In this document: piece by piece, positions 1 to 64,000 of the stretch
How the letters are laid out: each line of letters opens with the position of its first letter
How positions within the stretch are numbered: position 1 is the first letter of the stretch
Source of the DNA: a virus
Lineage: Duplodnaviria; Caudoviricetes
Length of the DNA stretch: 64,000 nt
Direction: 5' to 3' (one strand)
IMG/VR virus record: IMGVR_UViG_3300028591_000168
Coordinates: 1-64,000 of that record
The notes under the pieces: generated by a model
The model's input: the letters and a program-made list of their open reading frames with translations, nothing else
The model's database searches: none
Told to the model about the DNA's origin: nothing
Made by a program: the position numbers and the translations under genes

Positions 1-42
1 GGACTCCTGGGAAGTGATATCAGGATATCACAAGATGGATCC

Positions 43-126
43 ACAGGTGCGCTCGGTCGTAAAGTCGGGGCTTAACAGGTGCGCTCGGTCGTAAAGTCGG
101 GGCTTAACAGGTGCGCTCGGTCGTAA
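43..126. repeat. 32-bp tandem repeat, 2 full copies plus a 20-bp partial copy
   Basis: ACAGGTGCGCTCGGTCGTAAAGTCGGGGCTTA starts at 43, 75 and 107 (partial); no spacers. Confidence 0.95.
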
Positions 127-293
127 GGCGGCCGGCAAAAACTTGGCCACTCCCGTGTTCTACCGATCGCACAGGTTGCGCGCAGATCGTACAGGTGGCA
201 CAGGCGGCAAGACAGCCTTAATCCCGTAACCAGGGTATCGTCATACAAACGATGACTTTTTGTTGGTTACAAGGAAAGGTTGTTGATGCCTGT

Positions 294-311
294 CAGGAAA
301 GAGTTTTGATC
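294..311 (-). promoter_or_regulatory. Class I upstream motif (GATCAAAACTCTTTCCTG on -), copy 1 of 7
   Basis: CAGGAAAGAGTTTTGATC on +; recurs at 766, 1163, 1577, 2184, 3253, 3531. Promoter function is inferred. Confidence 0.55.
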
Positions 312-420
312 AAAAGAAACAAGGATATAGGAAAGAAAAAAGAAAAGGAAAGAAAAAAAAAGAAGAAGAGAGAGACGAGGATAGCTCCGTCAAGGTGCGA
401 AGCTTTCTGTGATATCACGA

Positions 421-714
421 TTACTGGTAGAGCCAGATCTCCTCCAGTGTTGCGATACGGTTTTCTTTGTTGTCGTAAGCAACCCACGCGTCAGCTTCCT
501 TGCGGAAGTTAACGACGTGGAAAATCTCGTTGTTGTCAGTCCAAACCACGACTCTGTGGTTATCGTAGCTGCTGACAACCTGATCGAGCAATGCCAAGGT
601 GGCTGCTTTCATAGCCACGCAGGGCAACTGTGCAATGGCGTCAACGCAATGGCCGTACTTCTCTCCGAAGTCGGTCATAACTTTAACGTAAAGGGCTTTG
701 AAAACTTTCAACAT
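421..714 (-). CDS. hypothetical protein (97 aa)
   Basis: ATG with GAAAGGT RBS, downstream of the class I motif at 766-778. Confidence 0.75.
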   Translation of the reverse strand: MLKVFKALYVKVMTDFGEKYGHCVDAIAQLPCVAMKAATLALLDQVVSSYDNHRVVVWTDNNEIFHVVNFRKEADAWVAYDNKENRIATLEEIWLYQ

Positions 715-829
715 AAGATATCAACAACCTTTCGATTTTTTAGCGGCCTACTGGCCCTGTTGGTGAAGAGTTTTGATCAAAGCAAAAGGCTGAGAACAGC
801 GACGATTGCCCCTGCTCTCAGCCTGAAAC

Positions 830-1126
830 CTACCGAGTTGTTGCGTGCCACACCAGCTCTGTCGAACTGGTCACGTAGTCATTCCAGCCGTCATTCGGCG
901 TGTAAATGACGTAAGCGCCGTCCGACAACTGCTTTACTTTCACGACTTTGTTGTCCACGATAATGCTGCCGTCGAGGAACACTGCCTCGATAGCCTGGCA
1001 GATATCGTCGACAACAATCTGATCGACTTCGTCGTCGCCAACGAACCGCACTGCCTCGTAGTAGGCCTCGGTCCCGACGAACTTTGTGTTGCTCAAGATC
1101 AGATCGGTAACTTTTTCCTTAGTCAC
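830..1126 (-). CDS. hypothetical protein (98 aa, GTG start)
   Basis: GAGGTG RBS before GTG at 1126; the track start at 1186 runs through the upstream motif. Confidence 0.7.
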   Translation of the reverse strand: MTKEKVTDLILSNTKFVGTEAYYEAVRFVGDDEVDQIVVDDICQAIEAVFLDGSIIVDNKVVKVKQLSDGAYVIYTPNDGWNDYVTSSTELVWHATTR

Positions 1127-1162
1127 GGATATCACCTCGTAAGAATATTTTTGAAGCCTTCT

Positions 1163-1201
1163 AGGAAAGAGTTTTGATCCTGCCAAAGGCAGGGTTTGAT
1201 C
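1163..1201 (-). promoter_or_regulatory. Class I motif with GATC-flanked hairpin
   Basis: AGGAAAGAGTTTTGATC-CTGCC AAA GGCAG-GGTTTGATC. Confidence 0.6.
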
Positions 1202-1265
1202 AAAAAAAAGAAAAAGTAATGTGATATCATAGCACTGTCATAACGCAGGCTTTCTGTTGTAGAAG

Positions 1266-1532
1266 TTAGCGGCGGAAACGGCGCAACGCCTTCTGAACCG
1301 ACTCGATAACGATTGCGGAGTAGAACATAGCCTTATAGCCGACTCCGCAGATGTTTATGAGCCAGTTAATGACGTCGACCGGAATTTCTCCGTCGACTTC
1401 GGCGAGCTTTTTGACTTCGTGCTCGCCGTTGACGAGCATATAACCGAAGACCTCGTGTTTCTCTTCGGTGGTGACGTTCTCGATACCGAGTACGAAATCG
1501 TCACCTATTTTAAGTTCTTGGGTTGTTGCCAT
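1266..1532 (-). CDS. hypothetical protein (88 aa)
   Basis: GGAGG RBS, ATG, class I motif 45 nt upstream. Confidence 0.8.
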   Translation of the reverse strand: MATTQELKIGDDFVLGIENVTTEEKHEVFGYMLVNGEHEVKKLAEVDGEIPVDVINWLINICGVGYKAMFYSAIVIESVQKALRRFRR

Positions 1533-1576
1533 TGATATCAGCCTCCAAAAGAAAGTTTTTGACCTTGTTGGCCTTC

Positions 1577-1614
1577 CAGGAAAGAGTTTTGATCCGCCGC
1601 AGGCGGTTTTGATC
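1577..1614 (-). promoter_or_regulatory. Class I motif with GATC-flanked hairpin (GCA loop)
   Basis: CAGGAAAGAGTTTTGAT-CCGCC GCA GGCGG-TTTTGATC. Confidence 0.6.
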
Positions 1615-1625
1615 TCTTACCCCGG

Positions 1626-1664
1626 ATAGCGGACCAGTTTAAAGTCGTAACCGCTATGGGACTA
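1626..1664 (-). ncRNA. H-type pseudoknot motif, copy 1 (long S2)
   Basis: AGUC/GACU plus AUAGCGG/CCGCUAU, loop UUAAAC; about 8 nt after the stop at 1672. Confidence 0.6.
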
Positions 1665-1671
1665 TGGGTGA

Positions 1672-2148
1672 TTACTCGGCAATACTCATAGTGAGTACTG
1701 CCAGTTCCTCAGCAGTCATTTGTTGCTGCTGGGGTGGTTGCCGCTGTTGCTGGGGCTGCTGCTGTTGCGTTTGCGGCGGCTGTTGTTGCTGCTGAGGCGG
1801 TTGCTGTTGGGACTGCTGTTGCGGCTGGGGCTGCTTGACTGCTTGCCAGCTGCCATTGCTTTGCAGCTGGAAGAATTCGGGCTCGATGCCCGCGCTGGCC
1901 AGCAACCTGAGCTGGTCCGCAAGGACACCGGCGTTCATAATGAACTGGCCGTCGGGGCCTTTGACCGAGATTGCCTGCGCGAGCAGTTGGTGTGCAACAC
2001 CGTAGGCGTGAAGGCTGTAACCTGCGTTCTTGATCAGGCCGAACAGCCATTCGCCGCCCTCTCCAAATTTTGCTACGCCGTACCCGGTGCCGCGCATTGC
2101 GCCGCCACCGAGATATCTCGCGCCATTTATGGGATTCAACAATGACAT
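1672..2148 (-). CDS. hypothetical protein with Gln/Pro-rich C-terminal tract (158 aa)
   Basis: ATG at 2148 after AGGT RBS; QPQPQQQSQQQPPQQQQQ tract. Confidence 0.8.
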   Translation of the reverse strand: MSLLNPINGARYLGGGAMRGTGYGVAKFGEGGEWLFGLIKNAGYSLHAYGVAHQLLAQAISVKGPDGQFIMNAGVLADQLRLLASAGIEPEFFQLQSNGSWQAVKQPQPQQQSQQQPPQQQQQPPQTQQQQPQQQRQPPQQQQMTAEELAVLTMSIAE

Positions 2149-2251
2149 AGTTTTATACCTCCCGTGAAGTTTGTTGTGCCTTTCAGGCAAGAGTTTTGAT
2201 ATCAAAGAGCGACCGACGATAGCTGCGTGCCGGTCGCTCTGATATCAGGAT

Positions 2252-3202
2252 TCAGAATGTTACACTAACGTGCGTGGTCTTCGTGACGTCGAGCAACTTG
2301 TACTCGGGCGTGAAGTCATCACGCTTCAGTGTGCAAATTGTTTCGGCATTAAGCTGCAAACGAATCAGCAACTTAGTCGCTGTGCCGTTCGCGGGCTTGA
2401 ACTGTGCTTCTTCGGGCACGGGTTGTCCGTTCATTACGGCTACCCGCTGCACTGCCCAAAGTTTGTTCAGTTCTTCAGCCGTAACGGTGACTTCGGTTCC
2501 GCCTTTCACGATTTTGCACGTGCGCGGCGTGAAAACCGAAGTCTTTTCGCCAACGGTTTTGACGTGCACTACGACTTCTCCGGTCATTGCCGGATATTCG
2601 TAGCACTTAAGATTCCGGTTCGGAATCTCACCGCTGACAACATTAACCTTGTCGCCGTCTTTCGGCGCCCGAACTGGTTTTTGTTTTTCGACAGCATTGA
2701 AAAACCAGTTAAAGATGTTACGCGTCTGTGAAAACGTGACGCGTTTAAACATTTCATTCCTGCGCAGCGCGTCGAACAATGCGACGTACGCTGCCTTAAA
2801 TTCGTCGCTGTTGTCGTACGCAAGGAACTTGCGTTTGTCCAGCTCGGCAACGACGTCGCTGACGTCGGGATTGCGAGCGGCGAACCAAATCGCCTTCGCC
2901 TTAATTGCGACGTCGGTGGACACTGCGATATCAGCGCCCGGCAGATCTTCGCCTGCGTCGACGCGATCAGCAAGTTTGTTGACGAAGAACGTAAGCCCTT
3001 TCAGGCTGCGCAACGTCTTAACTTTTGCCGCCGTGCCTTCGTCGTTAGCGAAGACAACGGGTTCACCGTTCAGAACGGTGATCGGGTCGCTACCTTCGTC
3101 GCTGACGGTAGCGAAGGGGATTTGCGTTACGCACGCGTGATTCCCCTTGTCGTCCACTCCGGTGAACGACGTGATTTGTGCGAAAATCTTGCTGTTTGCC
3201 AT
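2252..3202 (-). CDS. hypothetical protein (316 aa)
   Basis: Long ORF, GAAAGGAG RBS, class I motif upstream. Confidence 0.85.
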   Translation of the reverse strand: MANSKIFAQITSFTGVDDKGNHACVTQIPFATVSDEGSDPITVLNGEPVVFANDEGTAAKVKTLRSLKGLTFFVNKLADRVDAGEDLPGADIAVSTDVAIKAKAIWFAARNPDVSDVVAELDKRKFLAYDNSDEFKAAYVALFDALRRNEMFKRVTFSQTRNIFNWFFNAVEKQKPVRAPKDGDKVNVVSGEIPNRNLKCYEYPAMTGEVVVHVKTVGEKTSVFTPRTCKIVKGGTEVTVTAEELNKLWAVQRVAVMNGQPVPEEAQFKPANGTATKLLIRLQLNAETICTLKRDDFTPEYKLLDVTKTTHVSVTF

Positions 3203-3252
3203 TTTGGTTGGCTCCTTTCGGTTTTTGGTTTATTTTTTTGGCTTATGCCTTC

Positions 3253-3292
3253 CAGGAAAGAGCTTTGATCCTGCTGAAGGCAGGGTTTGATC
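3253..3292 (-). promoter_or_regulatory. Class I motif with GATC-flanked hairpin (GAA loop)
   Basis: CAGGAAAGAGCTTTGAT-CCTGCT GAA GGCAGG-GTTTGATC. Confidence 0.6.
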
Positions 3293-3304
3293 TCTTACCC
3301 CAGA

Positions 3305-3344
3305 AATGGCGAAACAGTTTAAAGTCGTAATCGCCATTGGACTA
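3305..3344 (-). ncRNA. H-type pseudoknot motif, copy 2 (long S2)
   Basis: AGUC/GACU plus AUGGCGA/UCGCCAU, compensatory to copy 1; loop UUAAAC. Confidence 0.6.
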
Positions 3345-3356
3345 TTGCTGCTGATA

Positions 3357-3485
3357 TCAGGGCATGGGAATAACTGCTGCGGCAGCGTTAACTGCTGCAA
3401 CTGCTTGCCCGATCGCAGTTGCAATGTTGTGAAATGCTATGTAACCGCCGATCGCGCCCAGTATCATACCAAGCAAAGACCTCAT
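3357..3485 (-). CDS. small hydrophobic protein (42 aa), not in the ORF track
   Basis: GAAAGGTGG RBS; MRSLLGMILGAIGGYIAFHNIATAIGQAVAAVNAAAAVIPMP*. Confidence 0.7.
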   Translation of the reverse strand: MRSLLGMILGAIGGYIAFHNIATAIGQAVAAVNAAAAVIPMP

Positions 3486-3530
3486 GTGGATTTCACCACC
3501 TTTCAGTGTTATCAGCCTGTTGTGGCCTTT

Positions 3531-3568
3531 CAGGAAAGAGTTTTGATCCGCCGAAGGCGGGTTTGATC
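3531..3568 (-). promoter_or_regulatory. Class I motif with GATC-flanked hairpin (GAA loop)
   Basis: CAGGAAAGAGTTTTGAT-CCGCC GAA GGCGG-GTTTGATC. Confidence 0.6.
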
Positions 3569-3689
3569 ATTATTGCAAGTACGGTATGATCTAAGGAAAG
3601 GTATCCCTACTGCTGAAGCCCCTTGTGTCTACCGTAGGGTAAAAGGGACAGCAGGCATTGCCGTCCCCTTTCACCGTAGGTGTCACAAT

Positions 3690-3712
3690 AAAAAAATCCC
3701 CGTAGGGGGAAG
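3690..3712 (-). terminator. intrinsic terminator after the 1190-aa gene
   Basis: On -: TTCCCCC TAC GGGGAT followed by a T run. Confidence 0.6.
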
Positions 3713-3729
3713 TTATGAGCGACCGTTGA

Positions 3730-6700
3730 TTATTCCTGAAAAGATACCAACTTGTCGTCGTGTTTTTCGAGACGGACCGTAACAGTATCGCTGCCCATGC
3801 TGACAGGCAACGTAACGAACACGTTACCGTCATTGTCAACTATGACGTCCTTAATGTACACGTCGCAACCGAGATTGTCGCAAATTTCGTTCAGGCCTTT
3901 GACAAACGCATCCTTGTCGGTATCGAAGAAAAAGCCTGCCAAGCAGCAGAGATTGGTTTGCGCCTGTTCGAAGATCTCTTTGTTGATCTCGTTGACTTCT
4001 TGTTCGCTTTGGAGAGCGTTGGGTCTCTTCACTTCAACTTCGTAGTATTTTTTGACAAATTTCTCGCTGCCGTACACCTTGTACCATTTTTCCCACGTTT
4101 CGTCGTCAGGATCTTCGTAAACGGCAAGTACGACTTTGGGCGTTGTGGAAACGATATCCCCCTTGTCTTGAACGTCAGGCGTCTTCTCTTCTTCGGGGAT
4201 AAGTTCTTCCTGTTCTTCTTCTTGATCGCCTTGATCTTCTTGTTCTTCTTCTTGATCGTCTTCGTCGTCTGCCTTGTCGTTCTGTTTGCCATTGACTATC
4301 TCAACAGCTTCCTTGCCGCTTGCGAAGCAGAATCCCTTGGCGCTGAACTTGGGCTTGTTGTCCTTTTTAGGAGCAGTGTCGTCGTCGGGAGTGTTATCGT
4401 CCTGCGGATCTTCGGGATCTTCGGGATCGTCATTGTCTTTGTTGTCTTTGTTGATATCAGATTGCGGATCGTCGGTAGCTTCAACAGCAGGTTCTTCACC
4501 GCCGTCTTCTACTTCGGTATCAGCAGTGATATCACCAGGCACAGTCGGTTTGTCCTGCTCATTCTGTTCACCCTGTTCGTCCTGCTGATCCTGTTCACCA
4601 AGGTAGAAAGCCTTGACTTCTTCGATAAAGGCAGCGAAGGACAAGCCGCGTTTGATAGCCGACGTAACGCTGCAGCCCAAGAAAGATCTGGGGATACCCG
4701 CCTTTTTAGCCTTGGTGCCGTCAGCAGCAGCGATAAGATCGTAGCGTGCTTGTTTGATCTCGACAACCATAGCAGCCACGTCAGCTACAGACAGGTTCTT
4801 GTCGATCAAGGCCTGGATATTGAGGCCGTTGAAGACACTCGGCATACGACGTGCCTTCTTGCTTTGCTTAACACCAGTGGTCGTGTTCTGTGCTGCCGCA
4901 AGCTCTGCTCTCAGCGCAACGATTTCTGCGTCTTTTGCCTTGATATCGGCTTTGAGTTGCTCAAGCTCTTCGCTGCGGCTCATCGTGCCAAGGTGATATA
5001 CAGTGGCGTGCTCTTCGCAAAACTCTCTGTACATCTTCTTGACCTGGTTCTGAGTTTCTGCGCAGAAAGTGGTAACGTAGAAGTAAGATCCTTCTTTGTT
5101 ACCTTCGATATGGCGCTTGTCCCAATGCCCCATGTCGCAAATCCAGCATTTAATGTCGTCTTGTTCTTCAATCTTCTTCTCTTGGAGAAGAATCTTTTTG
5201 ACGATCTTTGCTACTACCACTTTCGGGTGCTTCAGCGTTCTGAAGCTGAAGTTCGGAATGATATCACGTGCCGTAGCGTCGTCGACAACAACAGAGAACA
5301 CACCTACGTGTTCCCCGTTAATGGCGAATGCGCCGCAGCAACGGACAGCGCCGTTGATCTTGTTGAGATCCCAGGTTTCGCACCCGGTCAGAGCGCTTTC
5401 GCAAACGGGCGTGACCGGAGTTATTACCAACAACGGTTTAACCATAACGAAACCGTCGCCTTTCTCCACGACACCGAGGCTATACTTATTAACTACAGCC
5501 GCGCGCTGAATAGTGTGAGTGCCGAATGTTCTGCTGAAGATATCCGGCTCTTTTTTCGTCTCGTCCTTCTTTTCGGCAGCAGTTCCCTTGGACGACGGAA
5601 CGTTGACTTCGAAGCCAGCTGTCAACAACGCGCAGGAAAGTGCCGCAACGTTGTCGGGGTTAACACGGACGGTAACGACCTGTCCGTTGTTTTTGATCGC
5701 GTTCATAACGTTTGTGACGCTATACGCGACAATAATGACGCCTGTGTTCGGCATTTTGATATCCGGATCTGCGTTAATGTACGTGTTCCGGAAGTTCCGG
5801 TTCGTGTCGAGCGGGTTCAGGGCGCCGCTGATAATGGTGATTCTTCTCATTGCTTTCTCCTCCTCTTTGTTGCTGTTGCCGTTGTTGTTGAGATCCTGAT
5901 TTTTGTCCATATTGTTTTCCTCCTTATTGTTCTTCTGCCATTCGCCGTCGACCCACACTTTTGTCGTAGTGGGCCAATCTTTGATAGCGCTAAGAATGAT
6001 CGGGTGTACGATTTTCCAGTCAAGGTGCCCTTTGCCTGTTCCCAATCGCGGAATCGCTACCGAATCGGGTTTGTTTTTGCAAATCCAGGCAGTCAGCAGT
6101 TTGAGAGAACTTTCGATCAGCGGATAATAGCTGTCTCTTTTGAAGTGAACCTTCGTTGCTAAGTTAGCAACAGTCACGTCACCTTTTTGCCAAACGTTCA
6201 GCCATCCGTCTTTGCAGAATATGTCGGTAGCGATATCAAGATCTTCGTCAGAGATATCTTTGTTGATACCGCTATTTTCGCATTCGGCTTTATAGTCTAC
6301 GAGCATAGCGGGGAAATTGTCGGCGAACTGTTTTGCCAAACCTGCTCCCATTACGCCGCAAACGTTGACGGGGTTAACCAGCACTTGCGCGTTGGTTTCA
6401 AATATGTTTTTAGTGTCTACCAATTGTCTTATTTCGTTGCTGCAGTGACTTTTGCAGTTAGCGCAGTCACCTTGACACTCGTTGCCTTCGTGTCTTGCTG
6501 CTTGATAGCAGTAAAGGCACGCGTGCGGGCACTGCTGCCCCTTGTGTTCCAACAGCTCGAATTTGTTGGCAGGGCACATGCACCGCTTCCGCTGAGGGTT
6601 GGATCCGGGCGGCATCATTTCTGAAACGGGTATCCCGAACAGAATGAAGTCGTCCTCACTGATACACCCTTTTTTGTGGTGACGGGGCACGTCACTTTCT

Positions 6701-7302
6701 GCGCAAGCACCGAAAACGCACCCCTTTTTTTCCATATCCAGCGTAAACTGGACGAACTCTGCTACCAGCGGGTTGTGCATCGAGCAGTCACCCGCTTGTT
6801 GCGTGTTCATTTTGGTGCCCAACTTCTCTGACGCTTCTTGCATTTTTCCCCCTATGAGAGAGTAAACGTCGGCGAAGCTGTAACGAAACCGACGGAACCC
6901 TGCGTTAAAGGCAGTCGTCACGATTTCTTTTGCAACGTCGATTGATTGCTCTTTCAGCACAAAAATGTGCGCCGGCACAATGGGGTCTACCCTGATCACA
7001 ACGTGATCCTTCGGGAAACCCTGGTTGCAGAACTCTACGAGTTTTTGGAAGCGTTCTCTCCATTCCAGAACTCCACGTTCCAGGAAGGTGTTGCCCAGTC
7101 CCGTTATAGTAGCGTGCAGGACGTACTTTTCCGGGTGAGCCAGCAGCTCAGCTTGCCCTTTGCTCGACAGGCATCCTTTCGTAACGATTACGGCTGCGGG
7201 GCAGATACCTGCCTGCATTTTGGGGATCCACTCTTCGTGCCAGGTGGGATCGCCGTCCTCGGTAATACCGATTTTTACTATTTCTTTCATTTCTTTTTCC
7301 AT
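3730..7302 (-). CDS. multidomain protein: DUF1848/radical-SAM-like N-terminus, DarG-like macrodomain, unknown domain, acidic region (1190 aa)
   Basis: IVTK, LHATITGLG, VIRVDPI and CPHACLYCY motifs; NPVNVCGVMGAGLAKQF...ATK...SVAIPRLGTGKGHLDW macro motifs; AAGGAGG RBS. Confidence 0.75.
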   Translation of the reverse strand: MEKEMKEIVKIGITEDGDPTWHEEWIPKMQAGICPAAVIVTKGCLSSKGQAELLAHPEKYVLHATITGLGNTFLERGVLEWRERFQKLVEFCNQGFPKDHVVIRVDPIVPAHIFVLKEQSIDVAKEIVTTAFNAGFRRFRYSFADVYSLIGGKMQEASEKLGTKMNTQQAGDCSMHNPLVAEFVQFTLDMEKKGCVFGACAESDVPRHHKKGCISEDDFILFGIPVSEMMPPGSNPQRKRCMCPANKFELLEHKGQQCPHACLYCYQAARHEGNECQGDCANCKSHCSNEIRQLVDTKNIFETNAQVLVNPVNVCGVMGAGLAKQFADNFPAMLVDYKAECENSGINKDISDEDLDIATDIFCKDGWLNVWQKGDVTVANLATKVHFKRDSYYPLIESSLKLLTAWICKNKPDSVAIPRLGTGKGHLDWKIVHPIILSAIKDWPTTTKVWVDGEWQKNNKEENNMDKNQDLNNNGNSNKEEEKAMRRITIISGALNPLDTNRNFRNTYINADPDIKMPNTGVIIVAYSVTNVMNAIKNNGQVVTVRVNPDNVAALSCALLTAGFEVNVPSSKGTAAEKKDETKKEPDIFSRTFGTHTIQRAAVVNKYSLGVVEKGDGFVMVKPLLVITPVTPVCESALTGCETWDLNKINGAVRCCGAFAINGEHVGVFSVVVDDATARDIIPNFSFRTLKHPKVVVAKIVKKILLQEKKIEEQDDIKCWICDMGHWDKRHIEGNKEGSYFYVTTFCAETQNQVKKMYREFCEEHATVYHLGTMSRSEELEQLKADIKAKDAEIVALRAELAAAQNTTTGVKQSKKARRMPSVFNGLNIQALIDKNLSVADVAAMVVEIKQARYDLIAAADGTKAKKAGIPRSFLGCSVTSAIKRGLSFAAFIEEVKAFYLGEQDQQDEQGEQNEQDKPTVPGDITADTEVEDGGEEPAVEATDDPQSDINKDNKDNDDPEDPEDPQDDNTPDDDTAPKKDNKPKFSAKGFCFASGKEAVEIVNGKQNDKADDEDDQEEEQEDQGDQEEEQEELIPEEEKTPDVQDKGDIVSTTPKVVLAVYEDPDDETWEKWYKVYGSEKFVKKYYEVEVKRPNALQSEQEVNEINKEIFEQAQTNLCCLAGFFFDTDKDAFVKGLNEICDNLGCDVYIKDVIVDNDGNVFVTLPVSMGSDTVTVRLEKHDDKLVSFQE

Positions 7303-7331
7303 TGTGAAAACCTCCTTATAAAGTAACAGTT

Positions 7332-7488
7332 TTGATATCAACACAAAAAGACAGAACAATCATAACAGTTACACAGAAGATAACTTCCAATAGTTTGGGA
7401 CCTTAGCTGACGGCCACTCAAACTCTTTGCTATAACTGATATCTGCGTAACTGTTACTCTTGTTCTGTCTTTGTTGTGTTGATATCAA
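7332..7488. other. 157-nt long imperfect inverted repeat (rod-like hairpin)
   Basis: TTGATATCAACACAA-AAAGACAGAACAA ... TTGTTCTGTCTTT-G-TTGTGTTGATATCAA; inner TAACAGTTAC/GTAACTGTTA. Confidence 0.85.
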
Positions 7489-7491
7489 GGA

Positions 7492-9927
7492 TTAACGGGT
7501 GGTAGCAGGCCAGTTGCTCACGTTGTCCAGAACGACGATAATTTGCTGCTTGCAGTTCTCGTCGTTGCTTTGAGTCTCGATCGTCTTGATAAACGAGATC
7601 TTGCCAACGATCCCGCCGTCTCCTGACGTGTTAGTGACAGCTTTTGCCACCTTCCCGAACATACAAATTTTATTTTGCAGCCCGTGGATTTCTTCAGGAA
7701 CCTGAGCGAAGTCGTTAACGCCGCAGATCACCCCGTTTTGCCTGATAACGATATTGTCGAACTTTTGCAGTTGTCTCTGTTGCCAGAGTGCAAACTCCTT
7801 AGGATTTTTAGCTTCCTTGGGAAGTTCGACTTCGATGCGGGCGACGAACTGCCGCTTGAGGTCAGCTGTCTTTTGGACAGAGACCTGTTTTCTGATATCA
7901 CCCTTAGCGAAGAAGCAGCCGTCTTGAACGGTGATATCAAACCAACCGTTCAGATTTTCGCTGCCTGTCAAAGCCAGGTAGGTGTTGCCTTCTTCGTCTT
8001 GTTGCCAGCAACGCCCTTCTTCAAAGAAGAGCTTTTTGCCTTCGAAGAAGCTTGCAACCTCCTCAGGGTAGTACTCGTTCGCCTCCTCGAGCTCTTGCGT
8101 CCCGAGATGTACCCTGTCTTTGGTAACAGGTTCGACCCCGTCATACTTCTCTGCGATATCAACGCACCACAGGAAGTATTCTACAGGCAGCAGATAACCT
8201 GCGCAGTTGGACAGGTTTTCCCAGGTCACACTTGTCCACGCAGGGAACCAGTGTTTGTCGTAGTTCTCGCTCCACGACAAGAACGTCATACCGAGAACCA
8301 GCATGGCCCTCTGCTCGAAGGCGAGCGCTTTTCCTGTGTTGTGCAGGAATATAGTTTCTACCTTTTCGAGATACGCTCTCAAGGTGAAGGACAATGATTC
8401 GAACACTTGTTGCTTGTCCCGCTTCAGAGCTTTTTCTGCGCGTTGTTTGTCTTCGCCGGAAAGCCGCTGCTCCTTGTCAGCGGGCAGCACAAAGGTGTTG
8501 ATAACTTGCTGCCAGGTTAGTTTGATATCCTTCAACGTGTTGGCGAAGTATTTGTCACCTACTTTCTCTTCGACCTCGCAAAAGGTATCTACTATTTTGT
8601 AGTAGACGTCTTCGGGGAGACCCCACTGAGTTACGCACCCTTCTTCGTCGACAGGCGTATACGCTGCCAACTGCTGGGCAAACGCGTACAGTCTGCGGAA
8701 CAACGGTTCACGCAGATATTGCCCAAGATCGTACAGGATAACGTTAGTAACTTCACCTTTCCGATTCACCCTTACTTCGGTTTCCCAAAGCTCAGGTGCG
8801 TCGATCTTGTCGTACACGCTATCCTTGATCTTCCCTTCGAATACAGGGAGTAGCTCGCCCGTTGCCGTCTTGATCATCGAAACTTCGATATCTTGACGGC
8901 TGAGAGCCGTTGTCAGCTTGAACGCTTCAAGCTCAGGTTTTGTCACCATTGAAAGAATGGTAAACTTTTTGTCAGAGTCGATTATCGGCTCACCGTGTGC
9001 GCCTTTCATCGACTCTATCGTCATAAAGACCTCATACAATGTTTCGAGTGGCATACTGCTATGGCACCACATCGCCACCTTCATAGCAAAAGGTACGCGT
9101 TTAGCTTCAACCTTAACTGCTCCTTGTATATTTTTCTCTTCGCAGTATTTTTCCAGCTCAGCAAACGAGCCGAACTTGCGAGATTCGTAGTCGACAAACT
9201 TGTCGGGATTGCCGTCCCAAGTGCCCAAGGTAAAAATGGGCTCTTCCAAAATGCCGACTTTGAGAACGCTTGAAACTGCCTCAGCGTCCTCACTCGTATT
9301 CGTCTTGGAGCGGTAGGCATGCATAGCCTTCAGTGCGCCATCGACGGAAGTCGCAAGCTTGTAAACGTCGCGACCTTCTTCGTCGTCTCGGCCCATACCG
9401 AATTCAAGAGCTTCATCCAAGGTTTTGAAACCTTTTTTGATCAGCTGCTTGACGAAAGCGCAGCTTGTGTTCGCCGCGTTAACTTTTGAAATAAAAATGC
9501 TGATACTGATATCAGCGAGATGCGAGTGACGGCAGAAAATAACCGCCCCGTTTTGTGCGAACGCTTCGCGCGGCTTTTCGAAGTCTATCTGCACTTGGCA
9601 GTCGGCTTCGGTTAGGCCTTTTTCGCCCGTAACAAACGCGTCTGCGTTGTTTACGAGAAGGTCGTGCATAGCCTTAACGTCCATCGCGTTTTTGTAAATC
9701 TGTTTGGCCATGTTAAAGCTGGCCTGTACAAACTCGTCCCTTTCTATCGGGACGATAATGTCGATATATTGTTTGAGTCTTTTGTTCCACTGCAACTGCA
9801 GTTTCGGCTCGATTCGTCCCAATGCAGTGGGGGGCTGAATGGCCCGCAGAACGCGTCTTACTTTCTTTTTGGTTTCCCTTCTGATTTCCTTTTCTTCCTT
9901 GTGGGTCATTTTTCTTGTGATCGTCAT
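7492..9927 (-). CDS. 811-aa protein, possible C-terminal half or second subunit of a YonO/cRdRP-like RNA polymerase
   Basis: AGGAGG RBS; directly follows the DFDGD ORF; ISKVNAAN and DIEVSMIKTATG weakly resemble the cRdRP post-catalytic motifs (lG.I.N, VDfpKTG). Confidence 0.45.
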   Translation of the reverse strand: MTITRKMTHKEEKEIRRETKKKVRRVLRAIQPPTALGRIEPKLQLQWNKRLKQYIDIIVPIERDEFVQASFNMAKQIYKNAMDVKAMHDLLVNNADAFVTGEKGLTEADCQVQIDFEKPREAFAQNGAVIFCRHSHLADISISIFISKVNAANTSCAFVKQLIKKGFKTLDEALEFGMGRDDEEGRDVYKLATSVDGALKAMHAYRSKTNTSEDAEAVSSVLKVGILEEPIFTLGTWDGNPDKFVDYESRKFGSFAELEKYCEEKNIQGAVKVEAKRVPFAMKVAMWCHSSMPLETLYEVFMTIESMKGAHGEPIIDSDKKFTILSMVTKPELEAFKLTTALSRQDIEVSMIKTATGELLPVFEGKIKDSVYDKIDAPELWETEVRVNRKGEVTNVILYDLGQYLREPLFRRLYAFAQQLAAYTPVDEEGCVTQWGLPEDVYYKIVDTFCEVEEKVGDKYFANTLKDIKLTWQQVINTFVLPADKEQRLSGEDKQRAEKALKRDKQQVFESLSFTLRAYLEKVETIFLHNTGKALAFEQRAMLVLGMTFLSWSENYDKHWFPAWTSVTWENLSNCAGYLLPVEYFLWCVDIAEKYDGVEPVTKDRVHLGTQELEEANEYYPEEVASFFEGKKLFFEEGRCWQQDEEGNTYLALTGSENLNGWFDITVQDGCFFAKGDIRKQVSVQKTADLKRQFVARIEVELPKEAKNPKEFALWQQRQLQKFDNIVIRQNGVICGVNDFAQVPEEIHGLQNKICMFGKVAKAVTNTSGDGGIVGKISFIKTIETQSNDENCKQQIIVVLDNVSNWPATTR

Positions 9928-10024
9928 TTTATTTTCCTCCTAAAATAGTGTAAAAGAAACAATAAAGGGAAGAACAGCGTACGCTTTCAGCTGCCCTTCC
10001 CTTTCAGCGGCTAACTGAGTGGAG

Positions 10025-13000
10025 TTACCCTTCTACCACTTCAACCTGGAGCGACGGATCCGCCATTGCCCCAGTCCCCATGTGGTTTACTCCGTTGTCA
10101 ACGTTTTTGGGATATCTCATTGAGAACTTCAGGGTGACGCTATGTTCACCCTCAGGATCCCACGCGTATTGCTTAATTCCGTACTCGTCGACGAACTCCG
10201 TTGCCTTTTTGTCCATAAACAAGAGATACAAGGAGTCTCCGTCAAAGTCACAGCCTTCATTCAGGCGCATTACGAAGTGATTTGCCGGAATAACGACTAT
10301 GCCCTTAGACAGACTCTTGATTGTTCTGACTGTCGTGTCGATCAGGTCTTGGCTGATCTCTCCTTGATCTTTCAGCTCTTGGCCTTTCGCTACAACTCTG
10401 GCTATATACTCTTCTCTCGATATGGTTCTTGCACAGGGATCAGAAGAGTACATATCTGTCACCAAGCCGTTTGCACCAAGCACGCAGAACCCTGCTACCA
10501 TGCTTGCGATATCAGGCAGGATCATACAGTGAGTGCCGTCGATCGGCAGGTTAAGCTTGCCAAAGTTTTTGTTCAACTTCTTCAAGCTTTGTTTGACTAC
10601 ACGCAGGTAATCGTGCTTGAAGTAGTTGAGTGCGAATTTGGGGTCAAGCTTGTGCGTGACGTCGACAAGGTTAGGATCCTTTTGAACAATCCTTTCCTCA
10701 CCGGTGTCTTCGTCGATCTCTGTTGTGTAACGGGTAACGAAGTCGTCAACAGAAACCGTACGATCTTCTCTGCCAAAGATTTTTGCTTCTTCTTCTTGGA
10801 TCATAATAGACCCTAAGATCTCGCACATAAGCATTGTCTTTGACAAGTCACGCTTTGCAGTTGAGCACAGCATTTGGGTGCTGGTAACTGCACGGTGGTT
10901 ATCACCGTGAGCGATAGACAAGACTTTCAGTCCGCTCTTGTATTTCCAAGGCATATGAGCTGTCTTCTGCCCGTTAGCGTCAGTCAGGTACTCAACAGGT
11001 GCACCGTCGTCTTCACGAGTAGCGTAGAAGTAGATAACCTTGTTGACAATAGTCTTGTGTTCTACGCCACGACTGTCAACAAGAACGGTACCTTCGTTGA
11101 TATCAGCTTTGAACTTCCTGACACCAAGTTTCATCCAAACGTTCTGTTGCTCTTCTGTCATCTCGTTAACGTAGAAGACAATCGGAGTGCCTGTCTGCTC
11201 TATAAGCGTATGAATCTTTGCGTCGATAGTTTCCTGATCAACGATCAATCCTGTACGCTTGTTGACGTTATAGGCACGTTCTTGCAAAAGCAGTCCGACC
11301 AACAGAGCAGCTTCAAAGACAGTTTTGCCTCCTGTTTCTTCCGTAAAGCTTGCGGCGGCAAACAAAGCACTGATAAATCCTGTGCCGTCCATTCCTTCGA
11401 AGCCCTTACGGTCTTTGAACTTGCCAGAAAATACAACGTAAGATCTGAACGCTTTCTTGAAGTGATGGGCAAACGCGTTAGGCAGAACCATACGCTGCAT
11501 AAACTCTGCGTTGGCCTTGAAGTCATAGTCACCGAACAACGAGAATGCCTCAACGGCTCCGCACGTCATAGCGTTATACACCTGATCCCAGTTAACGCCA
11601 CGAGTAGCGTCAGGACCGGTATACGTGCCGCACATCCTAATTTTGAAGTTCTTCAGTTCGCCGGTAGACGAAGAACAATAGGCAGGTGTGTACGTATAAA
11701 ACCCGTTCTGATTAGCATACTCTCGCCATTCTTTAGCCGTGCAAAGGTTGCCGTTGACGATATTGAGCATAAACGAACTGTCTGCGGTTTTTACCACTCT
11801 CCAGAACGTGTCATTTCCGTCCTTAGAGATAACCTTGAACAAGGTCATTAACTCCGCTTTGACTTTGTTGCCTTTGATCTGTTTAATGTCAAATATCTGG
11901 CAGATATCCTCCCAGCTGTTGACAGACAAGATCAGACAGTCGTCCGAGTAGTTCTCCTTGTAACGTTCGCTGTTGTTGCTTTCTTTGCAGAAACGCCCCT
12001 CCTTTTGAACAAACAAGGAGAATACAGAAGAGTGATCGTCCAACAGATCGATAAAGACCTTGTAGCTGATCTCTTTGACCTTGTCCGAAACCTTTCTGCT
12101 CTGTTTCTCAAAAGACAGAATCGAGAACGTTACGTTACGATCTTTACGATCCATAAATTGTTTCCTGAATGCCTCTATGCAGTCTTGCTGCGTTTTCAAG
12201 AAATACTGCGCAGGCCTGTTAAACCTAACGCCGCCCTTGAGATTGCGCAGCATTGCAAGACCCTTCTGAGCTTCAGGTTCTTTTACTGCTCTCTTTACCG
12301 CTGAAATTACCTCCTCTCTGTTTTCAAGGTCAGCGAACCCCTGGTGTTTCTTGAGAATACCGATATCTTTCTTCAAGAGTTCACCGACAACGGCGTCAGC
12401 TTTTTTGCCGACAAGCCCGTTAACGAACTTGACGTAAGCAGCGATGCCTGCACTGCGCTGTTCTTTGAGAATGTTAATCGCCTCCTCTTTAGTAACAGTA
12501 GCCCTGTCGTCTCCGATAACTTGGTAAGTTCTGTACTTAACGTAAAGTGCATACCAAGGATCTTCACTGCTGATATCAGCAGCTTTAATCTTTTCGAAGA
12601 CATTAAGAGCCGTTTGTTCTATTCTGGAGTATTGCTCCAGCTTCTGATAACGGCAGAGTACCCATGCCGCCTTTTTAACAGCTCTAATCTCACGAAGATA
12701 CTGGATAAGGTTATTAAAGACAGTGTAGTAACTGCCGTTGACCTCATTGCTTGACAACACTTTGTTGATATCTGCGATTTTGGATACAAACTTAACGTTG
12801 TCCGCAATCGAGATAGCTTTCCTGTAGTGCCAAGCCAAGTTATCCAAAGCTTGATCAAGCTGTTCTTCAAGGCGCTTAGCACTGCCGCCTCTTTTAATAG
12901 CTTCGTAAACAGCTGCTAAAATTCTGGCGGTTTTGTCCTGCTGCGCTGCCTTGTCAGTCACTTTGTCGTCCTGTTGCGGCAACCTGTCAACCACAGCTTC

Positions 13001-14305
13001 GATATCAACGTCGCTGAACAAAGCTCTCGCAACTTCTTCCGTCACGTTCTGCAGCGGATTTTCTTCGTTAGCGTTTTGGAAGAAGTCATATACGACATCG
13101 TTTGCACTTTGTTGTTCTTCGATAAATATCCCCTCCTTAAAGTTAAAACGAATCCCTGCTGTTTGCAAGATAGCAAGAGTCATAGCAGTTCTTTTATCTA
13201 AGTCATAGACGTCGATAACATTGCTGCCCGGTTTCTGCAATACAAAGTTCATAAACTTGTTGGCAGATACGAACTCAACGTCTACTTTGTGATCCAGACG
13301 TTTAATTGTGAAGTTATCGTTGTAACCGCTGTGGCAGCATGCAACCTTGATCGTCTTAACAAGATCTGGCCTGAAGTCAGACCAAGCTGCTGTTTCATTG
13401 GTAAGATACAACATCCACTCCATCTTGACTCGGGTAGCCAAAGCGTCAGGTCTGGCGACACCGTCAATTGCACAAATGCCGCCTTTTTTGCCGCCATGGC
13501 AGATTAACAACAATGTTTCTTCGTCAACGGAGTACATAGTCCAACTTGCGTTAACGTTGGGTTGCAATCCCCAAGTGTCGTTGTCGTTGCCAGACATTGC
13601 GACTACTCTGTTAACAGCAACGCTATGTTTGTTGCAACGGTTGAGCAGTGTAGAAAACAGAGTCTTGCTGGCAGTTTTAGTCGCGTCAGGGGCGTATTTG
13701 TTTACAACTTTGAGACCGTCAGCAATTTTTCTGGCAGCAACTTTAATAATAGACTTGACAGTCTTCTTAATTGCTTGATTGCCACCAAGAACTGTTGCTG
13801 TACCGTTAGCCCAAGCTTCCCAACGGTATCCGTCTTGTACGTCTGCTGTGACGGCAGCTCCGGTTTCTGTTTGGCTCTCCCGCGTCAGCTGTTTGTAAAG
13901 CTGTTTGGTCAGGCCCCACGTGTTAGCGTAGATTCTGCCGAAGCATTGCGGTCTGGACAAGAAAAGCTTCAGGTCAGACCAAAAATGCGCCTGCTTGCTT
14001 TGTCTGACGACAATGCAGGCCGCCATTACGACAGCGGTCTTGCGTGCCCACATGGGGAATACCGCTTTTTGCCGTGCAGTGCGTTCAGCCTCAGCCTTAG
14101 CTTTAGCCTCAGCCTCAGCCGCGTGAGCCTTCATTGCTGCGAGCGCGTTTTTCAGCGCCCTTTTTTCGTCGCGGTGAACTTCTGCCCACGCTGCCTGGAT
14201 ATCAGCGCAGACAAGCTCGTTCTTTGTAGTTGAGATAATGAGATTGGCGACGGAGCCGCCCTTTGCCGCAATAGCAGCGGTGATCATTTTTTCTTTCAAC
14301 AACAT
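10025..14305 (-). CDS. YonO-like / cellular-RdRP-family (double-psi beta-barrel) RNA polymerase (1426 aa)
   Basis: MDGTGFIS (DGxGxIS), LQERAYNVNK (QxR..K) and GIVVIP...GCDFDGDSLYLLFMD (catalytic DxDGD at ~10235-10249); AAGGAGG RBS. Confidence 0.7.
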   Translation of the reverse strand: MLLKEKMITAAIAAKGGSVANLIISTTKNELVCADIQAAWAEVHRDEKRALKNALAAMKAHAAEAEAKAKAEAERTARQKAVFPMWARKTAVVMAACIVVRQSKQAHFWSDLKLFLSRPQCFGRIYANTWGLTKQLYKQLTRESQTETGAAVTADVQDGYRWEAWANGTATVLGGNQAIKKTVKSIIKVAARKIADGLKVVNKYAPDATKTASKTLFSTLLNRCNKHSVAVNRVVAMSGNDNDTWGLQPNVNASWTMYSVDEETLLLICHGGKKGGICAIDGVARPDALATRVKMEWMLYLTNETAAWSDFRPDLVKTIKVACCHSGYNDNFTIKRLDHKVDVEFVSANKFMNFVLQKPGSNVIDVYDLDKRTAMTLAILQTAGIRFNFKEGIFIEEQQSANDVVYDFFQNANEENPLQNVTEEVARALFSDVDIEAVVDRLPQQDDKVTDKAAQQDKTARILAAVYEAIKRGGSAKRLEEQLDQALDNLAWHYRKAISIADNVKFVSKIADINKVLSSNEVNGSYYTVFNNLIQYLREIRAVKKAAWVLCRYQKLEQYSRIEQTALNVFEKIKAADISSEDPWYALYVKYRTYQVIGDDRATVTKEEAINILKEQRSAGIAAYVKFVNGLVGKKADAVVGELLKKDIGILKKHQGFADLENREEVISAVKRAVKEPEAQKGLAMLRNLKGGVRFNRPAQYFLKTQQDCIEAFRKQFMDRKDRNVTFSILSFEKQSRKVSDKVKEISYKVFIDLLDDHSSVFSLFVQKEGRFCKESNNSERYKENYSDDCLILSVNSWEDICQIFDIKQIKGNKVKAELMTLFKVISKDGNDTFWRVVKTADSSFMLNIVNGNLCTAKEWREYANQNGFYTYTPAYCSSSTGELKNFKIRMCGTYTGPDATRGVNWDQVYNAMTCGAVEAFSLFGDYDFKANAEFMQRMVLPNAFAHHFKKAFRSYVVFSGKFKDRKGFEGMDGTGFISALFAAASFTEETGGKTVFEAALLVGLLLQERAYNVNKRTGLIVDQETIDAKIHTLIEQTGTPIVFYVNEMTEEQQNVWMKLGVRKFKADINEGTVLVDSRGVEHKTIVNKVIYFYATREDDGAPVEYLTDANGQKTAHMPWKYKSGLKVLSIAHGDNHRAVTSTQMLCSTAKRDLSKTMLMCEILGSIMIQEEEAKIFGREDRTVSVDDFVTRYTTEIDEDTGEERIVQKDPNLVDVTHKLDPKFALNYFKHDYLRVVKQSLKKLNKNFGKLNLPIDGTHCMILPDIASMVAGFCVLGANGLVTDMYSSDPCARTISREEYIARVVAKGQELKDQGEISQDLIDTTVRTIKSLSKGIVVIPANHFVMRLNEGCDFDGDSLYLLFMDKKATEFVDEYGIKQYAWDPEGEHSVTLKFSMRYPKNVDNGVNHMGTGAMADPSLQVEVVEG

Positions 14306-14342
14306 TTTTAACGCCCTCCTTAAGGGTAAACAGAATATTAAC

Positions 14343-14361
14343 AACGGCTTTATATAAACAC
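14343..14361 (-). promoter_or_regulatory. Class II upstream motif GTGTTTAYATA(A/GAT)AGCCGTT, copy 1 of 6
   Basis: Also at 15859, 16686, 20121, 22824 and partially 28719; 31-39 nt before the start codon in 5 copies. Confidence 0.65.
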
Positions 14362-14403
14362 ACCACAACAACAATGCTGTGCGGCGTGATTGTTGGTAAA
14401 ACA

Positions 14404-14434
14404 AAAAGCCCCTCAGGTCAGAAACCCAAGGGGC
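14404..14434 (-). terminator. intrinsic terminator
   Basis: GCCCCT...AGGGGC stem with a T run on -. Confidence 0.6.
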
Positions 14435-14450
14435 CTTAACGTTAAGGTGT

Positions 14451-15824
14451 TTAGATTATGGTCACCTCCTTGTTGAAGAGAGCCGCTATCTTTTTTGCCT
14501 CGGTGAGATACCGAGACTCTTGTCCTTTTTTGAGCCACACGCCTGCTATCGAGCTGGGTCGCAGTATGGCCTCGTGATATTTTTCGGGTGTGTAAAAATC
14601 GAGCTGCTCCTTTGTTCTCACAAAGTTAGTTTTAACAAGCCAGTCATACCTCAGGCGGCAGTGTCTTTCGTTGTGCTTGACAAAGGACTTTACGTCTCTG
14701 TCTGCTACGCAATACACCAGCCCCCTTATCCAAAGTCCGACGGGGCCGACTTCCTCTCCCTGCAAAGAGCAGCATATCTGGAACGGACTGTAGTTTTCTA
14801 TGCTGTCCTTTATCTTTTGTGCATTTGTGTACGCGCCCCTCATTGAGTAAGCCGCAAGGCCGTGAGAAAATACCATTCTTTGAATAGCGTCTTCAGGCCT
14901 TATTGAGAATGACGTTAAGTCCTGGTCTTCTCCTTCCAGTGTGTCGGGCTCTGCATCGGCTATTGCCTCTGCGAAGGCCACCCCGTCAAATATGGGGGCT
15001 TGCTTTTCAAGCCCCCATATGATATCAAGGAGCTTTTGTGTCTCGTCATATTCTAAGCACGTGTGATACCTGGACATGAAGCACGTCAGTGCCGCTTTCA
15101 GTGCCTCTTGCGGCAAGCCGAGACCCTTTATGAAATCCTCCGGCACAGCCTTAGCGTGACGAACGGTATAGGGCCATTCAATGTAGATCTTCGGCTTCAC
15201 GAACGCGGTTCTTTTTTCGGTAACCTTGAAGCCTTTTACGGCCAATTCATACGGAAGACGGTGTTCTACTACTTCCGACCCGAAGTCGGCCCAGTCTTCT
15301 TTATTGTTTTCTTCCTTGCACCAGACTATTGCTCCCCACGGCAACGCCATTAGTTTGTCAATGGCGTACCCTACGTTCGAGAAGTACGCCCGTGTGTGGC
15401 AGAAAGAATCGTGCCAGTCCTCTTCGTCCTTTTCTTCCTCGTTAAGAGAGTCAGCAAGACCAGCCATTGCGATATCGTTGCCGTCGTCATCGCTGCTGTC
15501 GTCGTCGTTACTGTCGCTGTCGTTGCTGCCGAAGATCTTCAACAACATTTGTCTCTGCTCTTCAGCGTCTTTTTTCACGATCCACTCGTTTCTGAAAGCC
15601 GCTTCGCTCAGAACTTGGCAAACCTCGTTGATAACGAAATTGTCTTTTTTGCCGACAATCGCTGTTACGAGATCCGTGATCTGGAACGGTGCCAATACAG
15701 TGAGATCGACGTCATAGGCGACGACTTTGACGCTGCCGTCGTTGACGACTACATTGCCGTAGCGGGAGATAACTTTCAAGACTCCCGCAATTCTTTTCGC
15801 ATTGTTCAAATCGTACATCTTCAT
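14451..15824 (-). CDS. 457-aa protein with C-terminal predicted ART-like domain
   Basis: SHGLAAY...ICCS...GPVGL...DVKS...YHE...GVW motif shared with four paralogues; acidic linker. Confidence 0.7.
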   Translation of the reverse strand: MKMYDLNNAKRIAGVLKVISRYGNVVVNDGSVKVVAYDVDLTVLAPFQITDLVTAIVGKKDNFVINEVCQVLSEAAFRNEWIVKKDAEEQRQMLLKIFGSNDSDSNDDDSSDDDGNDIAMAGLADSLNEEEKDEEDWHDSFCHTRAYFSNVGYAIDKLMALPWGAIVWCKEENNKEDWADFGSEVVEHRLPYELAVKGFKVTEKRTAFVKPKIYIEWPYTVRHAKAVPEDFIKGLGLPQEALKAALTCFMSRYHTCLEYDETQKLLDIIWGLEKQAPIFDGVAFAEAIADAEPDTLEGEDQDLTSFSIRPEDAIQRMVFSHGLAAYSMRGAYTNAQKIKDSIENYSPFQICCSLQGEEVGPVGLWIRGLVYCVADRDVKSFVKHNERHCRLRYDWLVKTNFVRTKEQLDFYTPEKYHEAILRPSSIAGVWLKKGQESRYLTEAKKIAALFNKEVTII

Positions 15825-15900
15825 TTTTAATATCCCCTTTTTAGTTAAACTTGTTGATAACGGCATCTATGTAAACACGACAAGGCGTGATAAAACAGTA

Positions 15901-15974
15901 TTTTGTTCCTTCTGCTGTTTATGGGGGCTTAGGACCCTTTCTTCTGATATCAAAAGAAGCCGCATTAAACAAAA
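15901..15974 (-). ncRNA. twister ribozyme A
   Basis: UUUUGUU-UAA-UGC-GGC-[P3]-AGGGUCCUAAGCCCCC-AUAAACA-GCA-GAAGG-AACAAAA; P1, P2, P4 and both pseudoknots intact; predicted cleavage 15967/15966. Confidence 0.88.
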
Positions 15975-15997
15975 AAGGGGGAAAGAATCCCCCCTTA
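15971..15997 (-). terminator. intrinsic terminator abutting twister A
   Basis: AAGGGGGG ATTCTTT CCCCCTT TTTT on -. Confidence 0.7.
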
Positions 15998-16007
15998 TCT
16001 TGTTTTG

Positions 16008-16652
16008 TTATCTTGTCCTGTAGAACAATTCCACAAGGTTGTCAGCCTCGTAGAACGTCCAAGACAAGTTGTGATAGTCTATGTCTGCAATTGCTACGGT
16101 CTTGCTGCGGTTCATAAAGTGGACCTTAATGTTAAAACCGTAGCTGTTCTCGAAAGAGAAGTCGGCGAGCATACCGCCGTAGCAGCACATCACGTTAACT
16201 GTGATATCACTGTTGACTTCGACGTAAGCCCACGACAAGATATTGTCAATGAGTACCCCTATGTCGTATTCGTCGCACGATACTTCGGGGTCTGTCTCGA
16301 ATACCTTTGCGTACAAACCACCCTGGCGTGCACCGTGGCAAAAGAGAAAATACTCGTTGTCAGCAGTAACGCCGAGCAGCCAGCCGCTGCCTTGGGGCAC
16401 GCCGCCGTAGCATTGTTCTTCGTACACAACGCGTTTCAGCTGCACGTTATGAACTGCGAAGTTACCGCCGTGGCGCAAGTACCACGATATGAAATCGCAG
16501 ACGCTTTGTTTCTGTTCGCTATCCGATTTCCACCAAGCGTCAAGGCTGAACGCAAGGTGGTCTTTGATATCGATCGTGCACGGGTTCAGAACCGGTGTAT
16601 AGGTGTTAGCCTGCTCGATAGTGCCTTCTACTTCTGTGATTTCCCATTTCAT
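16008..16652 (-). CDS. hypothetical protein (214 aa)
   Basis: GGGAGG RBS; class II motif 34 nt upstream. Confidence 0.8.
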   Translation of the reverse strand: MKWEITEVEGTIEQANTYTPVLNPCTIDIKDHLAFSLDAWWKSDSEQKQSVCDFISWYLRHGGNFAVHNVQLKRVVYEEQCYGGVPQGSGWLLGVTADNEYFLFCHGARQGGLYAKVFETDPEVSCDEYDIGVLIDNILSWAYVEVNSDITVNVMCCYGGMLADFSFENSYGFNIKVHFMNRSKTVAIADIDYHNLSWTFYEADNLVELFYRTR

Positions 16653-16743
16653 AGTAAAAACCTCCCAAAATAATAAAGTGTTAGTAACGGCATCTATGTA
16701 AACACACCATAACAGCACCAACGGCTTTGGCGGTGTCATAGTG

Positions 16744-16772
16744 TTGACAAAGAAAAAACCCTATGATATCAT
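16744..16772 (+). promoter_or_regulatory. sigmaA-type promoter, antisense to the HExxH gene array
   Basis: TTGACA-17-TATCAT. Confidence 0.6.
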
Positions 16773-16814
16773 AAAGATACTATTCTTAATAGCATTCCTC
16801 ATAAAAAGATAGGG

Positions 16815-16841
16815 GAGCAGTTTAACGTCATGCTCAGGACG
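16815..16841 (-). ncRNA. H-type pseudoknot motif, copy 3
   Basis: CGUC-CU-GAGCA-U-GACG-UUAAAC-UGCUC. Confidence 0.6.
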
Positions 16842-16860
16842 GATATCAACATTTTGTGGG

Positions 16861-17385
16861 CTAAAACACGGCAGTTAATCCAAGCACCTGTATTGCCTCA
16901 GGATGTTCGGATGATTTCAACTCTTGAATTGCAAGAGCAACAAATGATCTTATCGCAAATTGAGTTTTTACGTTATAGATCATGTTTTCCTCTACTTTCT
17001 GCAAAAGAGCGGGAGGTCGTGTACGATATAGTTCGAAGTATCGTGCTTCAATCTCATGCGGAGCAAAGAGGTCAAAGCTGGCTTGCAAACCATATCGCAC
17101 AAATTGTTTTCTTACGGAAGACAAAAGTTGTAGCTGCCATAAAGTCTCTTTTTGTTGAACTACGTGCCAAAATTCGTGGGCTATTACGGCTTCTATACCG
17201 TTTAACGCAACATTTGCAAGGTTAACAACAATAGTTGTTCCTATAAAACGTCCACGATATTTTTTATCTGGCAAGCTCTCACAAGAAAGAGAAATATTAG
17301 GAACATGATATTTCTGTTGTAATTGTAACAGGTATATCCTTCCTAACGTTTGGCAATACAGCCACTTAAGTATGATCACAGGCAT
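16861..17385 (-). CDS. HExxH zincin-like metallopeptidase paralogue 1 (174 aa)
   Basis: HEFWHVVQ...PHEIEAR; AGGAGG RBS. Confidence 0.7.
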   Translation of the reverse strand: MPVIILKWLYCQTLGRIYLLQLQQKYHVPNISLSCESLPDKKYRGRFIGTTIVVNLANVALNGIEAVIAHEFWHVVQQKETLWQLQLLSSVRKQFVRYGLQASFDLFAPHEIEARYFELYRTRPPALLQKVEENMIYNVKTQFAIRSFVALAIQELKSSEHPEAIQVLGLTAVF

Positions 17386-17406
17386 TCCTCCTAAAAAAAG
17401 ATAAAA

Positions 17407-17434
17407 GAGCAGTTTAACGTCATACTCAGGACGT
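17407..17434 (-). ncRNA. H-type pseudoknot motif, copy 4
   Basis: ACGUC/GACGU, GAGUA/UGCUC, loop UAAAC. Confidence 0.6.
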
Positions 17435-17543
17435 GAGACAATAATGTTTGAATATGACATACCACTATCAGAACCGGAACGTTGCAGTATTGCGAGAATT
17501 CCTAAGAATCTTTCTATTCGCACAGCGTTTTATGGTCCTGATA

Positions 17544-18047
17544 TCAGCAGTCATACATTTGACGGACAAGAGACACCAAACCTTCAGTGCCCTTTTTTGC
17601 GTATTCCCTCCGAAGATCAGACGCAGATAGCCTTGAGAAGTAATGGTCCGTGTATACGGTGCCATAACTTTCTCCGAAAGCTCGTGCATCTAGCTCGAGA
17701 AGAGAATACCGGTATACAAGGTATCCTTGAGTTGTCGGCTCGTGGTCACAGTATTCACGACATTGGCTCAAGTAGAAGTCGTGAATTGCTTGGAGCCGAC
17801 TGTCAGACTTTGCTTCTTTCTCTCTTAGCAAGTGACAGTACTCATGGCACAACGCTTGAATACCGTAAGCCATGTCAGGAATGTTGTTCAAATCCATTAT
17901 GATCAAGTTAGGACTCTGAACTGCTGACACAGCTTTTGCAAAGTCGCCGTCAAAAAACACTCTAACTTTGAGAAGATATCTGTTCTCAAGCTCTTGTTGG
18001 GCCATCTTACAGATATCTTTAAAGTTGGAATGTAAAGTTTTTACCAT
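17544..18047 (-). CDS. HExxH zincin-like metallopeptidase paralogue 2 (167 aa)
   Basis: HEYCHLLR...LLELDARAF; GGAGGTG RBS. Confidence 0.7.
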   Translation of the reverse strand: MVKTLHSNFKDICKMAQQELENRYLLKVRVFFDGDFAKAVSAVQSPNLIIMDLNNIPDMAYGIQALCHEYCHLLREKEAKSDSRLQAIHDFYLSQCREYCDHEPTTQGYLVYRYSLLELDARAFGESYGTVYTDHYFSRLSASDLRREYAKKGTEGLVSLVRQMYDC

Positions 18048-18073
18048 AGGCAACACCTCCACAAAAGATAAAG

Positions 18074-18100
18074 GAGCAGTTTATTGTCATGCTCAGGACA
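18074..18100 (-). ncRNA. H-type pseudoknot motif, copy 5
   Basis: UGUC/GACA (compensatory), GAGCA/UGCUC. Confidence 0.6.
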
Positions 18101-18110
18101 CGTCAAGAAG

Positions 18111-18728
18111 TTACCAGTGTAATCCAAGCCTATCTATCTGAGATTGAGAAATCTCGTCATGGTAGTCTTGGTTTATCTTCTTCCGAATATCTTCCAGTTC
18201 ATCCGGTGCTAGCGGTTCTTCGGCCAGCCACGACAGAAGAACTGAAAAGCATGTGCATATCCCTTGAGTCTGAAGAAGGTGCTTGTACTCTTGTACCCGT
18301 TCTTCGACCGATAGGGGTTTCGGAAGATTTGTGGCCATATCCCGTGTTTCAGATTCGAAGTGACGAGCTCCGATTTCTACAGGATTTAGCCAGTAAAGGA
18401 GATAGGCGATACCTTCAGTATGGTCACCGAGATAAGACATAAATTCTTGTGACCTTTGCATAGCTTCAGGTATTGTTTTCCATTGTACAGCGTGCCAGAA
18501 TTCATGACGTGCTTTGCTGATTACCTGTTCCTTACTAACAAAGTTTTTGTAGTAAAGAACTATAGTGTTATCATCATGTCTGTAAAGTCCACGTCTAAAA
18601 CTTGCAAGATAGTTTAGCTCCAACTTAACGTCATAGCTATATCGTGAGTTTAACATGGTTACAGTTTTTGTCGCTGCATTTTTGAAAACAGATTGTTCTA
18701 TTCCCCTTACTTTCGGCATTAACGCCAT
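18111..18728 (-). CDS. HExxH zincin-like metallopeptidase paralogue 3 (205 aa)
   Basis: HEFWHAVQ...NPVEIGAR; GAGGTG RBS. Confidence 0.7.
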   Translation of the reverse strand: MALMPKVRGIEQSVFKNAATKTVTMLNSRYSYDVKLELNYLASFRRGLYRHDDNTIVLYYKNFVSKEQVISKARHEFWHAVQWKTIPEAMQRSQEFMSYLGDHTEGIAYLLYWLNPVEIGARHFESETRDMATNLPKPLSVEERVQEYKHLLQTQGICTCFSVLLSWLAEEPLAPDELEDIRKKINQDYHDEISQSQIDRLGLHW

Positions 18729-18756
18729 AGGCATCACCTCTGATAAAAAGATAAAG

Positions 18757-18784
18757 GAGTAGTTTAACGTCATGCTCAGGACGC
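18757..18784 (-). ncRNA. H-type pseudoknot motif, copy 6
   Basis: GCGUC/GACGU; S2 has one mismatch. Confidence 0.55.
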
Positions 18785-18790
18785 AAGAAG

Positions 18791-19540
18791 TTATCGTGAA
18801 TGACGCTGAACGAATAGCGACAGAAACAGAGAGATATCGTCGATACCGTTACTGCGCAATGTTTCCTGCAGTGCCGATACCGACGCTTTCAGTGTTTCAG
18901 AAAGTTTATCTCTTGTCTGTCCCGACGTCTTGGTGGTTGCACCTGTCGGGCTGCAGAGTCGCTGATACTCTGCTAACAGACTTTCCTGTCGATTGTTCAG
19001 CTCGTAACCGGGATATTGCTGCAGTAGAGCAACAGCTAGAAGAGGATGTGATATCAACTCTTCAAGTGGACACGGACTTCCTGTTAACCAAGGATCAACA
19101 GCGGCATCTGTTAGAATCCCTGTCAGTTCAAAGACACGCGCTTCAATCTCTAGTGGATTCAACAGCGTGTTATGAACTGCCAATAGGAAGCGTCCAGCTC
19201 CCGGTTTTTGACGTATTCGCCGATATAACACCTTGTTTAGCAAGAAACGACGAACGTGCACTGCCTCGTGACGAATATCGTTTTTGGCAGTTAGTCTCTT
19301 GCCAGGTGTATACCGACGAATTAGGACACGAAATTGTTCGTAGTCAAACGCAGCCAGAAGCTGCAGTTCGTCCTGATCTTCAAGAATGTCTTCGATATCT
19401 GGTAGTTGAGCAAACTCTACCTTCGTTGATATCAAAGCCTCCTGAAGCCAAGCTTGACATTGAACAATGTACGCGTTACGCTTGTCTTCGTCTAGAAAAC
19501 GACGAAGACTACGATAAACTTCTTGATCGGTTAGTGCCAT
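18791..19540 (-). CDS. HExxH zincin-like metallopeptidase paralogue 4 (249 aa)
   Basis: HEAVHVRR...NPLEIEARVF; GGAAAGGA RBS. Confidence 0.7.
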   Translation of the reverse strand: MALTDQEVYRSLRRFLDEDKRNAYIVQCQAWLQEALISTKVEFAQLPDIEDILEDQDELQLLAAFDYEQFRVLIRRYTPGKRLTAKNDIRHEAVHVRRFLLNKVLYRRIRQKPGAGRFLLAVHNTLLNPLEIEARVFELTGILTDAAVDPWLTGSPCPLEELISHPLLAVALLQQYPGYELNNRQESLLAEYQRLCSPTGATTKTSGQTRDKLSETLKASVSALQETLRSNGIDDISLFLSLFVQRHSR

Positions 19541-19568
19541 AGGCATCATCCTTTCCTTGTAAAGGAGA

Positions 19569-20090
19569 TTAGTAGACCGGAGACTCGACCTCCTTGTAAG
19601 GAACGCCGAGTTTGTCGGCAATAGCCTTGACATACCTCCTTTCTGTTGTCGTTGCGCTGGCGTTGCACCAGCAACCGACTATTTTGAAGTCACGGCACCA
19701 CGCTTCATGATACCGACCGTCGTCGTACGGCGCGACGCTGGTTTTGTCGACGATCAAGCTGCTGCGCAGCCAACTGTTCGTATAGTCGAACAGTCGACCG
19801 CCGACAGCTGACGCTGCGTCCACGTAGCTCTCGATATCTTCGTTTGCGATTAGGGTGATATCTCCCTTGACGAAGACACCGAAGCTGCCGATCTCCTCAC
19901 CGGGCAAGGAGCAGCAGATATCCCTGCCGGCTTTGGCAACTTTGAGCAACCTTGAGAACGTGTCGACTATGCTGGCGCCCAGCGCCTTAGCACTGAACGC
20001 CTTCAAGCCATGCGCAAGCGTGATACCCTGCAGTGCTGTGCAAGGTTTGACACTTGTCAGAAATGTTTCGAACTTCTTGTTAATCTTCAT
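19569..20090 (-). CDS. stand-alone predicted ART-like domain protein (173 aa)
   Basis: AHGLKAF...ICCS...GSFGV...DIES...YHEAW...GCW; AGGAGG RBS. Confidence 0.7.
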   Translation of the reverse strand: MKINKKFETFLTSVKPCTALQGITLAHGLKAFSAKALGASIVDTFSRLLKVAKAGRDICCSLPGEEIGSFGVFVKGDITLIANEDIESYVDAASAVGGRLFDYTNSWLRSSLIVDKTSVAPYDDGRYHEAWCRDFKIVGCWCNASATTTERRYVKAIADKLGVPYKEVESPVY

Positions 20091-20181
20091 AGTGAATTCC
20101 TCCTAAAACAAAGTGTTAATAACGGCTTTATGTAAACACTGTGATATCAACAACGGCTTTGAAGATATCTCAGTGGAATTG

Positions 20182-20210
20182 TTGACAAAGAAAAAGCCTT
20201 ATGGTATAAT
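20182..20210 (+). promoter_or_regulatory. consensus extended sigmaA promoter, antisense to the 36-aa peptide genes
   Basis: TTGACA-17-TATAAT with TG at -15/-14. Confidence 0.8.
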
Positions 20211-20315
20211 AAGGCTAAAGTTGAACAGCAAGATTCTCTCTAGTCTTATCTTGCTACAGCTGTTGTACTCTTAGGTAGCTGAAAGTATAGGCAAAAATAT
20301 CGTATGTATGGTAAG

Positions 20316-20426
20316 TTAACTGCCAAGCAACATTTTGGTAAGACAATCTGCGAAGTAGTACAGAATGTCAAACCAGACATCGATGGCGTTGATAACTGTG
20401 GCAATGTCTACCATTAACTTCCACAC
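20316..20426 (-). CDS. small hydrophobic peptide, family W, copy 1 (36 aa)
   Basis: AAGGAGG RBS, GTG; MWKLMVDIATVINAIDVWFDILYYFADCLTKMLLGS*. Confidence 0.8.
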   Translation of the reverse strand: MWKLMVDIATVINAIDVWFDILYYFADCLTKMLLGS

Positions 20427-20705
20427 AACGAACAGCCTCCTTTCTGACAAGCTAAGAGAACAATCTCTCTTGTTACAGCAAGAGACCCTGCACAAAGCAT
20501 TAGTAAGCATCTTAGCAATAAGGTGCTTACTATCGCTTTGTACAAAGGAATGTTTGCTAATGTCTTGTGCAAAAAGGTTTAACGGGGCTTCAGAGTGTTC
20601 CGAAGCCCCGAACAGCAAGCAGGATTATCTGTATCTTATCCTGCCAAACCAAGGTACTCTTAAAAAGCTCAAGGTATAGTAAGATTATCTGACGTATAAT
20701 GAAAG

Positions 20706-20816
20706 TTAATTGCCAAGTAACATTTTGGTAAGACAATCTGCAATGGCATACAGAATGTCAAACCAAGTCGTAATGGCGTTGGTAAGAGTTGCTGCTTCGA
20801 TTATCAACTTCCACAT
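20706..20816 (-). CDS. small hydrophobic peptide, family W, copy 2 (36 aa)
   Basis: AAGGAGGT RBS; MWKLIIEAATLTNAITTWFDILYAIADCLTKMLLGN*. Confidence 0.8.
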   Translation of the reverse strand: MWKLIIEAATLTNAITTWFDILYAIADCLTKMLLGN

Positions 20817-20950
20817 ACGAAAGAACCTCCTTCCCCTTACTTTTGTTAAGAGTATCAATCTCTCACACTGTCACTGTGAGACCCTGCACAAGGCATTAGC
20901 AAACATTCTGCCAAGAAAGTGCTTGATAGCGGTTTGTACAAAAAAAACAC

Positions 20951-20978
20951 AAAAGCCCTCCAAAACAGAGGGCTTTTA
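20951..20978. terminator. bidirectional terminator-like hairpin
   Basis: AAAAGCCCTC CAAAACA GAGGGCTTTT. Confidence 0.7.
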
Positions 20979-20996
20979 GTGTCTGAAAAGGAGGAG

Positions 20997-21025
20997 GAGC
21001 AGTTTAACGTCATGTGTTCAGGACA
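20997..21025 (-). ncRNA. H-type pseudoknot motif, copy 7 (degenerate S2)
   Basis: UGUC/GACG-UUAAAC-UGCUC, 3 nt after the stop at 21028. Confidence 0.45.
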
Positions 21026-21027
21026 AA

Positions 21028-22785
21028 TCAGAATGGCACATCGTCGAGGTCAATAGGCTCGCCACCCCAATCGTCGTCGTCTGTGTCATAGGAGGATATA
21101 TCGTCCTTTTCGCCACTGTTCTCGCCACTGTAATGTTGTTGCCTGTTCTTGTGCCACACCTGTCTTTCTTGTGACTTGGCTTGTTGCATCCAAATACCCA
21201 AAGGCGTGTACCAGCACAAGGACGCCTCCTCGTCTTCAGGACTAAGAGGTATCTCAATGCCGAACATATCAAGCATCGAGTCGTAGTCAAACTTAATACT
21301 GCAGCGAAGTTTGTCGAAGAATTGCTTGACGTCTTCCCCCTGTTGCTCCCTGCAGAATCCTGCGGCGTACAGATACCACAGGAATTCGTAAGTGTCACTG
21401 CAGCAAAAATATCCTTTGTCCACAATGTCACTTACGAATTTATTAACGGGGGTCCACCTATTTTTCTCGGCGTCAACAACGTAGCATTGCTTGTCAAGAA
21501 ATTCAGCGAACTCCCATATGTTTATAACAAAATGGGGGTGCTCTACTGCAAACTGTCTTTCGATCCAAAATGCAGTAATTTTATGTTTGTCAAAGCAAAC
21601 GAATGACTCCGTGTACTTGTCGTCGTCTGCTTTATTTCTTTTGACAGCCTTTTTGAAGGCTTTTAAGGTTTTGCACCCTGAGCTTTCGTCAAAGGCGTGT
21701 GCTACCCTGTCTTCAAATTGAACTGAAGAACTGACGTCGTGTGAGAATGACGCCTTAATAACAGGGTATTTTAACACAATGCCGAAGCCGCCTAAAAACT
21801 TATTGCGCTCTGTTGCACAAATTTGGGCGTTTGTCGGCAGATTGTTCAGCTCTTCTAACCGAGTATACAATCCGCCCAACGACCTGTCGCACTGGTTAAA
21901 TGCCCACAGCCCGTGATTAACAATAATTCTGTCACGACGCCCGTCAAGGCCGGAACCTATTTCTTCCGTCCTGCAGAGCTCACACTTCTCGTCCCTGATT
22001 ATGCTCTTGGTGACGTAGAAGCGGTCTTCTGTCGTGGTTAACGTATACACCGTCTTAACAGGCCTTGTTAAAGACGGTGTCTCCGCATTCCACGGAGCTT
22101 TGGTTTTGCGACCGCAAATGGGACATACAACTTCTTCTTTTAAGAAGCCGTAATCTTCTAAGTCTTGATCGTCGCAGGTGCACTTCCATTGCCACTTATA
22201 ATAACCATTGGAGACGTTGCTTATTGCACGCAACAGTTCTTCTTGGGTGAACCGTATATCGTGTGTTTCCATAACTGGCAGTGACACGCCGTAGTTTAGC
22301 GCGATTTCGCACTGCCACGCTGACGTCACCCCGTTAACCGTTTCAGGAGGATAGCTTTTTACCAGGGTGGCGTTCTTTGTTAACCACTCAAGATCCTCCG
22401 CCGTCTTGACATAAAAATGCCACGGCGTGGTGCCTTTTGCGGTATAGCAATACACCACAGCCGGCAGATCGTCTGCCATTGCCATGAACCTGTTGTCCCT
22501 TTCAGGCACAGGCCATTTATCGTGCTTACTGCACACGGCAAGCTCTTCGTTGAGAGCAGTTTCGTATGCCGCCAGCGCGGCCTTGACAGCTTTGCGCGCC
22601 TTTCTTGCAAGGCGAGCTGCGGCGCGAGCCTTTTCTGCGGCACGACGAGCCGCCTTTTTAGCTTCGACAGCACGACGTTTTTCAGCCTTTTTGGCCTCAG
22701 CGGCGCACATTGTCACAAACTCGTCGATAGTGACTTTCTTAGCTGCCAGCGCAGCTTGAATTTTGGACTTCAGATTAATCAACAT
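21028..22785 (-). CDS. 585-aa protein: Ala/Lys-rich N-terminus, Cys zinc-ribbon, predicted ART-like domain
   Basis: KCTC/CPICGR/CELC; NHGLWAF...ICAT...GGFGI...DVSS...YTE...FW. Confidence 0.75.
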   Translation of the reverse strand: MLINLKSKIQAALAAKKVTIDEFVTMCAAEAKKAEKRRAVEAKKAARRAAEKARAAARLARKARKAVKAALAAYETALNEELAVCSKHDKWPVPERDNRFMAMADDLPAVVYCYTAKGTTPWHFYVKTAEDLEWLTKNATLVKSYPPETVNGVTSAWQCEIALNYGVSLPVMETHDIRFTQEELLRAISNVSNGYYKWQWKCTCDDQDLEDYGFLKEEVVCPICGRKTKAPWNAETPSLTRPVKTVYTLTTTEDRFYVTKSIIRDEKCELCRTEEIGSGLDGRRDRIIVNHGLWAFNQCDRSLGGLYTRLEELNNLPTNAQICATERNKFLGGFGIVLKYPVIKASFSHDVSSSVQFEDRVAHAFDESSGCKTLKAFKKAVKRNKADDDKYTESFVCFDKHKITAFWIERQFAVEHPHFVINIWEFAEFLDKQCYVVDAEKNRWTPVNKFVSDIVDKGYFCCSDTYEFLWYLYAAGFCREQQGEDVKQFFDKLRCSIKFDYDSMLDMFGIEIPLSPEDEEASLCWYTPLGIWMQQAKSQERQVWHKNRQQHYSGENSGEKDDISSYDTDDDDWGGEPIDLDDVPF

Positions 22786-22879
22786 GATAAGCCCTCCTTA
22801 GAGCTATGGACAAAAAAGTTAACAACGGCTTTATGTAAACACAACTGTCGTTATTAACGCGACAGTGTGGTTGAACAGT

Positions 22880-22942
22880 TTTTCCCGTCTGCGTTTACAG
22901 AGGCTTCGGACTCTTAACCGTTAGGTTAGCCGCATTAGAAAA
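22880..22942 (-). ncRNA. twister ribozyme B
   Basis: UUUUC-UAA-UGC-GGC-UAACC/GGUUA-AGAGUCCGAAGCCUCU-GUAAAC-GCA-GACGG-GAAAA; predicted cleavage 22937/22936. Confidence 0.88.
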
Positions 22943-22948
22943 TAGATC

Positions 22949-22977
22949 TTGACATTTGTGATATCAAGATCTATAAT
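22949..22977 (+). promoter_or_regulatory. consensus sigmaA promoter, antisense to the 41-aa peptide gene
   Basis: TTGACA-17-TATAAT. Confidence 0.8.
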
Positions 22978-23051
22978 GTCAGATAAGTTCTGACAAACTT
23001 CTGCGATTATTACGTTCTCGAGAAAGAAACAGAAAGGCATGCTAGCCAGAA

Positions 23052-23177
23052 TTAACCGAAAACTGCGTGAGCTATTGCGTAAGCAATAACACTTTCGACA
23101 ATTCTAGATATCTTAACCTCAGACAAAGTTTTTTGCACAAACTTGCCTAAAGTTTTAAGAATCTTTTTAGCTTTCAT
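23052..23177 (-). CDS. small cationic/hydrophobic peptide, family K, copy 1 (41 aa)
   Basis: GAAAGGA RBS; MKAKKILKTLGKFVQKTLSEVKISRIVESVIAYAIAHAVFG*. Confidence 0.75.
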   Translation of the reverse strand: MKAKKILKTLGKFVQKTLSEVKISRIVESVIAYAIAHAVFG

Positions 23178-23201
23178 GCCGTTTTTCCACTTCCTTTCAT
23201 T

Positions 23202-23244
23202 AAACAATGTCAGTTATTGTCGTGAGGAATAACTGACATTGTTT
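23202..23244. terminator. 17-bp perfect-stem hairpin, likely terminator of the + antisense RNA
   Basis: AAACAATGTCAGTTATT GTCGTGAGG AATAACTGACATTGTTT. Confidence 0.65.
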
Positions 23245-23247
23245 CTT

Positions 23248-23308
23248 GTTTTCTCTCTGCGTTAGGGGCTTGAGACCCTCTGCTCTAAGAGTAGGCCGCA
23301 TTAGAAGA
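23248..23308 (-). ncRNA. twister ribozyme C (weak P1)
   Basis: UAA-UGC-GGC-[P3]-AGGGUCUCAAGCCCC-UAAC-GCA-GAGAG; T1 CU/AG compensatory; predicted cleavage 23303/23302. Confidence 0.78.
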
Positions 23309-23314
23309 TAAGCC

Positions 23315-23343
23315 TTGACATAAAAGACGTCAAAGCTTATAAT
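23315..23343 (+). promoter_or_regulatory. consensus sigmaA promoter, antisense to the 35-aa peptide gene
   Basis: TTGACA-17-TATAAT. Confidence 0.8.
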
Positions 23344-23414
23344 GTCACGTAAGTCCTGACATTTCAGACTTCAAAGATTGGTTTCGCTTTCTTTGATAAG
23401 CGTTTTACTGTTGA

Positions 23415-23476
23415 GTCACATTGACAGTAACGAAACAACGCCGTTTCCGTACCCTTGACCCTGGGCACTCTTATCA
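23415..23476 (-). ncRNA. unidentified conserved structured RNA motif, copy 1
   Basis: Paralogue at 24021-24083 with compensatory stem changes around a conserved AAACAACG (+) loop. Confidence 0.45.
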
Positions 23477-23543
23477 ATTGTTTGTGCTGTAATCACAAAC
23501 TTACCAAGAGAGAAACGGAACAGGTATGACTAAGATAAGTTCA

Positions 23544-23651
23544 TTAACCGATGATATAGTGCAAGATAAGACCTGCAATTACCATTTCGGCAATGTTCTT
23601 AACGCTAAGGCTTTTAATGTGGTTAACCAAAGCGTTTACGATCTTTTTCAT
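23544..23651 (-). CDS. small peptide, family K, copy 2 (35 aa)
   Basis: GGGAGGT RBS; MKKIVNALVNHIKSLSVKNIAEMVIAGLILHYIIG*; shares I.E.VIA..I.H...G* with the 41-aa peptide. Confidence 0.75.
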   Translation of the reverse strand: MKKIVNALVNHIKSLSVKNIAEMVIAGLILHYIIG

Positions 23652-23726
23652 ACCTTGTGCACCTCCCTACAAAAAAGAGATATCTTTTATTGTTGTTACA
23701 GTCAACAGAAGATATCTCTTTTTGTC

Positions 23727-23793
23727 TCTTCCCTTCCACAGTTTATAGAGGCTTAGGACTCTCAACTACGCTATAGTTGGCCGTGTTAGAAGA
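23727..23793 (-). ncRNA. twister ribozyme D
   Basis: UCUUC-UAA-CAC-GGC-CAACUA/UAGUUG-AGAGUCCUAAGCCUCU-AUAAACU-GUG-GAAGG-GAAGA; predicted cleavage 23788/23787. Confidence 0.9.
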
Positions 23794-23799
23794 TAAGCC

Positions 23800-23828
23800 T
23801 TGACAAACGCTTCTATAAACCGTATAAT
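23800..23828 (+). promoter_or_regulatory. consensus sigmaA promoter, antisense to the 38-aa peptide gene
   Basis: TTGACA-17-TATAAT. Confidence 0.8.
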
Positions 23829-24020
23829 GTGCAAGAATCGTGGATGCCACGAGGATAGCTCGGTAATAAAGCATATAGAACATGTTAATCCCGAGAATCT
23901 TGCAATTAAAGTTGTAAGAAGCATAGAAACAAGATATCAAGGCTTATAATGTCACATAAGTCCTGACATTACAGACTCCTGCAACAGTTATGTTCTTGCA
24001 GGTAAACAAACATAGTTGCA

Positions 24021-24083
24021 GTCACGTTGGCTATGTTAGAAACAACGCTACTTCCGTACCCTTAAGGCGGGGCATCCTTATCA
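24021..24083 (-). ncRNA. unidentified conserved structured RNA motif, copy 2
   Basis: See 23415-23476. Confidence 0.45.
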
Positions 24084-24134
24084 CTGCTGTCACAAAGGCA
24101 GCCACCAAGGAAGAAGTAGAAGCCGTAAAGAAGG

Positions 24135-24251
24135 TTAGAAGTTGTTCATAAAGAAGTTAACAATTTGCCATATCCACCTAATGACGGTTAAGGGATTTTT
24201 CTTGGCAAAAGTTATAGCTTTACGAAGATACTTTTTAAGCTTCTTCTTCAC
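24135..24251 (-). CDS. small cationic amphipathic peptide (38 aa, GTG start)
   Basis: AGGAGGTG RBS; MKKKLKKYLRKAITFAKKNPLTVIRWIWQIVNFFMNNF*. Confidence 0.75.
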   Translation of the reverse strand: MKKKLKKYLRKAITFAKKNPLTVIRWIWQIVNFFMNNF

Positions 24252-24382
24252 GGTATGTTCACCTCCTAGAGAGTGTGACAGTGATAATAACGGTTGTATA
24301 GCACAAAAAGGCCTTAGCATTCCTCGACTTGATCAGTTCACAGTACTGACAGAATGCTAAGGTTCTTTTTGTTTGTTGGGTC

Positions 24383-24455
24383 TTTTTCCCTCTGCGTTAG
24401 TGGCTTGGGACACTCTACCCTTGACGATAACAACAGGGCAGGCCGCATTAAAAAA
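24383..24455 (-). ncRNA. twister ribozyme E
   Basis: UUUUU-UAA-UGC-GGC-[P3]-AGUGUCCCAAGCCACU-AAC-GCA-GAGGG-AAAAA; predicted cleavage 24450/24449. Confidence 0.88.
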
Positions 24456-24477
24456 GGGCCTCAAATGAGGCCCAAAA
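24451..24477. terminator. terminator hairpin whose U-tract doubles as the P1 strand of twister E
   Basis: GGGCCTC AAAT GAGGCCC flanked by A/T runs. Confidence 0.7.
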
Positions 24478-27172
24478 GTTTCATATTTTCTATTATCTGC
24501 TGCCGCTGCTGTTGCAGCTTTTCGACACTCACGGACATAGTCCGCTTGCGCTGTGTGCAGCGGCGTGCGCATTCTTCGGGATCGGTGTCCACGAAATGCG
24601 CGTTAATTTCGTAGCCGCACTCCCTGAGGACGTGTGCCACGATTTTAAGCGAGCCGTTGTCCCCAACCATGGGGATAGCGACGTTGTACCCTTTCACCGC
24701 GAGATACTGCAGGACCCAGCTAGCAATCTTGCTGGACTCTCTGCAGACATTAGTGGCGTCGCCGCCGTTGTACTCGGGCAGCAACCACTTAACAACGTCG
24801 GGATCGACAGTATAGTAGCCGTCAAGACCTCTAACGTATGTCGACTTACCAGAGCCCGGAAGACCGCAAACGATCGTAGCCTTACGGTCTCTTTTAGCTA
24901 CCTGGTCCGCTCTTCTAGTGAGAAGATTGAACAGATATGCCCTCAGCCACGGGCGACTTTCTTCAAGGCCGAAATGACCCCAGGTGTCTCCTTCGACCTT
25001 GATAGAGTTGACTGCGCTGTCAATACCGTGTTGCCAATAGGCAGCGCAGTACTCTGAGGCTTCCATGCTGCCCTGCAGCTCACTATCGGTGAACTTCAGA
25101 ACATACATTTGTACACCTGTATCTTGCGCAATGTCTGTTAGCGCTTTAAAGAAGTGGGGGTGTCCCACCGCAAAATCTTCCTTGATCCACATTGCAAGGA
25201 GTGAAGCATTCTTGCCCATTCGTACGATAAGCTCAACGTACTGACAGGCATTGTTGCCGTACGCCAAGTGATCTTTGACGGCGTCGTTATACGCCTTTCT
25301 ATTCTTAAGTCCAGCGTGGAAATTACGGGTGGCGTAGCGTTTGTCGCTATCCTCCTCGTCCCGTTCGGACCAAGCATCGGAGCAGGTGTAGTCAAACGCC
25401 GCTTTGATATCAGGGTGTTCAATTGTTACCCCAAAATCTCCGCAGAACTGCTCCTGCTCCGTGGTGCAAAATTCCACGGTTTCAGAGAGAGAAAGGAACT
25501 CCCTGAAACGCTGCAAAGCGCCGTGGACGTTGTTCTCTCCCTTTCTGAAAGCCCACAGACCGTGGTTGACGGTAATGTTATCCTTGACACCGTCAAGACC
25601 GCCACCGTAATAGACAGTTTGGCAGTCGTTGCACATTTCATCGCTGTCAAGGTTGGCAATCGCTATGCTGCCTTCCACAAGTCTAACTTCGTATCTTATA
25701 GAAGACAAGTAGAAGTTGCTATGCCGGCAATAGCTGTGTATGCTCTCCTTTCCGCACTTCGGGCAGCGTTTACTTTCGTTAACGCCTCCGTTTTGCGTTT
25801 TCGCAGCGACGAAAATTAGCTCCTCCGCTGAATTAACCTTCGCGACTTCTTCTTTTTGAAGGGCCTTTTTGCAATCGGGGCAAATCAGTCCATTTTCAAG
25901 CCGGCCTTTTATTACGCCAACATGTTCTCCTTTCTCGTTGACGTAATATTGCCCGAAGGAATCCAGGGTTTCGTAGTAATTGTTTTCGTCACCTCCGTCC
26001 TCTTCCTCCGAGAGCTTGCCGCAGATTGGGCAAAGTACTGCTACCCGTTCTGCAACGATATTGTCGTTGTCGTCGAGCTCGTTTGTGGAAAGAAGATCAA
26101 CGGTGCACTCCCGCCAAGAATTGACAGGTCTGCTCTCGACTTGCAAAAGCAGTGCCTGCTTGCACTCTTCGAACGACGTATCGACGAAGGTGTAAGCGTC
26201 CTCTTCCTTAATGGAAGTGTCGTTTGCGTCAAGGAAGACACCTTCTATTTCAAGCCGCCCTTCCTGGTAATTTCTATGGGCGTACGTTATTACGCTCTTT
26301 TTCAAGAGCAGTTTGAAGTCACGCACCGTGTCTATTTCGTAACAACGGCTGTCGTGCTTCTCAACCGGATTCTGTACCTCAGCGTAAATGGTGTACCCTT
26401 GCTGGAGAAGCTTATCGATAGCCTTCGCATACTCACAGCACCTTTCTGCGCTGGGCAGATACTTGAGCGCGTCCATAAGAAGCTGGTGTTTCTCCTTAAC
26501 AGCTTCAAACGCGTTTTCTATTGCGGCCGACTTGGATTTGAATTCTGCCTCGGCCTCTTCATTATTTTTCTTGTCCTCTTCTGTGAGGCCCCAGCCGAAG
26601 AAGCCGGTTTTTACTCGAGCGCTATATGCACTATACGCTTCGGTTCTGTTCTTTTCGTACTCCTCCTCTGCCTGCAACAAGTCTGCCTTAGACTTCTGGA
26701 GCAAGTCCAGTGCCTCTTGCAGGCCGTTCAACATTAGAGACTTGATAGCCTCCACCGGCTTGACCGGCTTGACCGATTCTTCCCAAGCCTTACCGGCCTT
26801 GATGTCGGCAGCAATGGCTGCCTTTTTATCGGCCATTGTGCTGGCCTTCCAGCTGTCCAAGGCCGCTTTCTCGGCCTTACGGGCGCGGCGGGCAGCAGCT
26901 TTCGCCCTGCGCGCCGCATCTTTTGCGAGGCGTTCTTCCTCGCGTGCTTTCTTGGCCGCGATAGCTGCGGCTTTTCTTGCGGCCTTGGCAGCCGCTTGGC
27001 GGCGTGCCTCGGCTTCCTCAGCGCACGCCAGCACGAACGTGCTGGTCGTGTAGCCAGCTGCTTTCAACGCAGCGGACAATTTCTTGCTGATCGTGTTGTT
27101 TTTCATTTTGAACATCTCCCTATTTTTGCTTTCGTTTTTGTTGCTGTTGTTGGTGTTGTTCATTTTCGTCAT
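24461..27172 (-). CDS. 903-aa polyvalent protein: Ala/Lys-rich N-terminus, zinc ribbons, predicted ART-like domain, C-terminal zeta-toxin-like/AAA_33 P-loop kinase
   Basis: CPICGK, CPDC, CPKCGK, CNDC; NHGLWAF...FCTT...YVE...MW; GLPGSGKSTY...VDPDVVKWLLPEY; AAGGAGG RBS. Confidence 0.75.
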   Translation of the reverse strand: MTKMNNTNNSNKNESKNREMFKMKNNTISKKLSAALKAAGYTTSTFVLACAEEAEARRQAAAKAARKAAAIAAKKAREEERLAKDAARRAKAAARRARKAEKAALDSWKASTMADKKAAIAADIKAGKAWEESVKPVKPVEAIKSLMLNGLQEALDLLQKSKADLLQAEEEYEKNRTEAYSAYSARVKTGFFGWGLTEEDKKNNEEAEAEFKSKSAAIENAFEAVKEKHQLLMDALKYLPSAERCCEYAKAIDKLLQQGYTIYAEVQNPVEKHDSRCYEIDTVRDFKLLLKKSVITYAHRNYQEGRLEIEGVFLDANDTSIKEEDAYTFVDTSFEECKQALLLQVESRPVNSWRECTVDLLSTNELDDNDNIVAERVAVLCPICGKLSEEEDGGDENNYYETLDSFGQYYVNEKGEHVGVIKGRLENGLICPDCKKALQKEEVAKVNSAEELIFVAAKTQNGGVNESKRCPKCGKESIHSYCRHSNFYLSSIRYEVRLVEGSIAIANLDSDEMCNDCQTVYYGGGLDGVKDNITVNHGLWAFRKGENNVHGALQRFREFLSLSETVEFCTTEQEQFCGDFGVTIEHPDIKAAFDYTCSDAWSERDEEDSDKRYATRNFHAGLKNRKAYNDAVKDHLAYGNNACQYVELIVRMGKNASLLAMWIKEDFAVGHPHFFKALTDIAQDTGVQMYVLKFTDSELQGSMEASEYCAAYWQHGIDSAVNSIKVEGDTWGHFGLEESRPWLRAYLFNLLTRRADQVAKRDRKATIVCGLPGSGKSTYVRGLDGYYTVDPDVVKWLLPEYNGGDATNVCRESSKIASWVLQYLAVKGYNVAIPMVGDNGSLKIVAHVLRECGYEINAHFVDTDPEECARRCTQRKRTMSVSVEKLQQQRQQIIENMKLLGLI

Positions 27173-27436
27173 GATAATCAACCTCCTTTGGTTGCACACT
27201 CTGTCTGATATCTTCAGCTCAGAGTCGAGACCCATGACGTGGTCTCTTTACAGGTTTACCCACCCTTGATTATAGTGAGATGATCCTCACTCGAGATTAT
27301 ATTGCCTGTACAACGCTGTCAGAAAAAGCTAACGTTGAAGGCGAGTCTCGGTTGCCCATTCAAACCTGTTAGAAAGCATGGGATATATGTTAACGTAAAC
27401 TCATATATCGGATATAAGCTTACGGTTGATCAGTAT

Positions 27437-27514
27437 TCTTCCCTTCCACTGTTTATAGGGGCTTAGGACCCTTTCCTTTGATCTTTTGATATCAAAGGAA
27501 GCCGTGTTAGAAGA
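27437..27514 (-). ncRNA. twister ribozyme F
   Basis: UCUUC-UAA-CAC-GGC-UUCCUUUGAU/AUCAAAGGAA-AGGGUCCUAAGCCCCU-AUAAACA-GUG-GAAGG-GAAGA; predicted cleavage 27509/27508. Confidence 0.9.
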
Positions 27515-27589
27515 TAAGTCTTGACACAAAAGATAAAGAGATATCTTTTATTGTTGTTACAGTCAACAGAAGATATCTCTTTTTGTTTT

Positions 27590-27647
27590 CTTCCTCTCTG
27601 TGTTAGGGGCTTGAGACCCGCTGTCTTACGACAGGCCACATTAGAAG
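27590..27647 (-). ncRNA. twister ribozyme G
   Basis: CUUC-UAA-UGU-GGC-CUGUC/GACAG-CGGGUCUCAAGCCCC-UAAC-ACA-GAGAG-GAAG; predicted cleavage 27643/27642. Confidence 0.88.
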
Positions 27648-27705
27648 CGCCCCTGAAAAGGGGCGAGAAGCTGCGCGCACCCCTGAAGAGGGGCATTTAC
27701 TGTAA

Positions 27706-28566
27706 CTATTCTGTTATAAAGACGTTGACTCCCTTGGGAATCTCGTCTTTTACCAGATAATACATTGCAGGGGTCATCCAAACCCCCAATACGGCAGGAT
27801 TTTCCTGCCATACTTCTGCGCAATTATCGATATCTACATGTGAGTAGATATCGATAATTGACCGCTTGTATTTTTTCTTGTCACATTCTCGGCCGCCATC
27901 AGGCATCTTCCACGAGAAGACGTCTTCTGTAGCGGCGAATTTGACGTTACCACGAAGCAACACGCCAATGTTGCCCATGGGTTTGCCGCTGGTGCACAGC
28001 ACCATTTTATGCGTTTCCATTTTGGCGTACAGAGCCAATGCCCTGGCCAAAAGTCCCGAATAAAACTTACGCCGCAACTTTTTCGTCATAATGGCTACTC
28101 GTTGAGGCGAAGCCTCACCACCAAAAGACTCCATTGTCTTCTTTACGTCTTCCTCATTCGGAGGAAAAGACATAAAGTCAACAGCGTGATAAAACGCTAC
28201 GCTGTCGAGCATGGTGACGGGCACCTGCGCTTCTTCTGCTTGTGTTATCACAGGCACAAGAGCGCGGCAGGGCAGTACCGTGAGAGCGCGGCAGGGCACC
28301 ACGACAAGAGCACGGGTCTGTACCGGCACCAACGCGCGGCACTCGGCCGGTACGAGAGTGCGGCAGGGCAGCACCGTAATGGCACGGCAGGGCAGCACCG
28401 TGAGAGCGCGGGGTTGTGCCTGCACGAGAGCGCAGCAAACAGTGGTTGCCGAGCTGTTGATGTCGTCGACGTTAACGCTGGTGTTGCTGCTAGTGGTGTT
28501 GTCGCTTGCAACGAGTGCTGCGACGAGCATGAGAACAACAATGATAACGATAATGATAATAGTCAT
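27706..28566 (-). CDS. membrane-anchored protein with 8-aa tandem repeats and a C-terminal predicted ART-like domain (286 aa)
   Basis: N-terminal IIIIVIIVVLMLVAALVA; RALTVLPC-type repeats; YHAV...LCTS...GNIGV...DVFS...AEVW...GVW. Confidence 0.7.
   Translation of the reverse strand: MTIIIIVIIVVLMLVAALVASDNTTSSNTSVNVDDINSSATTVCCALVQAQPRALTVLPCRAITVLPCRTLVPAECRALVPVQTRALVVVPCRALTVLPCRALVPVITQAEEAQVPVTMLDSVAFYHAVDFMSFPPNEEDVKKTMESFGGEASPQRVAIMTKKLRRKFYSGLLARALALYAKMETHKMVLCTSGKPMGNIGVLLRGNVKFAATEDVFSWKMPDGGRECDKKKYKRSIIDIYSHVDIDNCAEVWQENPAVLGVWMTPAMYYLVKDEIPKGVNVFITE
28250..28410 (-). repeat. about 7 imperfect 24-bp (8-aa) coding repeats
   Basis: RALTVLPC RAITVLPC RTLVPAEC RALVPVQT RALVVVPC RALTVLPC RALVPV. 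Confidence 0.85.
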
Positions 28567-28781
28567 GATTATTACCTCCTTAGGGTAACCCGTGCATGCC
28601 TTGTTGCAAGTCACGGTCGGAAGACATGACGACTTCCTGGATCTTCTGGCTTAGTTTATAGTGAGGTGCGACTCACTCGGTTACAGCAACCAGTTCCCAC
28701 TCGATCCTAAAACATGGGTTTATGTAAACACGGCAAGAACGAAGCGTATAGCTATGTTGTTGCAAGCCGTAGTTGAACAGT

Positions 28782-28850
28782 GCTAGCCATCTGCGTTTAC
28801 GGAGGCTTTGGACTCCTAGCTTTGATATCAAAGCTAGCCGCATTACGAGC
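28782..28850 (-). ncRNA. twister ribozyme H
   Basis: GCUCG-UAA-UGC-GGC-UAGCUUUG/CAAAGCUA-GGAGUCCAAAGCCUCC-GUAAAC-GCA-GAUGG-CUAGC; predicted cleavage 28845/28844. Confidence 0.85.
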
Positions 28851-28920
28851 AATTCTCACGAAATTGACCCCGGGGGCTAAAAATCCCAAAATGACCAAGA
28901 TCATAATAAAAACAGGTTCC

Positions 28921-29030
28921 TCCGGAAATTTTTTATTTTTTGAGATCCTAATAGGTTTTTAGACTTTTTGAGATCCTAATAGGTTTTTTAGACTTTATCT
29001 TTTTTAGCGAGTTTCCGGAAATTTTTCCTT
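28921..29030. repeat. tandem ~28-bp repeat flanked by TCCGGAAATTTTT direct repeats at the strand switch
   Basis: TTTTGAGATCCTAATAGGTTTTT(T)AGACT x2. Confidence 0.8.
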
Positions 29031-29100
29031 GAAACTCTGAGGATCTTTGTTATAACCGGTAATAGCAAGAATAGGAGGGAAAAAGAAAGGATGGTAGAAA

Positions 29101-29394
29101 ATGGGTATCGGATGTGGTGCTGCTAACCTTAACAGGATAGTCAGCAACAGAAGTCTTAACGACATTGCAGGTATCTTCAAGAGTGGTATGGTAGGACAAG
29201 GGAGATATCACCTTAACTATGGTGACGCTCTTAACACCGGTCTTGACCAGATTAATCCCCTTGCCTTTTTGGGAGCCGGAGGAGGAAGACAAGGTACGGG
29301 CTTGATGAGTAATCTTACAGCTGCTACTGGAGCACCCGGACAACAGAGTTTTGGACGCTTGTTTAACACTCTTCCCAAGGCGTTCAAGTTTTAG
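29101..29394 (+). CDS. Gly-rich hypothetical protein (97 aa)
   Basis: GAAAGGA RBS; first gene of the + arm. Confidence 0.65.
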   Translation: MGIGCGAANLNRIVSNRSLNDIAGIFKSGMVGQGRYHLNYGDALNTGLDQINPLAFLGAGGGRQGTGLMSNLTAATGAPGQQSFGRLFNTLPKAFKF

Positions 29395-29427
29395 AAATTA
29401 GTTCTTGTGAGGAGGACAAAAGAAGAG

Positions 29428-29697
29428 ATGACTGTTACCAAAGGTAAGATAAAGATAGAAGACGTTGAGATTGCAGGAAAGTTTTCCTTTATCGGGGAGG
29501 TTGACCGTACAAAAAAACCGCCGATCTTGACGATCAGCGGTGTTGTTGAGACTGCGGCAAGATTACCTGACAGTTTTAAAAGTATGGCAGGTGGCAGAGT
29601 TGTTCTCTTTGACGTTTTGATCAACAGTGAGAGTGCAGGCAGCGAAGATAACAAGATCGTTTACGGTTTTTCTGCTAAGCGTTACGAGATAAGGTAA
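29428..29697 (+). CDS. hypothetical protein (89 aa)
   Basis: GAGGAGG RBS. Confidence 0.7.
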   Translation: MTVTKGKIKIEDVEIAGKFSFIGEVDRTKKPPILTISGVVETAARLPDSFKSMAGGRVVLFDVLINSESAGSEDNKIVYGFSAKRYEIR

Positions 29698-29732
29698 CAG
29701 CAGCAGAAAAACCTTACAAAGGAGTGTTAACA

Positions 29733-30371
29733 ATGTCTGATAACGGTTGTGACGACAAGCTTTCAACCTTTTTGGCTGCTCTTCCTGAAAATCCGTGGGG
29801 GTTGTCAAAAAAAGGTTTGTCTGCAAAGAGGGCTGCTACTGCCCTTAACGCGGTTAAGACAGGCATGTACTCTTCGATACCGATAATCTGTAAGGGCGCT
29901 GCCTGCCCTTACGCTGAAACTTGCGCACTGTTACCGTATGACTTGGCACCTGAAGGTGACCTGTGTCCCGTTGAGATATCAAAGATAGAAGCTTTAATCC
30001 AAGGTTACGTCTCTGACTTTGACCTTGACGATATGAGCTTTACCGACAGAGCCTTGGTTAGTGAGGTAGTCAGTCTTGATATTATGCTTGACAGGTGTAA
30101 GGCTTTGATGGCTAAGGAAGGGACGCCCGTCCTTGACGTGGTTATCGGGATATCAGAACACGGTGAAGAGATACGGCAACCTGCAGTATCAAAGAGTATA
30201 GAGGCTTACGAAAAGCTGACGAAGAGAAAAGATAACAAGCTTATGATGTTAGCTAAGACTAACAGAGATCGTCAACGTTTTGCGCCGGAAACAGATAAGC
30301 AAAGCTGGATCCAAAGTGTAGCTGACGTTATAACGATTGACGACCTTGAGGAGAGCAACAAGATATCGTAA
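29733..30371 (+). CDS. Cys-containing protein, possible terminase small subunit (212 aa)
   Basis: AAAGGAG RBS; KTGMYS, CKGAACPYAETC...CP; helical C-terminus; position in the late operon upstream of TerL. The TerS call is an inference. Confidence 0.4.
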   Translation: MSDNGCDDKLSTFLAALPENPWGLSKKGLSAKRAATALNAVKTGMYSSIPIICKGAACPYAETCALLPYDLAPEGDLCPVEISKIEALIQGYVSDFDLDDMSFTDRALVSEVVSLDIMLDRCKALMAKEGTPVLDVVIGISEHGEEIRQPAVSKSIEAYEKLTKRKDNKLMMLAKTNRDRQRFAPETDKQSWIQSVADVITIDDLEESNKIS

Positions 30372-30390
30372 AGAAAGGAGAAAGAGAAAA

Positions 30391-30792
30391 ATGGGCATAC
30401 CGTTTTCTGGAACAGCTAGTTTTCTAAAGAGATGGACTGACGCTTACGGTAAAGGCATAAGTAGAGATGACCTGCTCAGCTTTGGTCAAAAGATCTACAG
30501 CAATGACGCTATCGAAAAGATAGGAGAGAACGGGTTACCTGCCGGTAACTTGTTTCAGAGTACGTTCCTTGAGCTTGACAGAAGAATAGCTAACAGTCCT
30601 AAACTGTTGGCAAAATTGGGTACTGAGGTAACAAATGCTGAAGGTAAAAAATACACCCAGCTTGGAGGTATGGCAAGGGCCAAAAGCTTGTTCTATAACG
30701 CTTACGGTTCTGACGCCGGTGAGCTGTCTTACGCAAGGGTAGGGGTAGCAGGCATAGCAGGATCTTACCTGGCTTATAAGGTATTGTCATAA
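30391..30792 (+). CDS. hypothetical protein with C-terminal Gly/Ala hydrophobic segment (133 aa)
   Basis: AAGGAG RBS; LSYARVGVAGIAGSYLAYK. Confidence 0.75.
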   Translation: MGIPFSGTASFLKRWTDAYGKGISRDDLLSFGQKIYSNDAIEKIGENGLPAGNLFQSTFLELDRRIANSPKLLAKLGTEVTNAEGKKYTQLGGMARAKSLFYNAYGSDAGELSYARVGVAGIAGSYLAYKVLS

Positions 30793-30824
30793 AATGTAGC
30801 GATATCGAAAGGAGGCGACACCTT

Positions 30825-31322
30825 GTGGGAACAGTTAAAGACTTTATGACTACGGTCAATCACTTTGCTACGGCTTACCTTGACGGTACTAAAGATTTTC
30901 AAATGCAACGGGGAAAGCCCATAATCCTTCTTGAAGGCAACAAGGCAATTAACGCGTTTAGTGCCGGTAACCTTTTTGACAGTGTGCGTTTTGCTCTTGA
31001 CCAAAGATTCTATAACACGGCAAAGGATAAGGGAGGAAAGATCTCTTATCGAGACAATTACTCTTTGTTGGAAAAAGCAGGAGCACAAAGAATAGTACAA
31101 GAAGGCGGCAAACAGACTGACGGCACTGTTAAGAACAATAAACCCTTAAGCCAGTGGAATATTAGTGACAAGGAAAGGTTACAGTCTCTAATGTATGATC
31201 GTGACGGTAACTTTGCTTACGCAAGAATGGCTACGGCAGGCGTAGTATCAGGCGCGCTTGGTTTACACTTCTTGTCTGACTTTACAACTATGCGACACGC
31301 TGTAGGAGTACCTTATATCTGA
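30825..31322 (+). CDS. paralogue of the preceding protein (165 aa)
   Basis: AAGGAGG RBS; FAYARMATAGVVSGALGLHF. Confidence 0.75.
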   Translation: MGTVKDFMTTVNHFATAYLDGTKDFQMQRGKPIILLEGNKAINAFSAGNLFDSVRFALDQRFYNTAKDKGGKISYRDNYSLLEKAGAQRIVQEGGKQTDGTVKNNKPLSQWNISDKERLQSLMYDRDGNFAYARMATAGVVSGALGLHFLSDFTTMRHAVGVPYI

Positions 31323-31363
31323 GAACAAAAGTGTGTAAAACAAGAAAGGGTGGTGATATCGTT

Positions 31364-31804
31364 ATGTTTCAGACAGCGTGGAATTTTGTCAAACACGGAG
31401 GAAAGACTGTCAGCCAGCTTACCAGAAGTGCAGTTAGCGGTCGTACACACACGTTGATATCAGACAAGGTAGGAGAAGATTACGCTAAGGATCTTGTTGC
31501 GTCAGGAGTGCCCCAGTATCAGGTTGCTGACGCTATTAACGCACAAGAAGGATTGTTGGCTCTTTACAAGAAGGCAGGTACGCCTGTTAACGCCGGTGAC
31601 AACATAGGAGCTACCGGTCTTGACGCGATAAAGAGCCATTACTACAAACTACAAAGCGGTACTACCAAGGATAACGCTGTCTTTACCTTCGACGACAGCA
31701 AAGCATTTTATGACGGGACTGCGGTAGCTGCCGCTACAGCTGCTGCTATTGTAGGTTTTAAGGCTGTTCAAACAGGAGTTTCGTTATTAACGGGTGACTA
31801 CTAA
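31364..31804 (+). CDS. hypothetical protein with C-terminal Ala-rich segment (146 aa)
   Basis: GGGTGGTG RBS. Confidence 0.7.
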   Translation: MFQTAWNFVKHGGKTVSQLTRSAVSGRTHTLISDKVGEDYAKDLVASGVPQYQVADAINAQEGLLALYKKAGTPVNAGDNIGATGLDAIKSHYYKLQSGTTKDNAVFTFDDSKAFYDGTAVAAATAAAIVGFKAVQTGVSLLTGDY

Positions 31805-31871
31805 CAGTGGTTACCAACAATAACCGGTAAAAATGTTGATATCAGCTGATATCACAAGGAGGTGATCGACA

Positions 31872-32420
31872 ATGCCTGTTTGGTCACAGGTTATAGGAAA
31901 AGGTTTAACGGGAGCTTTAAAGGTAGGATTAGGTTTTGGAATACAAGCAGGTAAGATGGGATGGAAGAGTGCCGCTGCTGTAGGAGAAGGCATTATGGGC
32001 ACCAGCAAAAGGATAGGAGAAGGTTTTGTCGATGCCAGCAAAAAGGTAGGTGGCGTCTTAGCAGAACCCTTTGCGACACCTGAAGCCAGAAGACAAACAG
32101 GTATTAACGCTGCCGAGACTATCCGTGACGTAGGTAACGCTTTTGTTCGAGAAAATGCCAAAGGCCATATGGAGCTGACCGGCAGAGGCCTTGGTATTAT
32201 CGGAGCTATAACGGTAGCCGACAAGCTTCGAGATTCTTACTATGACACGAAGACAGAGAACCTTGGTATTGTTGATCGGCAACCGGTTAGAGCTACACCT
32301 GACTATCGACCCCGACAGTACGAGATGCATCCGCCAAAGAGGATAACTGCTGACAGTGGCGGTGCTACCGGCGACCTTGTGTTTGCACTGCACAACCTTA
32401 GGAACCAAGGTCTTTACTAA
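31872..32420 (+). CDS. Gly/Ala-rich hypothetical protein (182 aa)
   Basis: AAGGAGGTG RBS. Confidence 0.8.
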   Translation: MPVWSQVIGKGLTGALKVGLGFGIQAGKMGWKSAAAVGEGIMGTSKRIGEGFVDASKKVGGVLAEPFATPEARRQTGINAAETIRDVGNAFVRENAKGHMELTGRGLGIIGAITVADKLRDSYYDTKTENLGIVDRQPVRATPDYRPRQYEMHPPKRITADSGGATGDLVFALHNLRNQGLY

Positions 32421-32460
32421 CGGTTGATATCAGCTGATATCACGAGGAGGTGATCTTACT

Positions 32461-32901
32461 ATGTCAACCAGTAGTAGTTTAGGAAAGGTAATCTGGAACG
32501 CGGTTTCTAATCACGGTGTTAATATCGGGTTGACAACTTACTTTGGTATCGACGCTTATCAGGAAGCCAGAAGAGAAGGATCGGGTTTCTTGGGCAGTGC
32601 TGCTGCAGCAGCTGAAAATATGGCTTTACCTATGGTTATGCCTGGTGGCTTACCCGGTTACTTTGCCTTTGAGCTTGCTACCAGTATGCCGAGTTTAGCT
32701 ATCGACTTTTACAAGGCACAACGAGATTACCGAAGGAAGCTTGGTGTAGAACAACGACACAAGGCTTTTCAAAGCGCAAGCTTTCAAGATACCCAAATGA
32801 CTTACACTATGCGACAGGCTGCTATGGCTATAGCACAGCGCAGTCGTTACAATACCCAAGCAGCAATGTTAGGACAAGAAGCACAGTATATGTTAAAGTA
32901 A
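32461..32901 (+). CDS. hypothetical protein (146 aa)
   Basis: GAGGAGGTG RBS. Confidence 0.8.
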   Translation: MSTSSSLGKVIWNAVSNHGVNIGLTTYFGIDAYQEARREGSGFLGSAAAAAENMALPMVMPGGLPGYFAFELATSMPSLAIDFYKAQRDYRRKLGVEQRHKAFQSASFQDTQMTYTMRQAAMAIAQRSRYNTQAAMLGQEAQYMLK

Positions 32902-32914
32902 GGTGATATCAAAG

Positions 32915-34582
32915 ATGGCAGGTAGACTATCTACAGCAAAAAAGCTTATGAACTTTTTAACTAAAGATTTGCAAATGGATACCAAAGAAGCAAAAAATAT
33001 TCTTGGACAATTAGGACAAAAAGATAAATTTTATGAAGGAGATAATGCGGAACGCTTTTTAAGTCACATAGAGGAAAAATTTAAAATAGCAAGAGACAAC
33101 CCACAATTGGGTCATACTGATACTGATCCCATAATAAAGGACTTTTTGTCGGTAAATAATATTGGACAAACGACTTGGGACAGAGGATACCGTACGGGAA
33201 CTTTTACAGAGAACTGGAAGGATATGGGATTTGACCGGTATGATTATCATGATAGATATAATCAAATTTATAATGATAATTTACGACAAGCAGTGAGAGG
33301 TAATTTTAATTACAGTAAATTAAACGATATTGAAAAACAGATGTCTACAGTAAGTCCAGAAAGTCTTGCTGAAAAAAATGGTTTTTCAATAAGTAAAGAT
33401 GGCAAGTTAATACCAAAATCAGAAGAATTAAAAATAGAAAAACCAGAGGGAGCACTAACTCAAGAAGACATTGATCGTGTAAATAAAGAATTTCACCAGC
33501 GTAAAACACCAATAATGGCTTTTCAAAGAGAATATGAAAGACTGCGATTTGCTAAAGACATGGGCATGGACCCTAAATATCTCAGTCTTGAAAGTATGGA
33601 CAGAGTTAAGGCAAACATACGAGAGAACTTGGATAAAGCATCTCAAGGTGGATCGGTTAACCAGATATTTCTTAATCAACTGGATAAAGATGGGGCGATA
33701 CGGGCACGCCAAGCAGCTATAGACAATGCTAATAAAAATATTGCTGACAGTCAGAAGATTCTTGATGAGTATGAAAACCGTCTAAAAGAACAAGGTGCAA
33801 ATTCTGATGTTATTCAAGAGTCCTTTGATACTTTTAATTATTTGGATCAACTAGCAAAGGTCACAGATGAACAAATAGCAGCGCAGGCAGGTCAGACAGG
33901 TTCTGACGTAAAGAACGTGATAGAAACAATGAAAGCAGCCCGTACTTTTGCACAAAATCCAACTGACGAAAAAGTAATAGCTGATTACGTAAAAACAATG
34001 CAAGATAAAGGATTAAAGGGTTATGATATAGAAAATCAGACACATATTGGGAAAGCTTACGCAGCACACGTACGTCTAAAGCAGGCTCAGGAAGATCTAG
34101 AAAAGATAGGATCAGGCAAAACCTTGCAAGAGACAGCGGCAGGATCTGCACAAGAAGCAGCCGTAGCTGACGCTGCTGCTGACTTCTCAGGCGTTTTGCC
34201 TACTTACGAACAAGCTATGGCTGGTAACGGAAAGGTTTCTCTTGATCGTGCTATGTTACGAGAAAGAATGAAAGGCGATCCGTCAAGCTGGGGCTTTGAC
34301 GCTGCGGCTGAGCATCTTGCGAAAGAACAAGATACGTACCTTGGTAAAAGAATTGAAGAGATTAAAAAGAGCAAGGCTTCTGACGCCGAAAAGAGAAAGA
34401 TGTTTGATGACGCTATTGCTACCGTGCAAAAAAACGTAGCTGAAGGTCCCGGTATGTCTAACTACTTCTTTGGTAATCAACTTCATACGGGGGCTGTAGG
34501 AGCGGCAGCTATCGTAGGAACCATGGGCGTAGCCTTTGGTGGCCGCAAGAGTAACGCTGAGCTTTACTCGTCACCATTCTAA
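32915..34582 (+). CDS. helical hypothetical protein with C-terminal Gly/Ala segment (555 aa)
   Basis: AAGGTG RBS; ends GAVGAAAIVGTMGVAFGG. Confidence 0.8.
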   Translation: MAGRLSTAKKLMNFLTKDLQMDTKEAKNILGQLGQKDKFYEGDNAERFLSHIEEKFKIARDNPQLGHTDTDPIIKDFLSVNNIGQTTWDRGYRTGTFTENWKDMGFDRYDYHDRYNQIYNDNLRQAVRGNFNYSKLNDIEKQMSTVSPESLAEKNGFSISKDGKLIPKSEELKIEKPEGALTQEDIDRVNKEFHQRKTPIMAFQREYERLRFAKDMGMDPKYLSLESMDRVKANIRENLDKASQGGSVNQIFLNQLDKDGAIRARQAAIDNANKNIADSQKILDEYENRLKEQGANSDVIQESFDTFNYLDQLAKVTDEQIAAQAGQTGSDVKNVIETMKAARTFAQNPTDEKVIADYVKTMQDKGLKGYDIENQTHIGKAYAAHVRLKQAQEDLEKIGSGKTLQETAAGSAQEAAVADAAADFSGVLPTYEQAMAGNGKVSLDRAMLRERMKGDPSSWGFDAAAEHLAKEQDTYLGKRIEEIKKSKASDAEKRKMFDDAIATVQKNVAEGPGMSNYFFGNQLHTGAVGAAAIVGTMGVAFGGRKSNAELYSSPF

Positions 34583-34597
34583 GGTGGTGTAAACATT

Positions 34598-37500
34598 ATG
34601 GCGTTACCTTTAATAGAAAGATTGCTTAATGCCAGAGGAATTTCTGACACTACCGCTATCAAGAACTTTCTAAACCCCCATACCGCTTTCGAAAACCCCT
34701 TTATGATGAAAGATATGTACAGCGCAGTCAGCAGAATCGAAAGAGCTATCAAAAGTGGTGAGCGGATAACTGTTTTTGGTGATTACGACGTTGACGGGGT
34801 ATCAGCTACTGCGATAATGTATCGTACCCTGTCAGATCTTGGAGCTGCTGTTGATACCTACATTCCTAAGAGATCTGAAGGATACGGTCTTAACAGTAAC
34901 GCTCTCAAAAGTCTTGCTGAAAAAGGTACTAACCTGTTAATAACGGTTGACACGGGTATCGGTAACGAGAAAGAGATCTCTGAGATCGCTGACAAGTTTG
35001 ACGTTATCGTTACCGATCACCACCTGGTACCTGAGGGTGGTGTGCCGTCAGCCGTTGCTGTCCTTAATCCGCACCAAGCAAAAGATTACTATCCTAACAA
35101 AAATCTTAGTGGTGCAGGCGTTGCCTTCAAGCTTAGCCAAGCCTTGAGAAACAAGATAACAGGTGCTGATATCCAAAAGTCAGTTGAAAATCTTGAACTT
35201 GCAGCGTTAGCTACCGTTGCTGACGTTGTGCCTATGACAGGAGAGAACCGAAAGATCGTAGCTGACGGCTTAAAGGCTATCCAAGCGTCGCAAGATAAGG
35301 CAATCCAAGCACTGTTAAAAACGACAGATCTTGCACAAAAAAAACACCTTACTGCTGAAGATATCGGTTTTAAAATAGCACCCCGTATTAACGCTGCAGG
35401 CAGGGTAGAAGATCCCGGCATAGCGCTGTCCTTGTTCACTCTTGATCAACAAGAGAACAAAGCTGTCTTTCAAAAAATAGCTGATTCTTTGTCCGAGCTT
35501 AACAAGAAGAGAAAAGCTATAGAAGCTGATATCGTTCAAAGTGCAGAAAAACAGCTGTTACAACTGCGACAACAAACAGGCGGTTATATCAGTTCCGTCA
35601 TTGTTGAAAACAAAGGGTGGCACGAGGGCGTTGTAGGTCTTGCGGCAGCAAGGTTATCTGAAAGACACAAACTGCCGTCGATAGTGCTAACCAGCGAAGA
35701 CGGCAAGATCTATCACGGATCTGCCCGCAGTGTACCGGGCTTTAACGTTATGGATGCGCTTAGGGAAACTGACAAGTTCTTGCTAAGGTATGGCGGTCAC
35801 GAACAAGCAGCAGGTTTAGTCATAAAAGCAGAGAACCTTTCTGCCTTCAAGGCTGCGTTTGATAACTTTGCAAGGGATAACTTTCCGTCTCTTGCTGCTC
35901 TTGAACTTGTAGACGCAGATCTGGATCCTGCAGAAATAACCTTAGCTGACGCTAAAGAACTTGAAAAGATGGGGCCTTTTGGTGTTAACAACGAAAGACC
36001 AATTTTTGGAGTCTCTGACGTTAGGGCCAGTGACGTTAGAACAAGCAGTGACGGTAAACACTTGTTTTTTAATATTGGCGATAAACGTGCTGTAGCTTTT
36101 GGTGCAGGTAACCTGGAAGACTTAGTTAGGGACAGCAACGTCGACGTTACCTTCTCTCTTGATATCAACGAGTTTAGAGGAACAGAAAACGTTCAGCTTA
36201 ACGTTAAAAGTGTAAGGCCTGTTGCCGGTAACTCTGTTAAGGCCTTGTCTGACACTGTTATCCAAGATATCTACAAGTTCTTGCAGACAAGAAGCAATGA
36301 ACCTTTTAACGTTAGTACCTTGGCTGCTGACTTCAGTAAAAAAACAGGTGTGCAGATATCCGGGTATGACTTTGGTACAGCTACTAAGATCTTGGAAGAG
36401 TTAGGACTTTTTTCTGCTGTAGTTAATGACGGATCTGTTTTTACTGCAAGTCATAATGGTAATATCAACTTTACCGGCTCACAAACTTACCGTAACCTTA
36501 AAGGTATCACCTTATCAGGGGCACCTGTTCGAGTTATTCCTGTCTCTGATCCTGTTGAAAATGTAACACCTGTTACTCCTGCCCCTTCTGTATCACCTTC
36601 TTCCGGTACACCTACCGTTGCAGCGTCAGTAACACAAGATATCGTCGTATCACCACCACCTGTGGCAGAAGAAACGGCAGCAGCAGTTATTACAGAAAAT
36701 GTAGCTGCGCCGGTAGATCTTGTAACGTTGCCTGAAGAAAACATTTCTGCTGAGACAGTTGTTAAGGAAACAGAAAAAGCCGGTATTGTCGTTGATACGC
36801 CAGATGCTCCACCTGTACCGGTACAAGAAGAGATATCTGCAGCAGTACAAAAGGATCTCAAGATTACTCGTGATATCCCGGAAGTTTGGGACTCCGTTTC
36901 TGTTAACACTGCAGCTGACGTTGCTGCCCCTGTTAAACCTACGCTAGTATCTGTTGACCCTAAAATAGCTGACAGAGTTCGTAATATGAAACAGAAGTTA
37001 GCAGAGAGTAAAAAGCAAAACAGCACAAAGCCTAAACAAGAACGACAAAAAAGACAAACGGATATCAAACCGACAAAGCCTGAAAAAAGAGAGCAGTGGT
37101 TTATTGACAGGATCAATGAACTTATAAAATATTTTCGTTATCCGTTACCCGCTAATGACGCACCATTAGATGAAATTTTATTGAGCAAGATTAGAGACGA
37201 AAGTTTAAGAACACAGATAAGCTATCCTGATCCTGATCTTGTTGACGAGAAGACTTACATACAAGAACTTATACGTCTTAAGGAAGAACAAGCCAGCAGA
37301 GATCTTGACGCCTTAAAAAAAATTATTAACGTTAAGACCGACGAACTTGGTAAAAAACTTGTTGATATCAGGCTTAACGAAATAGGAAGCGCTGCAGAAG
37401 AAGCTCTCAGAGAAAGTTACGAGAGTGGCAATATTGAGGCAGCAACTACGTTCTATGACGAAGATCTCGCAAAAGTCAGAATAAGAAAGAAATACGTAAA

Positions 37501-40500
37501 AGGTAAAGACGGACAAGAGTATCTGAGAGATACTTCAGCTGAAACTACTCTTAATGAGTGGTTACGGCAACTTTCTGACACAAAGTATCCCGGAGTAACG
37601 AAACAAGCTAAAGAACTGAGAGAACGTTATATCGCGCTTTCCGGAAAACAGGATTACAAACAACCGGGATCTACTCTTCACAGAGAAACGATAGTCTTGC
37701 GAGAGAAGATAGGCAAAGAGATAGCAAAAAGAGCAGGCAAAGATATTGAAGACAAGGTCAAAGATCTGGCTTCCAAGGGCGGCTCTCTTCTTTATCGCAG
37801 AATAGCTGACAGGATTACAGCTTTAGATAATGACGTATTAACAGCAGAACAGCAAGGCATTATCAACAGGTTAATGTTTAACTTTGAGACTGACGTAGAC
37901 ATTTTTGAGTCTTACCAACAGATTGCAAAAACTTTAGGATTAAAGGTTAAGTTTAAGAAAGACCAGTCAGCTGTCGACAAAGTTAAGATTTATCGCAAAG
38001 AGTTAAGCGAAAGACTTGAAGAAATCAAAGGAAGACAAGATATCGACAAGATATCACTTGGTTACCTTGACCTGATATCAGCTAACAAAGATAAAGACGA
38101 CGAAGGTTATAAGGCTGCCAAAAAGCAACTGATAGAAGCCAGGACAGACGGACTTTGGAATTCCAGGGTTAGAAACCTTGAAAATCCCAGCCAAGGTAAG
38201 CCTACCGAAAATCTTGCACTATGGTTAAGATATGCTGACGTTGCTATTGCAGATCAACAACAGAGACGAGCTGAGCTTTTAGATCCTAACATAAGCTTGG
38301 AACGTTTTAACGAGCTGTTAGAAGATCCCAAGTATAGACACGTAATGCCCAGGGTATCCTACACTAAAGACGGTAAACAAGCTACAAGAATGGCAGGTAC
38401 GAGATTTAACAATAAGTTATATCGTGTTGGCATATCGGGATTAGCTGATATCGACCTTGATCGTCTTAAGACTGACGTTGCAGAAGTATTGGCTCCGTTC
38501 TACGACAGTATCAGAGAGAGTCATAACCGTATTATTGCAGCAAGAAGCTTAACCGAAAAAGGTTTGTCTGATCAGATTATATCGCTTCAAAATTCTTTAA
38601 CTGTTACCCCTCCCAAGGAAGGCGACTACAGGCTTAAAAGACTTAAGGGAGTACAAAAACTTTATGATTACGTAACAAATGATCCTACCAAGGTAATCCA
38701 AGATAAAATTGAAGAAAAAGGCTATACCGCAGGTCTGCGTAAGGCCATTTACCTTGAAGAAAAACTAAAAATAGAAGCTGACATTTACGAAACTGATCCT
38801 AACGCAAAAATATTGCTTAGCAGAGATCTTAAGGGTGACGAAAGATTATCTGCACTCCGTGATATCAGAACTCAAAAACAATGGGCTGCTGCTGATATCC
38901 CTATATTGTCTGAGGGACTTTCTGCTCCTAACTTTGTTGGTAAACAATCTCTTGAGAAACAATGGCGTTGGTGGCAAACTGCTATTAATAACGTAAGACA
39001 ACTTTCAAGCGAATCTTTTGAGGACGTTCAAGAACGTCTTCGTAATTTAGAATCTTCTGAAAGAAAAAACTACCTTAAGTCACTTCCAAAAGATTATATT
39101 GTTGAGGTTAAAGGCGCTGCTGCAGGAGACTCTTCTATCTTTTATAGGACTATCGCTGACAAGGAAATATTAGATGAGTTTGAAGAGAAACTAAATACTA
39201 CAATAAAAACTTTATTTGAACAAGATCGACAGGGACTAATAGAACATTATAATAAAAGACTAGAAGATCTTGATACCAGACGTAAGATGCTTGAAGAAAA
39301 AGATGCCGCAGAAAAAACTAAGGAAGACACAGAAGAATTAGAGAAGATACTCACTACAGAACAAAAACTACAGAAGAAACAAACTGCTCTGAGTGAAGCA
39401 GTTGATCCCGTTACCAGGATTGACGAAAAAGCTGCAATACAAGGTCAACGTATTTCTTGGAAACAACAAAGTGCAGAAATTTTACAGTTACAACGTGATA
39501 TCAGAGATATCATTCCGTCAATAAGCTTTAAGGATATCTTTGACGAAAGAGAAAAAGACACTAAAGTTGACAAAAAGACTAAGTATTCTAACAGAGTTAT
39601 AGCGTTAAGAGAAATTCATGATGAGTTAAAAGCAGTACAACAAGAATCGTTTGATGATTTCCAAAAAAGAGTAGCAGACTTAGGATCTCTTCCTGCGTGG
39701 TTACCAAAACATAGTCTTATCAAGATAGGTAAAGAAGAAGGACAAAATGTTCGTTATTATCGTACTTTCGTTGACGAAGATACTCAACAGCTTGATAAAG
39801 AAATACAAGAGAATCTTAATACCATTAGAGAAACAGACGAACAAATACAAAAAATCTTTAAAGAACAAGCTAATAAGAAGTTAGAGTATCTGCAAAAACA
39901 GGAACAGCAATATCCTACACCTGACGGATCACAAAGAAAACAAGCTATAGAGAGATTAACTGACAGATTAGAAAAACTTAAAGATCAATCTAATGCTGCT
40001 GACCAGATAGAAAAAATTGGTGGTTATAACGCAAGATATCAGGTAGCACAAAGAGAAGCTACCAACTTGCCCACAAAGCTAAAAATTTTACAAGCAGATC
40101 CTAACTATCACTTTGACGAAGATTTTAAGTATGACACAGCTAATGAGGTTATTACTAACATTCAAAATGATACTAAGGCCCTTGCTGATATCAAAGGAAA
40201 ATATGAAGGTTACGATAACGAATACTTGTCAAGGTTTAAGCCTATAAAAGAACAACTTGATTGGTGGCAAACCTTTGATCAAGAGTATCAATGGTTAACT
40301 ACAGCTACACAAAAACAAGTTAGTGATAAACTCAACAGTTTTGACAGTGAAGAATTCAGAAACTACAGAAGGTCACTTCCTGATAACTTTTTTGATACTT
40401 TCTTTGTTAAACAAGATAAAATATGGTACAGGATAGGCACTGACGTAAGTGAACAAGAAGCTGACGTCATGAGGAAACGACAAGAAGAATACAACAAAGA

Positions 40501-41236
40501 TAAAAAGGAACGCGAGAAAGTTATTCTTAATACAGGGCAAAAACCTGTGCCTTCTGTTACTGCTCCTAACGTCTTTGGAATTGCTAACAGCAGCAGAATG
40601 GCTGACTCTTCCGTTATCGACAAAGTAACAGAAATGTCGAAGCTTACCGGACAAGCTTTTTCTGACAGTTATGATCAACTGCTGGTGACAGAACGAGAAG
40701 TATATGATCGTAACTTTGGTAAACCGATAAAAAGCAACGGTGTTTGGTACCAAAACATTTTTGTAATGCCAAATGACGCGTGGAAAGACTTTGAGGAACA
40801 AAACGGTCGTGCCATTCCGAGAGTAAGACCCGGTGTAGACAAACAAGAGTCTTATGACGTTGTTGCCGAACAGGAACTACAACAAAAGATAACTGCTGAT
40901 ATCAGAGAAAGATCTTGGAACTTTGTACCAAAAACCAGACCTGCGCTACCTGCACAGCAAACGCCGTCTTCACCTTCTGTTACACCGGAGACAAAAGAGA
41001 CAGCAGCTAAAACTGTAAGGCCAAAACCAGTTGCAGTAATCAAGGAACAGAAGAGTGCTATCGAGAAGGTATTACAAGAACTGAGATCACCTACTACTAT
41101 GAAGTCGATGGGTATGATGGGATTAGCAGGCGCCTTTGCTCTTTGGAATATGGCAATGACAGGACCGTCAAGAGAAGCACAAGAACACAGAAGAAGAGTA
41201 GAAGAAGAGAGAAGAATGAGACAGTATGGTTATTAA
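34598..41236 (+). CDS. recJ: RecJ (DHH) ssDNA exonuclease fused to a ~1500-aa linker, coiled-coil region and hydrophobic tail (2212 aa)
   Basis: GDYDVDG, ITVDTG, TDHH, LATVADVVP, PRINAAGR, GSARS, YGGHEQAAG, PFGVNNERP in the first ~600 aa. Confidence 0.9.
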   Translation: MALPLIERLLNARGISDTTAIKNFLNPHTAFENPFMMKDMYSAVSRIERAIKSGERITVFGDYDVDGVSATAIMYRTLSDLGAAVDTYIPKRSEGYGLNSNALKSLAEKGTNLLITVDTGIGNEKEISEIADKFDVIVTDHHLVPEGGVPSAVAVLNPHQAKDYYPNKNLSGAGVAFKLSQALRNKITGADIQKSVENLELAALATVADVVPMTGENRKIVADGLKAIQASQDKAIQALLKTTDLAQKKHLTAEDIGFKIAPRINAAGRVEDPGIALSLFTLDQQENKAVFQKIADSLSELNKKRKAIEADIVQSAEKQLLQLRQQTGGYISSVIVENKGWHEGVVGLAAARLSERHKLPSIVLTSEDGKIYHGSARSVPGFNVMDALRETDKFLLRYGGHEQAAGLVIKAENLSAFKAAFDNFARDNFPSLAALELVDADLDPAEITLADAKELEKMGPFGVNNERPIFGVSDVRASDVRTSSDGKHLFFNIGDKRAVAFGAGNLEDLVRDSNVDVTFSLDINEFRGTENVQLNVKSVRPVAGNSVKALSDTVIQDIYKFLQTRSNEPFNVSTLAADFSKKTGVQISGYDFGTATKILEELGLFSAVVNDGSVFTASHNGNINFTGSQTYRNLKGITLSGAPVRVIPVSDPVENVTPVTPAPSVSPSSGTPTVAASVTQDIVVSPPPVAEETAAAVITENVAAPVDLVTLPEENISAETVVKETEKAGIVVDTPDAPPVPVQEEISAAVQKDLKITRDIPEVWDSVSVNTAADVAAPVKPTLVSVDPKIADRVRNMKQKLAESKKQNSTKPKQERQKRQTDIKPTKPEKREQWFIDRINELIKYFRYPLPANDAPLDEILLSKIRDESLRTQISYPDPDLVDEKTYIQELIRLKEEQASRDLDALKKIINVKTDELGKKLVDIRLNEIGSAAEEALRESYESGNIEAATTFYDEDLAKVRIRKKYVKGKDGQEYLRDTSAETTLNEWLRQLSDTKYPGVTKQAKELRERYIALSGKQDYKQPGSTLHRETIVLREKIGKEIAKRAGKDIEDKVKDLASKGGSLLYRRIADRITALDNDVLTAEQQGIINRLMFNFETDVDIFESYQQIAKTLGLKVKFKKDQSAVDKVKIYRKELSERLEEIKGRQDIDKISLGYLDLISANKDKDDEGYKAAKKQLIEARTDGLWNSRVRNLENPSQGKPTENLALWLRYADVAIADQQQRRAELLDPNISLERFNELLEDPKYRHVMPRVSYTKDGKQATRMAGTRFNNKLYRVGISGLADIDLDRLKTDVAEVLAPFYDSIRESHNRIIAARSLTEKGLSDQIISLQNSLTVTPPKEGDYRLKRLKGVQKLYDYVTNDPTKVIQDKIEEKGYTAGLRKAIYLEEKLKIEADIYETDPNAKILLSRDLKGDERLSALRDIRTQKQWAAADIPILSEGLSAPNFVGKQSLEKQWRWWQTAINNVRQLSSESFEDVQERLRNLESSERKNYLKSLPKDYIVEVKGAAAGDSSIFYRTIADKEILDEFEEKLNTTIKTLFEQDRQGLIEHYNKRLEDLDTRRKMLEEKDAAEKTKEDTEELEKILTTEQKLQKKQTALSEAVDPVTRIDEKAAIQGQRISWKQQSAEILQLQRDIRDIIPSISFKDIFDEREKDTKVDKKTKYSNRVIALREIHDELKAVQQESFDDFQKRVADLGSLPAWLPKHSLIKIGKEEGQNVRYYRTFVDEDTQQLDKEIQENLNTIRETDEQIQKIFKEQANKKLEYLQKQEQQYPTPDGSQRKQAIERLTDRLEKLKDQSNAADQIEKIGGYNARYQVAQREATNLPTKLKILQADPNYHFDEDFKYDTANEVITNIQNDTKALADIKGKYEGYDNEYLSRFKPIKEQLDWWQTFDQEYQWLTTATQKQVSDKLNSFDSEEFRNYRRSLPDNFFDTFFVKQDKIWYRIGTDVSEQEADVMRKRQEEYNKDKKEREKVILNTGQKPVPSVTAPNVFGIANSSRMADSSVIDKVTEMSKLTGQAFSDSYDQLLVTEREVYDRNFGKPIKSNGVWYQNIFVMPNDAWKDFEEQNGRAIPRVRPGVDKQESYDVVAEQELQQKITADIRERSWNFVPKTRPALPAQQTPSSPSVTPETKETAAKTVRPKPVAVIKEQKSAIEKVLQELRSPTTMKSMGMMGLAGAFALWNMAMTGPSREAQEHRRRVEEERRMRQYGY

Positions 41237-41266
41237 CAAACAGTTACAAGGAGGAAATTATCGTGT

Positions 41267-43627
41267 ATGGCAACAAAAATGTCACCAGTAGAAGTTGAGA
41301 AAGTTAAGGCTATTTTAAAAGATCCCGTTCTTTGGGCTAAAGCTTTTGTTGTAGCCTTGAATCCTGAAACCAAAAAGTACGGACCTTGGATAGCTCGTGA
41401 CTACCAAGCAGAACTTCTCAGAAATCGTGATATCAGGAAAGCTTATCGTATGGGACGCAGGTTAGGAAAAACCGAAATAATGTGCATAGACGGTTTGTGG
41501 CAATGTTTTACCCATAAGAACTACCGTGTACTGTATGTTACCCCTTACGAAAACCAAGTTAACTTGATCTTTATGAGAATGAGAGAGATCATTCACGAAA
41601 GTCCTATGATAAAAGCTGAAGTCGTTAAAATGAAGAACTCACCTTACACTATCGAGTTTGCTAACGGGTCTACGATTCTGGGCTTGACTACGGGCGCAAG
41701 CACAGGTCAGGCCGCAGCGTCAATTCGCGGCCAGCGAGCTGACTGGATTTTTTTGGACGAATTGGATAAAAATTAAGAAAACTTTATAGTTCAAGTAAAA
41801 CTCCGTTAAACGGTGAAAGACCCAAGGGGTTAACGCCGTACCAAGCTGTAGCGGTAACGTTATAGTAGTGTCTAACGACTAGAAGTGAGACCTACGGGTC
41901 AATAAAATCTTCCACGAAAGCGGGGCAACTCTCTGATATCATATCGTCAAGAAGTTTTTATCAGAGCAGAAGAAATAGTCTGAACTCATAGGTAACTATG
42001 AGATAACGGAATAAAAAGTCCGTTGATAACAAAGTGTATATGAACAGTGGTGATTACGGTACAGTGTCAGCAATAGCTAACGAGCGTCCTGATATTGGCA
42101 TCACTGTATCATCAACACCTACAGGACGTCGCGAAATATTTTGGCGTGCTTGTACTGATTCTAGTTTTGGTTACACAGCTTGGCACATTGCAAGTCAACG
42201 ATCTCCTTTGTGGACCGAGGACATGGATACACGAGCGCGTGCTGAGCTGACTCAACAAGAGTACGAACACGAAGTTCTTGCAGAGTTTGGTACAGAAGAG
42301 TTAGGTGTCTTCAACAAGGAAGATATCGACAAGGCTGCAAGGCAGTTATGGTACACTTACGAACTATTAAACAAAATGCAAGAGAGATCTATAGAAGGGC
42401 AACAACCGCCCTTATCTTTTGTATTTACAAGAGAAAACCCTGCACCGCAAAGCTTGCTTCGAACTGTTGGGGTCGATTTTGACAAGTTTCAAGCAGGTTC
42501 TTCTATTATAGTTCTTGATTATGATATAAAAGTTAAGAAGTTTATAGTAATGAAGCGAATAGAGATACCACGTAGTGAGTATACTCTTGATAACGCTGTT
42601 AAGGCGATTATCAGTGTTAACGAAATTTATAATCCCCGTTGGATCTTTCTTGATCGTGGTTACGGTGAAAAAGTTTTGATATCAAGAATACGTCTGTGAT
42701 ATCAAAGTACGCCGCCTTACAAGACAGATATCTTACAGTAATAGTTTTGTAAGAGTATAACCGGACAAAAACGGTAAAAGCTGTGACGTGCTGATACCGT
42801 GGTAACTCATAAGTGAGTACCGTAACGCGTAGAAGGTGCAATAATCTTTCCAAGAGTGTCCGGCACAGCAGATATCTCTGTGAAAATGTACGCTGACCCT
42901 GTACGAAAGTGCAGGAAGCAAGGGATAAAAAGCCTTTGCGATAACACAAGTGGATTATCAACTTGAAAGGTTACAAATTTACGGGGAACAACACCCTAAC
43001 ACGGGTTTAAAAAATAAGGTAATGGGTTTTCAACTTAGCCAGGTTATTAACGTACCTAATCCGGTTAAGAAAACTTTTTCTAAGGAACCGCTAAAACCTT
43101 TTATGGTTAATTCCTTAGTTAAGGCCTTTGAAGACGGCAAAATGATACTTTCACCATTTGACGAAGTGTTGTCAAAGCAACTTATTGACTATTCTGTTGA
43201 AAGAGTAACTCAAAGTGGTAAACCTGTTTACACCAGTAAAAACGAACATTTTGTTGACGCACTGGGGTTAGCTTACCTTGCTATGGTACTTAAGTTTCCT
43301 GAGGTAACCCAGTACATTAAGGAAATACAAAACACAAGTGTAATATCTACTGCTGTGTCACCTTTCTATGACAGAGTAGATCGTGATATCAGAAGCATTG
43401 AAACAGTTAGAGATCCTTGGGGTTCTAAAAATCGTCCTGTATCTCAGATAGGAAAAGGCCCCGGTGAAAGAGCAGGAGAATATCAACAGTGGGTTAAGGC
43501 GCCTGAAAGAATAACCGGAAAAGGTTATAATCTTAGAGTGTCTGCACCAAGGTCTTCTAGTAATGGCAATTACGGCAGTGCGTTTTCAAGAAGTCCAAGG
43601 GGTACAGGTGGTCGCAGTTTATGGTAA
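41267..43627 (+). CDS. terL: terminase large subunit, join(41267..41767,42037..42666,42953..43627), 601 aa
   Basis: GRRLGKT Walker A; IFLDELD|YM Walker B restored by splicing; SSTPTG; GVDFD and DRGYG|DYQ nuclease motifs; HFVDAL. Confidence 0.9.
41768..42036 (+). mobile_element. group I intron 1 in terL (269 nt, no ORF)
   Basis: 5' exon ends in U (UUGGAU pairs with GUUCAA); intron ends in G; P/Q/R/S elements AAACGGUGAA, ACGCCGUACC, ACGACUAG, AAUAGUCUG; frame restored. Confidence 0.88.
42667..42952 (+). mobile_element. group I intron 2 in terL (286 nt, no ORF)
   Basis: Exon ends GGU, intron ends G; P7 variant ACGCGUAG/GUACGCUG; frame restored. Confidence 0.85.
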
Positions 43628-43646
43628 GGAGGACTTAAAAGGTATT

Positions 43647-46334
43647 ATGGCAATAGACAAGAACCGATATAATCTTTTATACAAGCCTGACCTTAGTCCT
43701 ATTCGTGACTGGAGATCTGAGGCTGTTTTTGAACACCCTGATATCCCAATAGCTGAAACACCACCTGAAACCGTTGATGACGTATTGCAAGATCTTAAGG
43801 ATTTAGAAGAAGTAGCGGCAGGGTTGCCTGAAGGACTTGATCCGATATTAGAGATAACCCGAAAGCTTAGACAAAGAGCAGAGATCTTAAAAATAGAAGA
43901 AGAATTAGAGAAGCTTGTGGGTATTCCGGGTACGTTACCAAGCACCGGTTCTACCTTGTCTTCTCCTGGCACTTTACCGCCCTACTCAGGATCAGGAACT
44001 TCTGTTCCGGGCGGCGGTTTTATTCCTACAGGAGTAACTATTGTACCTGCAACACTACCCGGTATTGATACTCTCCCCGGTACTACCAGTACTCTTCCAG
44101 GTAGTACGGCCACTGTCCCCGGAATACCGGGCAGTCTGCCGGGAGGAAGTACAATTCCGGGATATCCCGGTACACTTCCTGGCTCTGAGACTATCCCTGG
44201 TTATCCAGGCACTATACCCGGAAGTCCGGGTACGATACCGGGCTCACCAGGATCGTTACCCGGATCAAGTACAATTCCTGGATATCCAGGATCAGTTACA
44301 GGGGGCGGTACTTTACCCGGTGGTACAACAGATACTCTAACAGGAGTATCAACTACAGGAGGTTCTATTCCCGGTTTTACACCTGGATCTGATATCGGAA
44401 TAAGTGTGATATCAGGCAGTGTTACAGGAGGCGGTACAGGTATACCGGGTGGCGGTAATCCTACTATTATTCCTGTGCTGACTGATACTATACCGGATAT
44501 TCCAGGAACAACAGGTTCAATACCGGGAGGCATTCCCGGAATATCGGGTGGTCTTGACTCCGTTAGCGTTATTATTCCTTCTGTTACGATAAGACCTGGT
44601 ACTGTTGACGAAGAAGGATACGGTACAACACCTTACGTTACTATTAGAAGTGGTGATATCAACAATTTTGACAAGGACACAATTCCGGCACCGGGTACCA
44701 TTATTATTCCTGACGTTGAACAACAAGTGTTGTTAGATAACAGCAGTGAACCTGATACGTCGTGGATAAAAGATATGTCTTCAGTCTTTGTGCCAAAAAC
44801 TGATATCACTATATCAGTACAAACACCAAAGAGTCTTGTTCAGGTAGCACACGAGTCATACAAGAGTGACCAACTTGATCTTCAAAAATTTTATCTTCAA
44901 AAAATGAGAATGGCATTGCAGAGATATTTTCACCATATTTTAGGATTAACTGTTGAACTTGGACTTTCAGATCCTGATATGTTAACAAAAAAATATGACG
45001 GTAATAACGTAGTAGGAATCGGCATTAACAGTAATCACCTTCACGATACCATTATCAGGTCACAGATTCAACGCTTACAAAAAGCAAGACTCTTCAAAAA
45101 GGTCGCTAACGCCGATCTAACGGTAACTCATATGCGTGCCTGGAATGTCGCTGCTAAGGCAAGAGAAAGATACTACACCGAAGCTTACGGTGACTCTGCT
45201 GAGTTTGTTGACTCTGAAGCCAATATGTTGTTACGACAAGCACGTGCTGACTATGACGCTGCCTACAAGTTATCACTGTACAATATGTACAAATACCTTG
45301 ACGCGTCGGTTAAGCTGACAGAAGATATCTTGGATCATACTCTTGTTGAGGCTAAAGCTAAAGCTAAGCTTGTTAAAGAAGGCGTTGATATCTTCAAGAC
45401 TGAAGAAGTAGAAACAAGCAGCAGCACTAACGCTGTTACCCGTATGCAACCCAAAACCAAGGAACAACAAGAAGCAGAAAATCAAGTTAGTAAGCAAGGT
45501 GACAGTAAGACTAACGTTAATCTCACACCTGACGAGATTGATAAAGCAAGAGGTATTGAAGATCCTGACGAAGACTTCGATCTTGCACCAAGTGGCGGTC
45601 ATTACTCTAAGAACGATATCCTTTACTTGTGTAATCTCGACGCCGGTATTTATAACAAAGAGACACCTGTCGGCAGACAAGCTATCAAGAATGTTCTTAA
45701 CCAGAGTGATAAGTATATGAAGGGTACTGACACGGCAACTAATAATGCTGCAACAACCGGTAATACCACAGCAACCGGTAGTAGTATTACACCGTCACCC
45801 GTAACAGCGTCAACAGGAGCTATGCCTAACAGTGACATAGGTCTTAGTACTTCGCCCGTATCAACAACTGCTGCTGACACTATACCGTCGTCTACTGTAG
45901 GGCCAGAGTCACAAAAGAAAGTTGAGCAAGCTACTGGTACAGGTAACGGTGCTACAAGTGAAACACCGCCAACAACCACTAGTAAAACTTCGCCTTATAA
46001 AAAGTTTCCCGCTAACTTTACACCTGATCTTTACGTCTTAAATACTGATTATGAAGACAAGAGTGCTCCTAAGAGTAATCTTTTAGCTAATACCGGTGGC
46101 TATTACGCATCAATTACTGCAACAGGTAATACTGTGAGTGCAAGAATTATTTCACCTTATGGCTTTGCAATATTATGGGCAAACCGTAAGGATATTAATA
46201 AAAAGAAACCTGAAATGTCTTTCGAAGATGGATGGAATTTAATTGAACGTAGTGAACATAAAGGTCACATTACTAAGGATATGTATAAAAAGGTGTATGA
46301 TTACTTCGTAAGTTATAAACCTGATATCAAGTAG
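43647..46334 (+). CDS. 895-aa protein with Gly-Pro-Thr-rich (T/S-I/L-P-G) repeat region, probably structural
   Basis: AAGGAGG RBS; more than 20 xPG motifs at ~43920-44700; lies between terL and portal. Confidence 0.75.
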   Translation: MAIDKNRYNLLYKPDLSPIRDWRSEAVFEHPDIPIAETPPETVDDVLQDLKDLEEVAAGLPEGLDPILEITRKLRQRAEILKIEEELEKLVGIPGTLPSTGSTLSSPGTLPPYSGSGTSVPGGGFIPTGVTIVPATLPGIDTLPGTTSTLPGSTATVPGIPGSLPGGSTIPGYPGTLPGSETIPGYPGTIPGSPGTIPGSPGSLPGSSTIPGYPGSVTGGGTLPGGTTDTLTGVSTTGGSIPGFTPGSDIGISVISGSVTGGGTGIPGGGNPTIIPVLTDTIPDIPGTTGSIPGGIPGISGGLDSVSVIIPSVTIRPGTVDEEGYGTTPYVTIRSGDINNFDKDTIPAPGTIIIPDVEQQVLLDNSSEPDTSWIKDMSSVFVPKTDITISVQTPKSLVQVAHESYKSDQLDLQKFYLQKMRMALQRYFHHILGLTVELGLSDPDMLTKKYDGNNVVGIGINSNHLHDTIIRSQIQRLQKARLFKKVANADLTVTHMRAWNVAAKARERYYTEAYGDSAEFVDSEANMLLRQARADYDAAYKLSLYNMYKYLDASVKLTEDILDHTLVEAKAKAKLVKEGVDIFKTEEVETSSSTNAVTRMQPKTKEQQEAENQVSKQGDSKTNVNLTPDEIDKARGIEDPDEDFDLAPSGGHYSKNDILYLCNLDAGIYNKETPVGRQAIKNVLNQSDKYMKGTDTATNNAATTGNTTATGSSITPSPVTASTGAMPNSDIGLSTSPVSTTAADTIPSSTVGPESQKKVEQATGTGNGATSETPPTTTSKTSPYKKFPANFTPDLYVLNTDYEDKSAPKSNLLANTGGYYASITATGNTVSARIISPYGFAILWANRKDINKKKPEMSFEDGWNLIERSEHKGHITKDMYKKVYDYFVSYKPDIK

Positions 46335-46347
46335 GGAGGAATTCCTT

Positions 46348-48447
46348 GTGGGTTTGTTAAGTTTCCTGTTAGGAAGAAAGACAGAGGAATCCTTGCAAAT
46401 TCGCGAGGTTCCCGGCGGTAGCGGAAGCAGTGGCGGCAGCTCTAAGAGTGCCAGTATCCAGGTTAATCCCGGTAACCTTAAGCAGTTTTGGATAAAACCG
46501 GTAGGATTTTCAGGCGAAAATGACTCTAACGATTTTCAAGAACCTGAGTATGATCTTGCTGAGATCAAGGAAGCGTGCACTGCCGACTCTTACATAGCCA
46601 TTATGATACAAAAGTACTCACAACTTATCTTTAAAGCGGGCTACTCTATAGTGTCAAACAATCAAAATGCTGCAGAGTATGTCAGACAACGCTTACGCTT
46701 TATGTCTTTTGCAACCAAGGTACCCTTTGATATTTTAGTACAAGGGATAGCAGAAGATCTTGTTCGTTACTCTAACGCTTTCTTGGTTAAAAGTAGAGTT
46801 GAACAGTCACAACTTGGAGGTATCCAAGCTGTAGGTGTTTGGGATACTAAACCTGTAGGGGGTTACTTTAGAATCGATCCTACTACTATAAAGATCAAGA
46901 GAGATAAAAACGGTACCGTTAAGAACTATCAACAAGAAGTAGGCAGTAATACCAAGAATTTTAAGGATCTTGACGTTATCCACTTTTATATAGATAAGGA
47001 TGGTAACGCAGCTTTTGGTTTACCAAGACTGGTACCCGTTTTAGAAGACGTTAAAATGCTTCGTAAGATAGAAGGCAGTTCTTTGTCACAGATCTACCGT
47101 TACGCCAATCCCATAACCCAAGTTAAGATAGGCCTTGAGCAGCCTGAAGGATGGGCTACCGAACAAGAGATAAAAGATGCACAAAAAGAGATAGAGAAAT
47201 ACAACAATGACGGCGTCTTGATAACTAACGAACGTACTCAAATTATTTCTGTAGGCGCTGATGGTGAAGCCCTTGATATTACGAAGTATATGGAATACTT
47301 CGAGAAAAGAGTATTCTCTGTCCTTAACGTTAGTGCAAGTATGATGGGGCGTGGCGGTGCCAAGCAAGACGCTGACTCGATGGAAGAACAAGAACACGAC
47401 ACTGTTAAGTTCTTTCAAAGACAAATTGCTACCTTTATTGAACAACAAATGTTCGTTGAAATGTTACAAGAAGGCGGCTTTGATCCGATAGGCAACGCTG
47501 ACGACATTGTACGCTTTAAGTTTGAAGAAGTTAACCTTGAAACAAGGATTAAGAAAGAAACTCACGCCCTTAATCTCTTCCAAGGTAACCTTATACCGTT
47601 TGACGAGGCACGCTTCAGAATAGGTAAGGACGCAGAAATAGATACAAATATGTTGCACATGAGTATGATAGTGACGCCGCATGATCTTGCTGTAGCACAA
47701 GCTAAAGGAGCTGCTACAGGTAGCAGCAGTTCAGGTACTACAAGCCAAAGAACTACAGCTGCTAAGGTACAACCTTCTAATCAACACGGTACTACGAGTA
47801 TGAAGGTCAAAGAATCTCTTGATATCACAGAAAATATGTCAGATAAAACCAAGAAAAATCGTGCTGACTTTAGACAATCTTTTGAAAAGGTTTATAAAAC
47901 TTGGCAAGCAGCGCGTAATGATATAGTCGAGAACAATGAAAGACCAAGTATTATCTTACCTATAGCAAGAGATTCTATCATAAAAGAGTTTAAAAACAAA
48001 GCTGCTGTAGAAATGTCTTTAGGTATACAGCGTGCACTTCGTGATATCAAACAACCTGTAGACAGTTTGAGACAAATACCTTCTACTCTTATCGATGACA
48101 AAATTACAAGGGTAGTAACAGGCGTCTTTAAGGATATCAGCAAAAGGTTAAAACGTCTTGGTAACGATGCTACCATGGCAGATAAACGTGCAATTTTTGA
48201 CGTTTGTGATTACCGTGTAAGGTTCTTGTCTGTTCACGTTATACCCAAGGCTTACTGGTATGGTTACGTTAAGACTTGTCAACAGTTAAAGATACCTGAA
48301 GTATTTGTGCACTTTAACGGATCCAAGGATCAAGAAGAGTACAAAGATATCATAAAGACTAACAAGTTTAGCCTTGACGATATTCCTGCTTTTCACGCTT
48401 ACTGTTCATGCAAGATAGGATTAGAACAAGAAAAGGGGGTGACATAG
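46348..48447 (+). CDS. portal protein with C-terminal MuF-like motif (699 aa)
   Basis: Synteny (after TerL, before protease); LVRYSNAF, HFYIDK, AFGLPRL, KIGLE motifs; C-terminal PAFHAYCSC. Confidence 0.7.
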   Translation: MGLLSFLLGRKTEESLQIREVPGGSGSSGGSSKSASIQVNPGNLKQFWIKPVGFSGENDSNDFQEPEYDLAEIKEACTADSYIAIMIQKYSQLIFKAGYSIVSNNQNAAEYVRQRLRFMSFATKVPFDILVQGIAEDLVRYSNAFLVKSRVEQSQLGGIQAVGVWDTKPVGGYFRIDPTTIKIKRDKNGTVKNYQQEVGSNTKNFKDLDVIHFYIDKDGNAAFGLPRLVPVLEDVKMLRKIEGSSLSQIYRYANPITQVKIGLEQPEGWATEQEIKDAQKEIEKYNNDGVLITNERTQIISVGADGEALDITKYMEYFEKRVFSVLNVSASMMGRGGAKQDADSMEEQEHDTVKFFQRQIATFIEQQMFVEMLQEGGFDPIGNADDIVRFKFEEVNLETRIKKETHALNLFQGNLIPFDEARFRIGKDAEIDTNMLHMSMIVTPHDLAVAQAKGAATGSSSSGTTSQRTTAAKVQPSNQHGTTSMKVKESLDITENMSDKTKKNRADFRQSFEKVYKTWQAARNDIVENNERPSIILPIARDSIIKEFKNKAAVEMSLGIQRALRDIKQPVDSLRQIPSTLIDDKITRVVTGVFKDISKRLKRLGNDATMADKRAIFDVCDYRVRFLSVHVIPKAYWYGYVKTCQQLKIPEVFVHFNGSKDQEEYKDIIKTNKFSLDDIPAFHAYCSCKIGLEQEKGVT

Positions 48448-48448
48448 C

Positions 48449-49789
48449 TTGGCTATAATCTTGTACGAGACTTTAGATGGTAACTTTCAGTTTTCCAACA
48501 CAGATGACTCTGTTTCTGATATCAACATTTCTGAAGCTGCAGTAGAACAAAACATAGATCCTAACTCTCTTATGGTTGACGTTGAAGCCATTCACGCAAT
48601 GCCACATTATACTCGTAACTATACCCGTTACACAGAAAAATGTCTCAAGAACAGTATTCCGGGATGGACAAAGCCTTACAATAAACCGCTTATAACGCAC
48701 CATAACGAGAAAAACGGTGATATCATAGGAAGAGTTATAGGCGCAAGTTATAAAACTAACGATACTTTTTCCAAAACACCTGCTCTTGTTCTGACAGTTA
48801 ATATACCCGGTGAAAAGGATAAGGCTGATATCAAAAACGGTATTAACCAAACTGTGTCAATAGGTGTTATCGCTGACGACGTTCGTTGTTCTATCTGCGG
48901 TAAACCTGTTGAACTCGACAGTGATGGTTCTGTAATATCTTGTGAGCACCAAAAAGGACATATTTACGGTAAAGAAACTGCTTTTTGGGATATCCACTCA
49001 ATGCAGCCCAAAGAAGTTTCTTACGTTATAGTACCAAGTGATATCTTTGCAGGTAATGTCAGAAGCTATCCTGCTACAAAGAGTAAGCCTTCTGTTAGTG
49101 AAAGTTACGAAAAAGAAGGGATGATAGAAAGTATGGATATCAAAGAAATGGAAGAAAAGCTTAAGACTGCGGAAGAAAAAGCCGTTAACTTTGAAACAAG
49201 CTTTAAAGCTGTTTCTGCTACCAAAGATAACCTTGAACAACAGGTTAAAGAAGCTGCAGATAAAAACAACAGCTTACAAGAACAGGTTAACAAGTTGATA
49301 TCAGAAAAAGACGATCTTAAAAAGAAGGTAGAACTTCTTGAGGCAGACAAAATCTCGTTACAAACGAAGGTATCAGATTTTGATATCAGCAAGAAAGACC
49401 TTGAAGAAAAATTGTCTGAAGAACAGAAAATGAGAGAAGAACTTGAAACAGAACTTGCCAGCGTAAAGATATCTCTTAAGGAAAGCTTGATCGATAACCT
49501 TCAAGTATTAAGAAGTGTAGGCGGCAAGGTTGCTCTTGACGAGTCATTGCTTCGTAACAGAGAAGAGTCGTCTATCCGTGACTCTATAGCTGATCTTAAG
49601 CTTGAACTTAAGGAAAAAACTAACGAAGCTCCTAAGACTCCAGGTACCGTTGAAAATCCCGGTCTTGTAGAAGAAGCAAAGGATTCTACAAGCATTTCTC
49701 TTAAGGAACAAAAAGGAGACGGCGGTATATCTGATCTTAGGGCAGGCCTTGAAACTATCTTCATGGCAGTGGCCGGTTCTCGTAAGTAA
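48449..49789 (+). CDS. prohead protease with C-terminal coiled-coil scaffold (446 aa)
   Basis: PLITHHN, GRV, TVSIG, CSICG..CEH, EVSYVIVPSD; heptad-rich C-terminal half. Confidence 0.8.
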   Translation: MAIILYETLDGNFQFSNTDDSVSDINISEAAVEQNIDPNSLMVDVEAIHAMPHYTRNYTRYTEKCLKNSIPGWTKPYNKPLITHHNEKNGDIIGRVIGASYKTNDTFSKTPALVLTVNIPGEKDKADIKNGINQTVSIGVIADDVRCSICGKPVELDSDGSVISCEHQKGHIYGKETAFWDIHSMQPKEVSYVIVPSDIFAGNVRSYPATKSKPSVSESYEKEGMIESMDIKEMEEKLKTAEEKAVNFETSFKAVSATKDNLEQQVKEAADKNNSLQEQVNKLISEKDDLKKKVELLEADKISLQTKVSDFDISKKDLEEKLSEEQKMREELETELASVKISLKESLIDNLQVLRSVGGKVALDESLLRNREESSIRDSIADLKLELKEKTNEAPKTPGTVENPGLVEEAKDSTSISLKEQKGDGGISDLRAGLETIFMAVAGSRK

Positions 49790-49806
49790 AAGGAGTTGAA
49801 ACTAGA

Positions 49807-52800
49807 ATGGCTTTATATCCTAACGAGTTTAACACTCAGGAGACGTTACAACCCGGTGCACGAGGTGAGGTATTTCGCAATACCGGCATTCCGGGGCACC
49901 GCAGAGACGAAGATAGAGTTAACCGTACTCAAATTCGTTTAAACATATCAGCTCATGACGTTCCTAACGTTAAGTATGAATTTGATTACAGACTGCCTGT
50001 ACTCTTCAGATACGGTTGGGCCGTAGGTTTTAACCGTGCGGCGTGAAAATTGTAATGTCAAGTAAGGACTGTGAACCCCTAATAATCACAGAATTTCCTG
50101 CTAATGAGACTGCGGCAGGCTAAGGAAGTAATTCCATAGTCTGAAGCCCGCTAAAGTCGTGCAAAAACTTCTTCCCGATTACAGAAGTGAGTTAGTGCGG
50201 TTAGGGAACGTTATATGGCTACGATAAGAAATGTATGGTCTTAAGCGTCGAAGCCTGAGTCAAGGAAATCGGATTCTAAAATGCCTTGATATCGCAAATG
50301 TTTTGCACAGAAGGTTCCAAATGATATGGTTGAGTCAAATGGAATAGCAACAGTGAGAAATCACGGGGTTGTTGCTTACGAAAGTTCTTCTACGGCGCAT
50401 AGTACAAGCCTAAGTAACGTTATATACCTAGACATTATAAAACACGCGAGGCCCAAGCACTCTTAATGAGTGACTGAACTGGTAAAGTTCTTAAGTACCA
50501 AGAACCTAAGGGGAAGTTGAAATTCTTGGGCGTCAGAGCTGCCATAGTAGCTGTGATACTGTAGAAATACAGTGGAGCCAAGGGCAGCAGTCGACTAGAA
50601 AATTTATGCCAGATAAGTTCCTGAAATGGGGGCAGTAAGTATGGCAAGTTTATATAGTAAGTGCTTAGCTGAAGATAATATACGGCAAGCTATTAAGACG
50701 GTGTTAAGTCACGAAGGCAGCAAAACACCTGGACCAGACGGTATCAATAAGGATAACATTGGGAACAATGTTATTAAAGAAATTAAGTTAAGGCTTCGGA
50801 GATATAAAAAGGTCAGCAGCAAACAAGTGCAAATTCCTAAAAAGAGTGGAAAAACAAGAACACTTACAGTCTGCAATCTGTATGATAGGATAGCACAGCA
50901 AGCTGTATACCAGATTATTGAACCGATAGTTGATACCAAAATGTCTAAGAACAGCTATGGATTTCGCAAAGGTTTACAAGCAAAAATGGCTGTTGCAAAG
51001 GTAGCTAACGTATTTCATGCAAGTAAGCATAATTATACTATAGAACTTGATTTCAAAAGTTGTTTTGACAATATTCCACTTGAAAAAGCAATAGGAGAAC
51101 TTGCTAAACTTGGAGTTAAAGATCCTAAGTTGTTAGCAACGATAAAACACTTAATGTATATTTCAAGGGAATATAAAGGGATAGGACTTGGACAGGGAAC
51201 TATCCTTGGCCCAATACTTGCGAATTGTTTCTTAAACAAGTTAGATCTTTGGATAGAAGAAAATATGGACTTAGGGGTAATAACCCACAGAAAAAGAGAT
51301 TTTGAGCTTCATAAAGAAAATTACACTGAATGGCTAAAATCACGCGGTAGAAAACCCCAAGGTAAATATTTAAGGTATGCAGACGATACGTTAATTATTG
51401 TTCACAGTAGAAATGAACAATTAGCCGTATCAGAGGCAGTAAGCCGTTTCATTGAAAAAGAACTAAAAATCGGCATTAATCAAGAAAAGAGCAAGCTTGG
51501 GTACAACACGGTAAACTTCTTAGGGTTCACCATTAAAAAGAATATAAGAGAAAAAGAGTATATAGGGTTATACATAGACGAAGCCAATGAAAAAGAAATA
51601 AAAGAAGTAGTTAAGAGTCACAACTTTGTAAGCTTTGAAGAAGTTTGGAGATTCAAGAAATGGCTTGTAGGTATCCTTAACTATTACGATATTGCAAACA
51701 ATATCGGAAGTATTTTGCGATATATAACAAAAAGGTTACTTAACCGAGCTAGGAAGATAGGAAACCTTCAAAGAGAAGAAGGTACGACAAAGTATACCTG
51801 GACTCATAAAGAACGTAGCATAGTGTTGGACATCTATGAAATCAGAAAAAACACTAAGCTTTCCTATAAGGAATATATCTATGAATCAAAATGGTTAAAT
51901 ACCAGGGAACTACTTCAAGTTTGGGAGTATAGTGACTCAAAGCTTTGGCACATATATGCTTATCCGTTGTTTACTAAACAACGAGGCAAGGATCCTATAA
52001 CAGGCAAAGACCTTAAGCTGGGCGACATTGATATCCATCATATAAAACCTAGAAGACAACAAGGTCAGAATGCATTAGACAATCTTATAATGGTGAGTAC
52101 AGCAACACACAAGTTAATTCACAACAGTGAAGAAACGCAATCTAAGAAGTTACAATGGTACAGAAAACAACTTGATAGAAAGTACTAGTCGATAGAGAGC
52201 CGGGTGCGGTGAAAGCTGCACGCCCGGTTCGGAGGAGGGGAAAAGGTAGAGATTGTATCAAAACCTTACCTATTCCTATAAATTGTTATCCCTAAAGGCC
52301 GCATTGTTGCTTGTGATCCTTATATGGATATCGTTAACTTTGAAAGCAAAAAGTTGTTCAATACAATGACTCTCGCCAACGGTGGTGTGCCTGTACGTCT
52401 TCGTGAGGTATCTGACGTTTATCCTACTTGGGGCAAAGAAGCTACTGATATCGTTAAGCCTACGTCACAAGGTAACGCAGTGCAAAATGCACAAAAAGAA
52501 TGGACGCCGCTTGCGGGAATGGCTGCTGCTTACGAAAAAGATGTTTACCGTCCTTTTAAGAGTAAAACCAGTGCAGAAGAACAACTTGACGCAGCAGGTT
52601 ATGAAGTTAACAAAGAAAATGGTCGTATTCAAGACAAGACTACGAAGACTGAAGTAGTTAATGTGCGTCCCGGTAATATCCCACTCGGTATGCTTGAACG
52701 TAATGAATATACCCGTGACGAAGATGCTTTTAACGGTATTATGCCCGGACCTATCCTTACTGATCCTATAGTTGAGCTTCCTTGGTTCGCGTATAAGGAT

Positions 52801-53730
52801 AAAGCTGAAGAAAACTTCTGGGGTTCTGCTTACGGTAATCTCTTTATTGGTGCACAAGTTAAGAGTGACGAAAACGGTCGCGTAACTGTGTCGCCGTTAT
52901 CTTTCCCTGACAAAGTTAAGGAAATGGAAGTTTTTGAATACGAAATGGAACGCCAGCAAGTTATCGGACAGGTTTACGGTGTTAATCACGAAATCGTTCC
53001 TGAAGGCGCTGCACGTTGGGCAATGTGGGCACTCGAAGATCGTCTTAACTATGAAGGCTTTAATCCTGCTCTTTACTCTAAGAATAATCGCCGTGGTGAA
53101 GACAGTGTTAACAGTACTGCTTACTTCTCAACAGGGCGTTATCCCGGATATCCTTACGACAAGAATTACCTTAATCACGATCTTCATATGTTGGCTTCTA
53201 CAGGGCGTGGTGACGTCTTTGATCCGCGTATGAACTTTGAGTATCGTTATTCTGATATGGGTATCCCCGGCTTAACTGACGGCTTTAACGCTGTAGAACG
53301 TGACGTTACGGATCAACTTGCCGGCCGTATTCATTGGGCAGGAGAAGGCAAAGAATATGTACCCATGTACTTCCGTACTATCGATATGGGACAGTTTATC
53401 ACGCCCGGAAGCCTTGAAATTTCTATTGACGGCGCAGCATGGGCACCCCTTAAACCCGGTGCCAAGATCGCTGTTAATAACACTAATGACATTCTTGAAG
53501 CTAAATATGTTTCTGAACTTCAAGGTATTTTTGTTCTTGAAGTTATTGCTGATCTTGACACCGCAAAGAGTGTCTTTACAACGAAAAAAACTATAGACGG
53601 CAAAGAAGTTGACGTTGATAAAGCTGTTGAAGTTAAGGTTCAGTATAAACGTCGTGGTGAAGCCGGCGTTCCTACCTTTATGGATTGGGACGGAATTTGC
53701 GGCTCAGTCTTTATTCTGTTCCAGAAATAA
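49807..53730 (+). CDS. head structural (decoration-like) protein, join(49807..50035,52280..53730), 559 aa
   Basis: Removing the group II intron gives ...GWAVGFN-Q-IVIPKGRIVA...; lies between protease and MCP. Confidence 0.7.
50036..52279 (+). mobile_element. group II intron (2244 nt) with intron-encoded protein
   Basis: 5' GUGCG; domain V GAGAGCCGGGUGCGGUGAAAGCUGCACGCCCGGUUCGGAGGAG at ~52194-52238; 3' end AU; phase-1 frame restored. Confidence 0.92.
50641..52188 (+). CDS. group II intron reverse transcriptase/maturase with HNH endonuclease
   Basis: KTPGPDG, YGFRKG, LDFKSCFDNI, GLGQGTILGPILAN, RYADD, FLGF; C-terminal IHHIKP...DNLIMVSTATHKLIH. Confidence 0.92.
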   Translation: MASLYSKCLAEDNIRQAIKTVLSHEGSKTPGPDGINKDNIGNNVIKEIKLRLRRYKKVSSKQVQIPKKSGKTRTLTVCNLYDRIAQQAVYQIIEPIVDTKMSKNSYGFRKGLQAKMAVAKVANVFHASKHNYTIELDFKSCFDNIPLEKAIGELAKLGVKDPKLLATIKHLMYISREYKGIGLGQGTILGPILANCFLNKLDLWIEENMDLGVITHRKRDFELHKENYTEWLKSRGRKPQGKYLRYADDTLIIVHSRNEQLAVSEAVSRFIEKELKIGINQEKSKLGYNTVNFLGFTIKKNIREKEYIGLYIDEANEKEIKEVVKSHNFVSFEEVWRFKKWLVGILNYYDIANNIGSILRYITKRLLNRARKIGNLQREEGTTKYTWTHKERSIVLDIYEIRKNTKLSYKEYIYESKWLNTRELLQVWEYSDSKLWHIYAYPLFTKQRGKDPITGKDLKLGDIDIHHIKPRRQQGQNALDNLIMVSTATHKLIHNSEETQSKKLQWYRKQLDRKY

Positions 53731-53750
53731 GGTAAAGGAGGACTTTGATA

Positions 53751-55028
53751 ATGGGAATCTATACAGCAGAAGCTTTAAAGCAAGTCATAAGTTTACGAGA
53801 ACAAGCTGAAGAACAGCAAAGAGCTTATGACAAAGGTGAAAGTAAAACAAAGCCGTCCGTACAGCCTAAAACTTTTGATATGATGGAAAAGATGGTTCGT
53901 AACGTTAACGGCGACTTTTCTAAAGGACGTGTCAGTGTTAAAGAAACTATTATGTCTACAGACACCGTCACTCTTATTCCGCGTGTTATCGAAGGACAAC
54001 TTCGTGAGGCTGCAGAACCCGAGTATCTTGCTACTCGTTTTATGAACGTTATTAACGTTGAGGGCGGTAACGGATCAACAGTTTACGTTGTTCCTATTGT
54101 TGGTGAAGTCACAGCACACGAAGTTGCTGAAGATGGACGTTATCAAGAGGACAGCGTTGAGTTCTCGACTCTTGAAAACGCACAACTCGAAGTGCGAGTT
54201 AAAAAGATTGGTCTTAAGATCCGCATTACGGAAGAAGCGATATCGGACAGCTCTTGGGATGTTCTCGGTATTAATATCCGCAAAATGGGGACAGCAATGG
54301 CTCGCTATAAGGAAGAGTGGTGTTTTAACAGCTTTTCCGATCATGGTACCGTTATCTTTGATAACGATCTTCGTGCACAAATGCCTGAAGTAGGTACTAC
54401 AGGTCGTGCACAAGACGGTTCTTATAATGATACAATGACCATTGAAGACTTTTTGGATCTTGTTCTTGCTATGATGGCCAATGATATGAATCCTACTGAT
54501 ATCATAATGCATCCGCTTGCATGGGTTATTTTTGCACGCAACAGTATGATCGGTAATGGTCTTACCTACGGTGCTTTTGGTGCACAGCAAGTTCACCCTT
54601 GGGGTGCAACACAAGGTACACCAGGATTTGCGGGATTGCAAGCTGACATGGGCCCACAGAAACTTATTATGAGTCCCGATCAAGTACAAGGGCGTCTTCC
54701 TGTTCCTATCAGTGTCAGCTTTAGTCCTTTTGTTCGTTTTGATAAAGTTGCCAAGAAGTTTGATATGTACTGCCTTGATCGTTCTTCTGTCGGTGTTATT
54801 ATCCAGAAAGAAGCGTTAACTACAGATAACTGGTCCGATCCTGAACGTGATATCAGAATGTTAAAAGTTAAAGAACGCTATGGTGTAGGTATCTTAAATA
54901 ACGGACGCGGTATTACCGTTGCTCGCAATATCGCTGTTGCACCTACTTATCCTGTACCTCCTACGGTTAAGATTGATACCGGTTTGGTAGTTCAAGATGT
55001 AGGACAAGGTAACGTTGCTACACCCTGA
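53751..55028 (+). CDS. major capsid protein (HK97-fold, 425 aa)
   Basis: AAAGGAGG RBS; KIGLKIRITEEAISDS, AMARYKE, ERYGVGIL; synteny. Confidence 0.85.
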   Translation: MGIYTAEALKQVISLREQAEEQQRAYDKGESKTKPSVQPKTFDMMEKMVRNVNGDFSKGRVSVKETIMSTDTVTLIPRVIEGQLREAAEPEYLATRFMNVINVEGGNGSTVYVVPIVGEVTAHEVAEDGRYQEDSVEFSTLENAQLEVRVKKIGLKIRITEEAISDSSWDVLGINIRKMGTAMARYKEEWCFNSFSDHGTVIFDNDLRAQMPEVGTTGRAQDGSYNDTMTIEDFLDLVLAMMANDMNPTDIIMHPLAWVIFARNSMIGNGLTYGAFGAQQVHPWGATQGTPGFAGLQADMGPQKLIMSPDQVQGRLPVPISVSFSPFVRFDKVAKKFDMYCLDRSSVGVIIQKEALTTDNWSDPERDIRMLKVKERYGVGILNNGRGITVARNIAVAPTYPVPPTVKIDTGLVVQDVGQGNVATP

Positions 55029-55043
55029 TTGTGATACTTAGCT

Positions 55044-55084
55044 GATAAGCGTAAATATGATATCAACAATATTTACGCTTATCG
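55044..55084. terminator. 15-bp stem hairpin after MCP
   Basis: GATAAGCGTAAATAT GATATCAACA ATATTTACGCTTATC. Confidence 0.55.
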
Positions 55085-55105
55085 TTAAAAGGAGGATTAA
55101 CTTTT

Positions 55106-55840
55106 GTGAAACAACCTATAGCGAGAATTAGGCTTAATCCGGGGCAAGGCGGTTTCTTTGATCCTGTTACTCGTATTCACCTGACTCATGGTGATCCGGT
55201 TAAGGATATTTACGCAGGTATGAATACCGAAGGATTAAAGGCCGCTATTCGCAGCAAAAGAATATCCTTGATATCAGGATCTCTTGGAGCCAGCGTAGCA
55301 CCTTTTAAACTTATAAGACGACAAGACGGCAAAGTTGTAATAGTACCTAACAAAAGCATACCAGAACCTGTACAAGATACCGGAAACAAGAAGATCCAGC
55401 CTAAAAAGCAAAAGTCTGCTGCAGTTCAGTCAGTAACAGCAAAAAAGGCTGATCTTGCTACGACCCCTAACGTTCTTCCACAACAAGAAGAACCTGTTGA
55501 ACAGGAACTGTCTGTTGTACAAGAACCACCTACAGTTCAGAAACCTGTAGTATTGAAAATGTCAGAAACAACTAAAGAACAAGAGACAATAACAGTTCCT
55601 GAACCTGTTATTGTTGAGAAGCCTAAAGTTGATACCCCTGTAGCTGATAGCAAGCCTGTTGATATCACAGTGACTGACAGCATATCTGTTAATGCCTTGC
55701 CGGAAACTTCTGACATAGCAGACAATGTTACTACCGATATCATTGAACAGGAAGAACCTGTAGTTACAGGTAATGACAGCCAAAGTAATAGTCCTTTTAG
55801 GCGCAACAAGAAGAACAAAAAAAGATATAACGATAACTAA
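55106..55840 (+). CDS. hypothetical protein with Pro/Glu/Val/Thr-rich C-terminus (244 aa)
   Basis: AAAGGAGG RBS, GTG. Confidence 0.75.
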   Translation: MKQPIARIRLNPGQGGFFDPVTRIHLTHGDPVKDIYAGMNTEGLKAAIRSKRISLISGSLGASVAPFKLIRRQDGKVVIVPNKSIPEPVQDTGNKKIQPKKQKSAAVQSVTAKKADLATTPNVLPQQEEPVEQELSVVQEPPTVQKPVVLKMSETTKEQETITVPEPVIVEKPKVDTPVADSKPVDITVTDSISVNALPETSDIADNVTTDIIEQEEPVVTGNDSQSNSPFRRNKKNKKRYNDN

Positions 55841-55860
55841 GAGTAAGGCGGTGACCTTCT

Positions 55861-56691
55861 GTGGCTTATATCAAGTTTTGTATTATCGCCGTAGAAACCA
55901 GCCTTAAAGATCAAAGTATTTACGTTACCTTTAATAAAGAAATAGATACTGACACGATATCGTTACAAAATGTAATCTTAGCTGTTAACGACACGGTAAC
56001 GGCGCCTGTAGCTAACTTTCAGATTGTTGTAAACGATGATCTTAAAACAGTTAAGCTTCTTTTAACAGATACGCCTGTTGTTAATCTGCCTTACATACTT
56101 GTTATAAGAGACACAGTTAAAGATCTTGAGGGCAATAATCTTGACAAAAGCTTGTTTAGAAACGTTACCTTTAAAAGTAACGTTACAAGTGATATCACGG
56201 TTAACAATCCTGCCAACTTTGAGATTATAACCGATCAAACATTTTCCTGGGAAGAGACAGGAGATAACCCTGTTAACAGCTATAGATTACAAGTAAGTTC
56301 CGATACCGGATTTCATAACGTACAAGTAGATACTCTTATAAAAGATAAGCAGTCGATTACTCTCGGTGCTATGCTAAAACCGGGACAATACTTTTTTAGA
56401 ATACGTGCTGAACAAGGTGAAGAATTTGGCTTGTGGAGTCAAACAAGGACTTTTCTTGTACAGCAAGCTGATGAGTATGAAGAGGAAGGTATCAACGATG
56501 AACAACAAGAGTTGAACAATAACGAAGAAACTGTTGTTGAAGATCTTGTTGGCGATATCAAAGACGATCGTATTGTTGTAGAAGAAAGACCTGTTAACGG
56601 TGTAACACCGTCGACGTCTTTTATGTTTTTACTATCAGAAGACATTAGCGATGAAGGCATAACTGTATCAGTTATAAGGAGTGATTTCTAG
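55861..56691 (+). CDS. Ig-like/FN3-like structural protein (276 aa)
   Basis: VTFNKEID, YILVI..VKDLEGN, YRLQVS, YFFRIRA...GLWS. Confidence 0.6.
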   Translation: MAYIKFCIIAVETSLKDQSIYVTFNKEIDTDTISLQNVILAVNDTVTAPVANFQIVVNDDLKTVKLLLTDTPVVNLPYILVIRDTVKDLEGNNLDKSLFRNVTFKSNVTSDITVNNPANFEIITDQTFSWEETGDNPVNSYRLQVSSDTGFHNVQVDTLIKDKQSITLGAMLKPGQYFFRIRAEQGEEFGLWSQTRTFLVQQADEYEEEGINDEQQELNNNEETVVEDLVGDIKDDRIVVEERPVNGVTPSTSFMFLLSEDISDEGITVSVIRSDF

Positions 56692-57344
56692 TGGAAAGAG
56701 TTAACGCTACTTTCAGTGTTGACGGCAATATCTTAGAGATCATTCCTGACGAGATCAAGGACAGTTCCAAGTATCTTATCAAGATATCAGGAGTTAAGAG
56801 TGTCGATGGTACAAAAACTTTATCTGTGCAAACTTTTACAGTTATAACAGCAGTCACACCCTATTACTGTACTCTTGAAAGTCTTAAAGCCGTTACAGAA
56901 GGCTTTGGTGTGTCAGACGAACAGATGCTGCACTATATCAGAGCAGCAGGAGAATTTGCTGACTTCATAGCGTCGTCCAGCAAAGTAACAGGCGCTACCT
57001 TGTTATTTTCTAAAGGTGAACTGACGAAGGTTAAAGCTACTCTTGACTGCCTTACTGCAAGTTTTGTAGGAGGCACCTTTGCAAGTACAGGAAAGCGCTG
57101 GAAGCTTGGTGAAGACGAACTTGAAGAAGCAGACAAAGCTTCTGCCTTTAAAAACTTGCTTGACTGGTTAAGATGGCTGCTTCTTTACTGGATTGACGCT
57201 GTCAGAGGCTATATCAACCCCGGCAGAACACCGCCTAAGGCTACGCGTGCAGGTATTAACGCCGCAGATAACAGTGACGTTCAGCATATAACTGTTGACT
57301 CACTTATAGGTGACTTTACCCGTAACTTACCGCAATGGTCATAA
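56691..57344 (+). CDS. putative head-tail adaptor (217 aa)
   Basis: Synteny; YYCTLESLK N-terminal adaptor-like motif. Confidence 0.5.
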   Translation: MERVNATFSVDGNILEIIPDEIKDSSKYLIKISGVKSVDGTKTLSVQTFTVITAVTPYYCTLESLKAVTEGFGVSDEQMLHYIRAAGEFADFIASSSKVTGATLLFSKGELTKVKATLDCLTASFVGGTFASTGKRWKLGEDELEEADKASAFKNLLDWLRWLLLYWIDAVRGYINPGRTPPKATRAGINAADNSDVQHITVDSLIGDFTRNLPQWS

Positions 57345-57363
57345 CAGAAGGCGGTGATATCAA

Positions 57364-57828
57364 GTGCAGCCTATGGATCTTAAAATCCAGAGTGTTATCA
57401 AGATGTTCCATTATCCAATGTGGTTTATTCGTCTTAACAAAAAGATATCGTGCCCTTGTGTTAATCATACTACAAAACAAGCAAAACCAGGGTGTTCCAT
57501 ATGCTTGGGTACCGGTTATAAGATACGAGTTATTAGGGCTAACGGTGCAAGACAGTCTACAGAGACTATAGCAATGCGCGGTGAAGGCATAGGATTTTCT
57601 GAAAAAACTGGTGCAGATCGATTCTTTACGCTTGACAATCTTGAGCTTAAAGAAGGAGATATCATAGTAGACGAAGACAGAGTAAGTATAGTGCAGTATT
57701 ACCTTCCGGGTCGTACTAACGCAAGCCACCCTGTCTATTATCGTGCTATAGCGTCACCTATGAAGATGAACCTTGTCGCATTTAAAACTGCGTTTGCTGA
57801 TCTGTTGAGGAGAAAAGGTTATGGCTAA
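57364..57828 (+). CDS. putative head-closure protein with Cys zinc finger (154 aa)
   Basis: CPC...CSICLGTGY; synteny. Confidence 0.55.
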   Translation: MQPMDLKIQSVIKMFHYPMWFIRLNKKISCPCVNHTTKQAKPGCSICLGTGYKIRVIRANGARQSTETIAMRGEGIGFSEKTGADRFFTLDNLELKEGDIIVDEDRVSIVQYYLPGRTNASHPVYYRAIASPMKMNLVAFKTAFADLLRRKGYG

Positions 57829-58831
57829 CGTTAACGTTAACAAGCACAGCAATATGTTGATCATAGGCAAGGGTGCTACTAATAAAGGTAGAAAACAAGT
57901 TGTTTACGCCGAGAAATACAGCAATGTTTTGAATACTTTTGGTGATTCTGAACTTACCAGAGCATTCTTGTTGGCAAAACAGATGGGCGCACCTTACGTC
58001 TTCCTGATGAACTGCAAACAACACTATGACTACCTTGATATCGTTACTTCTCTCAGATCAAGTGATTTTTCTTACATTGTTCCTACGTCGATCATTATAT
58101 CAGATGAGTTTGATGATCCCGCTACAGAAAGACGAATATCTTACGTTGAATATTTGTTAGAAAAGATAGGCAATGTTAATGATTCTGTCTTTATTGTAAC
58201 AGATCAGCATGCGTCACTTTATGAAGATGTTGACGCCTTTATCGAAGATATGAACAACAAGGCTGAAATCTTTAGAGTCAAGAGAAGATCACCTGCTGTA
58301 AGAGAAAATATCATTTTTGTAGCTAACAACCTTGTAAAACATCGTTTAGCTAACGTAGCTCTTGCAGCAGCATTGTGCAGTACCCCTGTTAATCGTTATC
58401 CTGAAGCTGATTTTGGCGAGGTTCACTTTTTGTTGGATCAATGGGAAGACATCGGTAACTGGGCTTACTTTCAAAGCCATACGTTAAAGAATACAAGTGT
58501 AGAAAATCTCCTTAACTTCGAACTCGCTGGTAATCCGCTCAAGATAGTTTTTATCTCTAGGATAATCAAAATGATTAAACGCGAGCTTGACTTCTCTGAG
58601 TTTATAGGCAAACGTTACTCTGAGTATCAACGGTTAAGCGTAAGAAATAAGCTTGAGAGATATCTTGACAGCCTAATGCAAAGTGTACTTTACGAATATG
58701 AAATCTTGGCGACGAAACCTTATAAGCACAAGGACGAACCATTATCAATAGATATTACTAACGTTTTTGATATCTGGCCTGCTAACTGCTTGGAAAAGGT
58801 TACGATATCAAACAAAATAGAGGTATCTTAA
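57821..58831 (+). CDS. tail sheath-like paralogue (336 aa)
   Basis: LIIGKG...VLNTFGDSELTRAF resembles a sheath N-terminus; IIKMIKREL...FIGK resembles a sheath C-terminus. Confidence 0.45.
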   Translation: MANVNVNKHSNMLIIGKGATNKGRKQVVYAEKYSNVLNTFGDSELTRAFLLAKQMGAPYVFLMNCKQHYDYLDIVTSLRSSDFSYIVPTSIIISDEFDDPATERRISYVEYLLEKIGNVNDSVFIVTDQHASLYEDVDAFIEDMNNKAEIFRVKRRSPAVRENIIFVANNLVKHRLANVALAAALCSTPVNRYPEADFGEVHFLLDQWEDIGNWAYFQSHTLKNTSVENLLNFELAGNPLKIVFISRIIKMIKRELDFSEFIGKRYSEYQRLSVRNKLERYLDSLMQSVLYEYEILATKPYKHKDEPLSIDITNVFDIWPANCLEKVTISNKIEVS

Positions 58832-58833
58832 AA

Positions 58834-59508
58834 ATGGCTAACATTAACTATAACAATCAACCGTTTTCTGTTGATACTTTTGAGACGTTATTGCAACAAA
58901 GAGAGGAACACTCAAAGATTCCTCTTAAAGTAACTGATATCAAACCGCAAGAACGACCAAGACTGCAAGCAACTAAAAACGCTACGCTACATGATCTTAT
59001 AGAAATGATATCAAAGATTATTACAAAAGCTACAAGAGAACGTAATATTATTTTTGAACCTGACGAAGGTGTAAGACCCAAAGTCGATCAAAGCATACCT
59101 TTTAACGAAGCACGTGTTTACTACGAAGTGATATCACGAAGACCATGTCTTGAAATAAAACCAAGAGAAAGAGAAGAAGTTTATGAAGTCGATTCTTTTG
59201 GGAAAACAAGATCAGGAAGAGTATGGGGACAACGTTTTGAGTGCGTTATCCAGCTTCACATCTTCGCGGGTGACTACGAAACAGCGAACAAGACAATGGA
59301 TCTTGTAGAAGATATCATGTTTAACTACGCGTCATACTTTAAGAAGAACGGTGTGGCAGAGATTATCTTTATGGATCAGATTACAGATCATAACTACGAT
59401 ATCTATCGACAAGGATTGTCCATAAGAACGTTACGATATCGGGTATGGATAGAAAAGCTCTACACCGTTTTTGACGCAGCAGAAATAGACGGTATTATTA
59501 CTCTTTGA
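58834..59508 (+). CDS. putative tail completion/terminator protein (224 aa)
   Basis: Synteny immediately before the sheath gene. Confidence 0.45.
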   Translation: MANINYNNQPFSVDTFETLLQQREEHSKIPLKVTDIKPQERPRLQATKNATLHDLIEMISKIITKATRERNIIFEPDEGVRPKVDQSIPFNEARVYYEVISRRPCLEIKPREREEVYEVDSFGKTRSGRVWGQRFECVIQLHIFAGDYETANKTMDLVEDIMFNYASYFKKNGVAEIIFMDQITDHNYDIYRQGLSIRTLRYRVWIEKLYTVFDAAEIDGIITL

Positions 59509-59535
59509 AAATTTTTATAAAAGGAGGAGTAGGCT

Positions 59536-62500
59536 TTGAGTATCTTTGAAAACGAATACGATCTTCCGGGCGTATATATGTACGTGTTGCCTGACTACTC
59601 GTATGGTTATGATACTTCCCTCTTTGGGTCTACGGATCCTGTTTTGATTATTGGTACTGCGTTTAACGGCCCTAATAATGGGCAACCTATCGAAATTTAC
59701 TCTAAAGAACATGCAAGCTATGTTTACGGTAAGGTTTACGATAACGTTAAACAGGTAGAAAGTAATCTGGTAGCAGGTATCCATGACGCTTGGGATCGCG
59801 GATGTCGTACTATTTACGCTTGCCGTGTAGGCGGTATTGACATGTACAAAGATTTTAAGTTTAACATTGATGTACCTTATCGCTTACGAGTTATGTCCAT
59901 GTTCCCCAGTAACGTAGAAAAAGAATGTTTTATGCGTTACGAAAACAAAGAGGGGCAAGAAAAAGTTATTATCTACAAACCTGCAGAACGTGCTACTGTT
60001 CTGCAACGTCGCCAAGGTATTGTCGAAGGTGACAATACAATGATTAAAACTACGATCGAAATTAACGGTGACTATGGTCTTACAAAAGATACCCCCTTAA
60101 TGGACTTCATTAATCTTATTAACGGACATGTTGACAATAACGTTATCAAACTTGGTATTGTTGATCTTAACGGCAAAGACGTAACGAACGATCTTAAAGT
60201 TCGTAGTATTGCTGTCGGCGCTCTTTTCCAAGGTATTTACTTCATTGGCAGAGAGCAGTCCCTTTGTCAAGAAGAAACCGAACTTAAGTTTAATATTATA
60301 GATTCTTACAAGGATTACGACAAAAACGGCAAACTTACTACCGTCGAAGGTAAGAAACCGTTTACGAGATATCAGGGGAATTACTATCGTACTCTCGAGA
60401 TCAATACTGACGTTAGGACCCCGTATCCTATTTACGCTACACCCGGCACCATGCAAAAGATCATGAAGGACGTTGGCATTACTGTTAACGTTAAAATAGG
60501 TCGTGAATGGGATTGGCTTGAAGTATATCGTTCTACCTTTAAGGCTTTTGAACCTGACAATAAAGATTACGAAGAAGTAGAACTTGGCGGCTTTGAACTC
60601 TACCAGCGTCTTGGTATGGGTTTTGCAAAAACCGCACAAGCACTCATTCGTAAAAACAGCAAGGGCGAAATCGTTATTCCGCCTCGTATTAGAGAAACAC
60701 CGCCTGACAACGCCAATAACATTGTTCAGCTTGTCGATGGTTATTACTCTATTTTACAGGATGTTCCTATCAAGTATCGTGTTTTGACCTGCACAACTGC
60801 AGAAGCGTCAACCAAGGGTAAGTTGCCCAAAGCTCAACAGTTTATCAGAACCGCACCTATTTCGCTTGAAGCCCTGCAAAGTATGATTACGATCACACCT
60901 AAGGTTAACGAAGAAGATCGTACAATCGCTCGCAGCTACAAGCTTAGGTTCAGAAATCTGCCCGAAACAAGTACTGCTAACATTAACGAAGTATATCGCT
61001 CTGAAGTTTACGACGTTATGTCTATCGTTGACGAAAGTACTCTTAAGGCTATGAAACCCGGTGACGTTCCTGCTGATACCTACTTCTTAAAGAGAGTTAA
61101 GAAGGAAGGTAAAGGTGAAAATGATATCGATGTCAGCGATTACACATACACCTTAGTAAGGGTCGGTACGACAATCGAAGAAATTGTGTCAGGTGGCATT
61201 CTTGCTCATAAAAAAATTATTGGTGTTACTCCTGCTCTTGATCTTACAAGAAATGCCGATAACATTACTTTTAAAGATCAGGGTAACCAGTATTACTTCT
61301 TTGCTGCGCAAGGTATTCCTGAAACAGAGACCACTATATTCTCTGATCCCAAGTACAGTCTTGGTGACAAGGAAATTGGCGAGACTACTATTATCAAGTA
61401 TACGTTTGTACCTCAGGTAGGTGCAGATCTGCTTGGTGATCCTGACGCTGAAGTTCCGCAATATCCGTTTAGAGTAGTTTACTACAACGACGACGGCGAA
61501 AAAGTTGAAAAGAATGCCAAGTTTATCTTGGGTTCTCAGCTTGATAACGTCTTTGTTTATCAGATAGGCGCAGAACAGACAGAGTATAACGAAGGTACAG
61601 CCAATCCGACAATTGATATGCCGTCTGCTACAAATCAACTGCAGCCTGTAGGTGACTACAACGGTATGATGTCTGACGATCAAAACGTTCCTGTCGTTTA
61701 CGCAGAAGATATGTTCTATCAGATTAATGACATTATTGTCAACAGTTCTACCTTTGTTGATATCACTCTTGATGAATTCGTTGAAACCCTTAATGAACAC
61801 GAAATCTTCAGCAAAATCTTTGAGATTTCGCTGACTAATCGTGGTGAAAGCTACAAGGACGAGCGCCTTATCGCGTCAATCTACTTCTGGCAACGCAGTG
61901 GTGAAGAAGGTACTTACCTTTACGATGAACAAGCTTTTGTTGACGCCCTTGAGGGGTTGCAAGATCCGGTTAACGCCTTTACTCTTGACAACAATCCTGT
62001 TGAGTGGACACAAGATCGTTCTATTGACTATGATTATAATGCTTACATTCCTTACACTACTACTGATAACTTTGCCAGACAGCTTGCACAGCATTGTACT
62101 TACACCGAACTTAAGACAGGTTCTACCTGGGGCTTTATCGGTACAGGTCGTGTAGGTGCCGTTGACGTACAAAGCGTAGGACGTTCCGTTAACGAGATTC
62201 TTGCAAAAGACTTTTCTCTTTACGCTAAGAATGCAAGAGGCCGTAATATGATGGATAAAGAAAATATGCCTTATCCTATCGGACGCAATCTTTCTATTAT
62301 CTTTACTCAGTACGAAGAACCTATTGACACCGAAGATTATACCTTTATCTCTAACGGTGCAGCAGGTTACGCAGGTATGGTTTCTACTTTGCCTTTGGAT
62401 CAAAGTTCTACAAACCAACCATTTAACGTTGAGAAGCTTTCATTCTATCTTGCACGGCACCAGCTTGCTGCCCTTAACGCCAAAGGCGTTGTTGCTCTCA

Positions 62501-62865
62501 AACGCAGCTTTACTCTTGGTACCGTCGTTACAGACGGCACTACCATGGCACCCGTTGAAAGTGTCTTCCGCCGTCTCAGCGCAAGCCGCATAGTCGGTGC
62601 TATCGAAGAACTTATTCGTGCCGTAGCAGAACCTTACATAGGCAAACAAAACCATGACGCTAACCGTAATAGTTTACACACAGCTATTAAAGGACAGCTT
62701 GATAAGCTCGTAGGTACTCTGCTTGAAGATTATCAATTCCAACTTATCGTTGATAGTAGAGCTGAAAGATATAATTACATAGATATAGAGTACGAACTCG
62801 TTCCTATTTACGAAATTCGTCAGATTCGTAACAGAATCTCTGTTAAAGAACGTCTTACTACGTAA
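59536..62865 (+). CDS. contractile tail sheath protein (1109 aa)
   Basis: LPGVY N-terminus, LIIGTAFNGP, YASYVYG-like segment; C-terminal RRLSASRI...EPYIGKQN...IDIEYELVPIYEIRQI. Confidence 0.85.
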   Translation: MSIFENEYDLPGVYMYVLPDYSYGYDTSLFGSTDPVLIIGTAFNGPNNGQPIEIYSKEHASYVYGKVYDNVKQVESNLVAGIHDAWDRGCRTIYACRVGGIDMYKDFKFNIDVPYRLRVMSMFPSNVEKECFMRYENKEGQEKVIIYKPAERATVLQRRQGIVEGDNTMIKTTIEINGDYGLTKDTPLMDFINLINGHVDNNVIKLGIVDLNGKDVTNDLKVRSIAVGALFQGIYFIGREQSLCQEETELKFNIIDSYKDYDKNGKLTTVEGKKPFTRYQGNYYRTLEINTDVRTPYPIYATPGTMQKIMKDVGITVNVKIGREWDWLEVYRSTFKAFEPDNKDYEEVELGGFELYQRLGMGFAKTAQALIRKNSKGEIVIPPRIRETPPDNANNIVQLVDGYYSILQDVPIKYRVLTCTTAEASTKGKLPKAQQFIRTAPISLEALQSMITITPKVNEEDRTIARSYKLRFRNLPETSTANINEVYRSEVYDVMSIVDESTLKAMKPGDVPADTYFLKRVKKEGKGENDIDVSDYTYTLVRVGTTIEEIVSGGILAHKKIIGVTPALDLTRNADNITFKDQGNQYYFFAAQGIPETETTIFSDPKYSLGDKEIGETTIIKYTFVPQVGADLLGDPDAEVPQYPFRVVYYNDDGEKVEKNAKFILGSQLDNVFVYQIGAEQTEYNEGTANPTIDMPSATNQLQPVGDYNGMMSDDQNVPVVYAEDMFYQINDIIVNSSTFVDITLDEFVETLNEHEIFSKIFEISLTNRGESYKDERLIASIYFWQRSGEEGTYLYDEQAFVDALEGLQDPVNAFTLDNNPVEWTQDRSIDYDYNAYIPYTTTDNFARQLAQHCTYTELKTGSTWGFIGTGRVGAVDVQSVGRSVNEILAKDFSLYAKNARGRNMMDKENMPYPIGRNLSIIFTQYEEPIDTEDYTFISNGAAGYAGMVSTLPLDQSSTNQPFNVEKLSFYLARHQLAALNAKGVVALKRSFTLGTVVTDGTTMAPVESVFRRLSASRIVGAIEELIRAVAEPYIGKQNHDANRNSLHTAIKGQLDKLVGTLLEDYQFQLIVDSRAERYNYIDIEYELVPIYEIRQIRNRISVKERLTT

Positions 62866-62948
62866 CGTTACAATAGTGAAGAAGGAGGATAACTTAGCAT
62901 GACATATTTTGCTTGGTTATCCTCCATATCCTTAAAGGAGTGAGAATA

Positions 62949-63703
62949 TTGGCAGGAACAGTTGCAAGTGAGTACACTAAGACTTACACGTCCTTTTCAG
63001 GCTGTGATCGAAACCTGGTATAACTACAACGGAATATACCAAAACTGTGTCACATGATATCTGAACGATCTTTGGTAAGATATCTGGTAAGTGCGGAATT
63101 AAGCGGGAAACTCTCTATGTTTTACCAAATGGACACAAGAGACAACCCGAACCGAAGGCTCAAAGGACTGAGTCAGGGGCAACGCGTAGATCTTGCAATA
63201 ACAGATCCAAGAGTCCGCACCGTGAAAAGATCTGTCAGGCTAAAAGATTGCCTGATATCACGAAGAGGTACGCTGAACTTACAGGTGACTGTAAGAAGAC
63301 AAGGATAAAAAGCCTTGTCGATAACAACGTCGATAGTTTGTACATTTGGCAACGTGGTAATTGGCGAATTACAAGCCATAACGTACCATAGAATTATATG
63401 TGGCATAATAGAGTGATCTATTATGATAAAACAGGGTGAACCTAGAAATCTAGGGTGTCCTTCTGATATCTTAATGATAGCGATATAGTAACTGATATCT
63501 TGCAGAAGGGCTAACAGGGGAAGCACTATGGTGTTATCCTGTGCCAAGCTTTCGTTAGAAAGAAGGTCAATCGACTATCCGTAAGGAGTAGGTGCAAGGT
63601 GAAATTCCTTGTTCCGAAGCGCCCTGCCCTTCTTATGAAGGTGATGATATAGTCAGAAATTCATAATAAAATGAATTTTGGTACAAAGAGAAAAAGCGCC
63701 GGT
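62949..63703 (+). CDS. tail tube protein 5' part, join(62949..63008,63333..63389,63681..63703), continues beyond the window
   Basis: Spliced: MAGTVASEYTKTYTSFSGCD|IVCTFGNVVIGELQAITYH|VQREKAPV; AAGGAG RBS; follows the sheath gene. Confidence 0.8.
63009..63332 (+). mobile_element. group I intron 1 in tail tube gene (324 nt)
   Basis: P AAGCGGGAAA, Q ACCCGAACC, P7 ACGCGUAG/GUACGCUG; ends in G; same subtype as terL intron 2. Confidence 0.85.
63390..63680 (+). mobile_element. group I intron 2 in tail tube gene (291 nt)
   Basis: P1 ACCAU/GUGG; AACAGGGGAA, AUCCUGUGCC, UCGACUAU, GAUAUAGUC; ends in G. Confidence 0.82.
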
Positions 63704-64000
63704 TAACCCATAAAGTATGCCGGCCTAAAATCCTGCTTAAAACGGTGAAGGTTAACACTAACGCCGTGGGTAAGATACAGATTGATCTTTATGAGATTTC
63801 GTGTTATAATCTGTATCAAAGCCTGTAGAGACTTGGCTACACGAAGCCTTAATGGTTTTCCAGATCCCCGTAGGGTTGATCATAAAGGAGAGTTTGAAAA
63901 GTGAATAATGATAATATGACACCAGAGTTCGCATGGTTCTTGGGATATCTTTTTTCTGATGGTTCTGTTAAAGATTCAAGTGGTGATGGTATCTTTAATT
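63704..64000 (+). mobile_element. group I intron 3 in tail tube gene (truncated by window end)
   Basis: P1 GCCGGU/GCCGGC; AAACGGUGAA, ACGCCGUGG, GUAGAGACU. Confidence 0.8.
63901..64000 (+). CDS. intron-encoded LAGLIDADG homing endonuclease (partial)
   Basis: AAAGGAG RBS, GTG; FAWFLGYLFSDGSV. Confidence 0.75.
   Translation, partial: MNNDNMTPEFAWFLGYLFSDGSVKDSSGDGIFN

Follow-up and report, generated by a model that had tools for sequence, protein, structure and literature searches.

The palindromic hexamer GATATC is present in about 20-fold excess in the phage contig from which the window (the whole 64-kb stretch analyzed here) is taken, and this excess is a DNA-level property and not a coding artefact. 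The trait has a single origin, in a clade of six uncultured jumbo phages from the sheep gut, and this clade has lost the avoidance of GATC and GATATC. The word can be read as a dyad-symmetric palindrome of about 8 bp, which is maintained at some 3 sites/kb genome-wide by a DNA-level force that acts wherever a position is free to vary. As best explanation we propose, at a probability of roughly 40%, that the clade carries a dimeric Type-II-like enzyme or reader with sequence specificity, that GATATC is its target, and that the word represents a selected, density-based site comparable to HIP1, the highly iterated palindrome of cyanobacteria.

Results

Frequency and shape of the word

Exact counting yielded 177 GATATC sites in the window (16..63949, no strand assignment, consensus T-GATATC-A, median spacing 222 bp), which is very close to the earlier tally of about 175. 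Dinucleotide-preserving shuffles gave 9.7 ± 3.2 sites (max 18). The 17-22 sites expected in the original prediction were somewhat high, and thus the enrichment is larger than stated there. For the whole contig (79,562 bp), we found 237 copies (2.98/kb) compared with 12.1 expected from a first-order model (19.5-fold), and among all 4096 hexamers GATATC was the strongest outlier. The extended form TGATATCA accounted for 93 of the 237 sites (39%; 1.17/kb). This contig is a fragment that covers roughly one quarter to one half of the genome (CheckV 55%); the closest relative measures 344 kb.

Locally, over 80 kb, the spacing of the sites is Poisson-like (exponential), with no short periodicity or clustering. 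Flank information is confined to ±1 (0.26 bits), and positions -2 to -8 contribute a relative entropy of at most 0.04 bits. Relative to the sense strand, the flanks show dyad symmetry (T at -1 in 92 cases, A at +1 in 102 cases). This symmetry and the lack of any signal beyond ±1 fit a dimer that reads double-stranded DNA and speak against a signal in RNA and against a repeat element; a dispersed repeat of the REP or MITE type was rejected because conservation does not extend past ±1. We also ruled out a half-site grammar with a spacer, since GAT-N(k)-ATC reached 0.9-2.7 times expectation for k = 1-12, and zero spacing alone was enriched (20-fold). Type II restriction-modification enzymes recognize words of this format, a palindrome of 6 contiguous bp.

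Coding and non-coding sites

ORFs of at least 100 codons harbor 76% of the sites, and the density is higher outside (4.6-4.9/kb) than inside ORFs (2.7/kb). When the sequences of these ORFs were shuffled synonymously with preservation of protein and codon usage, 37.2 ± 4.9 sites (max 53) were obtained compared with the 180 observed (z ~29). The original prediction had proposed to look for a disappearance of the enrichment under such a shuffle and in intergenic counts; the excess persisted in the former and intergenic DNA was denser. Together with codon-order shuffles, the synonymous shuffles rule out a codon or dipeptide artefact. Synonymously attainable slots were filled to 66% in frame 0, 55% in frame 1 and 47% in frame 2, and the degree of filling was alike in the two transcription arms (71% and 65%). 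Sites in both arms and in coding frames had been noticed earlier.

Asp-Ile pairs were encoded by GATATC in 115 of 173 cases, although codon usage predicts about 15%, and the dipeptide itself is 1.84 times as frequent as expected. With this over-use of Asp-Ile, the phage proteins are altered to accommodate the word. The synonymous neighbors GACATC and GATGTC are depleted to 0.30 of expectation (among the Asp-Ile pairs, 4 GACATC vs 115 GATATC), and the transversion neighbor GATATA is depleted as strongly as the transition neighbors.

Elements with sites and regions with few sites

Two copies of an 18-bp perfect palindrome (TGATATCAGCTGATATCA), each containing two GATATC sites 10 bp apart, are located at 31837..31854 and 32425..32442 (no strand assignment), directly 5' of the RBS of the genes 31872-32420 and 32461-32901, respectively. 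Four RBS-to-start spacers carry a site (57356, 65686, 73495, 74340). On the minus strand, a putative promoter read by eye (22940..22985, perfect TTGACA-N17-TATAAT) has TGATATCA (site 22960) in its 17-nt spacer, and a 38-nt element with GATATC at both ends (23679..23716) has an identical second copy at 27540-27577; a search with its 25-nt core returned no matches. Three of eight twister-P1-like ribozymes contain the word in the terminal hairpin loop: one on the minus strand (15904..15971, site 15946 in a variable loop) and those at 27438-27513 (site 27488) and 28783-28849 (site 28824). The five paralogues have other loops. Another site (41935) lies inside a group I intron match (41744-42002). 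The presence of sites in RBS-start spacers and group I introns had been noticed before and is borne out by these positions; the related claim for twister and hairpin loops holds for the terminal loops of the three ribozymes.

The longest site-free stretch (2.8 kb, 20170..22959, no strand assignment) covers an ORF of 585 aa (21028-22785), in which none of the three Asp-Ile pairs is encoded by GATATC. A second one (2.26 kb, 32911..35167, no strand assignment) covers an ORF of 559 aa (32903-34582) and the start of a RecJ-like fusion gene; it is the gap originally described at about 32.9-35.1 kb, and it is real, since the site at 32905 is followed by the next one at 35168. The group II intron with its reverse-transcriptase ORF (50027..52291, plus strand), which is missing from one related strain, is sparse as described, with two sites (50288 and 52030) in 2.26 kb. 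Two sites (0.72/kb) were also found in an ORF of 924 aa (24461..27235, minus strand) whose C-terminal domain is P-loop kinase-like. The lack of sites in mobile introns and in some genes is what recent arrival would predict.

Origin, retention and avoidance in related phages

The six enriched phages (5- to 20-fold; the five relatives 5- to 16-fold) form one clade with a support of 99/97. Sister phages without the trait share about 70% portal identity; in the sister pair L001 and L002, GATATC is not enriched and GATC is absent (27 and 23 expected). Many relatives avoid GATC completely (0 vs 108 and 0 vs 65 expected) or do so for GATATC (0 vs 9.5 expected; 1 vs 12.3 in Bacillus phage 0305phi8-36), so that in the hosts of this family both words are targets of restriction. 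The enriched clade alone exceeds expectation for both words (GATC 1.14- to 1.78-fold). A DNA search of GenBank phages identified no near relative. We do not claim iterated palindromes of their own for the sister lineages: a hint for ACCGGT at the L099 locus fell to 4.4-fold in the complete genome G002, where it was not the top word.

Comparison with L004 indicated 40 shared GATATC sites out of 61 and 55, whereas 38% would be shared for any hexamer (z ~4.5). For L006, 13 of 27 sites were shared (background 21%), and for L005, 8 of 27 (background 26%), which is no excess. The comparison with the 344-kb relative covered one 22-kb locus. In the portal gene, a relative with 86% identity shares two of ten site positions, and multi-base and non-synonymous changes have given rise to new sites. 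When contigs of four sheep-gut runs were compared over 36-56 kb, none of the 38 listed SNPs fell into 12 GATATC sites (about 1 expected). The outer-base preference differs between subclades (T..A to R..Y; in L007, R was found in 81 of 92 half-sites), as expected if the specificity of a reader co-evolves. This switch predicts matching specificity differences in reader orthologues, for which TGATATCA and AGATATCT would be the test words.

Search for a writer or reader

Six-frame searches of the 79.6-kb contig, which is a partial genome, detected no methyltransferase of the D12 (PF02086), N4/N6 (PF01555) or C5 (PF00145) class, and scans of roughly 60 ORFs against Pfam, PHROGs and NCBIfam revealed no methyltransferase and no recognizable DNA-binding domain. 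The search for such genes that had originally been suggested therefore came back empty for this part of the genome. Among 37 distant family genomes, all outside the enriched clade, two encode a D12 enzyme; five of the 37 were searched for the N4/N6 and C5 classes, and neither class was present in these. Possession of a D12 enzyme does not follow GATC tolerance across the family, and the family D12 enzyme used as probe had no homologue on contigs of the size of those of the enriched clade. M.EcoRV is a relative of Dam with overlapping substrate specificity (PMC4417163), and thus one enzyme class could cover both GATATC and GATC.

DarT modifies the second T of the motif TNTC in single-stranded DNA (PMC5179494). 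GATATC is the sole palindromic hexamer that contains TNTC, on both strands, and an early gene of the contig, with a product of 1209 aa, encodes a DarG-type macrodomain (DNA ADP-ribosyl glycohydrolase type). We rejected a link to DarT, since TCTC, TGTC and TTTC occur at 0.9-1.24 times expectation, so that TNTC words in general are not enriched, and since the 79.6-kb contig has no match to DarT (PF14487).

A portal scan of prokaryote genomes provided no prophage or host clues. Searches of viral, genome and metagenome collections with the 18-mer TGATATCAGCTGATATCA retrieved unrelated contigs with no protein similarity to the phage family; most of these contained tandem arrays of 10 bp or iteron arrays, and the matches in bacteria were at chance level. 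Iteron-like TGATATCA arrays with 10- or ~31-bp spacing occur in unrelated contigs from phages and metagenomes. A 260-kb jumbo contig (G411) retrieved from IMG/VR by its paired sites was rejected as unrelated and mildly enriched (0.54/kb).

Discussion

The excess of GATATC survives codon shuffles and is greatest in intergenic DNA, the word has dyad symmetry and is retained above background, and relatives deplete it. Taken together, these data argue for a force acting on the DNA itself, which may be selection or a repair-driven molecular drive; retention above background could in part reflect independent convergence under a drive. The earlier suggestion that a binding or modification site is favored is thus supported in general terms, in that a force at the DNA level favors the word as a site of recognition; its specific candidates (nucleoid, packaging, recombination, phage methyltransferase) are as yet hypothetical.

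From this pattern we infer the existence of a modification or reader, its encoder and its benefit. The simplest candidate would be an adenine methyltransferase of the EcoRV/Dam class or another GAT-directed modification. Such an enzyme would render the clade immune to GATC- and GATATC-specific restriction, which its relatives evade by avoidance. Each additional marked site may then add a small benefit, either as local protection or as a density-based mark for phage DNA, and selection, though weak, might in so large a population as that of these phages have filled about half to two-thirds of the free slots. Restriction protection alone explains the lost avoidance but not a 20-fold excess, so that the per-site benefit is hypothetical.

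GATATC might instead be bound by a non-enzymatic phage homodimer (nucleoid, packaging or genome-wide repressor protein, the last akin to the stoperator repressors of mycobacteriophages) that would coat or mark the phage chromosome, with density and not position under selection. We consider this rather unlikely, although the dyad symmetry over about 8 bp and the flank switch between subclades are consistent with it, as are the paired sites 10 bp apart in the 18-bp palindrome just 5' of two RBSs. In addition, the iteron-like TGATATCA arrays elsewhere suggest that proteins reading the word probably exist, and HIP1 has been linked to nucleoid structure in cyanobacteria (PMC5861425). However, no DNA-binding domain was recognized in the ORFs scanned from the 79.6-kb contig, the Poisson-like spacing lacks periodicity and clustering, and the lost avoidance of GATC is left unexplained by binding as such. 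Moreover, helix-turn-helix dimers typically read longer, spaced half-sites. Still less probable is a neutral drive, in which near-cognate words in heteroduplex or replicating DNA are turned into GATATC by very-short-patch-like or otherwise biased mismatch repair, without any benefit, as Elhai proposed for HIP1. The turnover of sites in the portal gene, the depletion of GACATC and GATGTC and the lack of sites in recent arrivals would all follow from it. On the other hand, we saw no Vsr-like or methyltransferase gene in the contig, relatives share more sites than the background level, and GATATA is depleted like the transition neighbors, contrary to what a repair bias for single mismatches would predict. 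A 20-fold excess is also far above the known very-short-patch effect on CCWGG in E. coli.

HIP1 is a property of the host genome in cyanobacteria, and the phage could mirror a GATATC-rich host via a shared mutational or repair environment. The closest matches of the Dam-type enzyme of the family are from Lachnospiraceae, which makes Clostridia the relevant host class, but in all 401 evenly sampled Clostridia genomes TGATATCA did not exceed about 0.09/kb, more than tenfold below the phage value. Four assorted bacteria had 0.17-0.42 GATATC/kb, and the sister phages do not share the trait, so mirroring appears very unlikely. An RNA-level GAUAUC signal (processing, pairing, kissing loop) or an artefact of codons, dipeptides or a repeat family is hardly credible. 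Some sites do lie in RNA hairpin loops and Asp-Ile is common, but the codon shuffle, the denser non-coding DNA, the occupancy of all three frames and both arms, and flanks that are symmetric relative to transcription and end at ±1 argue against it.

The saturating palindrome may, as a possible but somewhat doubtful extension, serve as a density-based identity mark, with a phage-encoded dimeric reader or writer at GATATC about every 300 bp telling phage from host DNA. Host DNA, judged from sampled bacteria, would have 7-17 times fewer sites than the phage. Such a mark could be used for protection, for selective degradation of host DNA or for packaging. In a long-shot variant, the TATC thymidines of both strands would bear a bulky adduct as the mark, and its attachment would be reversible; this variant is prompted by the unique TNTC content of the palindrome and by the early gene with the DarG-type domain.

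Nested among relatives that avoid GATC or GATATC, one clade has reworked its spacers, RNA loops, synonymous positions and even amino acids so that an EcoRV-type word stands about every 300 bp, and rewriting on this scale implies a putative sequence-specific reader or writer acting across a viral genome. Since there is a single datable origin and a non-enriched sister group, the gene responsible should emerge when gene content is compared across a single branch, which makes the role of iterated palindromes directly testable in a small system. The trait may point to a new way in which jumbo phages mark their DNA or counter restriction.

Comparison with known systems

Phage genomes are the textbook case of palindrome avoidance under restriction pressure. 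Avoidance concerns the same 4- to 6-bp Type II palindromes, but here the sign is reversed: the relatives avoid and the enriched clade is saturated. Chi (RecBCD/AddAB) and the uptake sequences DUS/USS resemble GATATC in being present in many copies and, on the proposed reading of GATATC, in acting by density in the discrimination of self from foreign DNA; in contrast, they are asymmetric and strand-polar, belong to cellular genomes and have known readers. The stoperators of cluster A mycobacteriophages are 13-bp asymmetric sites (~25-35 per genome) that are mostly intergenic and oriented with transcription. As for GATATC, many copies of one word occur in a phage genome, also inside transcription units, but GATATC is palindromic, reaches about 240 copies per 80 kb, lies mostly inside genes and has no orientation. 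Repressor sites of the stoperator type were therefore rejected for a palindrome with 237 copies, 76% of them within ORFs of at least 100 codons. AGTACT/CAGTACTG of E. coli jumbo phages would be a parallel, in which a palindromic hexamer is likewise weakly extended to 8 bp.

The closest counterpart is HIP1 (GCGATCGC; PMC5861425; PMC4390886). Both are short palindromes in at least 15-fold excess that occur in coding and non-coding DNA, are retained between related genomes, and are restricted to particular lineages, whose sub-lineages have variants of the word. Both have a core akin to a Dam-type site, GATC within HIP1 and an 'expanded Dam site' in the case of GATATC. HIP1 has known cognate methyltransferases (PMC4390886), whereas none was found for GATATC in the 79.6-kb partial contig, and HIP1 has a 10-90 kb periodic distribution (PMC5861425), whereas the GATATC data span 80 kb. 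Unlike HIP1, GATATC belongs to a virus, is AT-rich, consists of a 6-bp core with a weak 8-bp extension and has random local spacing, and its density (3/kb) is above that of HIP1 in most cyanobacteria. GATATC would be the viral counterpart of HIP1, a word that has lacked a settled function for three decades, and it displays three features of a HIP1-type word: an excess of at least 15-fold, dispersal beyond codon and peptide usage, and conservation above background.

GATATC excess and coding controls

The over-representation of the palindrome GATATC, which the original prediction had estimated by eye, was borne out by exact counting. We found 177 sites in the 64-kb window, and dinucleotide-preserving shuffles yielded 9.7 ± 3.2 (maximum 18). 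The window constitutes the initial 64 kb of a linear IMG/VR viral contig of 79,562 bp (CheckV completeness 55%), for which 237 sites were counted in total and 12.1 were expected from a first-order model. Among all hexamer classes (palindromes counted once per site), GATATC was by far the strongest outlier and the runners-up were sub-words of GATATC itself. The preceding base was T in 54% and the following base A in 57% of the cases, and TGATATCA is the extended consensus (93 of 237 sites).

Genes were called by a greedy longest-ORF approximation, and 180 GATATC sites were located within the 48 ORFs that reached a length of 100 codons. When synonymous codons were shuffled within each gene (protein and codon usage retained), 37.2 ± 4.9 sites were obtained (maximum 53), and shuffling of the codon order gave 19.8 ± 4.2. 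All three reading frames were used (115, 17, and 48 sites) and 66%, 55%, and 47% of the synonymously attainable slots were filled in these frames, so that GATATC occupies half to two-thirds of the free positions. Slot occupancy was similar in both arms (minus strand 71%, plus strand 65%). Asp-Ile pairs were encoded by GATATC in 115 of 173 cases, as compared with about 15% predicted from codon usage. The dipeptide itself was 1.84 times more frequent than expected (rank 2 among over-used dipeptides) and thus, the pressure for GATATC has altered proteins. The site density was 4.6–4.9 per kb outside ORFs versus 2.7 per kb inside. Since the excess persisted under synonymous shuffling and the sites were denser outside ORFs, the original prediction stands, and the excess is not a coding artefact.

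Site anatomy and placement

The distances between neighboring sites were exponentially distributed; the sites were neither clustered nor spaced at a short period, and their number per 1-kb bin averaged 2.94 (variance 3.45). GATATC is not a repeat element, since flank information amounted to 0.26 bits at ±1 and did not exceed 0.04 bits farther out. GAT/ATC half-sites were strongly enriched at zero spacing only, and the one-letter neighbor GACATC/GATGTC was depleted to 0.30 of expectation. On the sense strand the flanks were dyad-symmetric (T at −1 in 92, A at +1 in 102 cases), and this symmetry favors a double-stranded DNA reader over an RNA signal.

Intergenic GATATC occupies any sequence that is free to vary. 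The site at 22960 lies between the two hexamers of a perfect TTGACA-N17-TATAAT element, within its 17-nt spacer, and the sites at 57356, 65686, 73495, and 74340 are located in spacers between RBS and start codon. An 18-bp perfect palindrome with two GATATC 10 bp apart occurs in two copies immediately upstream of the RBSs of the genes at 31872 and 32461. Eight twister-P1-like ribozymes (E 2e-6 to 8e-10, 41–54 bits, all below the Rfam gathering score of 67) dot the early arm (window 15904–28849, minus strand). Three of the eight carry GATATC in the terminal loop, and one paralogue has an unrelated loop. These contexts and the slot counts agree with the predicted placement in both arms, in RBS-start spacers, and in twister loops. 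A 38-nt element with GATATC at both ends and TTGACT inside was present in two identical copies (23679–23716 and 27540–27577, minus strand). It is possibly an early promoter or operator that occurs twice, and IMG/VR yielded no further copy.

Site-poor segments

As predicted, GATATC was sparse in the group II intron (window 50027–52291; 2 sites in 2.26 kb). This intron is absent from a related sheep-gut strain, in which one contig joins 50027 to 52291 with 19 other letters in between. Similarly, contigs from two studies lack the group I intron of the large terminase gene and join ~41767 to 42037. Both introns are mobile, recently arrived DNA. The ORFs flanking the group II intron (49807–50046, 79 aa; 52324–53730, 468 aa) match by position one 559-aa gene (13457–15136) of the related phage locus L004, where it follows a 446-aa gene, and thus the window gene is split by the intron. 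Four ORFs escaped GATATC (21028–22785; 24461–27235, minus strand; 32903–34582; 59536–62865). The second of them is one of the few large genes nearly free of GATATC (2 sites); its 924-aa product has a P-loop kinase domain (AAA_33/Zeta-toxin-like) at the C terminus and gave weak matches to zinc ribbons.

Distribution among related phages

Near-identical sequence was found in sheep gut metagenomes of at least four studies. The portal homologues delineate a large jumbo-phage family of uncultured members, with contigs reaching 344 kb. Bacillus phage 0305phi8-36 and Moorella phage MTATph1 are distant relatives (portal identity 31–40%). The loci of relatives comprised 5–22 kb, and GATATC was counted in portal-centered loci of 14–22 kb. 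The window portal locus carried 64 sites (3.5 expected), and high counts were also obtained for L004 (portal identity 90%; 67 vs. 4.2 expected), L005 (83%; 19 vs. 1.7), L006 (79%; 34 vs. 3.3), L007 (72%; 46 vs. 5.0), and L008 (71%; 43 vs. 8.4). In the portal tree these six phages form one clade (support 99/97). The sister pair L001 and L002 had 3 sites each (1.4 and 1.2 expected); these two loci comprise 5.1 and 6.5 kb, for which the clade density predicts at least 10 sites each. Because the enriched six are monophyletic and the sister pair is not enriched, the data indicate that the enrichment arose once. Among seventy further family loci, the extremes were complete avoidance (0 of 9.5, 0 of 5.2) and a mild excess of 2–3.6-fold, and the cultured relative 0305phi8-36 had 1 site (12.3 expected). 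Several family lineages lack GATATC entirely (L124, L126, L140, L149).

Within the clade the GATATC core was constant but the outer base varied. T..A was preferred in the window, L004, and L006, and R..Y in L005 and L007. In L007, 81 of 92 half-sites had a purine and TGATATCA occurred just once; L008 leaned more weakly to R..Y (purine at 54 of 86 half-sites). The window and L004 (83.5% nucleotide identity) shared 40 GATATC of 61 and 55, while hexamers in general were conserved at 38%, and thus the sites are kept above background. New sites still appear in both lineages, some via non-synonymous changes.

GATC was absent from the sister pair (27 and 23 sites expected) and from many other family members (0 of 108, 0 of 65, 0 of 49), and a consistent GATC excess was observed in the enriched clade only (1.14–1.78-fold). 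GATC-free lineages (0 vs. 23–108 expected) include L084, L095, L113–L117, L142, and the Moorella phage L011. The contrast between the avoidance in many family members and the clade excess suggests that GATC and GATATC are under strong restriction pressure in the hosts and that the clade escaped both. M.EcoRV, a Dam homologue with overlapping substrate specificity, recognizes the Dam site in the expanded form GATATC (PMC4417163). From this escape and the overlapping specificities we infer that the clade gained protection at GAT-type sites, most simply by a modification. In the whole contig and the clade loci, GATC was the top 4-mer once GATATC was masked, and CATC/GATG occurred at 0.5-fold expectation. 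CTAG was strongly avoided in the clade (40 vs. 305 expected, 0.13-fold), more so than in most relatives.

Candidate readers and writers

The contig encodes a portal, a split terminase, a RecJ-like fusion protein, the group II intron reverse transcriptase, and, according to the original reading of the sequence, a putative YonO-like RNA polymerase region. In ~60 ORFs of this contig, which comprises at most half of the genome, neither D12, N4/N6, or C5 methyltransferases nor a recognizable DNA-binding domain were found. D12 enzymes were present in 2 of 37 family genomes, all outside the clade, and their presence does not track GATC tolerance; N4/N6 and C5 enzymes were absent from the 5 of 37 out-of-clade genomes searched for them. 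L291 of a distant family member (G412:C1:165206–165949) encodes a D12/Dam-family enzyme, 62–66% identical to counterparts from Lachnospiraceae and other gut Clostridia, which hints at a clostridial host range. Since this genome avoids GATC (10 of 61) despite its Dam-family enzyme, the enzyme may have another specificity. No homologue was detected on clade-sized contigs. Unrelated phage and metagenome contigs bear TGATATCA in iteron-like arrays, which suggests that proteins reading TGATATCA exist elsewhere. L014 (~3500–3730) has eight such sites in ~220 bp of non-coding DNA at ~30-nt spacing, and L074, L035, L037, L032, and L059 carry 10-bp tandem arrays of (TGATATCAGC)n.

A 1209-aa early protein (window 3730–7359, minus strand) combines DUF1848 (residues 71–285), a DarG-type macrodomain (318–481), and ~730 residues without assigned function. 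The macrodomain part alone matched NCBIfam antitoxin_DarG (E = 7.5e-28, below the equivalog cut-off) and also three solved macrodomain chains (5M3I, 5M31, 7OMU; best E = 2.3e-11). We take these chains to be DarG structures, a designation that is missing from the molecule names given by the depositors. The macrodomain probably serves as counter-defence against DNA ADP-ribosylation by a host DarT; no DarT gene was found in the contig. In single-stranded DNA, DarT modifies TNTC at its second thymidine (PMC5179494). GATATC is the only palindromic hexamer containing TNTC, but this class is not enriched (TCTC, TGTC, and TTTC at 0.9–1.24-fold expectation). On the simplest reading the domain is unrelated to the palindrome, and a link between the two is a sub-case of low probability.

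Interpretation

The pressure for GATATC acts at the DNA level, is dyad-symmetric and genome-wide, and has a single origin. We consider it most plausible, at a probability of roughly 0.4, that GATATC is modified or recognized by a Type-II-like dimeric enzyme or reader and that each site confers a small benefit, which would consist, for example, in protection or a density-based identity mark. A non-enzymatic binding protein reading GATATC is a weaker candidate, and accumulation by a repair-driven drive appears less likely still.

That the phage mirrors the GATATC content of its host is very improbable, since no sampled candidate host genome came near the phage density. Four assorted bacterial genomes had 0.17–0.42 GATATC per kb (2.98 per kb in the phage), and the highest TGATATCA density among 401 evenly sampled Clostridia genomes was ~0.09 per kb (1.17 per kb in the phage). 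The saturation contrasts with the avoidance in relatives and is not mirrored in the sampled hosts; the actual host may lie outside this sample. We give hardly any credit to an RNA-level function or an artefact, which conflict with the dyad symmetry of the sense-strand flanks and with the survival of the excess under synonymous and codon-order shuffles, respectively.

Our literature search on GATATC in connection with phages or metagenomes retrieved nothing relevant. The closest known phenomenon is HIP1, the highly iterated palindrome of cyanobacteria, which is 15–300-fold over-represented and conserved by selection, its function being unresolved (PMC5861425; PMC4390886).

Follow-up and report, generated by a model that had tools for sequence, protein, structure and literature searches.

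RNA polymerases of the QDE-1/YonO/gp66 branch are treated as single-subunit enzymes (PMC10770324, PMC7824862, PMC5467207). QDE-1 of Neurospora and the plant enzyme RDR2 are single chains. QDE-1 carries D709, Q736-x-R738 and K743 in its barrel B (PMC2919709, PMC9508822), a bridge helix at M1084-R1091 and a trigger loop at 1102-1136, whose contacts are made by V1115-D1116-x-x-K1119 (PMC9508822). Phages encode members of the same superfamily, such as P23-45 gp96 and gp64, P74 gp62, phi14:2 gp66 and SPbeta YonO. All of these are described as single polypeptides, unlike the gene pair reported here, and gp66 and gp96 are virion proteins. No description of a split form of a polymerase from this branch was found in the literature searched.

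The beta-prime subunits of cyanobacteria and plastids (rpoC1/rpoC2) and the N- and C-terminal beta-prime pieces of jumbo phages are also broken after the barrel bearing the Asp triad and before the bridge helix (see also PMC7598289). [quoted passage not shown] These enzymes are members of the multisubunit clade of cells, in which the beta and beta-prime barrels are separate, whereas ORF1 of our locus holds both barrels and falls into the QDE-1-like clade. In the RNA polymerase of the yeast killer plasmid pGKL2 (Orf6 and Orf7), a fused two-barrel chain is joined by a separately encoded C-terminal piece (see also PMC2919709). It derives from the multisubunit clade (an Rpb2::Rpb1 fusion), and its second piece is small compared with the 811-aa ORF2.

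Layout of the locus and fold of ORF1

In the window, the whole 64-kb stretch of phage DNA that was analysed, the two genes lie next to each other on the same strand, in different frames and with a spacer of 97 nt:

10025..14305 (-): ORF1 (P0001), proposed core or large-subunit gene, 1426 aa (translation, ribosome-binding site (RBS) and ends of homologues)
7492..9927 (-): ORF2 (P0002), proposed second-subunit (C-module) gene, 811 aa (open reading frame with five homologues)
9936..9941 (-): RBS of ORF2, AGGAGG, 8 nt ahead of the ATG at 9927
9964..10004 (-): intergenic 15-bp hairpin with a U-rich tract after it (MFE -35.5 kcal/mol, z -3.84 against shuffles)
14337..14361 (-): promoter-like motif GTGTTTAyATAAAGCCGTTrTTAAy (alignment of six upstream regions)

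The ATG of ORF1 is preceded by AAGGAGG 8 nt upstream. An alternative TTG start at 14404 would give 1459 aa; we prefer the ATG because homologues open with the same MLLKEKMI. Both genes are located on the non-structural arm, well away from those for portal, capsid and sheath, among phage genes that share the promoter-like motif. This motif is found 31-39 nt upstream of the ORF1 start and is absent ahead of ORF2 (six upstream regions), which points to a common transcript for ORF1 and ORF2. The hairpin between them is a candidate terminator-like, attenuator or stability element. Together with its U-tract it could end transcription and thereby uncouple ORF1 from ORF2.

Sequence searches give little for either protein. 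ORF1 and ORF2 have no match in Pfam, PHROG or PDB sequences, no RNA polymerase Pfam domain was found, and a tblastn search of P0001, P0012 and P0036 against 50,697 GenBank phage records returned no match. ORF1 does not match PF05183 (RdRP) at E values up to 1. Sub-threshold matches to PF05183 occur in 11 of 57 relatives (best E 0.0013), and this is the sole Pfam family that recurs.

The features of ORF1 are as follows:

12506..14305 (-): N-terminal extension, residues 1 to ~600, confined to the closest relatives
13106..13798 (-): insertion of ~230 aa, residues ~170-400, lacking in the 57%-identical P0004 and P0005 (alignment)
10028..12208 (-): predicted two-barrel polymerase core, residues 700-1426, with a slab-like part, DPBB-B and DPBB-A (AF2 model)
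11258..11389 (-): DPBB-B active-site set, D973-G974, Q1008-x-R1010 and K1016
10235..10249 (-): catalytic metal-binding loop D1353-F-D1355-G-D1357 in DPBB-A

The AF2 model of residues 700-1426 is of high confidence (pLDDT 90.3, pTM 0.89) and places ORF1 in the two-barrel (DPBB) superfamily, with two double-psi beta-barrels. With this model as query, the best 17 Foldseek matches are all QDE-1 or RDR2, and among 48,161 chains compared exhaustively the best seven are two-barrel polymerases (first Z 14.2), the rest having Z of 3 or less. The QDE-1 and RDR2 structures (2J7N, 7Y7P-T, 7W82/84, 7ROZ) match best over slab, DPBB-B and DPBB-A. Model residues 22-722 correspond to QDE-1 487-1031 (Z 14.7, rmsd 4.4 Å, 417 residues), and RDR2 gives Z 10-13. 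The fold is thus nearer to QDE-1 than to any phage two-barrel polymerase (P23-45 gp96 Z 9.0, P74 gp62 Z 8.4, crAss gp66 Z 4.8-6.1). Model residues 553-727 align with the Rpb1/beta-prime barrel that bears the Asp triad, and 211-435 with beta-like subunits. A multisubunit (beta/beta-prime) identity was rejected: both barrels are on one chain, RNA polymerase Pfam domains are absent, and single barrels reach Z scores of only 2.5-3.2.

G1351 and the triad D1353, D1355 and D1357 show no variation among 57 aligned relatives, of which 54-56 retain D973, G974, Q1008, R1010 and K1016. Marks of the superfamily include the DxDxD triad of barrel A and, in barrel B, two basic residues along with a fourth Asp, whose likely counterparts D973, R1010 and K1016 are kept in 55-56 of the 57. 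Such conservation puts the motifs of ORF1 beyond chance (DGTGFIS 973-979; Q1008-x-R1010...K1016; GIVVIP 1335-1340; GCDFDGDSLYLLFMD 1351-1365). Like QDE-1 and RDR2, ORF1 combines D...Q-x-R...K in barrel B with DxDGD in barrel A, and we infer that D973, Q1008-x-R1010 and K1016 are equivalent to D709, Q736-x-R738 and K743 of QDE-1. A DFDGD is likewise present in P23-45 gp96 (PMC10770324).

ORF1 differs from QDE-1 and RDR2 in its phage setting, in a sequence identity of just 11-12% and in an N-terminal extension of 700 aa, whose first ~600 residues are confined to the closest relatives. This part has no match in Pfam or PHROG, and alignments with more distant family members begin only at about profile position 370-480. 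Residues 243-350 resemble a stand-alone ORF at 16008-16739 (genome search E 6e-4; phmmer E 4e-5). ORF1 stops 69 residues past D1357 of DFDGD, at a point matching QDE-1 residue ~1031. Since the structural match stops at this residue, ORF1 is left with no counterpart of the QDE-1 bridge helix and trigger loop. Membership of the eukaryotic-type RdRP family (PF05183) was rejected, as its gathering score is not reached and the barrels, bridge helix, trigger loop and head are not united on a single polypeptide, the C-terminal rest being in a separate gene.

A preliminary description of this DNA had pointed to the DGTGFIS, QxR...K and GIVVIP motifs, a stop ~60 aa after the catalytic motif, the RBS of the 811-aa ORF and a long N-terminal extension, and its reading of the 1426-aa protein called for a DPBB fold. 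All of these are borne out by the analysis above.

ORF2 as a proposed, separately encoded C-terminal module

ORF2 has five homologues of 778-813 aa, and its conserved parts are:

7723..9117 (-): region homologous to the tails of fused relatives (hhalign and fused-tail HMM)
8965..8994 (-): candidate trigger loop and most highly conserved C-module motif, G312-E313-P-I-I316-D317-S-D-K320-K321

ORF2 shows homology to the last 600-1000 residues of relatives in which both parts are fused (hhalign probability 99.4%, E 2e-21; reversed and shuffled controls E 0.2-0.9), and it is the sole match to an HMM of the fused tails among all ORFs of the window (HMMER E 5e-26). The earlier proposal that the 811-aa ORF is the missing C-terminal part is therefore supported, although not on the motif echoes first offered for it. 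Within the C-module family ISKVN (146-150) shows partial conservation, that of IKTATG (351-356) is lacking even in 37%-identical relatives, and neither motif is diagnostic.

The informative motif is GE..ID..KK, in which E and K are found in 21 of 21 C-modules, split and fused, and I and D in 20. Residues 312-321 are likely the trigger loop, by likeness to V1115-D1116-x-x-K1119 of QDE-1, and the helix just before, at ~293-308, is a candidate bridge helix. The trigger loop is assigned by motif likeness because the AF2 model of ORF2, built on six sequences, is of low confidence (pLDDT 41). A sequence search of the PDB with the C-module profile gave no match. Counted across both proteins, the candidate loop lies ~390 residues past DFDGD, versus ~105 in QDE-1.

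The gene pair is conserved. All eight metagenome loci open to checking show one layout, with an ORF of 640-935 aa lying 65-175 nt beyond the core gene on the same strand. Against the tail HMM these second ORFs score E 1e-48 to 1e-81, and against that of the ORF2 family E 1e-7 to 1e-12. Core proteins stop 25-105 aa past DxDGD in ~56 of 69 family representatives, and the four full-length close homologues (P0001, P0003-P0005; P0006 is truncated) share the same C-terminal end. Judged from these sequences, the split is the commonest state in the family and no peculiarity of one phage. The family tree implies that fusion or fission occurred at least eight times. A 50-aa accessory segment is carried by the core subunit in P0004 and by the C-module subunit at locus L004 (60% identity, E 5e-16), which fits two parts of one complex.

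Proposed enzyme and alternative explanations

Taken together, we consider it likely that ORF1 and ORF2 each encode one subunit of a single two-barrel RNA polymerase from the QDE-1/RDR-like branch. ORF1 would hold both barrels and all residues that bind the metal and the RNA 3' end (D973, Q1008, R1010, K1016, D1353/D1355/D1357), and ends where QDE-1 continues into bridge helix and trigger loop. ORF2 would be the detached C-terminal module, most likely contributing the bridge helix (~293-308) and a rigid trigger loop (312-321), whose joint role would be to align the template and to place the incoming NTP. If ORF2 supplies these elements, each protein on its own is expected to be an incomplete enzyme. 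A single transcript, starting at the motif ahead of ORF1 and reading through the intergenic hairpin, probably serves both genes. By analogy with characterised phage relatives, the enzyme most likely transcribes phage DNA.

The same two subunits could be carried inside the virion and injected for early-gene transcription, in the manner of crAss gp66 and P23-45 gp96; this would change the role of the enzyme and leave its composition as proposed. Such packaging would fit the lack of a second polymerase core in the window. Against it speaks the position of the genes, away from portal, capsid and sheath; moreover, the window covers 55% of the genome, so a separate virion enzyme could lie outside it. 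We regard packaging as unlikely.

Whether the template in infection is mainly RNA, with antisense or double-stranded RNA as the product as for QDE-1/RDR2, is a related question. The nearest solved structures are cellular RdRPs, enzymes of RNA silencing, PF05183 recurs weakly among the relatives, and QDE-1 has dual activity (PMC9508822). The characterised phage members are nevertheless all DNA-dependent, namely YonO (PMC5467207), phi14:2 gp66 and P23-45 gp96 and gp64 (PMC10770324), and the gene sits among phage genes with a shared promoter-like motif, which makes this alternative quite improbable.

A further possibility is that ORF1 alone is a complete minimal polymerase and ORF2 an accessory factor for promoter specificity, processivity or regulation that is fused in some relatives. 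YonO is reported to be active with no detectable trigger-loop homology (PMC5467207), and conservation is poor over the first 270 residues of ORF2. However, the most conserved C-module motif resembles the NTP-contact motif of QDE-1, and a P23-45 gp96 fragment of 1050 residues (DFDGD at 779-783) is inactive, whereas those of at least 1200 residues are active (PMC10770324). We give this explanation little chance.

Very unlikely, in our view, is an extended version of the two-subunit enzyme, in which RNA-templated synthesis would persist during infection and this phage family would be, among prokaryotic viruses, the one most closely related to the eukaryotic RNAi polymerases. Its detachable bridge-helix/trigger-loop subunit would be separately dosed or exchangeable, in amounts set by the hairpin, and would switch template types or promoter classes. 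An artefactual split of a single-chain gene, by frameshift, sequencing error or pseudogene formation, was rejected as having virtually no chance: the ORFs do adjoin in different frames of one strand, but the spacer carries a hairpin and leads to a strong RBS and an ATG, and the break recurs across the family, in ~56 independent protein clusters, at eight independent two-gene loci and in the close full-length homologues.

Relevance for two-barrel polymerases

The break into adjacent genes after the catalytic loop implies that this type of enzyme, described as a single chain, has a two-subunit form as well. Most members of the family appear to form heterodimers, the break falling after the catalytic barrel and ahead of the presumed bridge helix/trigger loop. 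They thus offer a natural means of making, mutating and titrating the catalytic barrels separately from the presumed bridge-helix/trigger-loop module, and the split pair poses the question of what a two-barrel polymerase minimally requires. As both genes are missed by sequence searches of Pfam, PHROGs and the PDB, such phages are currently scored as having no RNA polymerase. They form a sizeable family, known from metagenomes only, whose polymerase is structurally nearest to the eukaryotic enzymes of RNA silencing and bears on the origin of those enzymes.

Fold and family of the ORF1 core

The predicted polymerase is encoded by two consecutive genes, which lie in different reading frames and are separated by a spacer of 97 nt. 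ORF1 carries the two-barrel core; ORF2 is the putative C-module.

Features of the polymerase locus (window coordinates)
14337-14361, minus strand: conserved motif of ~25 nt, GTGTTTACATAAAGCCGTTRTTAAC, before the ORF1 start
14305 to 10025, minus strand: ORF1, 1426 aa from ATG, AAGGAGG 8 nt upstream
13106-13798, minus strand: N-terminal insertion of ORF1, from alignment with the homologues P0004 and P0005
9964-10004, minus strand: spacer hairpin between ORF1 and ORF2
9927 to 7492, minus strand: ORF2, 811 aa, AGGAGG 8 nt upstream

The motifs quoted for the 1426-aa ORF in the preliminary description are all present (DGTGFIS at 973-979, Q1008-x-R1010...K1016, GIVVIP at 1335-1340 and GCDFDGDS at 1351-1358). 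It had also assigned the 811-aa ORF its own ribosome binding site, which is the AGGAGG listed here, and had placed the end of ORF1 some 60 aa after the catalytic motif; the C-terminus lies 69 residues past D1357.

An AlphaFold2 model of ORF1 residues 700-1426, built from a 57-sequence alignment, reached a pLDDT of 90.3 and a pTM of 0.89. In Foldseek, the best 17 PDB matches to this core model were all QDE-1 or RDR2, and VIA-align gave a Z score of 14.7 for QDE-1 (rmsd 4.4 Å over 417 residues) and of 10-13 for RDR2. When the model was compared exhaustively with 48,161 chains, two-barrel polymerases took all top seven places: QDE-1 (Z 14.2), maize RDR2 (9.8), P23-45 gp96 in two crystal forms (9.0 and 8.6), P74 gp62 (8.4), crAss phi14:2 gp66 (6.1) and PolD (3.9). 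The double-psi beta-barrel fold expected of the 1426-aa protein is thus borne out by the model. In BFVD, the model matched proteins of uncultured phages, some of them annotated as RNA-dependent RNA polymerase, and crAss-like proteins. Subunits of cellular and jumbo-phage RNAPs ranked below the top seven, as single-barrel matches with Z ~3 among unrelated proteins. A multisubunit enzyme of the beta/beta-prime type was rejected, because both barrels reside on one chain and the likeness holds only at the barrel level.

By sequence, neither ORF matched Pfam or PHROGs. PDB sequences gave no match in phmmer with P0001 (ORF1) or with profiles of the 57-member core and the 11-member C-module, nor did 50,697 GenBank phage records in tblastn with P0001 and the proteins P0012 and P0036. 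IMG/VR scans with P0012 and the alignments A1 (ORF1 and its close homologues) and A3 returned nothing. ORF1 has four close homologues, and every full-length one shares its end point. Searching 1.84 billion representative proteins with a profile retrieved 69 relatives. With the DxDGD motif located in each, ~50 end 25-105 residues after it, and 13, P0028 among them, extend another 570-1030 residues. Since the break is conserved among relatives, reading it as a frameshift or pseudogene was rejected.

The signature of two-barrel polymerases consists of a single Asp with two basic residues in barrel B, plus the Asp triad of barrel A (PMC2919709); the Q-x-R of QDE-1 comprises Q736 and R738 (PMC9508822). 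Within the 57-sequence alignment, D1353, D1355, D1357, G1351, D1109, K1114 and Q1144 are invariant, while D973, G974, Q1008, R1010, K1016 and P1340 are retained in 54-56 sequences. Judged from the alignment, these residues reproduce the two-barrel signature, including the Q-x-R of QDE-1. Of the Pfam families, RdRP (PF05183) alone was matched repeatedly, by 11 of the 57 members and each time below threshold.

ORF2 as the probable C-terminal module

Core model residues 22-722 align with QDE-1 487-1031. The bridge helix of QDE-1 (M1084, N1087, R1091) and its trigger loop (1102-1136, in which V1115, D1116 and K1119 contact the NTP) come later in the chain (PMC9508822), indicating that ORF1, as modelled, is without both elements.

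Five homologues of ORF2, 778-813 aa long, were identified, and repeating the word-index search with the ORF2 alignment yielded no more. The ORF2 profile matched the MAFFT-aligned tails of 11 fused polymerases, which carry core and tail in one chain, with 99.4% probability and an E value of 2e-21 over ORF2 residues 272-713; reversed or column-shuffled tails gave E 0.2-0.9. When every ORF in the window was searched with a tail HMM, ORF2 alone matched (E 5e-26; next best 0.05). The proposal that the 811-aa protein aligns to the polymerase C-terminus therefore holds, although an IKTATG echo once read in ORF2 was discarded as not conserved. An AlphaFold2 model of ORF2 from six sequences reached a pLDDT of 41, and the ESM Atlas gave, for P0002 (ORF2) and the protein P0009, no model or a model of pLDDT 0.34 without usable matches.

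The best conserved element in 21 split and fused C-modules is G312-E313-x-x-I316-D317-x-x-K320-K321, with E and K present in 21/21, and a conserved helix precedes it. The QDE-1 trigger loop has a hydrophobic-Asp-x-x-Lys pattern, which the I-D-x-x-K fits. On the strength of this likeness, we propose ORF2 residues ~293-308 as a candidate bridge helix and 312-321 as a candidate trigger loop.

Residues 1 to ~600 of ORF1 are limited to its closest relatives, and the insertion at ~170-400 is missing from P0004 and P0005, which are 57% identical to ORF1. Insertion residues 243-350 resemble residues 109-213 of a 243-aa stand-alone ORF at 16008-16739 (minus strand; E 4e-5 to 6e-4), and the shared stretch appears to be a small paralogous domain. 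Another segment of 50 aa (WxDFQDWRRWSESVGDFVFDLQRF) is shared between residues 135-184 of P0004 and residues 139-188 of L004:10122-12926, from a metagenome locus of a different phage (60% identity, E 5e-16). Both copies fall in N-terminal extensions, that of a core subunit for P0004 and that of a C-module subunit for L004. This match argues for transfer of an accessory piece between core and C-module subunits, and its presence on either one is as expected if the two proteins form the predicted single complex.

Genome setting and expression signals

The source record is linear and 79.6 kb long, with a CheckV completeness estimate of 55%; the window is its first 64 kb. The phage is contractile-tailed, since portal, major head and tail-sheath genes are present on the plus-strand arm. 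ORF1 and ORF2 both lie within the minus-strand arm of non-structural genes (~1.6-28.6 kb). Downstream, the pair adjoins a 1209-aa ORF (3730-7359, minus strand) with matches to DUF1848 (E 7e-12), a Macro domain (E 3e-6) and PHROG 335 'phosphatase' (E 1e-21). Among the head genes, a 520-aa ORF (50626-52188, plus strand) matches PHROG 1423 'reverse transcriptase' (E 3e-56) and could belong to a diversity-generating retroelement. A second polymerase core elsewhere in the window was rejected, as the family profiles found none. A 2212-aa ORF of the structural arm (34598-41236, plus strand) matched neither the core nor the C-module profiles; it holds two DxDxD strings, neither in a polymerase-like context. 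Rfam searches of window 1-30000 (cmscan, gathering thresholds) found no families.

The spacer hairpin (-35.5 kcal/mol, z -3.84) has a 15-bp stem and precedes a U-rich tract. The GTGTTTACATAAAGCCGTTRTTAAC motif, a putative promoter that does not fit standard -35/-10 spacing, lies 31-39 nt upstream of five start codons, those of ORF1 and of minus-strand genes starting at 15824, 16652, 20090 and 22785. Its absence upstream of ORF2 suggests that the two genes are cotranscribed from the ORF1 side, with transcription continuing through or beyond the hairpin. A sigma-70-like match (TTTACA-17 nt-TAAAAT, 10/12) at 9926-9954 on the minus strand overlaps the ribosome binding site and start of ORF2. It is too far downstream for an mRNA that includes the ORF2 start codon, and the number of such matches across the region is at chance level.

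Relation to known polymerases and recurrence of the split

In modelled fold and predicted working, the ORF1/ORF2 enzyme resembles the QDE-1/RDR/phage single-chain branch. It differs from the Pfam RdRP family (PF05183) in falling short of its score threshold and in departing from its single-chain architecture. The branch has been described as single-subunit (PMC10770324, PMC7824862, PMC5467207). Our literature searches turned up no report of a split member. In the other clade, splits at the equivalent place occur in the beta-prime subunit of cyanobacteria and plastids and in that of jumbo phages, so that, by this comparison, the idea of a split polymerase is itself not new.

Conservation of the gene pair was assessed in metagenome loci, of which nine contained a core gene and eight of these extend downstream. 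All eight carry an ORF of 640-935 aa on the same strand, 65-175 nt downstream of the core gene, with matches both to the HMM of the fused tails (E 1e-48 to 1e-81) and to that of the ORF2 family (E 1e-7 to 1e-12). The N-termini of these ORFs align with the fused proteins ~45-65 residues past DxDGD, and hence at the same break point.

Fused and split states, assigned from the motif, were mapped on a rapid FastTree tree of the 69 cores in which some branches are long; fused forms are dispersed among split ones. The pattern requires 10 changes, of which well-supported branches force at least eight, and clusters no more than with shuffled labels; the 13 members of the ORF1 clade are all split. This scatter argues that fusion or fission of core and C-module has recurred in the family.

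Follow-up and report, generated by a model that had tools for sequence, protein, structure and literature searches.

The minus strand of this 79.5 kb record, which comes from a large uncultured phage, carries eight sites, all within the window that we analysed (positions 1-64,000 of the record), that we confirmed as genuine type-P1 twister ribozymes with an intact predicted catalytic core. The array does not define a new element class: the twister class is already known, type P1 being a class of Roth et al. 2014 (reviewed in PMC5408937). The best explanation for the array, and probably the right one, is that its members cut transcripts of the minus arm into defined RNAs. Ribozyme identity, placement, a hairpin rule and conservation were shown.

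Identity of the eight twister copies

An Rfam scan at the gathering threshold (67.2 bits for RF03160) gave no twister match in the window. With an E-value threshold, all eight minus-strand sites matched RF03160 (twister-P1) along its full length, with scores of 41.4-53.5 bits and E values of 8e-10 to 2e-6; membership judged by a score of at least 67.2 bits would exclude all eight, and in this they differ from curated RF03160 members (41-53.5 bits versus the 67.2-bit cut-off). A first-pass annotation of this DNA had proposed eight minus-strand twister copies, to be checked by a covariance-model search for twister-P1, and that search recovered all eight over model positions 1-68, each significant by E value and each below the gathering score. 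The U|A cut positions that had been proposed are consistent with the model alignment at every site. No additional copy was found elsewhere in the 79.5-kb record, 14 control genomes gave no twister-P1 match, and the core pattern occurs eight times in the window, compared with 0.00 occurrences expected from shuffles.

The twister consensus requires a scissile U-A step beside P1 and some ten strongly conserved nucleotides in L1 and L4 (PMC5408937, section 8). Like the RF03160 class, the eight copies have P1, P2 (4 bp), P4, an optional P3 that is closed by a loop, both pseudoknots (T1 and T2), cleavage-site U|A beside P1, the GC that is conserved in L2, and the nucleotides conserved in L1 and L4; their termini lie in P1, and there is no P5. 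Invariant columns (T5 A6 A7; G11 G12 C13; GTC..AAGCC; AAC; GA..G) agree with the Rfam consensus. Unlike the RF03160 norm, P1 is U/A-rich here and often made from the U-tract of a terminator, and the P4-P2' junction is 3 nt shorter in three copies (UAAC, not NUAAAC).

Pairing is kept in 95.7% of the pair cells of the eight copies, with two-sided changes in 16 of the 23 pairs; none of 500 shuffles equalled that covariation, and slid controls were 41-56% paired. Every helix contains two-sided changes (cells paired: P1 90.6%, P2 100%, P3 93.8%, P4 93.8%). The compensatory changes listed in the first-pass annotation are indeed present in P2 (UGC/GCA, CAC/GUG, UGU/ACA), as are its P4 variants (AGGG, AGAG, AGUG and GGAG, with CGGG additionally) and the T1 alternatives CC/GG and CU/AG. 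Covariation in T1 is greater than had been claimed, the third pair taking four types: this pseudoknot, which joins L4 to the 3' strand of L1 by three Watson-Crick pairs, is 100% paired, with CG and UA at pair 48-71 and CG, UA, AU and GC at pair 49-70. An enlarged set of 19 sequences from five phage records is 96.6% paired, with two-sided change in 18 of 23 pairs and a T1 that is again 100% paired, with two covarying pairs. T2 can form from G12-C53 and C13-G52 in all eight copies and in 19 of 19 sequences of the larger set; because both pairs are invariant, T2 carries no covariation evidence.

Table 1. Twisters, associated hairpins, leader motifs and small-peptide cassette features (cut positions are predicted)
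Feature	Position	Strand	Cut	RF03160 bits	E value	Remarks
Twister A	15904..15971	-	after U15967	48.2	2.7e-8	P1 5' strand (UGUU) supplied by U-tract of terminator 15975-15996
Terminator at A	15996-15975	-				followed by TTTTGTTTAA
Twister B	22881..22941	-	after U22937	53.5	8e-10	
Hairpin before B	22942-22974	-				14 bp
Twister C	23249..23307	-	after U23303	41.4	2.3e-6	
Hairpin before C	23308-23340	-				
Twister D	23728..23792	-	after U23788	50.3	6.6e-9	
Twister E	24384..24454	-	after U24450	49.8	9.4e-9	P1 5' strand (UUUU) is U-tract of terminator 24456-24473
Terminator at E	24473-24456	-				followed by TTTTTTAATG
Twister F	27438..27513	-	after U27509	48.1	2.8e-8	~200 nt upstream of 903-aa kinase-domain gene
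Twister G	27590..27647	-	after U27643	45.8	1.4e-7	
Hairpin before G	27649-27664	-				
Twister H	28783..28849	-	after U28845	53.5	8e-10	first minus-arm element, directly downstream of divergent control region 28850-29100
GTGTTTACATA(AAGCCGTT) motif	22832..22842	-				after twister B, ~50 nt before start codon
GTGTTTACATA motif	15868-15878					after twister A
GTGTTTACATA motif	28721-28731					after twister H
GTGTTTACATA motif, degenerate	near 27400					after twister F
GTGTTTACATA motif	20129-20139					no twister
GTGTTTACATA motif	16695-16705					no twister
Antisense promoter	22949..22977	+				perfect TTGACA-17-TATAAT; -35 hexamer begins 8 nt away from the twister B 5' edge
Antisense promoter	23315..23343	+				perfect sigma-A type; 8 nt from twister C
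Antisense promoter	23800..23828	+				perfect sigma-A type; 8 nt from twister D
41-aa ORF (MKAKKILK...)	23052..23177	-				between C and B; ribosome-binding site; called on other assemblies too
35-aa ORF (MKKIVNAL...)	23544..23651	-				between D and C; GGGAGG ribosome-binding site
38-aa ORF (VKKKLKKY...)	24135..24251	-				between E and D; AGGAGG ribosome-binding site

Placement and conservation

All eight copies had been described as intergenic, and all do lie outside credible ORFs, provided that three ORF starts are shifted to start codons with a ribosome-binding site. A stable hairpin directly precedes A, B, C, E and G; at A and E it belongs to a canonical intrinsic terminator, and the ribozyme overlaps the terminator as claimed (Table 1). 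Hairpins of -12 kcal/mol or below whose end lies at most 8 nt upstream of the cut occur at five of the eight sites, compared with 7% of control windows (p = 1e-4). The same test found hairpins at five of five twisters in a syntenic relative (at -9 kcal/mol) and at 6 of 22 in other phage contigs, compared with 10% of controls. The test uses an energy threshold; a laxer first criterion accepted ~50% of control windows. Many weaker matches from the viral scan, which have GCAGAGGG just upstream and resemble circularly permuted twisters, were omitted from it. Where a twister follows a hairpin it could act only on RNA that is already past that hairpin, and the predicted cut lies approximately where a terminated transcript would end. 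Two placements are of another kind: G and F enclose a 134-nt piece that contains only a hairpin and no ORF, and in this phage no gene precedes H, the relative having an 85-aa gene at that place.

The syntenic relative, whose scaffold was searched in part, has five twisters in the same arm, next to a protein with 62% identity to its counterpart here. Between the two phages, identity is 93-98% for twister-plus-leader segments, compared with 63-73% for flanking genes. By identity, the counterparts are B and B' (93%), C and G' (93%), E and E' (94%), G and F' (98%), and F and H' (85%), with no close counterpart of D. All 13 copies of the two phages have an intact core and compensatory changes. The relative also keeps the antisense promoter beside twister B, and its orthologues of the 41-aa and 38-aa ORFs differ by four changes and one change, respectively.

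Other phage records that we sampled have one to three twisters each. A megablast of positions 22000-28900 against GenBank phages and an IMG/VR scan with a 924-aa protein (tblastn-confirmed) gave no match, and an IMG/VR scan with the portal protein gave only 4-6 kb fragments at ~70% identity. Isolate phages that share the portal at 31-40% identity (0305phi8-36, Moorella MTATph1 and vB_BceM_WH1) have no twister, indicating that the array is not a deep lineage trait. A pattern scan of bacterial and archaeal genomes gave at least 120 matches; one of the 80 loci searched with the model was a real twister (in a Gemmiger MAG), and the scan therefore yields no host.

Transcription of the minus arm and its small-peptide cassettes

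The minus arm is the non-structural arm; its genes include one domain of macro/DarG-like type and a kinase domain of the zeta/AAA_33 type, besides many ORFans. We found no consensus sigma-A promoter serving any minus-strand gene in the record. The conserved GTGTTTACATA motif lies downstream of four of the twisters and in two slots without one (Table 1). It has no recognisable -10 element and a covarying hairpin stands in front of it, which points to an element acting at the RNA level; RNAalifold gave no consensus structure for the leader. Downstream of A, B, F and H, the motif could alternatively be a candidate promoter; the genes that follow would then not depend on cut RNA. Coremin-like motifs occupy sister slots. 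A 1459-aa ORF has no match in Pfam, NCBIfam, PDB or a phage tblastn.

The stretch from twister B to twister E is divided by the ribozymes into three small-peptide cassettes with perfect antisense promoters. Between twisters C, D and E and their own small ORFs there is too little space for a promoter, and these ORFs must therefore be read from twister-crossing RNA. A, E, F and H are not adjacent to an antisense promoter, and two more small-ORF cassettes (20315-20834) have an antisense promoter and no twister. The B-E peptides look toxin-like. Type I toxin-antitoxin loci, which combine a small, membrane-active toxin with an antisense RNA that overlaps and represses it, are found in Firmicutes prophages, for example txpA/RatA and bsrG/SR4. 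The B-E cassettes, and these alone, resemble such loci in having a cationic/hydrophobic peptide of 35-41 aa, a strong ribosome-binding site and a convergent strong promoter; the cassettes contain both the peptides and the perfect antisense promoters, with conservation in the relative. Unlike type I loci, the cassettes have no family match (none of the peptides matches Pfam), and their antisense RNA and toxicity are putative. To our knowledge, flanking ribozymes are not among the features of known type I systems.

Transcript cutting and alternative readings

Bacterial twisters and hammerheads have already been proposed to process polycistronic mRNAs (PMC6765202, section 13), as have those associated with phage genes, for polycistronic or 3'-UTR mRNA processing (PMC4604425 introduction; PMC6765202 section 13), and the function of twisters in bacteria and phages continues to be called speculative (PMC5408937 section 13; PMC6765202 section 13). 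The present array resembles the earlier phage-associated examples in being intergenic, in having several copies within a few kb and in the role proposed for it, and differs in three respects: 13 kb hold eight copies of a single class, hairpin and ribozyme follow one another in a consistent layout, and positions are conserved in a relative.

We propose that a minus-strand transcript crossing a twister would fold into the double-pseudoknot core and undergo self-cleavage at the U|A step that marks the ribozyme's 5' edge. The RNA upstream of the cut would then carry a 2',3'-cyclic phosphate 4-6 nt past a stable hairpin, and at A and E this 3' end would be essentially that of intrinsic termination; the downstream RNA would start with a 5'-OH adenosine and have the entire folded twister as its 5' end. 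Pieces between cuts would be ~1.2 kb (286-aa gene), 134 nt, 3.06 kb (903-aa gene), and 662, 485 and 366 nt for the small-peptide cassettes, with two more units of ~2 kb and 1.6 kb ended by terminators; the cut at H would trim a leader. We infer that transcripts cross these sites and are cut in vivo, and that the new ends are protected by hairpin and twister fold. A and E stand behind seemingly strong terminators, and little RNA may reach those ribozymes. The first-pass proposal that the twisters cut read-through early transcripts into discrete units is partly supported: the copies are intergenic, five of them directly follow a hairpin, and a relative keeps five in the same arm, whereas 'early' and 'read-through' are suppositions. 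It fits less well at H, which no gene precedes, in the G-F interval, which holds no gene, and from B to E, where the units are small-peptide cassettes with antisense promoters.

Such cutting would have a functional counterpart. RNase III cuts the early transcript of phage T7 at intergenic hairpins to give discrete mRNAs whose 3' ends have a protective stem. The comparison is one of function only: a long transcript would likewise be cut into units, in a host-independent way, but, unlike in T7, the RNA would cut itself without a host enzyme and leave 2',3'-cP and 5'-OH ends.

It is also possible, though in our view unlikely, that the twisters are insulators or fail-safe terminators, cutting transcripts that escape a hairpin or terminator so that cleavage silences read-through and makes no working mRNA. 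The downstream 5'-OH fragment would be degraded 5' to 3', for example by RNase J1, possibly chasing polymerase, and each gene would be expressed solely from its own promoter. Such a role would fit the position of A and E directly on terminator U-tracts, the promoter-like or leader motif that follows A, B, F and H and recurs in two twister-free slots, and the perfect antisense promoters that face the toxin-like B-E peptides, for which default silence would be sensible. RNase J1 degrades the 5'-OH product of the Firmicutes glmS ribozyme, a precedent by which a 5'-OH end need not be protective. However, the absence of a -10 element and the covarying hairpin suggest that GTGTTTACATA works at the RNA level, the ORFs after C, D and E have no promoter space before them, and the coremin-like motifs of the sister slots hint at 5'-end protection as a theme. 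Moreover, the 3' fragment of a twister reportedly has its 5' end buried within the fold (PMC8782182, section 5), an argument against easy entry of an exonuclease.

The different slots taken by the cassettes in the two phages (C resembling G' at 93%, G resembling F' at 98%, F resembling H' at 85%) bring to mind mobile cassettes of twister, hairpin, small ORF, structured tail and antisense promoter that spread or shuffle by recombination, so that twisters by large genes would be insertion leftovers and not tuned processing sites. The constant 8-nt spacing of promoter and twister is consistent with this, as is the G-F interval, which holds only a hairpin and a decayed promoter in contrast to the complete cassette of the relative. 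Nonetheless, we consider it improbable: A, E, F and H lack an adjacent antisense promoter, the cassettes at 20315-20834 lack a twister, and intact, compensated cores in 13 of 13 copies would be unexpected for relics. That the copies are non-cleaving look-alikes, serving as structured spacers or protein-binding sites, has a very slight chance of being correct. Every bit score is below the Rfam gathering threshold, and cleavage here is predicted from sequence, but no class-required position is missing, the two pseudoknots can both form, and covariation in T1 runs through four types of Watson-Crick pair.

Transcript cutting, the reading that we prefer, could be part of a broader scheme that we offer tentatively and think rather doubtful. 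The polymerase of the arm would ignore host-type terminators (no sigma-A promoter serves the arm), and RNA ends would all come from built-in modules: hairpin-plus-twister junctions imitating the 3' ends left by termination, and coremin-like motifs that block exonucleases in sister slots. Message ends would thus be armoured in an RNase J-rich host, and the twister-delimited small-peptide RNAs would come free as discrete units, with antisense RNAs made by host transcription covering nearly their whole length. If true, this would be a ribozyme-framed type I toxin-antitoxin-like switch.

Two ideas about the fate of the ends were set aside. A 5'-OH kinase linked to ribozyme ends is unsupported, the PDB search with the kinase domain being insignificant (Pnkp1 only at E 0.94). 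Circularisation of twister-flanked units was dropped, P1 strands being mostly CUUC/GAAG and cross-pairing therefore uninformative. Among 38 ORFs, no RtcB or RNA ligase family occurs.

The locus is a compact test bed, with eight copies showing natural variation, a relative for orthologous comparison, two sites at which the predicted ribozyme cut coincides with a terminator-type end, and neighbouring slots that employ another RNA motif; it could reveal whether cutting stabilises or destroys flanking messages.

Twister identity of the eight elements

Searching with the Rfam twister-P1 model (RF03160), as proposed in the first-pass annotation, gave eight full-length minus-strand matches in the window at an E-value threshold (41.4-53.5 bits; E 8e-10 to 2e-6), at exactly the places where that annotation had put eight twisters (here A to H, from the lowest coordinate upwards). 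All eight score below the gathering score, 67.2 bits, the one point of class membership on which they fall short, and Rfam at curated thresholds reports no twister in the window. The same search found no copy beyond the eight in the 79.5-kb record and no match in 14 control genomes; a degenerate core pattern occurs eight times, with 0.00 expected. The eight copies align cleanly, and the unvarying columns (U-A-A at the cut, the GC of L2, the GUC..AAGCC loop, AAC, and the GA before T1) are features required of the class (PMC5408937, section 8). Counting 23 pairs across P1, P2, P3, P4, T1 and T2, 95.7% of cells are paired and 16 pairs show two-sided change; none of 500 shuffles reached the observed pairing and covariation, and sliding the partner strand lowered pairing to 41-56%. 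The compensatory changes described earlier are thus borne out, and for pseudoknot T1 the evidence exceeds the original claim, since its third pair occurs as C-G, U-A, A-U and G-C. Once five copies from a related phage were included, along with six on three further phage contigs, pairing stood at 96.6%, 18 of 23 pairs covaried and T1 was 100% paired. Judged by sequence, the eight elements are clearly twister ribozymes, with self-cleavage predicted. The palindrome TTGATATCAA lies in the P3 hairpins of A, F, H and the relative's H'; GATATC has 237 sites in the record, far above expectation (each palindromic site counted once).

Twisters next to phage genes, and clustered with other ribozymes, are documented (PMC4604425). 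An IMG/VR sample gave 55 model matches in 80 loci, and five other phage records searched whole have 1-3 copies each. The array itself is clearly of a known kind. Its useful peculiarities are one U-tract serving both terminator and P1, a fixed promoter-to-twister spacing, highly conserved non-coding modules, and a second RNA motif in sister slots. Bacterial genomes matching the core pattern were almost all chance hits. Seven IMG/VR contigs (L010, L028, L033, L054, L059, L072 and L079), which span 75-150 kb and come from one sample, contain a GCAGAGGG stretch followed by a closed hairpin and UAAUGCGGC. This order suggests that a family of ~140-kb phages conserves circularly permuted (P1-closed) twisters.

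Hairpins, terminators and proposed transcript processing

Five of the eight twisters (A, B, C, E and G) each have a hairpin of -12 kcal/mol or lower ahead of them, its end lying at most 8 nt from the cut; among control windows, 7% reach this criterion (p = 1e-4). For A and E this hairpin is a canonical terminator; its U-tract, already noted as overlapping the ribozyme, doubles as the 5' strand of P1, so read-through RNA would be cut roughly where a terminated transcript would end. The first-pass proposal that the ribozymes cut read-through transcripts into units is partly supported. Departures from this simple picture are seen at three places: H opens the arm and has no gene ahead of it, G and F have a hairpin alone between them, and D has a long-range stem ahead.

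Once twister identity is granted, it is certain where the RNA would break and which ends would result. We propose that transcripts of the arm probably process themselves into defined units: the RNA would cut itself at each twister, giving an upstream product with a hairpin-shielded 3' end and a downstream product with a 5'-OH end headed by the twister. For polycistronic messages, such processing is a proposal in the literature rather than a demonstrated role (PMC6765202, section 13). The main alternative, which we consider unlikely, is that the twisters are insulators, the cut opening read-through RNA to 5'-to-3' decay while genes use their own start signals. One candidate for such a signal, the conserved GTGTTTACATA(AAGCCGTT) motif, lies downstream of A, B, F and H and also occurs twice without a twister; it has a variable hairpin ahead and no -10 element, and RNAalifold on this motif found nothing.

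Coordinates of features in the window and in the relative (locus L122)
Feature	Position	Strand	Remark
Twister A	15904-15971	-	window
Twister H	28783-28849	-	window
GTGTTTACATA(AAGCCGTT) motif without twister	16705, 20137		window
Seven-copy motif	near 1635, 3315, 16818, 17410, 18077, 18760, 21000	-	window
Seven-copy motif	~6296-6325, ~13905-13930		L122
GAGTGAG hairpin leaders	27262-27300, 28648-28690	-	window
GAGTGAG hairpin leaders	5100-5125, 6975-7000		L122
Near-perfect sigma-A promoters	16744, 20182, 22949, 23315, 23800	+	only ones in 79.5-kb record; inside minus-strand arm
Three twister-flanked cassettes	22880-24455		window; one common layout
Two paralogous 36-aa ORFs	20315-20834	-	window
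Perfect promoter opposing second 36-aa ORF	20182-20210	+	window
1209-aa ORF	3730-7359	-	window
Introns	41744-42002, 50045-52279, 63447-63676	+	window; structural arm
Relative's twister slots	after 85-aa gene; after 358-aa gene; before and after kinase-domain gene; before 583-aa gene		five twisters

Small-ORF cassettes and the related phage

All five near-perfect sigma-A promoters oppose the arm, and no minus-strand gene in the whole 79.5-kb record is served by one. A perfect TTGACA-17-TATAAT promoter lies on the opposite strand 8 nt from each of twisters B, C and D; these three, with those at 16744 and 20182, make up the five. The intervals E-D, D-C and C-B encode ORFs of 38, 35 and 41 aa, respectively, with ribosome-binding sites and no family match. 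Each cassette runs from twister through AT-rich hairpin, ribosome-binding site, ORF of 35-41 aa and conserved tail to the perfect antisense promoter, a layout resembling a type I toxin-antitoxin module; the tail stems covary (ccgtttc/gaaacgg vs ctacttc/gaagtag). The paralogous 36-aa ORFs (MWKLIIEAATL... and, second, MWKLMVDIATV...) have strong ribosome-binding sites and no flanking twister.

A 344-kb scaffold encodes the single homologue of the 585-aa neighbour protein (62% identity), and its syntenic arm has five twisters. DNA identity to this relative is 93-98% for twister-plus-leader segments, compared with 63-73% for flanking genes. The antisense promoters are still perfect there, and the terminator ahead of E' keeps its shape with an altered loop. 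The cassette peptides are almost unchanged, although their cassettes occupy other slots, indicating that cassettes move. In the relative, the slot of our twister A has the motif GUCCUGAGCAUGACGUUAAACUGCUCC instead.

Genome context and other RNA motifs

The minus-strand arm (~1.3-28.85 kb) consists for the most part of ORFans, plus a macro/DarG-like domain and a zeta/AAA_33 kinase domain; the plus-strand arm, from 29.1 kb, encodes a RecJ fusion, portal, major head and sheath. Calling the minus arm early is a guess based on gene content. The description as a large phage is reasonable, given a record completeness of 55% (CheckV), an identical copy of the 585-aa protein on a separate 354,821-bp contig, and Firmicutes phages of 176-234 kb as the closest isolates by portal (31-40% identity). 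In the 1209-aa ORF, possibly a counter-defence gene, residues 318-481 make up the macro/DarG-like ADP-ribosyl glycohydrolase domain; the NCBIfam match (E 7.5e-28) falls below the cut-off for the family. The introns match Rfam group I and, in one case, group II, the latter carrying a reverse-transcriptase ORF.

A seven-copy motif, CGUC-CUGAGCAU-GACG-UUAAACUGCUC, directly follows stop codons on the minus strand of the window (pattern count 9 vs 1.6 expected). In the relative it occupies the slot of our terminator and twister A, and also lies ahead of G'. It has GACGUUAAACU in common with coremin, a plant-virus motif that stalls Xrn1. A short hairpin with a YGAD-type loop comes first and a conserved 10-nt spacer after it, a layout that agrees with PMC6546385.

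The long leaders after F and H have in common a hairpin, GAGTGAG-n6-CTCAC, followed by TATAA. The stretch CTCACTATA matches nine bases of the T7 promoter core, and CTGAGCTGAAGATATCAGACAG comes further along, directly ahead of the ribosome-binding site; these features may serve as a leader element or as the start signal of a phage polymerase.

Follow-up and report, generated by a model that had tools for sequence, protein, structure and literature searches.

The minus-strand arm of an uncultured large phage, represented by a 79.5-kb contig, carries three small-peptide units framed by four type-P1 twister ribozymes (B to E). Each unit holds one open reading frame (ORF), preceded by a Shine-Dalgarno (SD) sequence and encoding 41, 35 or 38 aa. 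Judged from sequence, it is moderately probable that these are three paralogous type I toxin-antitoxin-like peptide modules lying within a phage transcript that is processed by ribozymes. The features concerned are given below, with positions counted in the window (the whole stretch of DNA analysed, 64,000 nt):

27438-27647, minus strand: collapsed cassette (twister, T2-like hairpin, orphan -35, twister), with ORF, 3'UTR and -10 deleted
24384-24454, minus strand: twister-P1 ribozyme B, RF03160 match, predicted cleavage between 24450 and 24449
24305-24369, unstranded: hairpin T3, U-tract on both strands, predicted to end the plus-strand antisense RNA
24135-24251, minus strand: peptide 3 ORF, 38 aa, GTG start, SD GGAGGTG
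24101-24134, minus strand: anti-TIR of unit 3, post-stop sequence predicted to pair with the SD and GTG start region, -24.5 kcal/mol
23931-24134, minus strand: 3'UTR of unit 3, conserved and structured, with helices HA-HE and core GGGUACGGAA
23806-23936, unstranded: insertion of ~130 nt splitting the old P0/promoter palindrome of unit 3, absent in relative L046
23800-23828, plus strand: perfect sigma-A-type promoter P3
23728-23792, minus strand: twister-P1 ribozyme C, RF03160 match, predicted cleavage between 23788 and 23787
23672-23723, unstranded: hairpin T2, two-way intrinsic terminator
23544-23651, minus strand: peptide 2 ORF, 35 aa, ATG start, SD GGGAGGTG
23506-23537, minus strand: anti-TIR of unit 2, -24.1 kcal/mol
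23308-23543, minus strand: structured 3'UTR of unit 2, in which lie hairpin HE and, at ~23308-23340, the P0 hairpin
23315-23343, plus strand: perfect promoter P2
23249-23307, minus strand: twister-P1 ribozyme D, the weakest P1 helix, RF03160 match, predicted cleavage between 23303 and 23302
23202-23244, unstranded: hairpin T1, good terminator on the plus strand, weak on the sense strand
23052-23177, minus strand: peptide 1 ORF, 41 aa, ATG start, weaker SD
23021-23049, minus strand: anti-TIR of unit 1, -27.5 kcal/mol
22942-22977, plus strand: P0 hairpin of twister E (22942-22974) with embedded perfect promoter P1 (22949-22977)
22881-22941, minus strand: twister-P1 ribozyme E, RF03160 match, predicted cleavage between 22937 and 22936

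The initial annotation had described four twisters bounding units of about 660, 485 and 365 nt, each with one 35-41 aa ORF led by a ribosome-binding site. Both statements are borne out: matches to RF03160 lie 662, 485 and 366 nt apart (start to start, minus strand), and the corresponding ORFs of 38, 35 and 41 aa all have an SD. Twister E is followed by the 5'UTR of a 585-aa gene, and twister B has as its P0 a terminator-like hairpin (24456-24473) that belongs to the 924-aa gene upstream. Scores for B to E are 41-53 bits (E 2e-10 to 6e-7 in a 3.5-kb scan) and, contig-wide, 41.4-53.5 bits (E 1e-12 to 3e-9), all below the Rfam gathering threshold for RF03160 (67.2 bits). The contig holds eight twisters, four of them in the same arm in addition to B to E, and every one is intergenic and on the minus strand. 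When the eight copies are aligned, 94.4% of cells pair and 15 of the 23 pairs show compensatory changes, a result matched by none of 500 shuffles; covariation extends over helices P1, P2, P3 and P4 and both pseudoknots, and among the 22 columns without variation are U5, A6, A7 and those of the AAGCC loop, with UA at the cleavage site. On this alignment we regard twisters B to E as real.

The type-P1 twister was described by Roth et al. 2014 (as cited in PMC6765202), and the form with a P0/L0 stem-loop (RF03160; PMC11662667) shares with the present copies the core nucleotides, P1-P4, both pseudoknots and a hairpin immediately 5' of the ribozyme. Phage twisters generally have such a hairpin upstream, and in published assays twisters that have it are reported to cleave less (0.40 vs 0.85; PMC11662667). 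The copies described here differ in their lower scores and in that the DNA of P0 is also a perfect sigma-A promoter on the other strand.

A perfect TTGACA-17-TATAAT promoter had been claimed for the opposite strand beside the next ribozyme; it is present in all three units (P1-P3), with 12 of 12 hexamer positions matching and the -35 starting 7 nt from the 5' end of the twister. Contig-wide there are four such sites (0.026 expected), all on the plus strand within the minus-strand arm and opposing genes, and 300 Markov simulations yielded none: perfect promoters that oppose genes are not a product of chance. Among eight distinct promoters compared, none of the 12 hexamer columns varies, as against 15 of 17 in the spacer and 27 of 30 downstream, and the hexamers are thus clearly under selection. 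Each sits, on the opposite strand, in the twister's known optional P0 hairpin, whose stem consists of the -35 hexamer plus part of the spacer. In unit 3 the perfect -10 at 17-nt spacing has been retained despite the insertion of ~130 nt. No case of P0 DNA doubling as a perfect sigma-A promoter was found in the literature searched. Scanning IMG/VR for exact patterns, taken from the twister/promoter junction and from two conserved 3'UTR stretches, gave zero matches; the single match to the junction pattern among genome contigs, in a Monoglobus MAG, is an ordinary promoter with no twister and was dismissed as chance. On the sense strand no sigma-A promoter scoring above 9/12 occurs in 22786-24460. 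One 9/12 candidate, mirrored in the P0 palindrome, was set aside as a toxin promoter, since neither L046 nor twister C keeps its -10.

The predicted antisense RNAs run from ~22984 to ~23258 (P1), from ~23350 to ~23735 (P2) and from ~23835 to ~24383 (P3), and each plus-strand unit closes with an intrinsic terminator whose hairpin, at -22 to -30 kcal/mol, leads into a U-tract. The sense strand also crosses several intrinsic terminators; T3, for instance (folding energies -29.8 and -29.0 kcal/mol), separates twister from SD in the sense RNA.

Downstream of each stop codon the sense RNA can pair with its own SD and start codon. The predicted duplexes range from -24.1 to -27.5 kcal/mol, compared with -11.8 ± 3.3 (minimum -19.9) for 53 other genes; cognate pairs are stronger than cross-family pairs, and in three families anti-TIR and start-codon context covary. 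Two other peptides with an antisense promoter have comparable duplexes (-23.5 and -26.8 kcal/mol), while twister-flanked 65-aa cassettes that lack the promoter reach only -9.5 and -11.4 kcal/mol. The modelled energies support the conclusion that in the peptide mRNAs SD and start codon would be hidden, as happens in the mRNAs of type I toxins. The remainder of the 3'UTR forms a fold of ~190 nt with 42 pairs, 26 of them compensatory; in unit 1 of this phage the element beyond the anti-TIR (~115 nt) is deleted. Consensus folding is better on the sense than on the antisense strand (-52.4 vs -38.0 kcal/mol). Most of the helices are possible on either strand, but HE and P0 cannot form in the plus-strand RNA because the expected start site falls in the HE loop. 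The asymmetry of G-U and A-C pairs, viewed as a strand test, is suggestive only: invariant G-U pairs lie at helix ends in both folds.

All three peptides have a Lys-rich N-terminus and a hydrophobic C-terminus and are thus probably membrane-active; peptide 3 has a net charge of ~+10 and a C-terminus rich in Trp. Size and composition fit a type I toxin (<60 aa, hydrophobic or membrane-active). SDs of peptides 2 and 3 are of the strong GGAGGTG type, and in orthologues SD motifs and ORF length are all kept, with no indels in the ORFs. Orthologues of peptide 1 (88% identity) occur in L043, L044 and L045, those of peptide 3 in L043 and L046, and distant homologues of peptide 2, of 37 aa and 36 aa, in L050 and L051; conservation of the family extends to distant phages, P0005 scoring 37.5 bits. 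For family 1 pN/pS is 0.34-0.66, for family 3 ~1 (few changes), and the noncoding parts of the units are conserved as much as the ORFs. Searches of Pfam, NCBIfam, PHROGs and the ESM Atlas gave no family for these peptides and no match to a known toxin family. The match of peptide 3 to aureocin A53 (NF033881; 15.6 bits, E 0.009) lies below the curated 27-bit cut-off and is a weak, purely compositional lead. ORFs on the plus strand were rejected as genes, their frame being unconserved and without an SD.

The order to be looked for in related phages was indeed recovered in relatives from several other metagenome samples: twister, hairpin and peptide are followed by an antisense promoter that stands 7 nt off the twister after it. 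It occurs twice in L043, and in L044, L045 and L046/L048. Scanning metagenomes yielded just L047, which is the L046 contig, and L048, a second contig with the L046 twister layout. Megablast of 20000-30000 found nothing among GenBank phages, and a search for relatives through the neighbouring 585-aa gene found none.

At the level of sequence the type I toxin-antitoxin layout proposed in the initial annotation is upheld by selected antisense promoters, plus-strand terminators and a hidden SD and start codon. Among the closest known systems are the type I pairs of Bacillota prophages, such as bsrG/SR4 and yonT/SR6 of SPbeta (PMC6562991, PMC5848175), which share the small hydrophobic/cationic peptide, the phage location and a cis-antisense RNA with a strong promoter and its own terminator (here predicted). 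Type I toxins share, too, the hiding of SD and start in the mRNA, which in our units is a prediction. Control by mRNA fold-back is familiar from hok/sok-type systems. Unlike classical type I toxins, the peptide genes lack a promoter of their own, their mRNA presumably being cut by ribozymes out of a polycistronic transcript; the antisense RNA would span the entire mRNA body; and the polarity of the peptides is reversed (basic N-terminus, hydrophobic C-terminus), with no sequence homology.

How such a module might operate can be sketched as follows. Since the sense strand has terminators and no sigma-A promoter, its transcription would need a terminator-insensitive polymerase, and a long minus-strand transcript would be read by a phage-encoded or antiterminated enzyme. 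(For the YonO-like polymerase candidates at 10025-14404 and 7492-9927, sequence searches of Pfam, PHROGs and PDB brought no confirmation.) As the twisters covary, they would be expected to cut this transcript into single-gene monomers of 662, 485 and 366 nt. Twister cleavage leaves 5'-OH and 2',3'-cyclic phosphate ends; a monomer would thus begin with a 5'-OH and a folded twister body and end with the P0 hairpin and CUUCU bearing the cyclic phosphate. With its post-stop sequence paired to SD and start codon, the modelled monomer would be translationally inert by default. Host sigma-A polymerase, starting opposite P0, would make an antisense RNA across 3'UTR, ORF and SD to the two-way terminator; selection on promoter and terminator is shown, and transcription itself is inferred. 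The conserved HE loop, a likely first contact, has its complement at the 5' end of the antisense RNA, and peptide would be made only if sense transcription outran or outlasted antisense transcription by the host polymerase.

A different account, possible though rather unlikely, holds that two independent layers are superimposed: twisters as generic intercistronic processing sites, and peptide/antisense modules as ordinary small regulated genes between them, with cleavage having no specific role in control. Processing of polycistronic RNA is a standing suggestion in a review (PMC6765202), and in the same arm twisters also precede large genes (15904, 22881, 27438, 28783). The elements moreover occur apart. 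Between 20316 and 20816 two further peptide modules combine the antisense promoter with the start-hiding helix and have no twisters; in relatives, a 65-aa cassette flanked by twisters has neither promoter nor helix; module Y of the distant relative L050 is kept without a downstream twister, the antisense promoters of modules in distant phages being at 10/12; and in the unrelated phage L001 three tandem twisters surround ordinary small ORFs. Judging by these arrangements, twisters are not obligatory for the peptide module. The features being separable, their coupling may be positional only, and to speak of one new system, as had been done, overstates it. Against wholly independent layers, however, the promoter lies in P0 at a fixed 7 nt from the twister in 8 of 8 clade cassettes; 42 other viral loci, with 48 twister matches among them, show no such promoter, and the fixed register points to co-adaptation. 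That the promoters are unused by-products of the P0 hairpin sequence is scarcely credible. The stem does covary as an RNA helix with G-U wobbles, and upstream hairpins are general in phages (PMC11662667), but nothing in a hairpin calls for TTGACA and TATAAT spaced by exactly 17 nt; the hexamers stay invariant while the stem sequence changes, the -10 of unit 3 outlived an unrelated insertion, and the other 48 twister matches do without.

The plus-strand RNAs could themselves be the product, as abundant early small RNAs made by host polymerase that act in trans or as decoys, the peptides being untranslated. In favour of this are the contig's only consensus host promoters, a terminator for every plus-strand unit, helices mostly possible on both strands, and noncoding sequence as conserved as the ORFs, with pN/pS near 1 in family 3. 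We nevertheless think it quite improbable: SD and ORF length are kept in all orthologues, protein-level homologues persist in distant phages despite diverged DNA, the anti-TIR follows the start-codon context, HE and P0 are not formable in this RNA, and the sense strand has the better consensus energy. Circularisation of the monomers had also been raised as possible. By RtcB-type ligation or by twister reversal it would give circular mRNAs or other RNAs and bring the locus close to retrozymes and viroid-like RNAs (PMC4918200, PMC7229834), with which the locus shares tandem same-polarity ribozymes that would excise unit-length RNAs with ligatable ends. Each unit is so flanked, the cleavage chemistry is established, and the P1 strands of adjacent twisters are alike (YUUY/RAAR), so that monomer ends could re-form P1. 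This similarity, however, is too generic to discriminate, P0 hairpin plus twister fold already account for stable linear ends, neither RtcB nor an RNA ligase was found on the 79.5-kb contig fragment, and, unlike retrozymes, these are protein-coding phage DNA cassettes without replication or retrotransposition genes; circles have become very improbable.

Returning to the toxin-antitoxin-like reading, one speculative and on balance unlikely extension is a dead-man switch. Terminator-blind phage transcription would continuously supply inert, ribozyme-trimmed mRNAs that host sigma-A antisense RNA from P0 silences; a collapse of host transcription through takeover, defence or stress would end the supply of antisense RNA and let membrane-active peptides be made. 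Cleavage would shield neighbouring essential cistrons from antisense-triggered decay, and twister sequences would act as recombination joints that shuffle cassettes between phages. Roles in addiction, superinfection exclusion or host takeover are likewise speculation.

With several intergenic ribozymes on one strand, eight in all, the locus has the make-up of a ribozyme-punctuated polycistronic operon. Like L001, it shares with ribozyme-rich phage and bacterial neighbourhoods (PMC6765202) the placing of same-strand ribozymes between small genes of a phage accessory arm, and it has in addition an antisense promoter, a terminator and a fold that would sequester the TIR. Taken together, these layers suggest that at least some units delimited by ribozymes have a specific regulatory purpose. 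In a single DNA segment one strand codes for an RNA hairpin and the opposite strand carries a consensus promoter, and ribozyme, P0 hairpin, host promoter, two-way terminator and start-hiding fold are interlocked at single-nucleotide register. Within the literature searched, this would be the first type I toxin-antitoxin-like module whose toxin mRNA arises by ribozyme excision and not from a promoter of its own. The biological role of bacterial and phage twisters is still called unknown (PMC6765202); the locus gives bacterial twisters a testable job, with predictions for RNA ends, antisense control and toxicity.

Eight matches to the twister-P1 ribozyme (Rfam) are present on the 79.5-kb IMG/VR virus record (the window spans its first 64 kb), every one of them on the minus strand and intergenic. 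Four, with start-to-start distances of 366, 485 and 662 nt, bound three consecutive units:

22881-22941, minus strand, twister-P1 (Rfam match)
23249-23307, minus strand, twister-P1 (Rfam match)
23728-23792, minus strand, twister-P1 (Rfam match)
24384-24454, minus strand, twister-P1 (Rfam match)

Twister scores fall under the Rfam gathering threshold. In an alignment of the eight copies, 94.4% of cells are paired and compensatory changes affect 15 of 23 pairs (both pseudoknots counted), a level of covariation that none of 500 shuffles reached. RNA cut by a twister carries 5'-OH and 2',3'-cyclic phosphate termini. The hairpin directly 5' of each twister corresponds to the optional P0/L0 stem already described (PMC11662667); the 37 nt upstream of 38 unrelated viral twisters are unusually structured (-9.0 vs -5.7 kcal/mol, P = 3e-5).

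Each interval holds one SD-led ORF (41, 35 and 38 aa for units 1 to 3), and each unit carries a perfect TTGACA-17-TATAAT promoter on the plus strand – antisense to the peptide gene – whose -35 begins at exactly the same distance, 7 nt, from the twister that follows. On the whole contig just four sites are perfect, where 0.026 would be expected and 300 simulations produced none; all four lie on the plus strand within the minus-strand arm. The twister-delimited units, single ORFs and antisense promoters described in the initial annotation are thus confirmed and not attributable to chance. Among eight distinct promoter sequences the hexamers are invariant, while variation is seen in 15 of the 17 columns of the spacer and in 27 of the 30 downstream. 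In unit 3 a 130-nt insertion, not found in the related contig L046, replaced the spacer and the -10, and the promoter is still perfect. Invariant hexamers and a promoter that survived this insertion are strong comparative evidence that promoter function is under selection. In the window's cassettes the P0 DNA itself spells the consensus promoter on the opposite strand; in 42 other viral loci, all 48 twister matches lack a promoter of this type.

A further feature concerns the start of translation. The 30-odd nt directly after the stop codon are predicted to pair with the SD and start codon in all three units (-24.1 to -27.5 kcal/mol), against a background of -11.8 ± 3.3 kcal/mol (minimum -19.9) for the equivalent duplex in 53 other genes of the contig. 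Start contexts differ among the three peptide families and the partners match: cognate pairs are predicted to be stronger than cross-family pairs. In 65-aa twister-flanked cassettes lacking an antisense promoter the duplex reaches only -9.5 and -11.4 kcal/mol. The fourth perfect promoter precedes two further small genes:

20182-20210, plus strand, fourth perfect antisense promoter (within region 20091-21027)
20316-20426 and 20706-20816, minus strand, tandem paralogous genes for 36-aa hydrophobic/acidic peptides, 69% identical

These genes have no twisters at their flanks, have a homologue in L043 (2112-2222), and give duplexes of -26.8 and -23.5 kcal/mol. Set against the background, these energies show that small peptide, hidden start and antisense consensus promoter co-occur in all five cases. 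L043 (2390-2891), L046 (10671-11172) and L050 (3081-3254) each have a separate twister-flanked cassette for a conserved acidic soluble protein of 57-65 aa; these cassettes have neither the antisense promoter nor the start-hiding helix.

Between twister and SD lies a hairpin of -20 to -30 kcal/mol (T hairpin) preceded by A-tracts and followed by U-tracts. It is a good predicted terminator for plus-strand RNA in all three units and, in units 2 and 3, is terminator-like in the sense direction as well. The 3'UTR, of roughly 190 nt, is predicted to form five helices, with compensatory changes in 26 of 42 pairs among seven diverse copies; about 115 nt of this element have been lost from unit 1 of the window. 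Consensus energy favors the sense strand (-52.4 vs -38.0 kcal/mol for antisense), and two helices, HE and P0, could not form in plus-strand RNA because the expected start of that RNA falls within the HE loop. The arms of HE are variable and covarying and its loop is conserved, a pattern that reads as the signature of an RNA hairpin, not of a DNA operator. The antisense RNA is predicted to start with sequence complementary to the conserved loop.

DNA-level searches for relatives (megablast against GenBank phages; exact patterns in IMG/VR) gave no match, and orthologues were found by a profile built on the three peptides. Scanning with our own covariance model, made from the eight contig twisters, placed twisters at the flanks of peptide genes in L043 (two cassettes), L044, L045 and L046; L048, from a junction-pattern scan of metagenome contigs, has the layout of L046. 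Each of the relatives' cassettes has a perfect antisense promoter, likewise 7 nt from the twister that follows. When 1.8 billion representatives were searched with a profile, a more distant 36-aa homologue was recovered, whose contigs (L050 and L051) carry small-gene arrays including a 37-aa homologue of peptide 2. There the whole module is retained, with antisense promoters that match 10 of the 12 consensus positions and with twisters at some borders only; the peptides therefore constitute a real, if narrow, protein family. pN/pS is 0.34-0.66 for family 1 and about 1 for family 3, few changes underlying either value. For unit 3, the window and L046 have non-orthologous upstream twisters although their cassette bodies share about 95% identity, which suggests that cassettes are shuffled at twister borders.

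Two other twister arrangements were seen. At 27438-27647 nothing but a T2-like hairpin and an orphan -35 separates two twisters, in what looks like a cassette collapsed by deletion between GATATC-containing repeats. GATATC itself occurs 237 times on the contig against about 24 expected (roughly 10-fold excess), often centrally in hairpins (twister P3 loops, P0 stems, T hairpins). In an apparently different viral contig (IMGVR_UViG_3300029305_011610, 5043-5990), three tandem twisters, each preceded by a GC hairpin, delimit two segments, one of 250 nt in which no ORF was noted and one of 626 nt with three small ORFs (48, 33 and 65 aa); antisense promoters are absent from this stretch.

Genes for portal, major head and tail-sheath proteins in the plus-strand arm mark the phage as a myovirus; genes from 1 to about 29000 are on the minus strand. 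Peptide 2 also occurs on a 354,821-nt ENA contig (ERZ27256846) with neighboring genes in identical order, so the phage is possibly very large: it may represent a jumbo phage or a section of some larger replicon, as against the roughly 145 kb given by a 55% completeness estimate. The structural arm has group I and group II intron matches (41744-42002, 50045-52279, 63447-63676). The region between the divergent arms (28890-29000) has no sigma-A consensus; its direct repeats (about 30 nt) and TTTCCGGAAA palindromes may serve as phage-specific promoters or operators. A GTGTTTACATA(A/G)A motif, a possible leader element or phage-specific promoter, recurs in 5'UTRs of paralogous large genes (22820-22860, 28715-28735, 15870-15895, 20125-20145), in each case shortly downstream of twister E, A or F or of the hairpin at 20195-20216. 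Directly upstream of the cassette array, a gene (24461-27235; L051 1-1782) encodes a C-terminal Zeta-toxin/AAA_33 P-loop kinase domain, and in L051 too the small-gene array follows it. AAA_33 has polynucleotide kinases among its members, so the domain might conceivably be connected with 5'-OH RNA ends.

Between 24461 and 22785 canonical terminators are present on the sense strand, whereas a usable sigma-A promoter is not, which argues that the arm would be transcribed by a terminator-insensitive polymerase; Pfam, PHROGs and PDB sequence searches did not confirm a YonO-like polymerase. Twisters would cut the transcript into monomers capped by the twister fold (5') and the P0 hairpin (3') and translationally closed, and full-length antisense RNAs made by host polymerase would silence them or send them to decay. 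Cassettes operating in this way would resemble type I toxin-antitoxin modules. That layout, proposed initially, holds at the level of sequence for the antisense promoter, terminator and hidden start; a toxin promoter and homology to known toxins are lacking, leaving membership incomplete and the toxin role putative. Circularisation, also proposed, found no support, neither RtcB nor another RNA ligase being found on the partial 79.5-kb contig. Because the twister and antisense/TIR layers can occur apart, they may be coupled by position and not by mechanism.

A 2019 review lists the function of bacterial twisters as unknown and suggests polycistronic processing (PMC6765202), and full-text literature searches returned no paper tying twisters to type I toxin-antitoxin modules or antisense promoters. 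What appears new is the interlocking of P0 and promoter, two-way terminator and start-hiding fold around a small peptide. As judged from sequence, the arrangement is real and conserved, and mechanistically suggestive.
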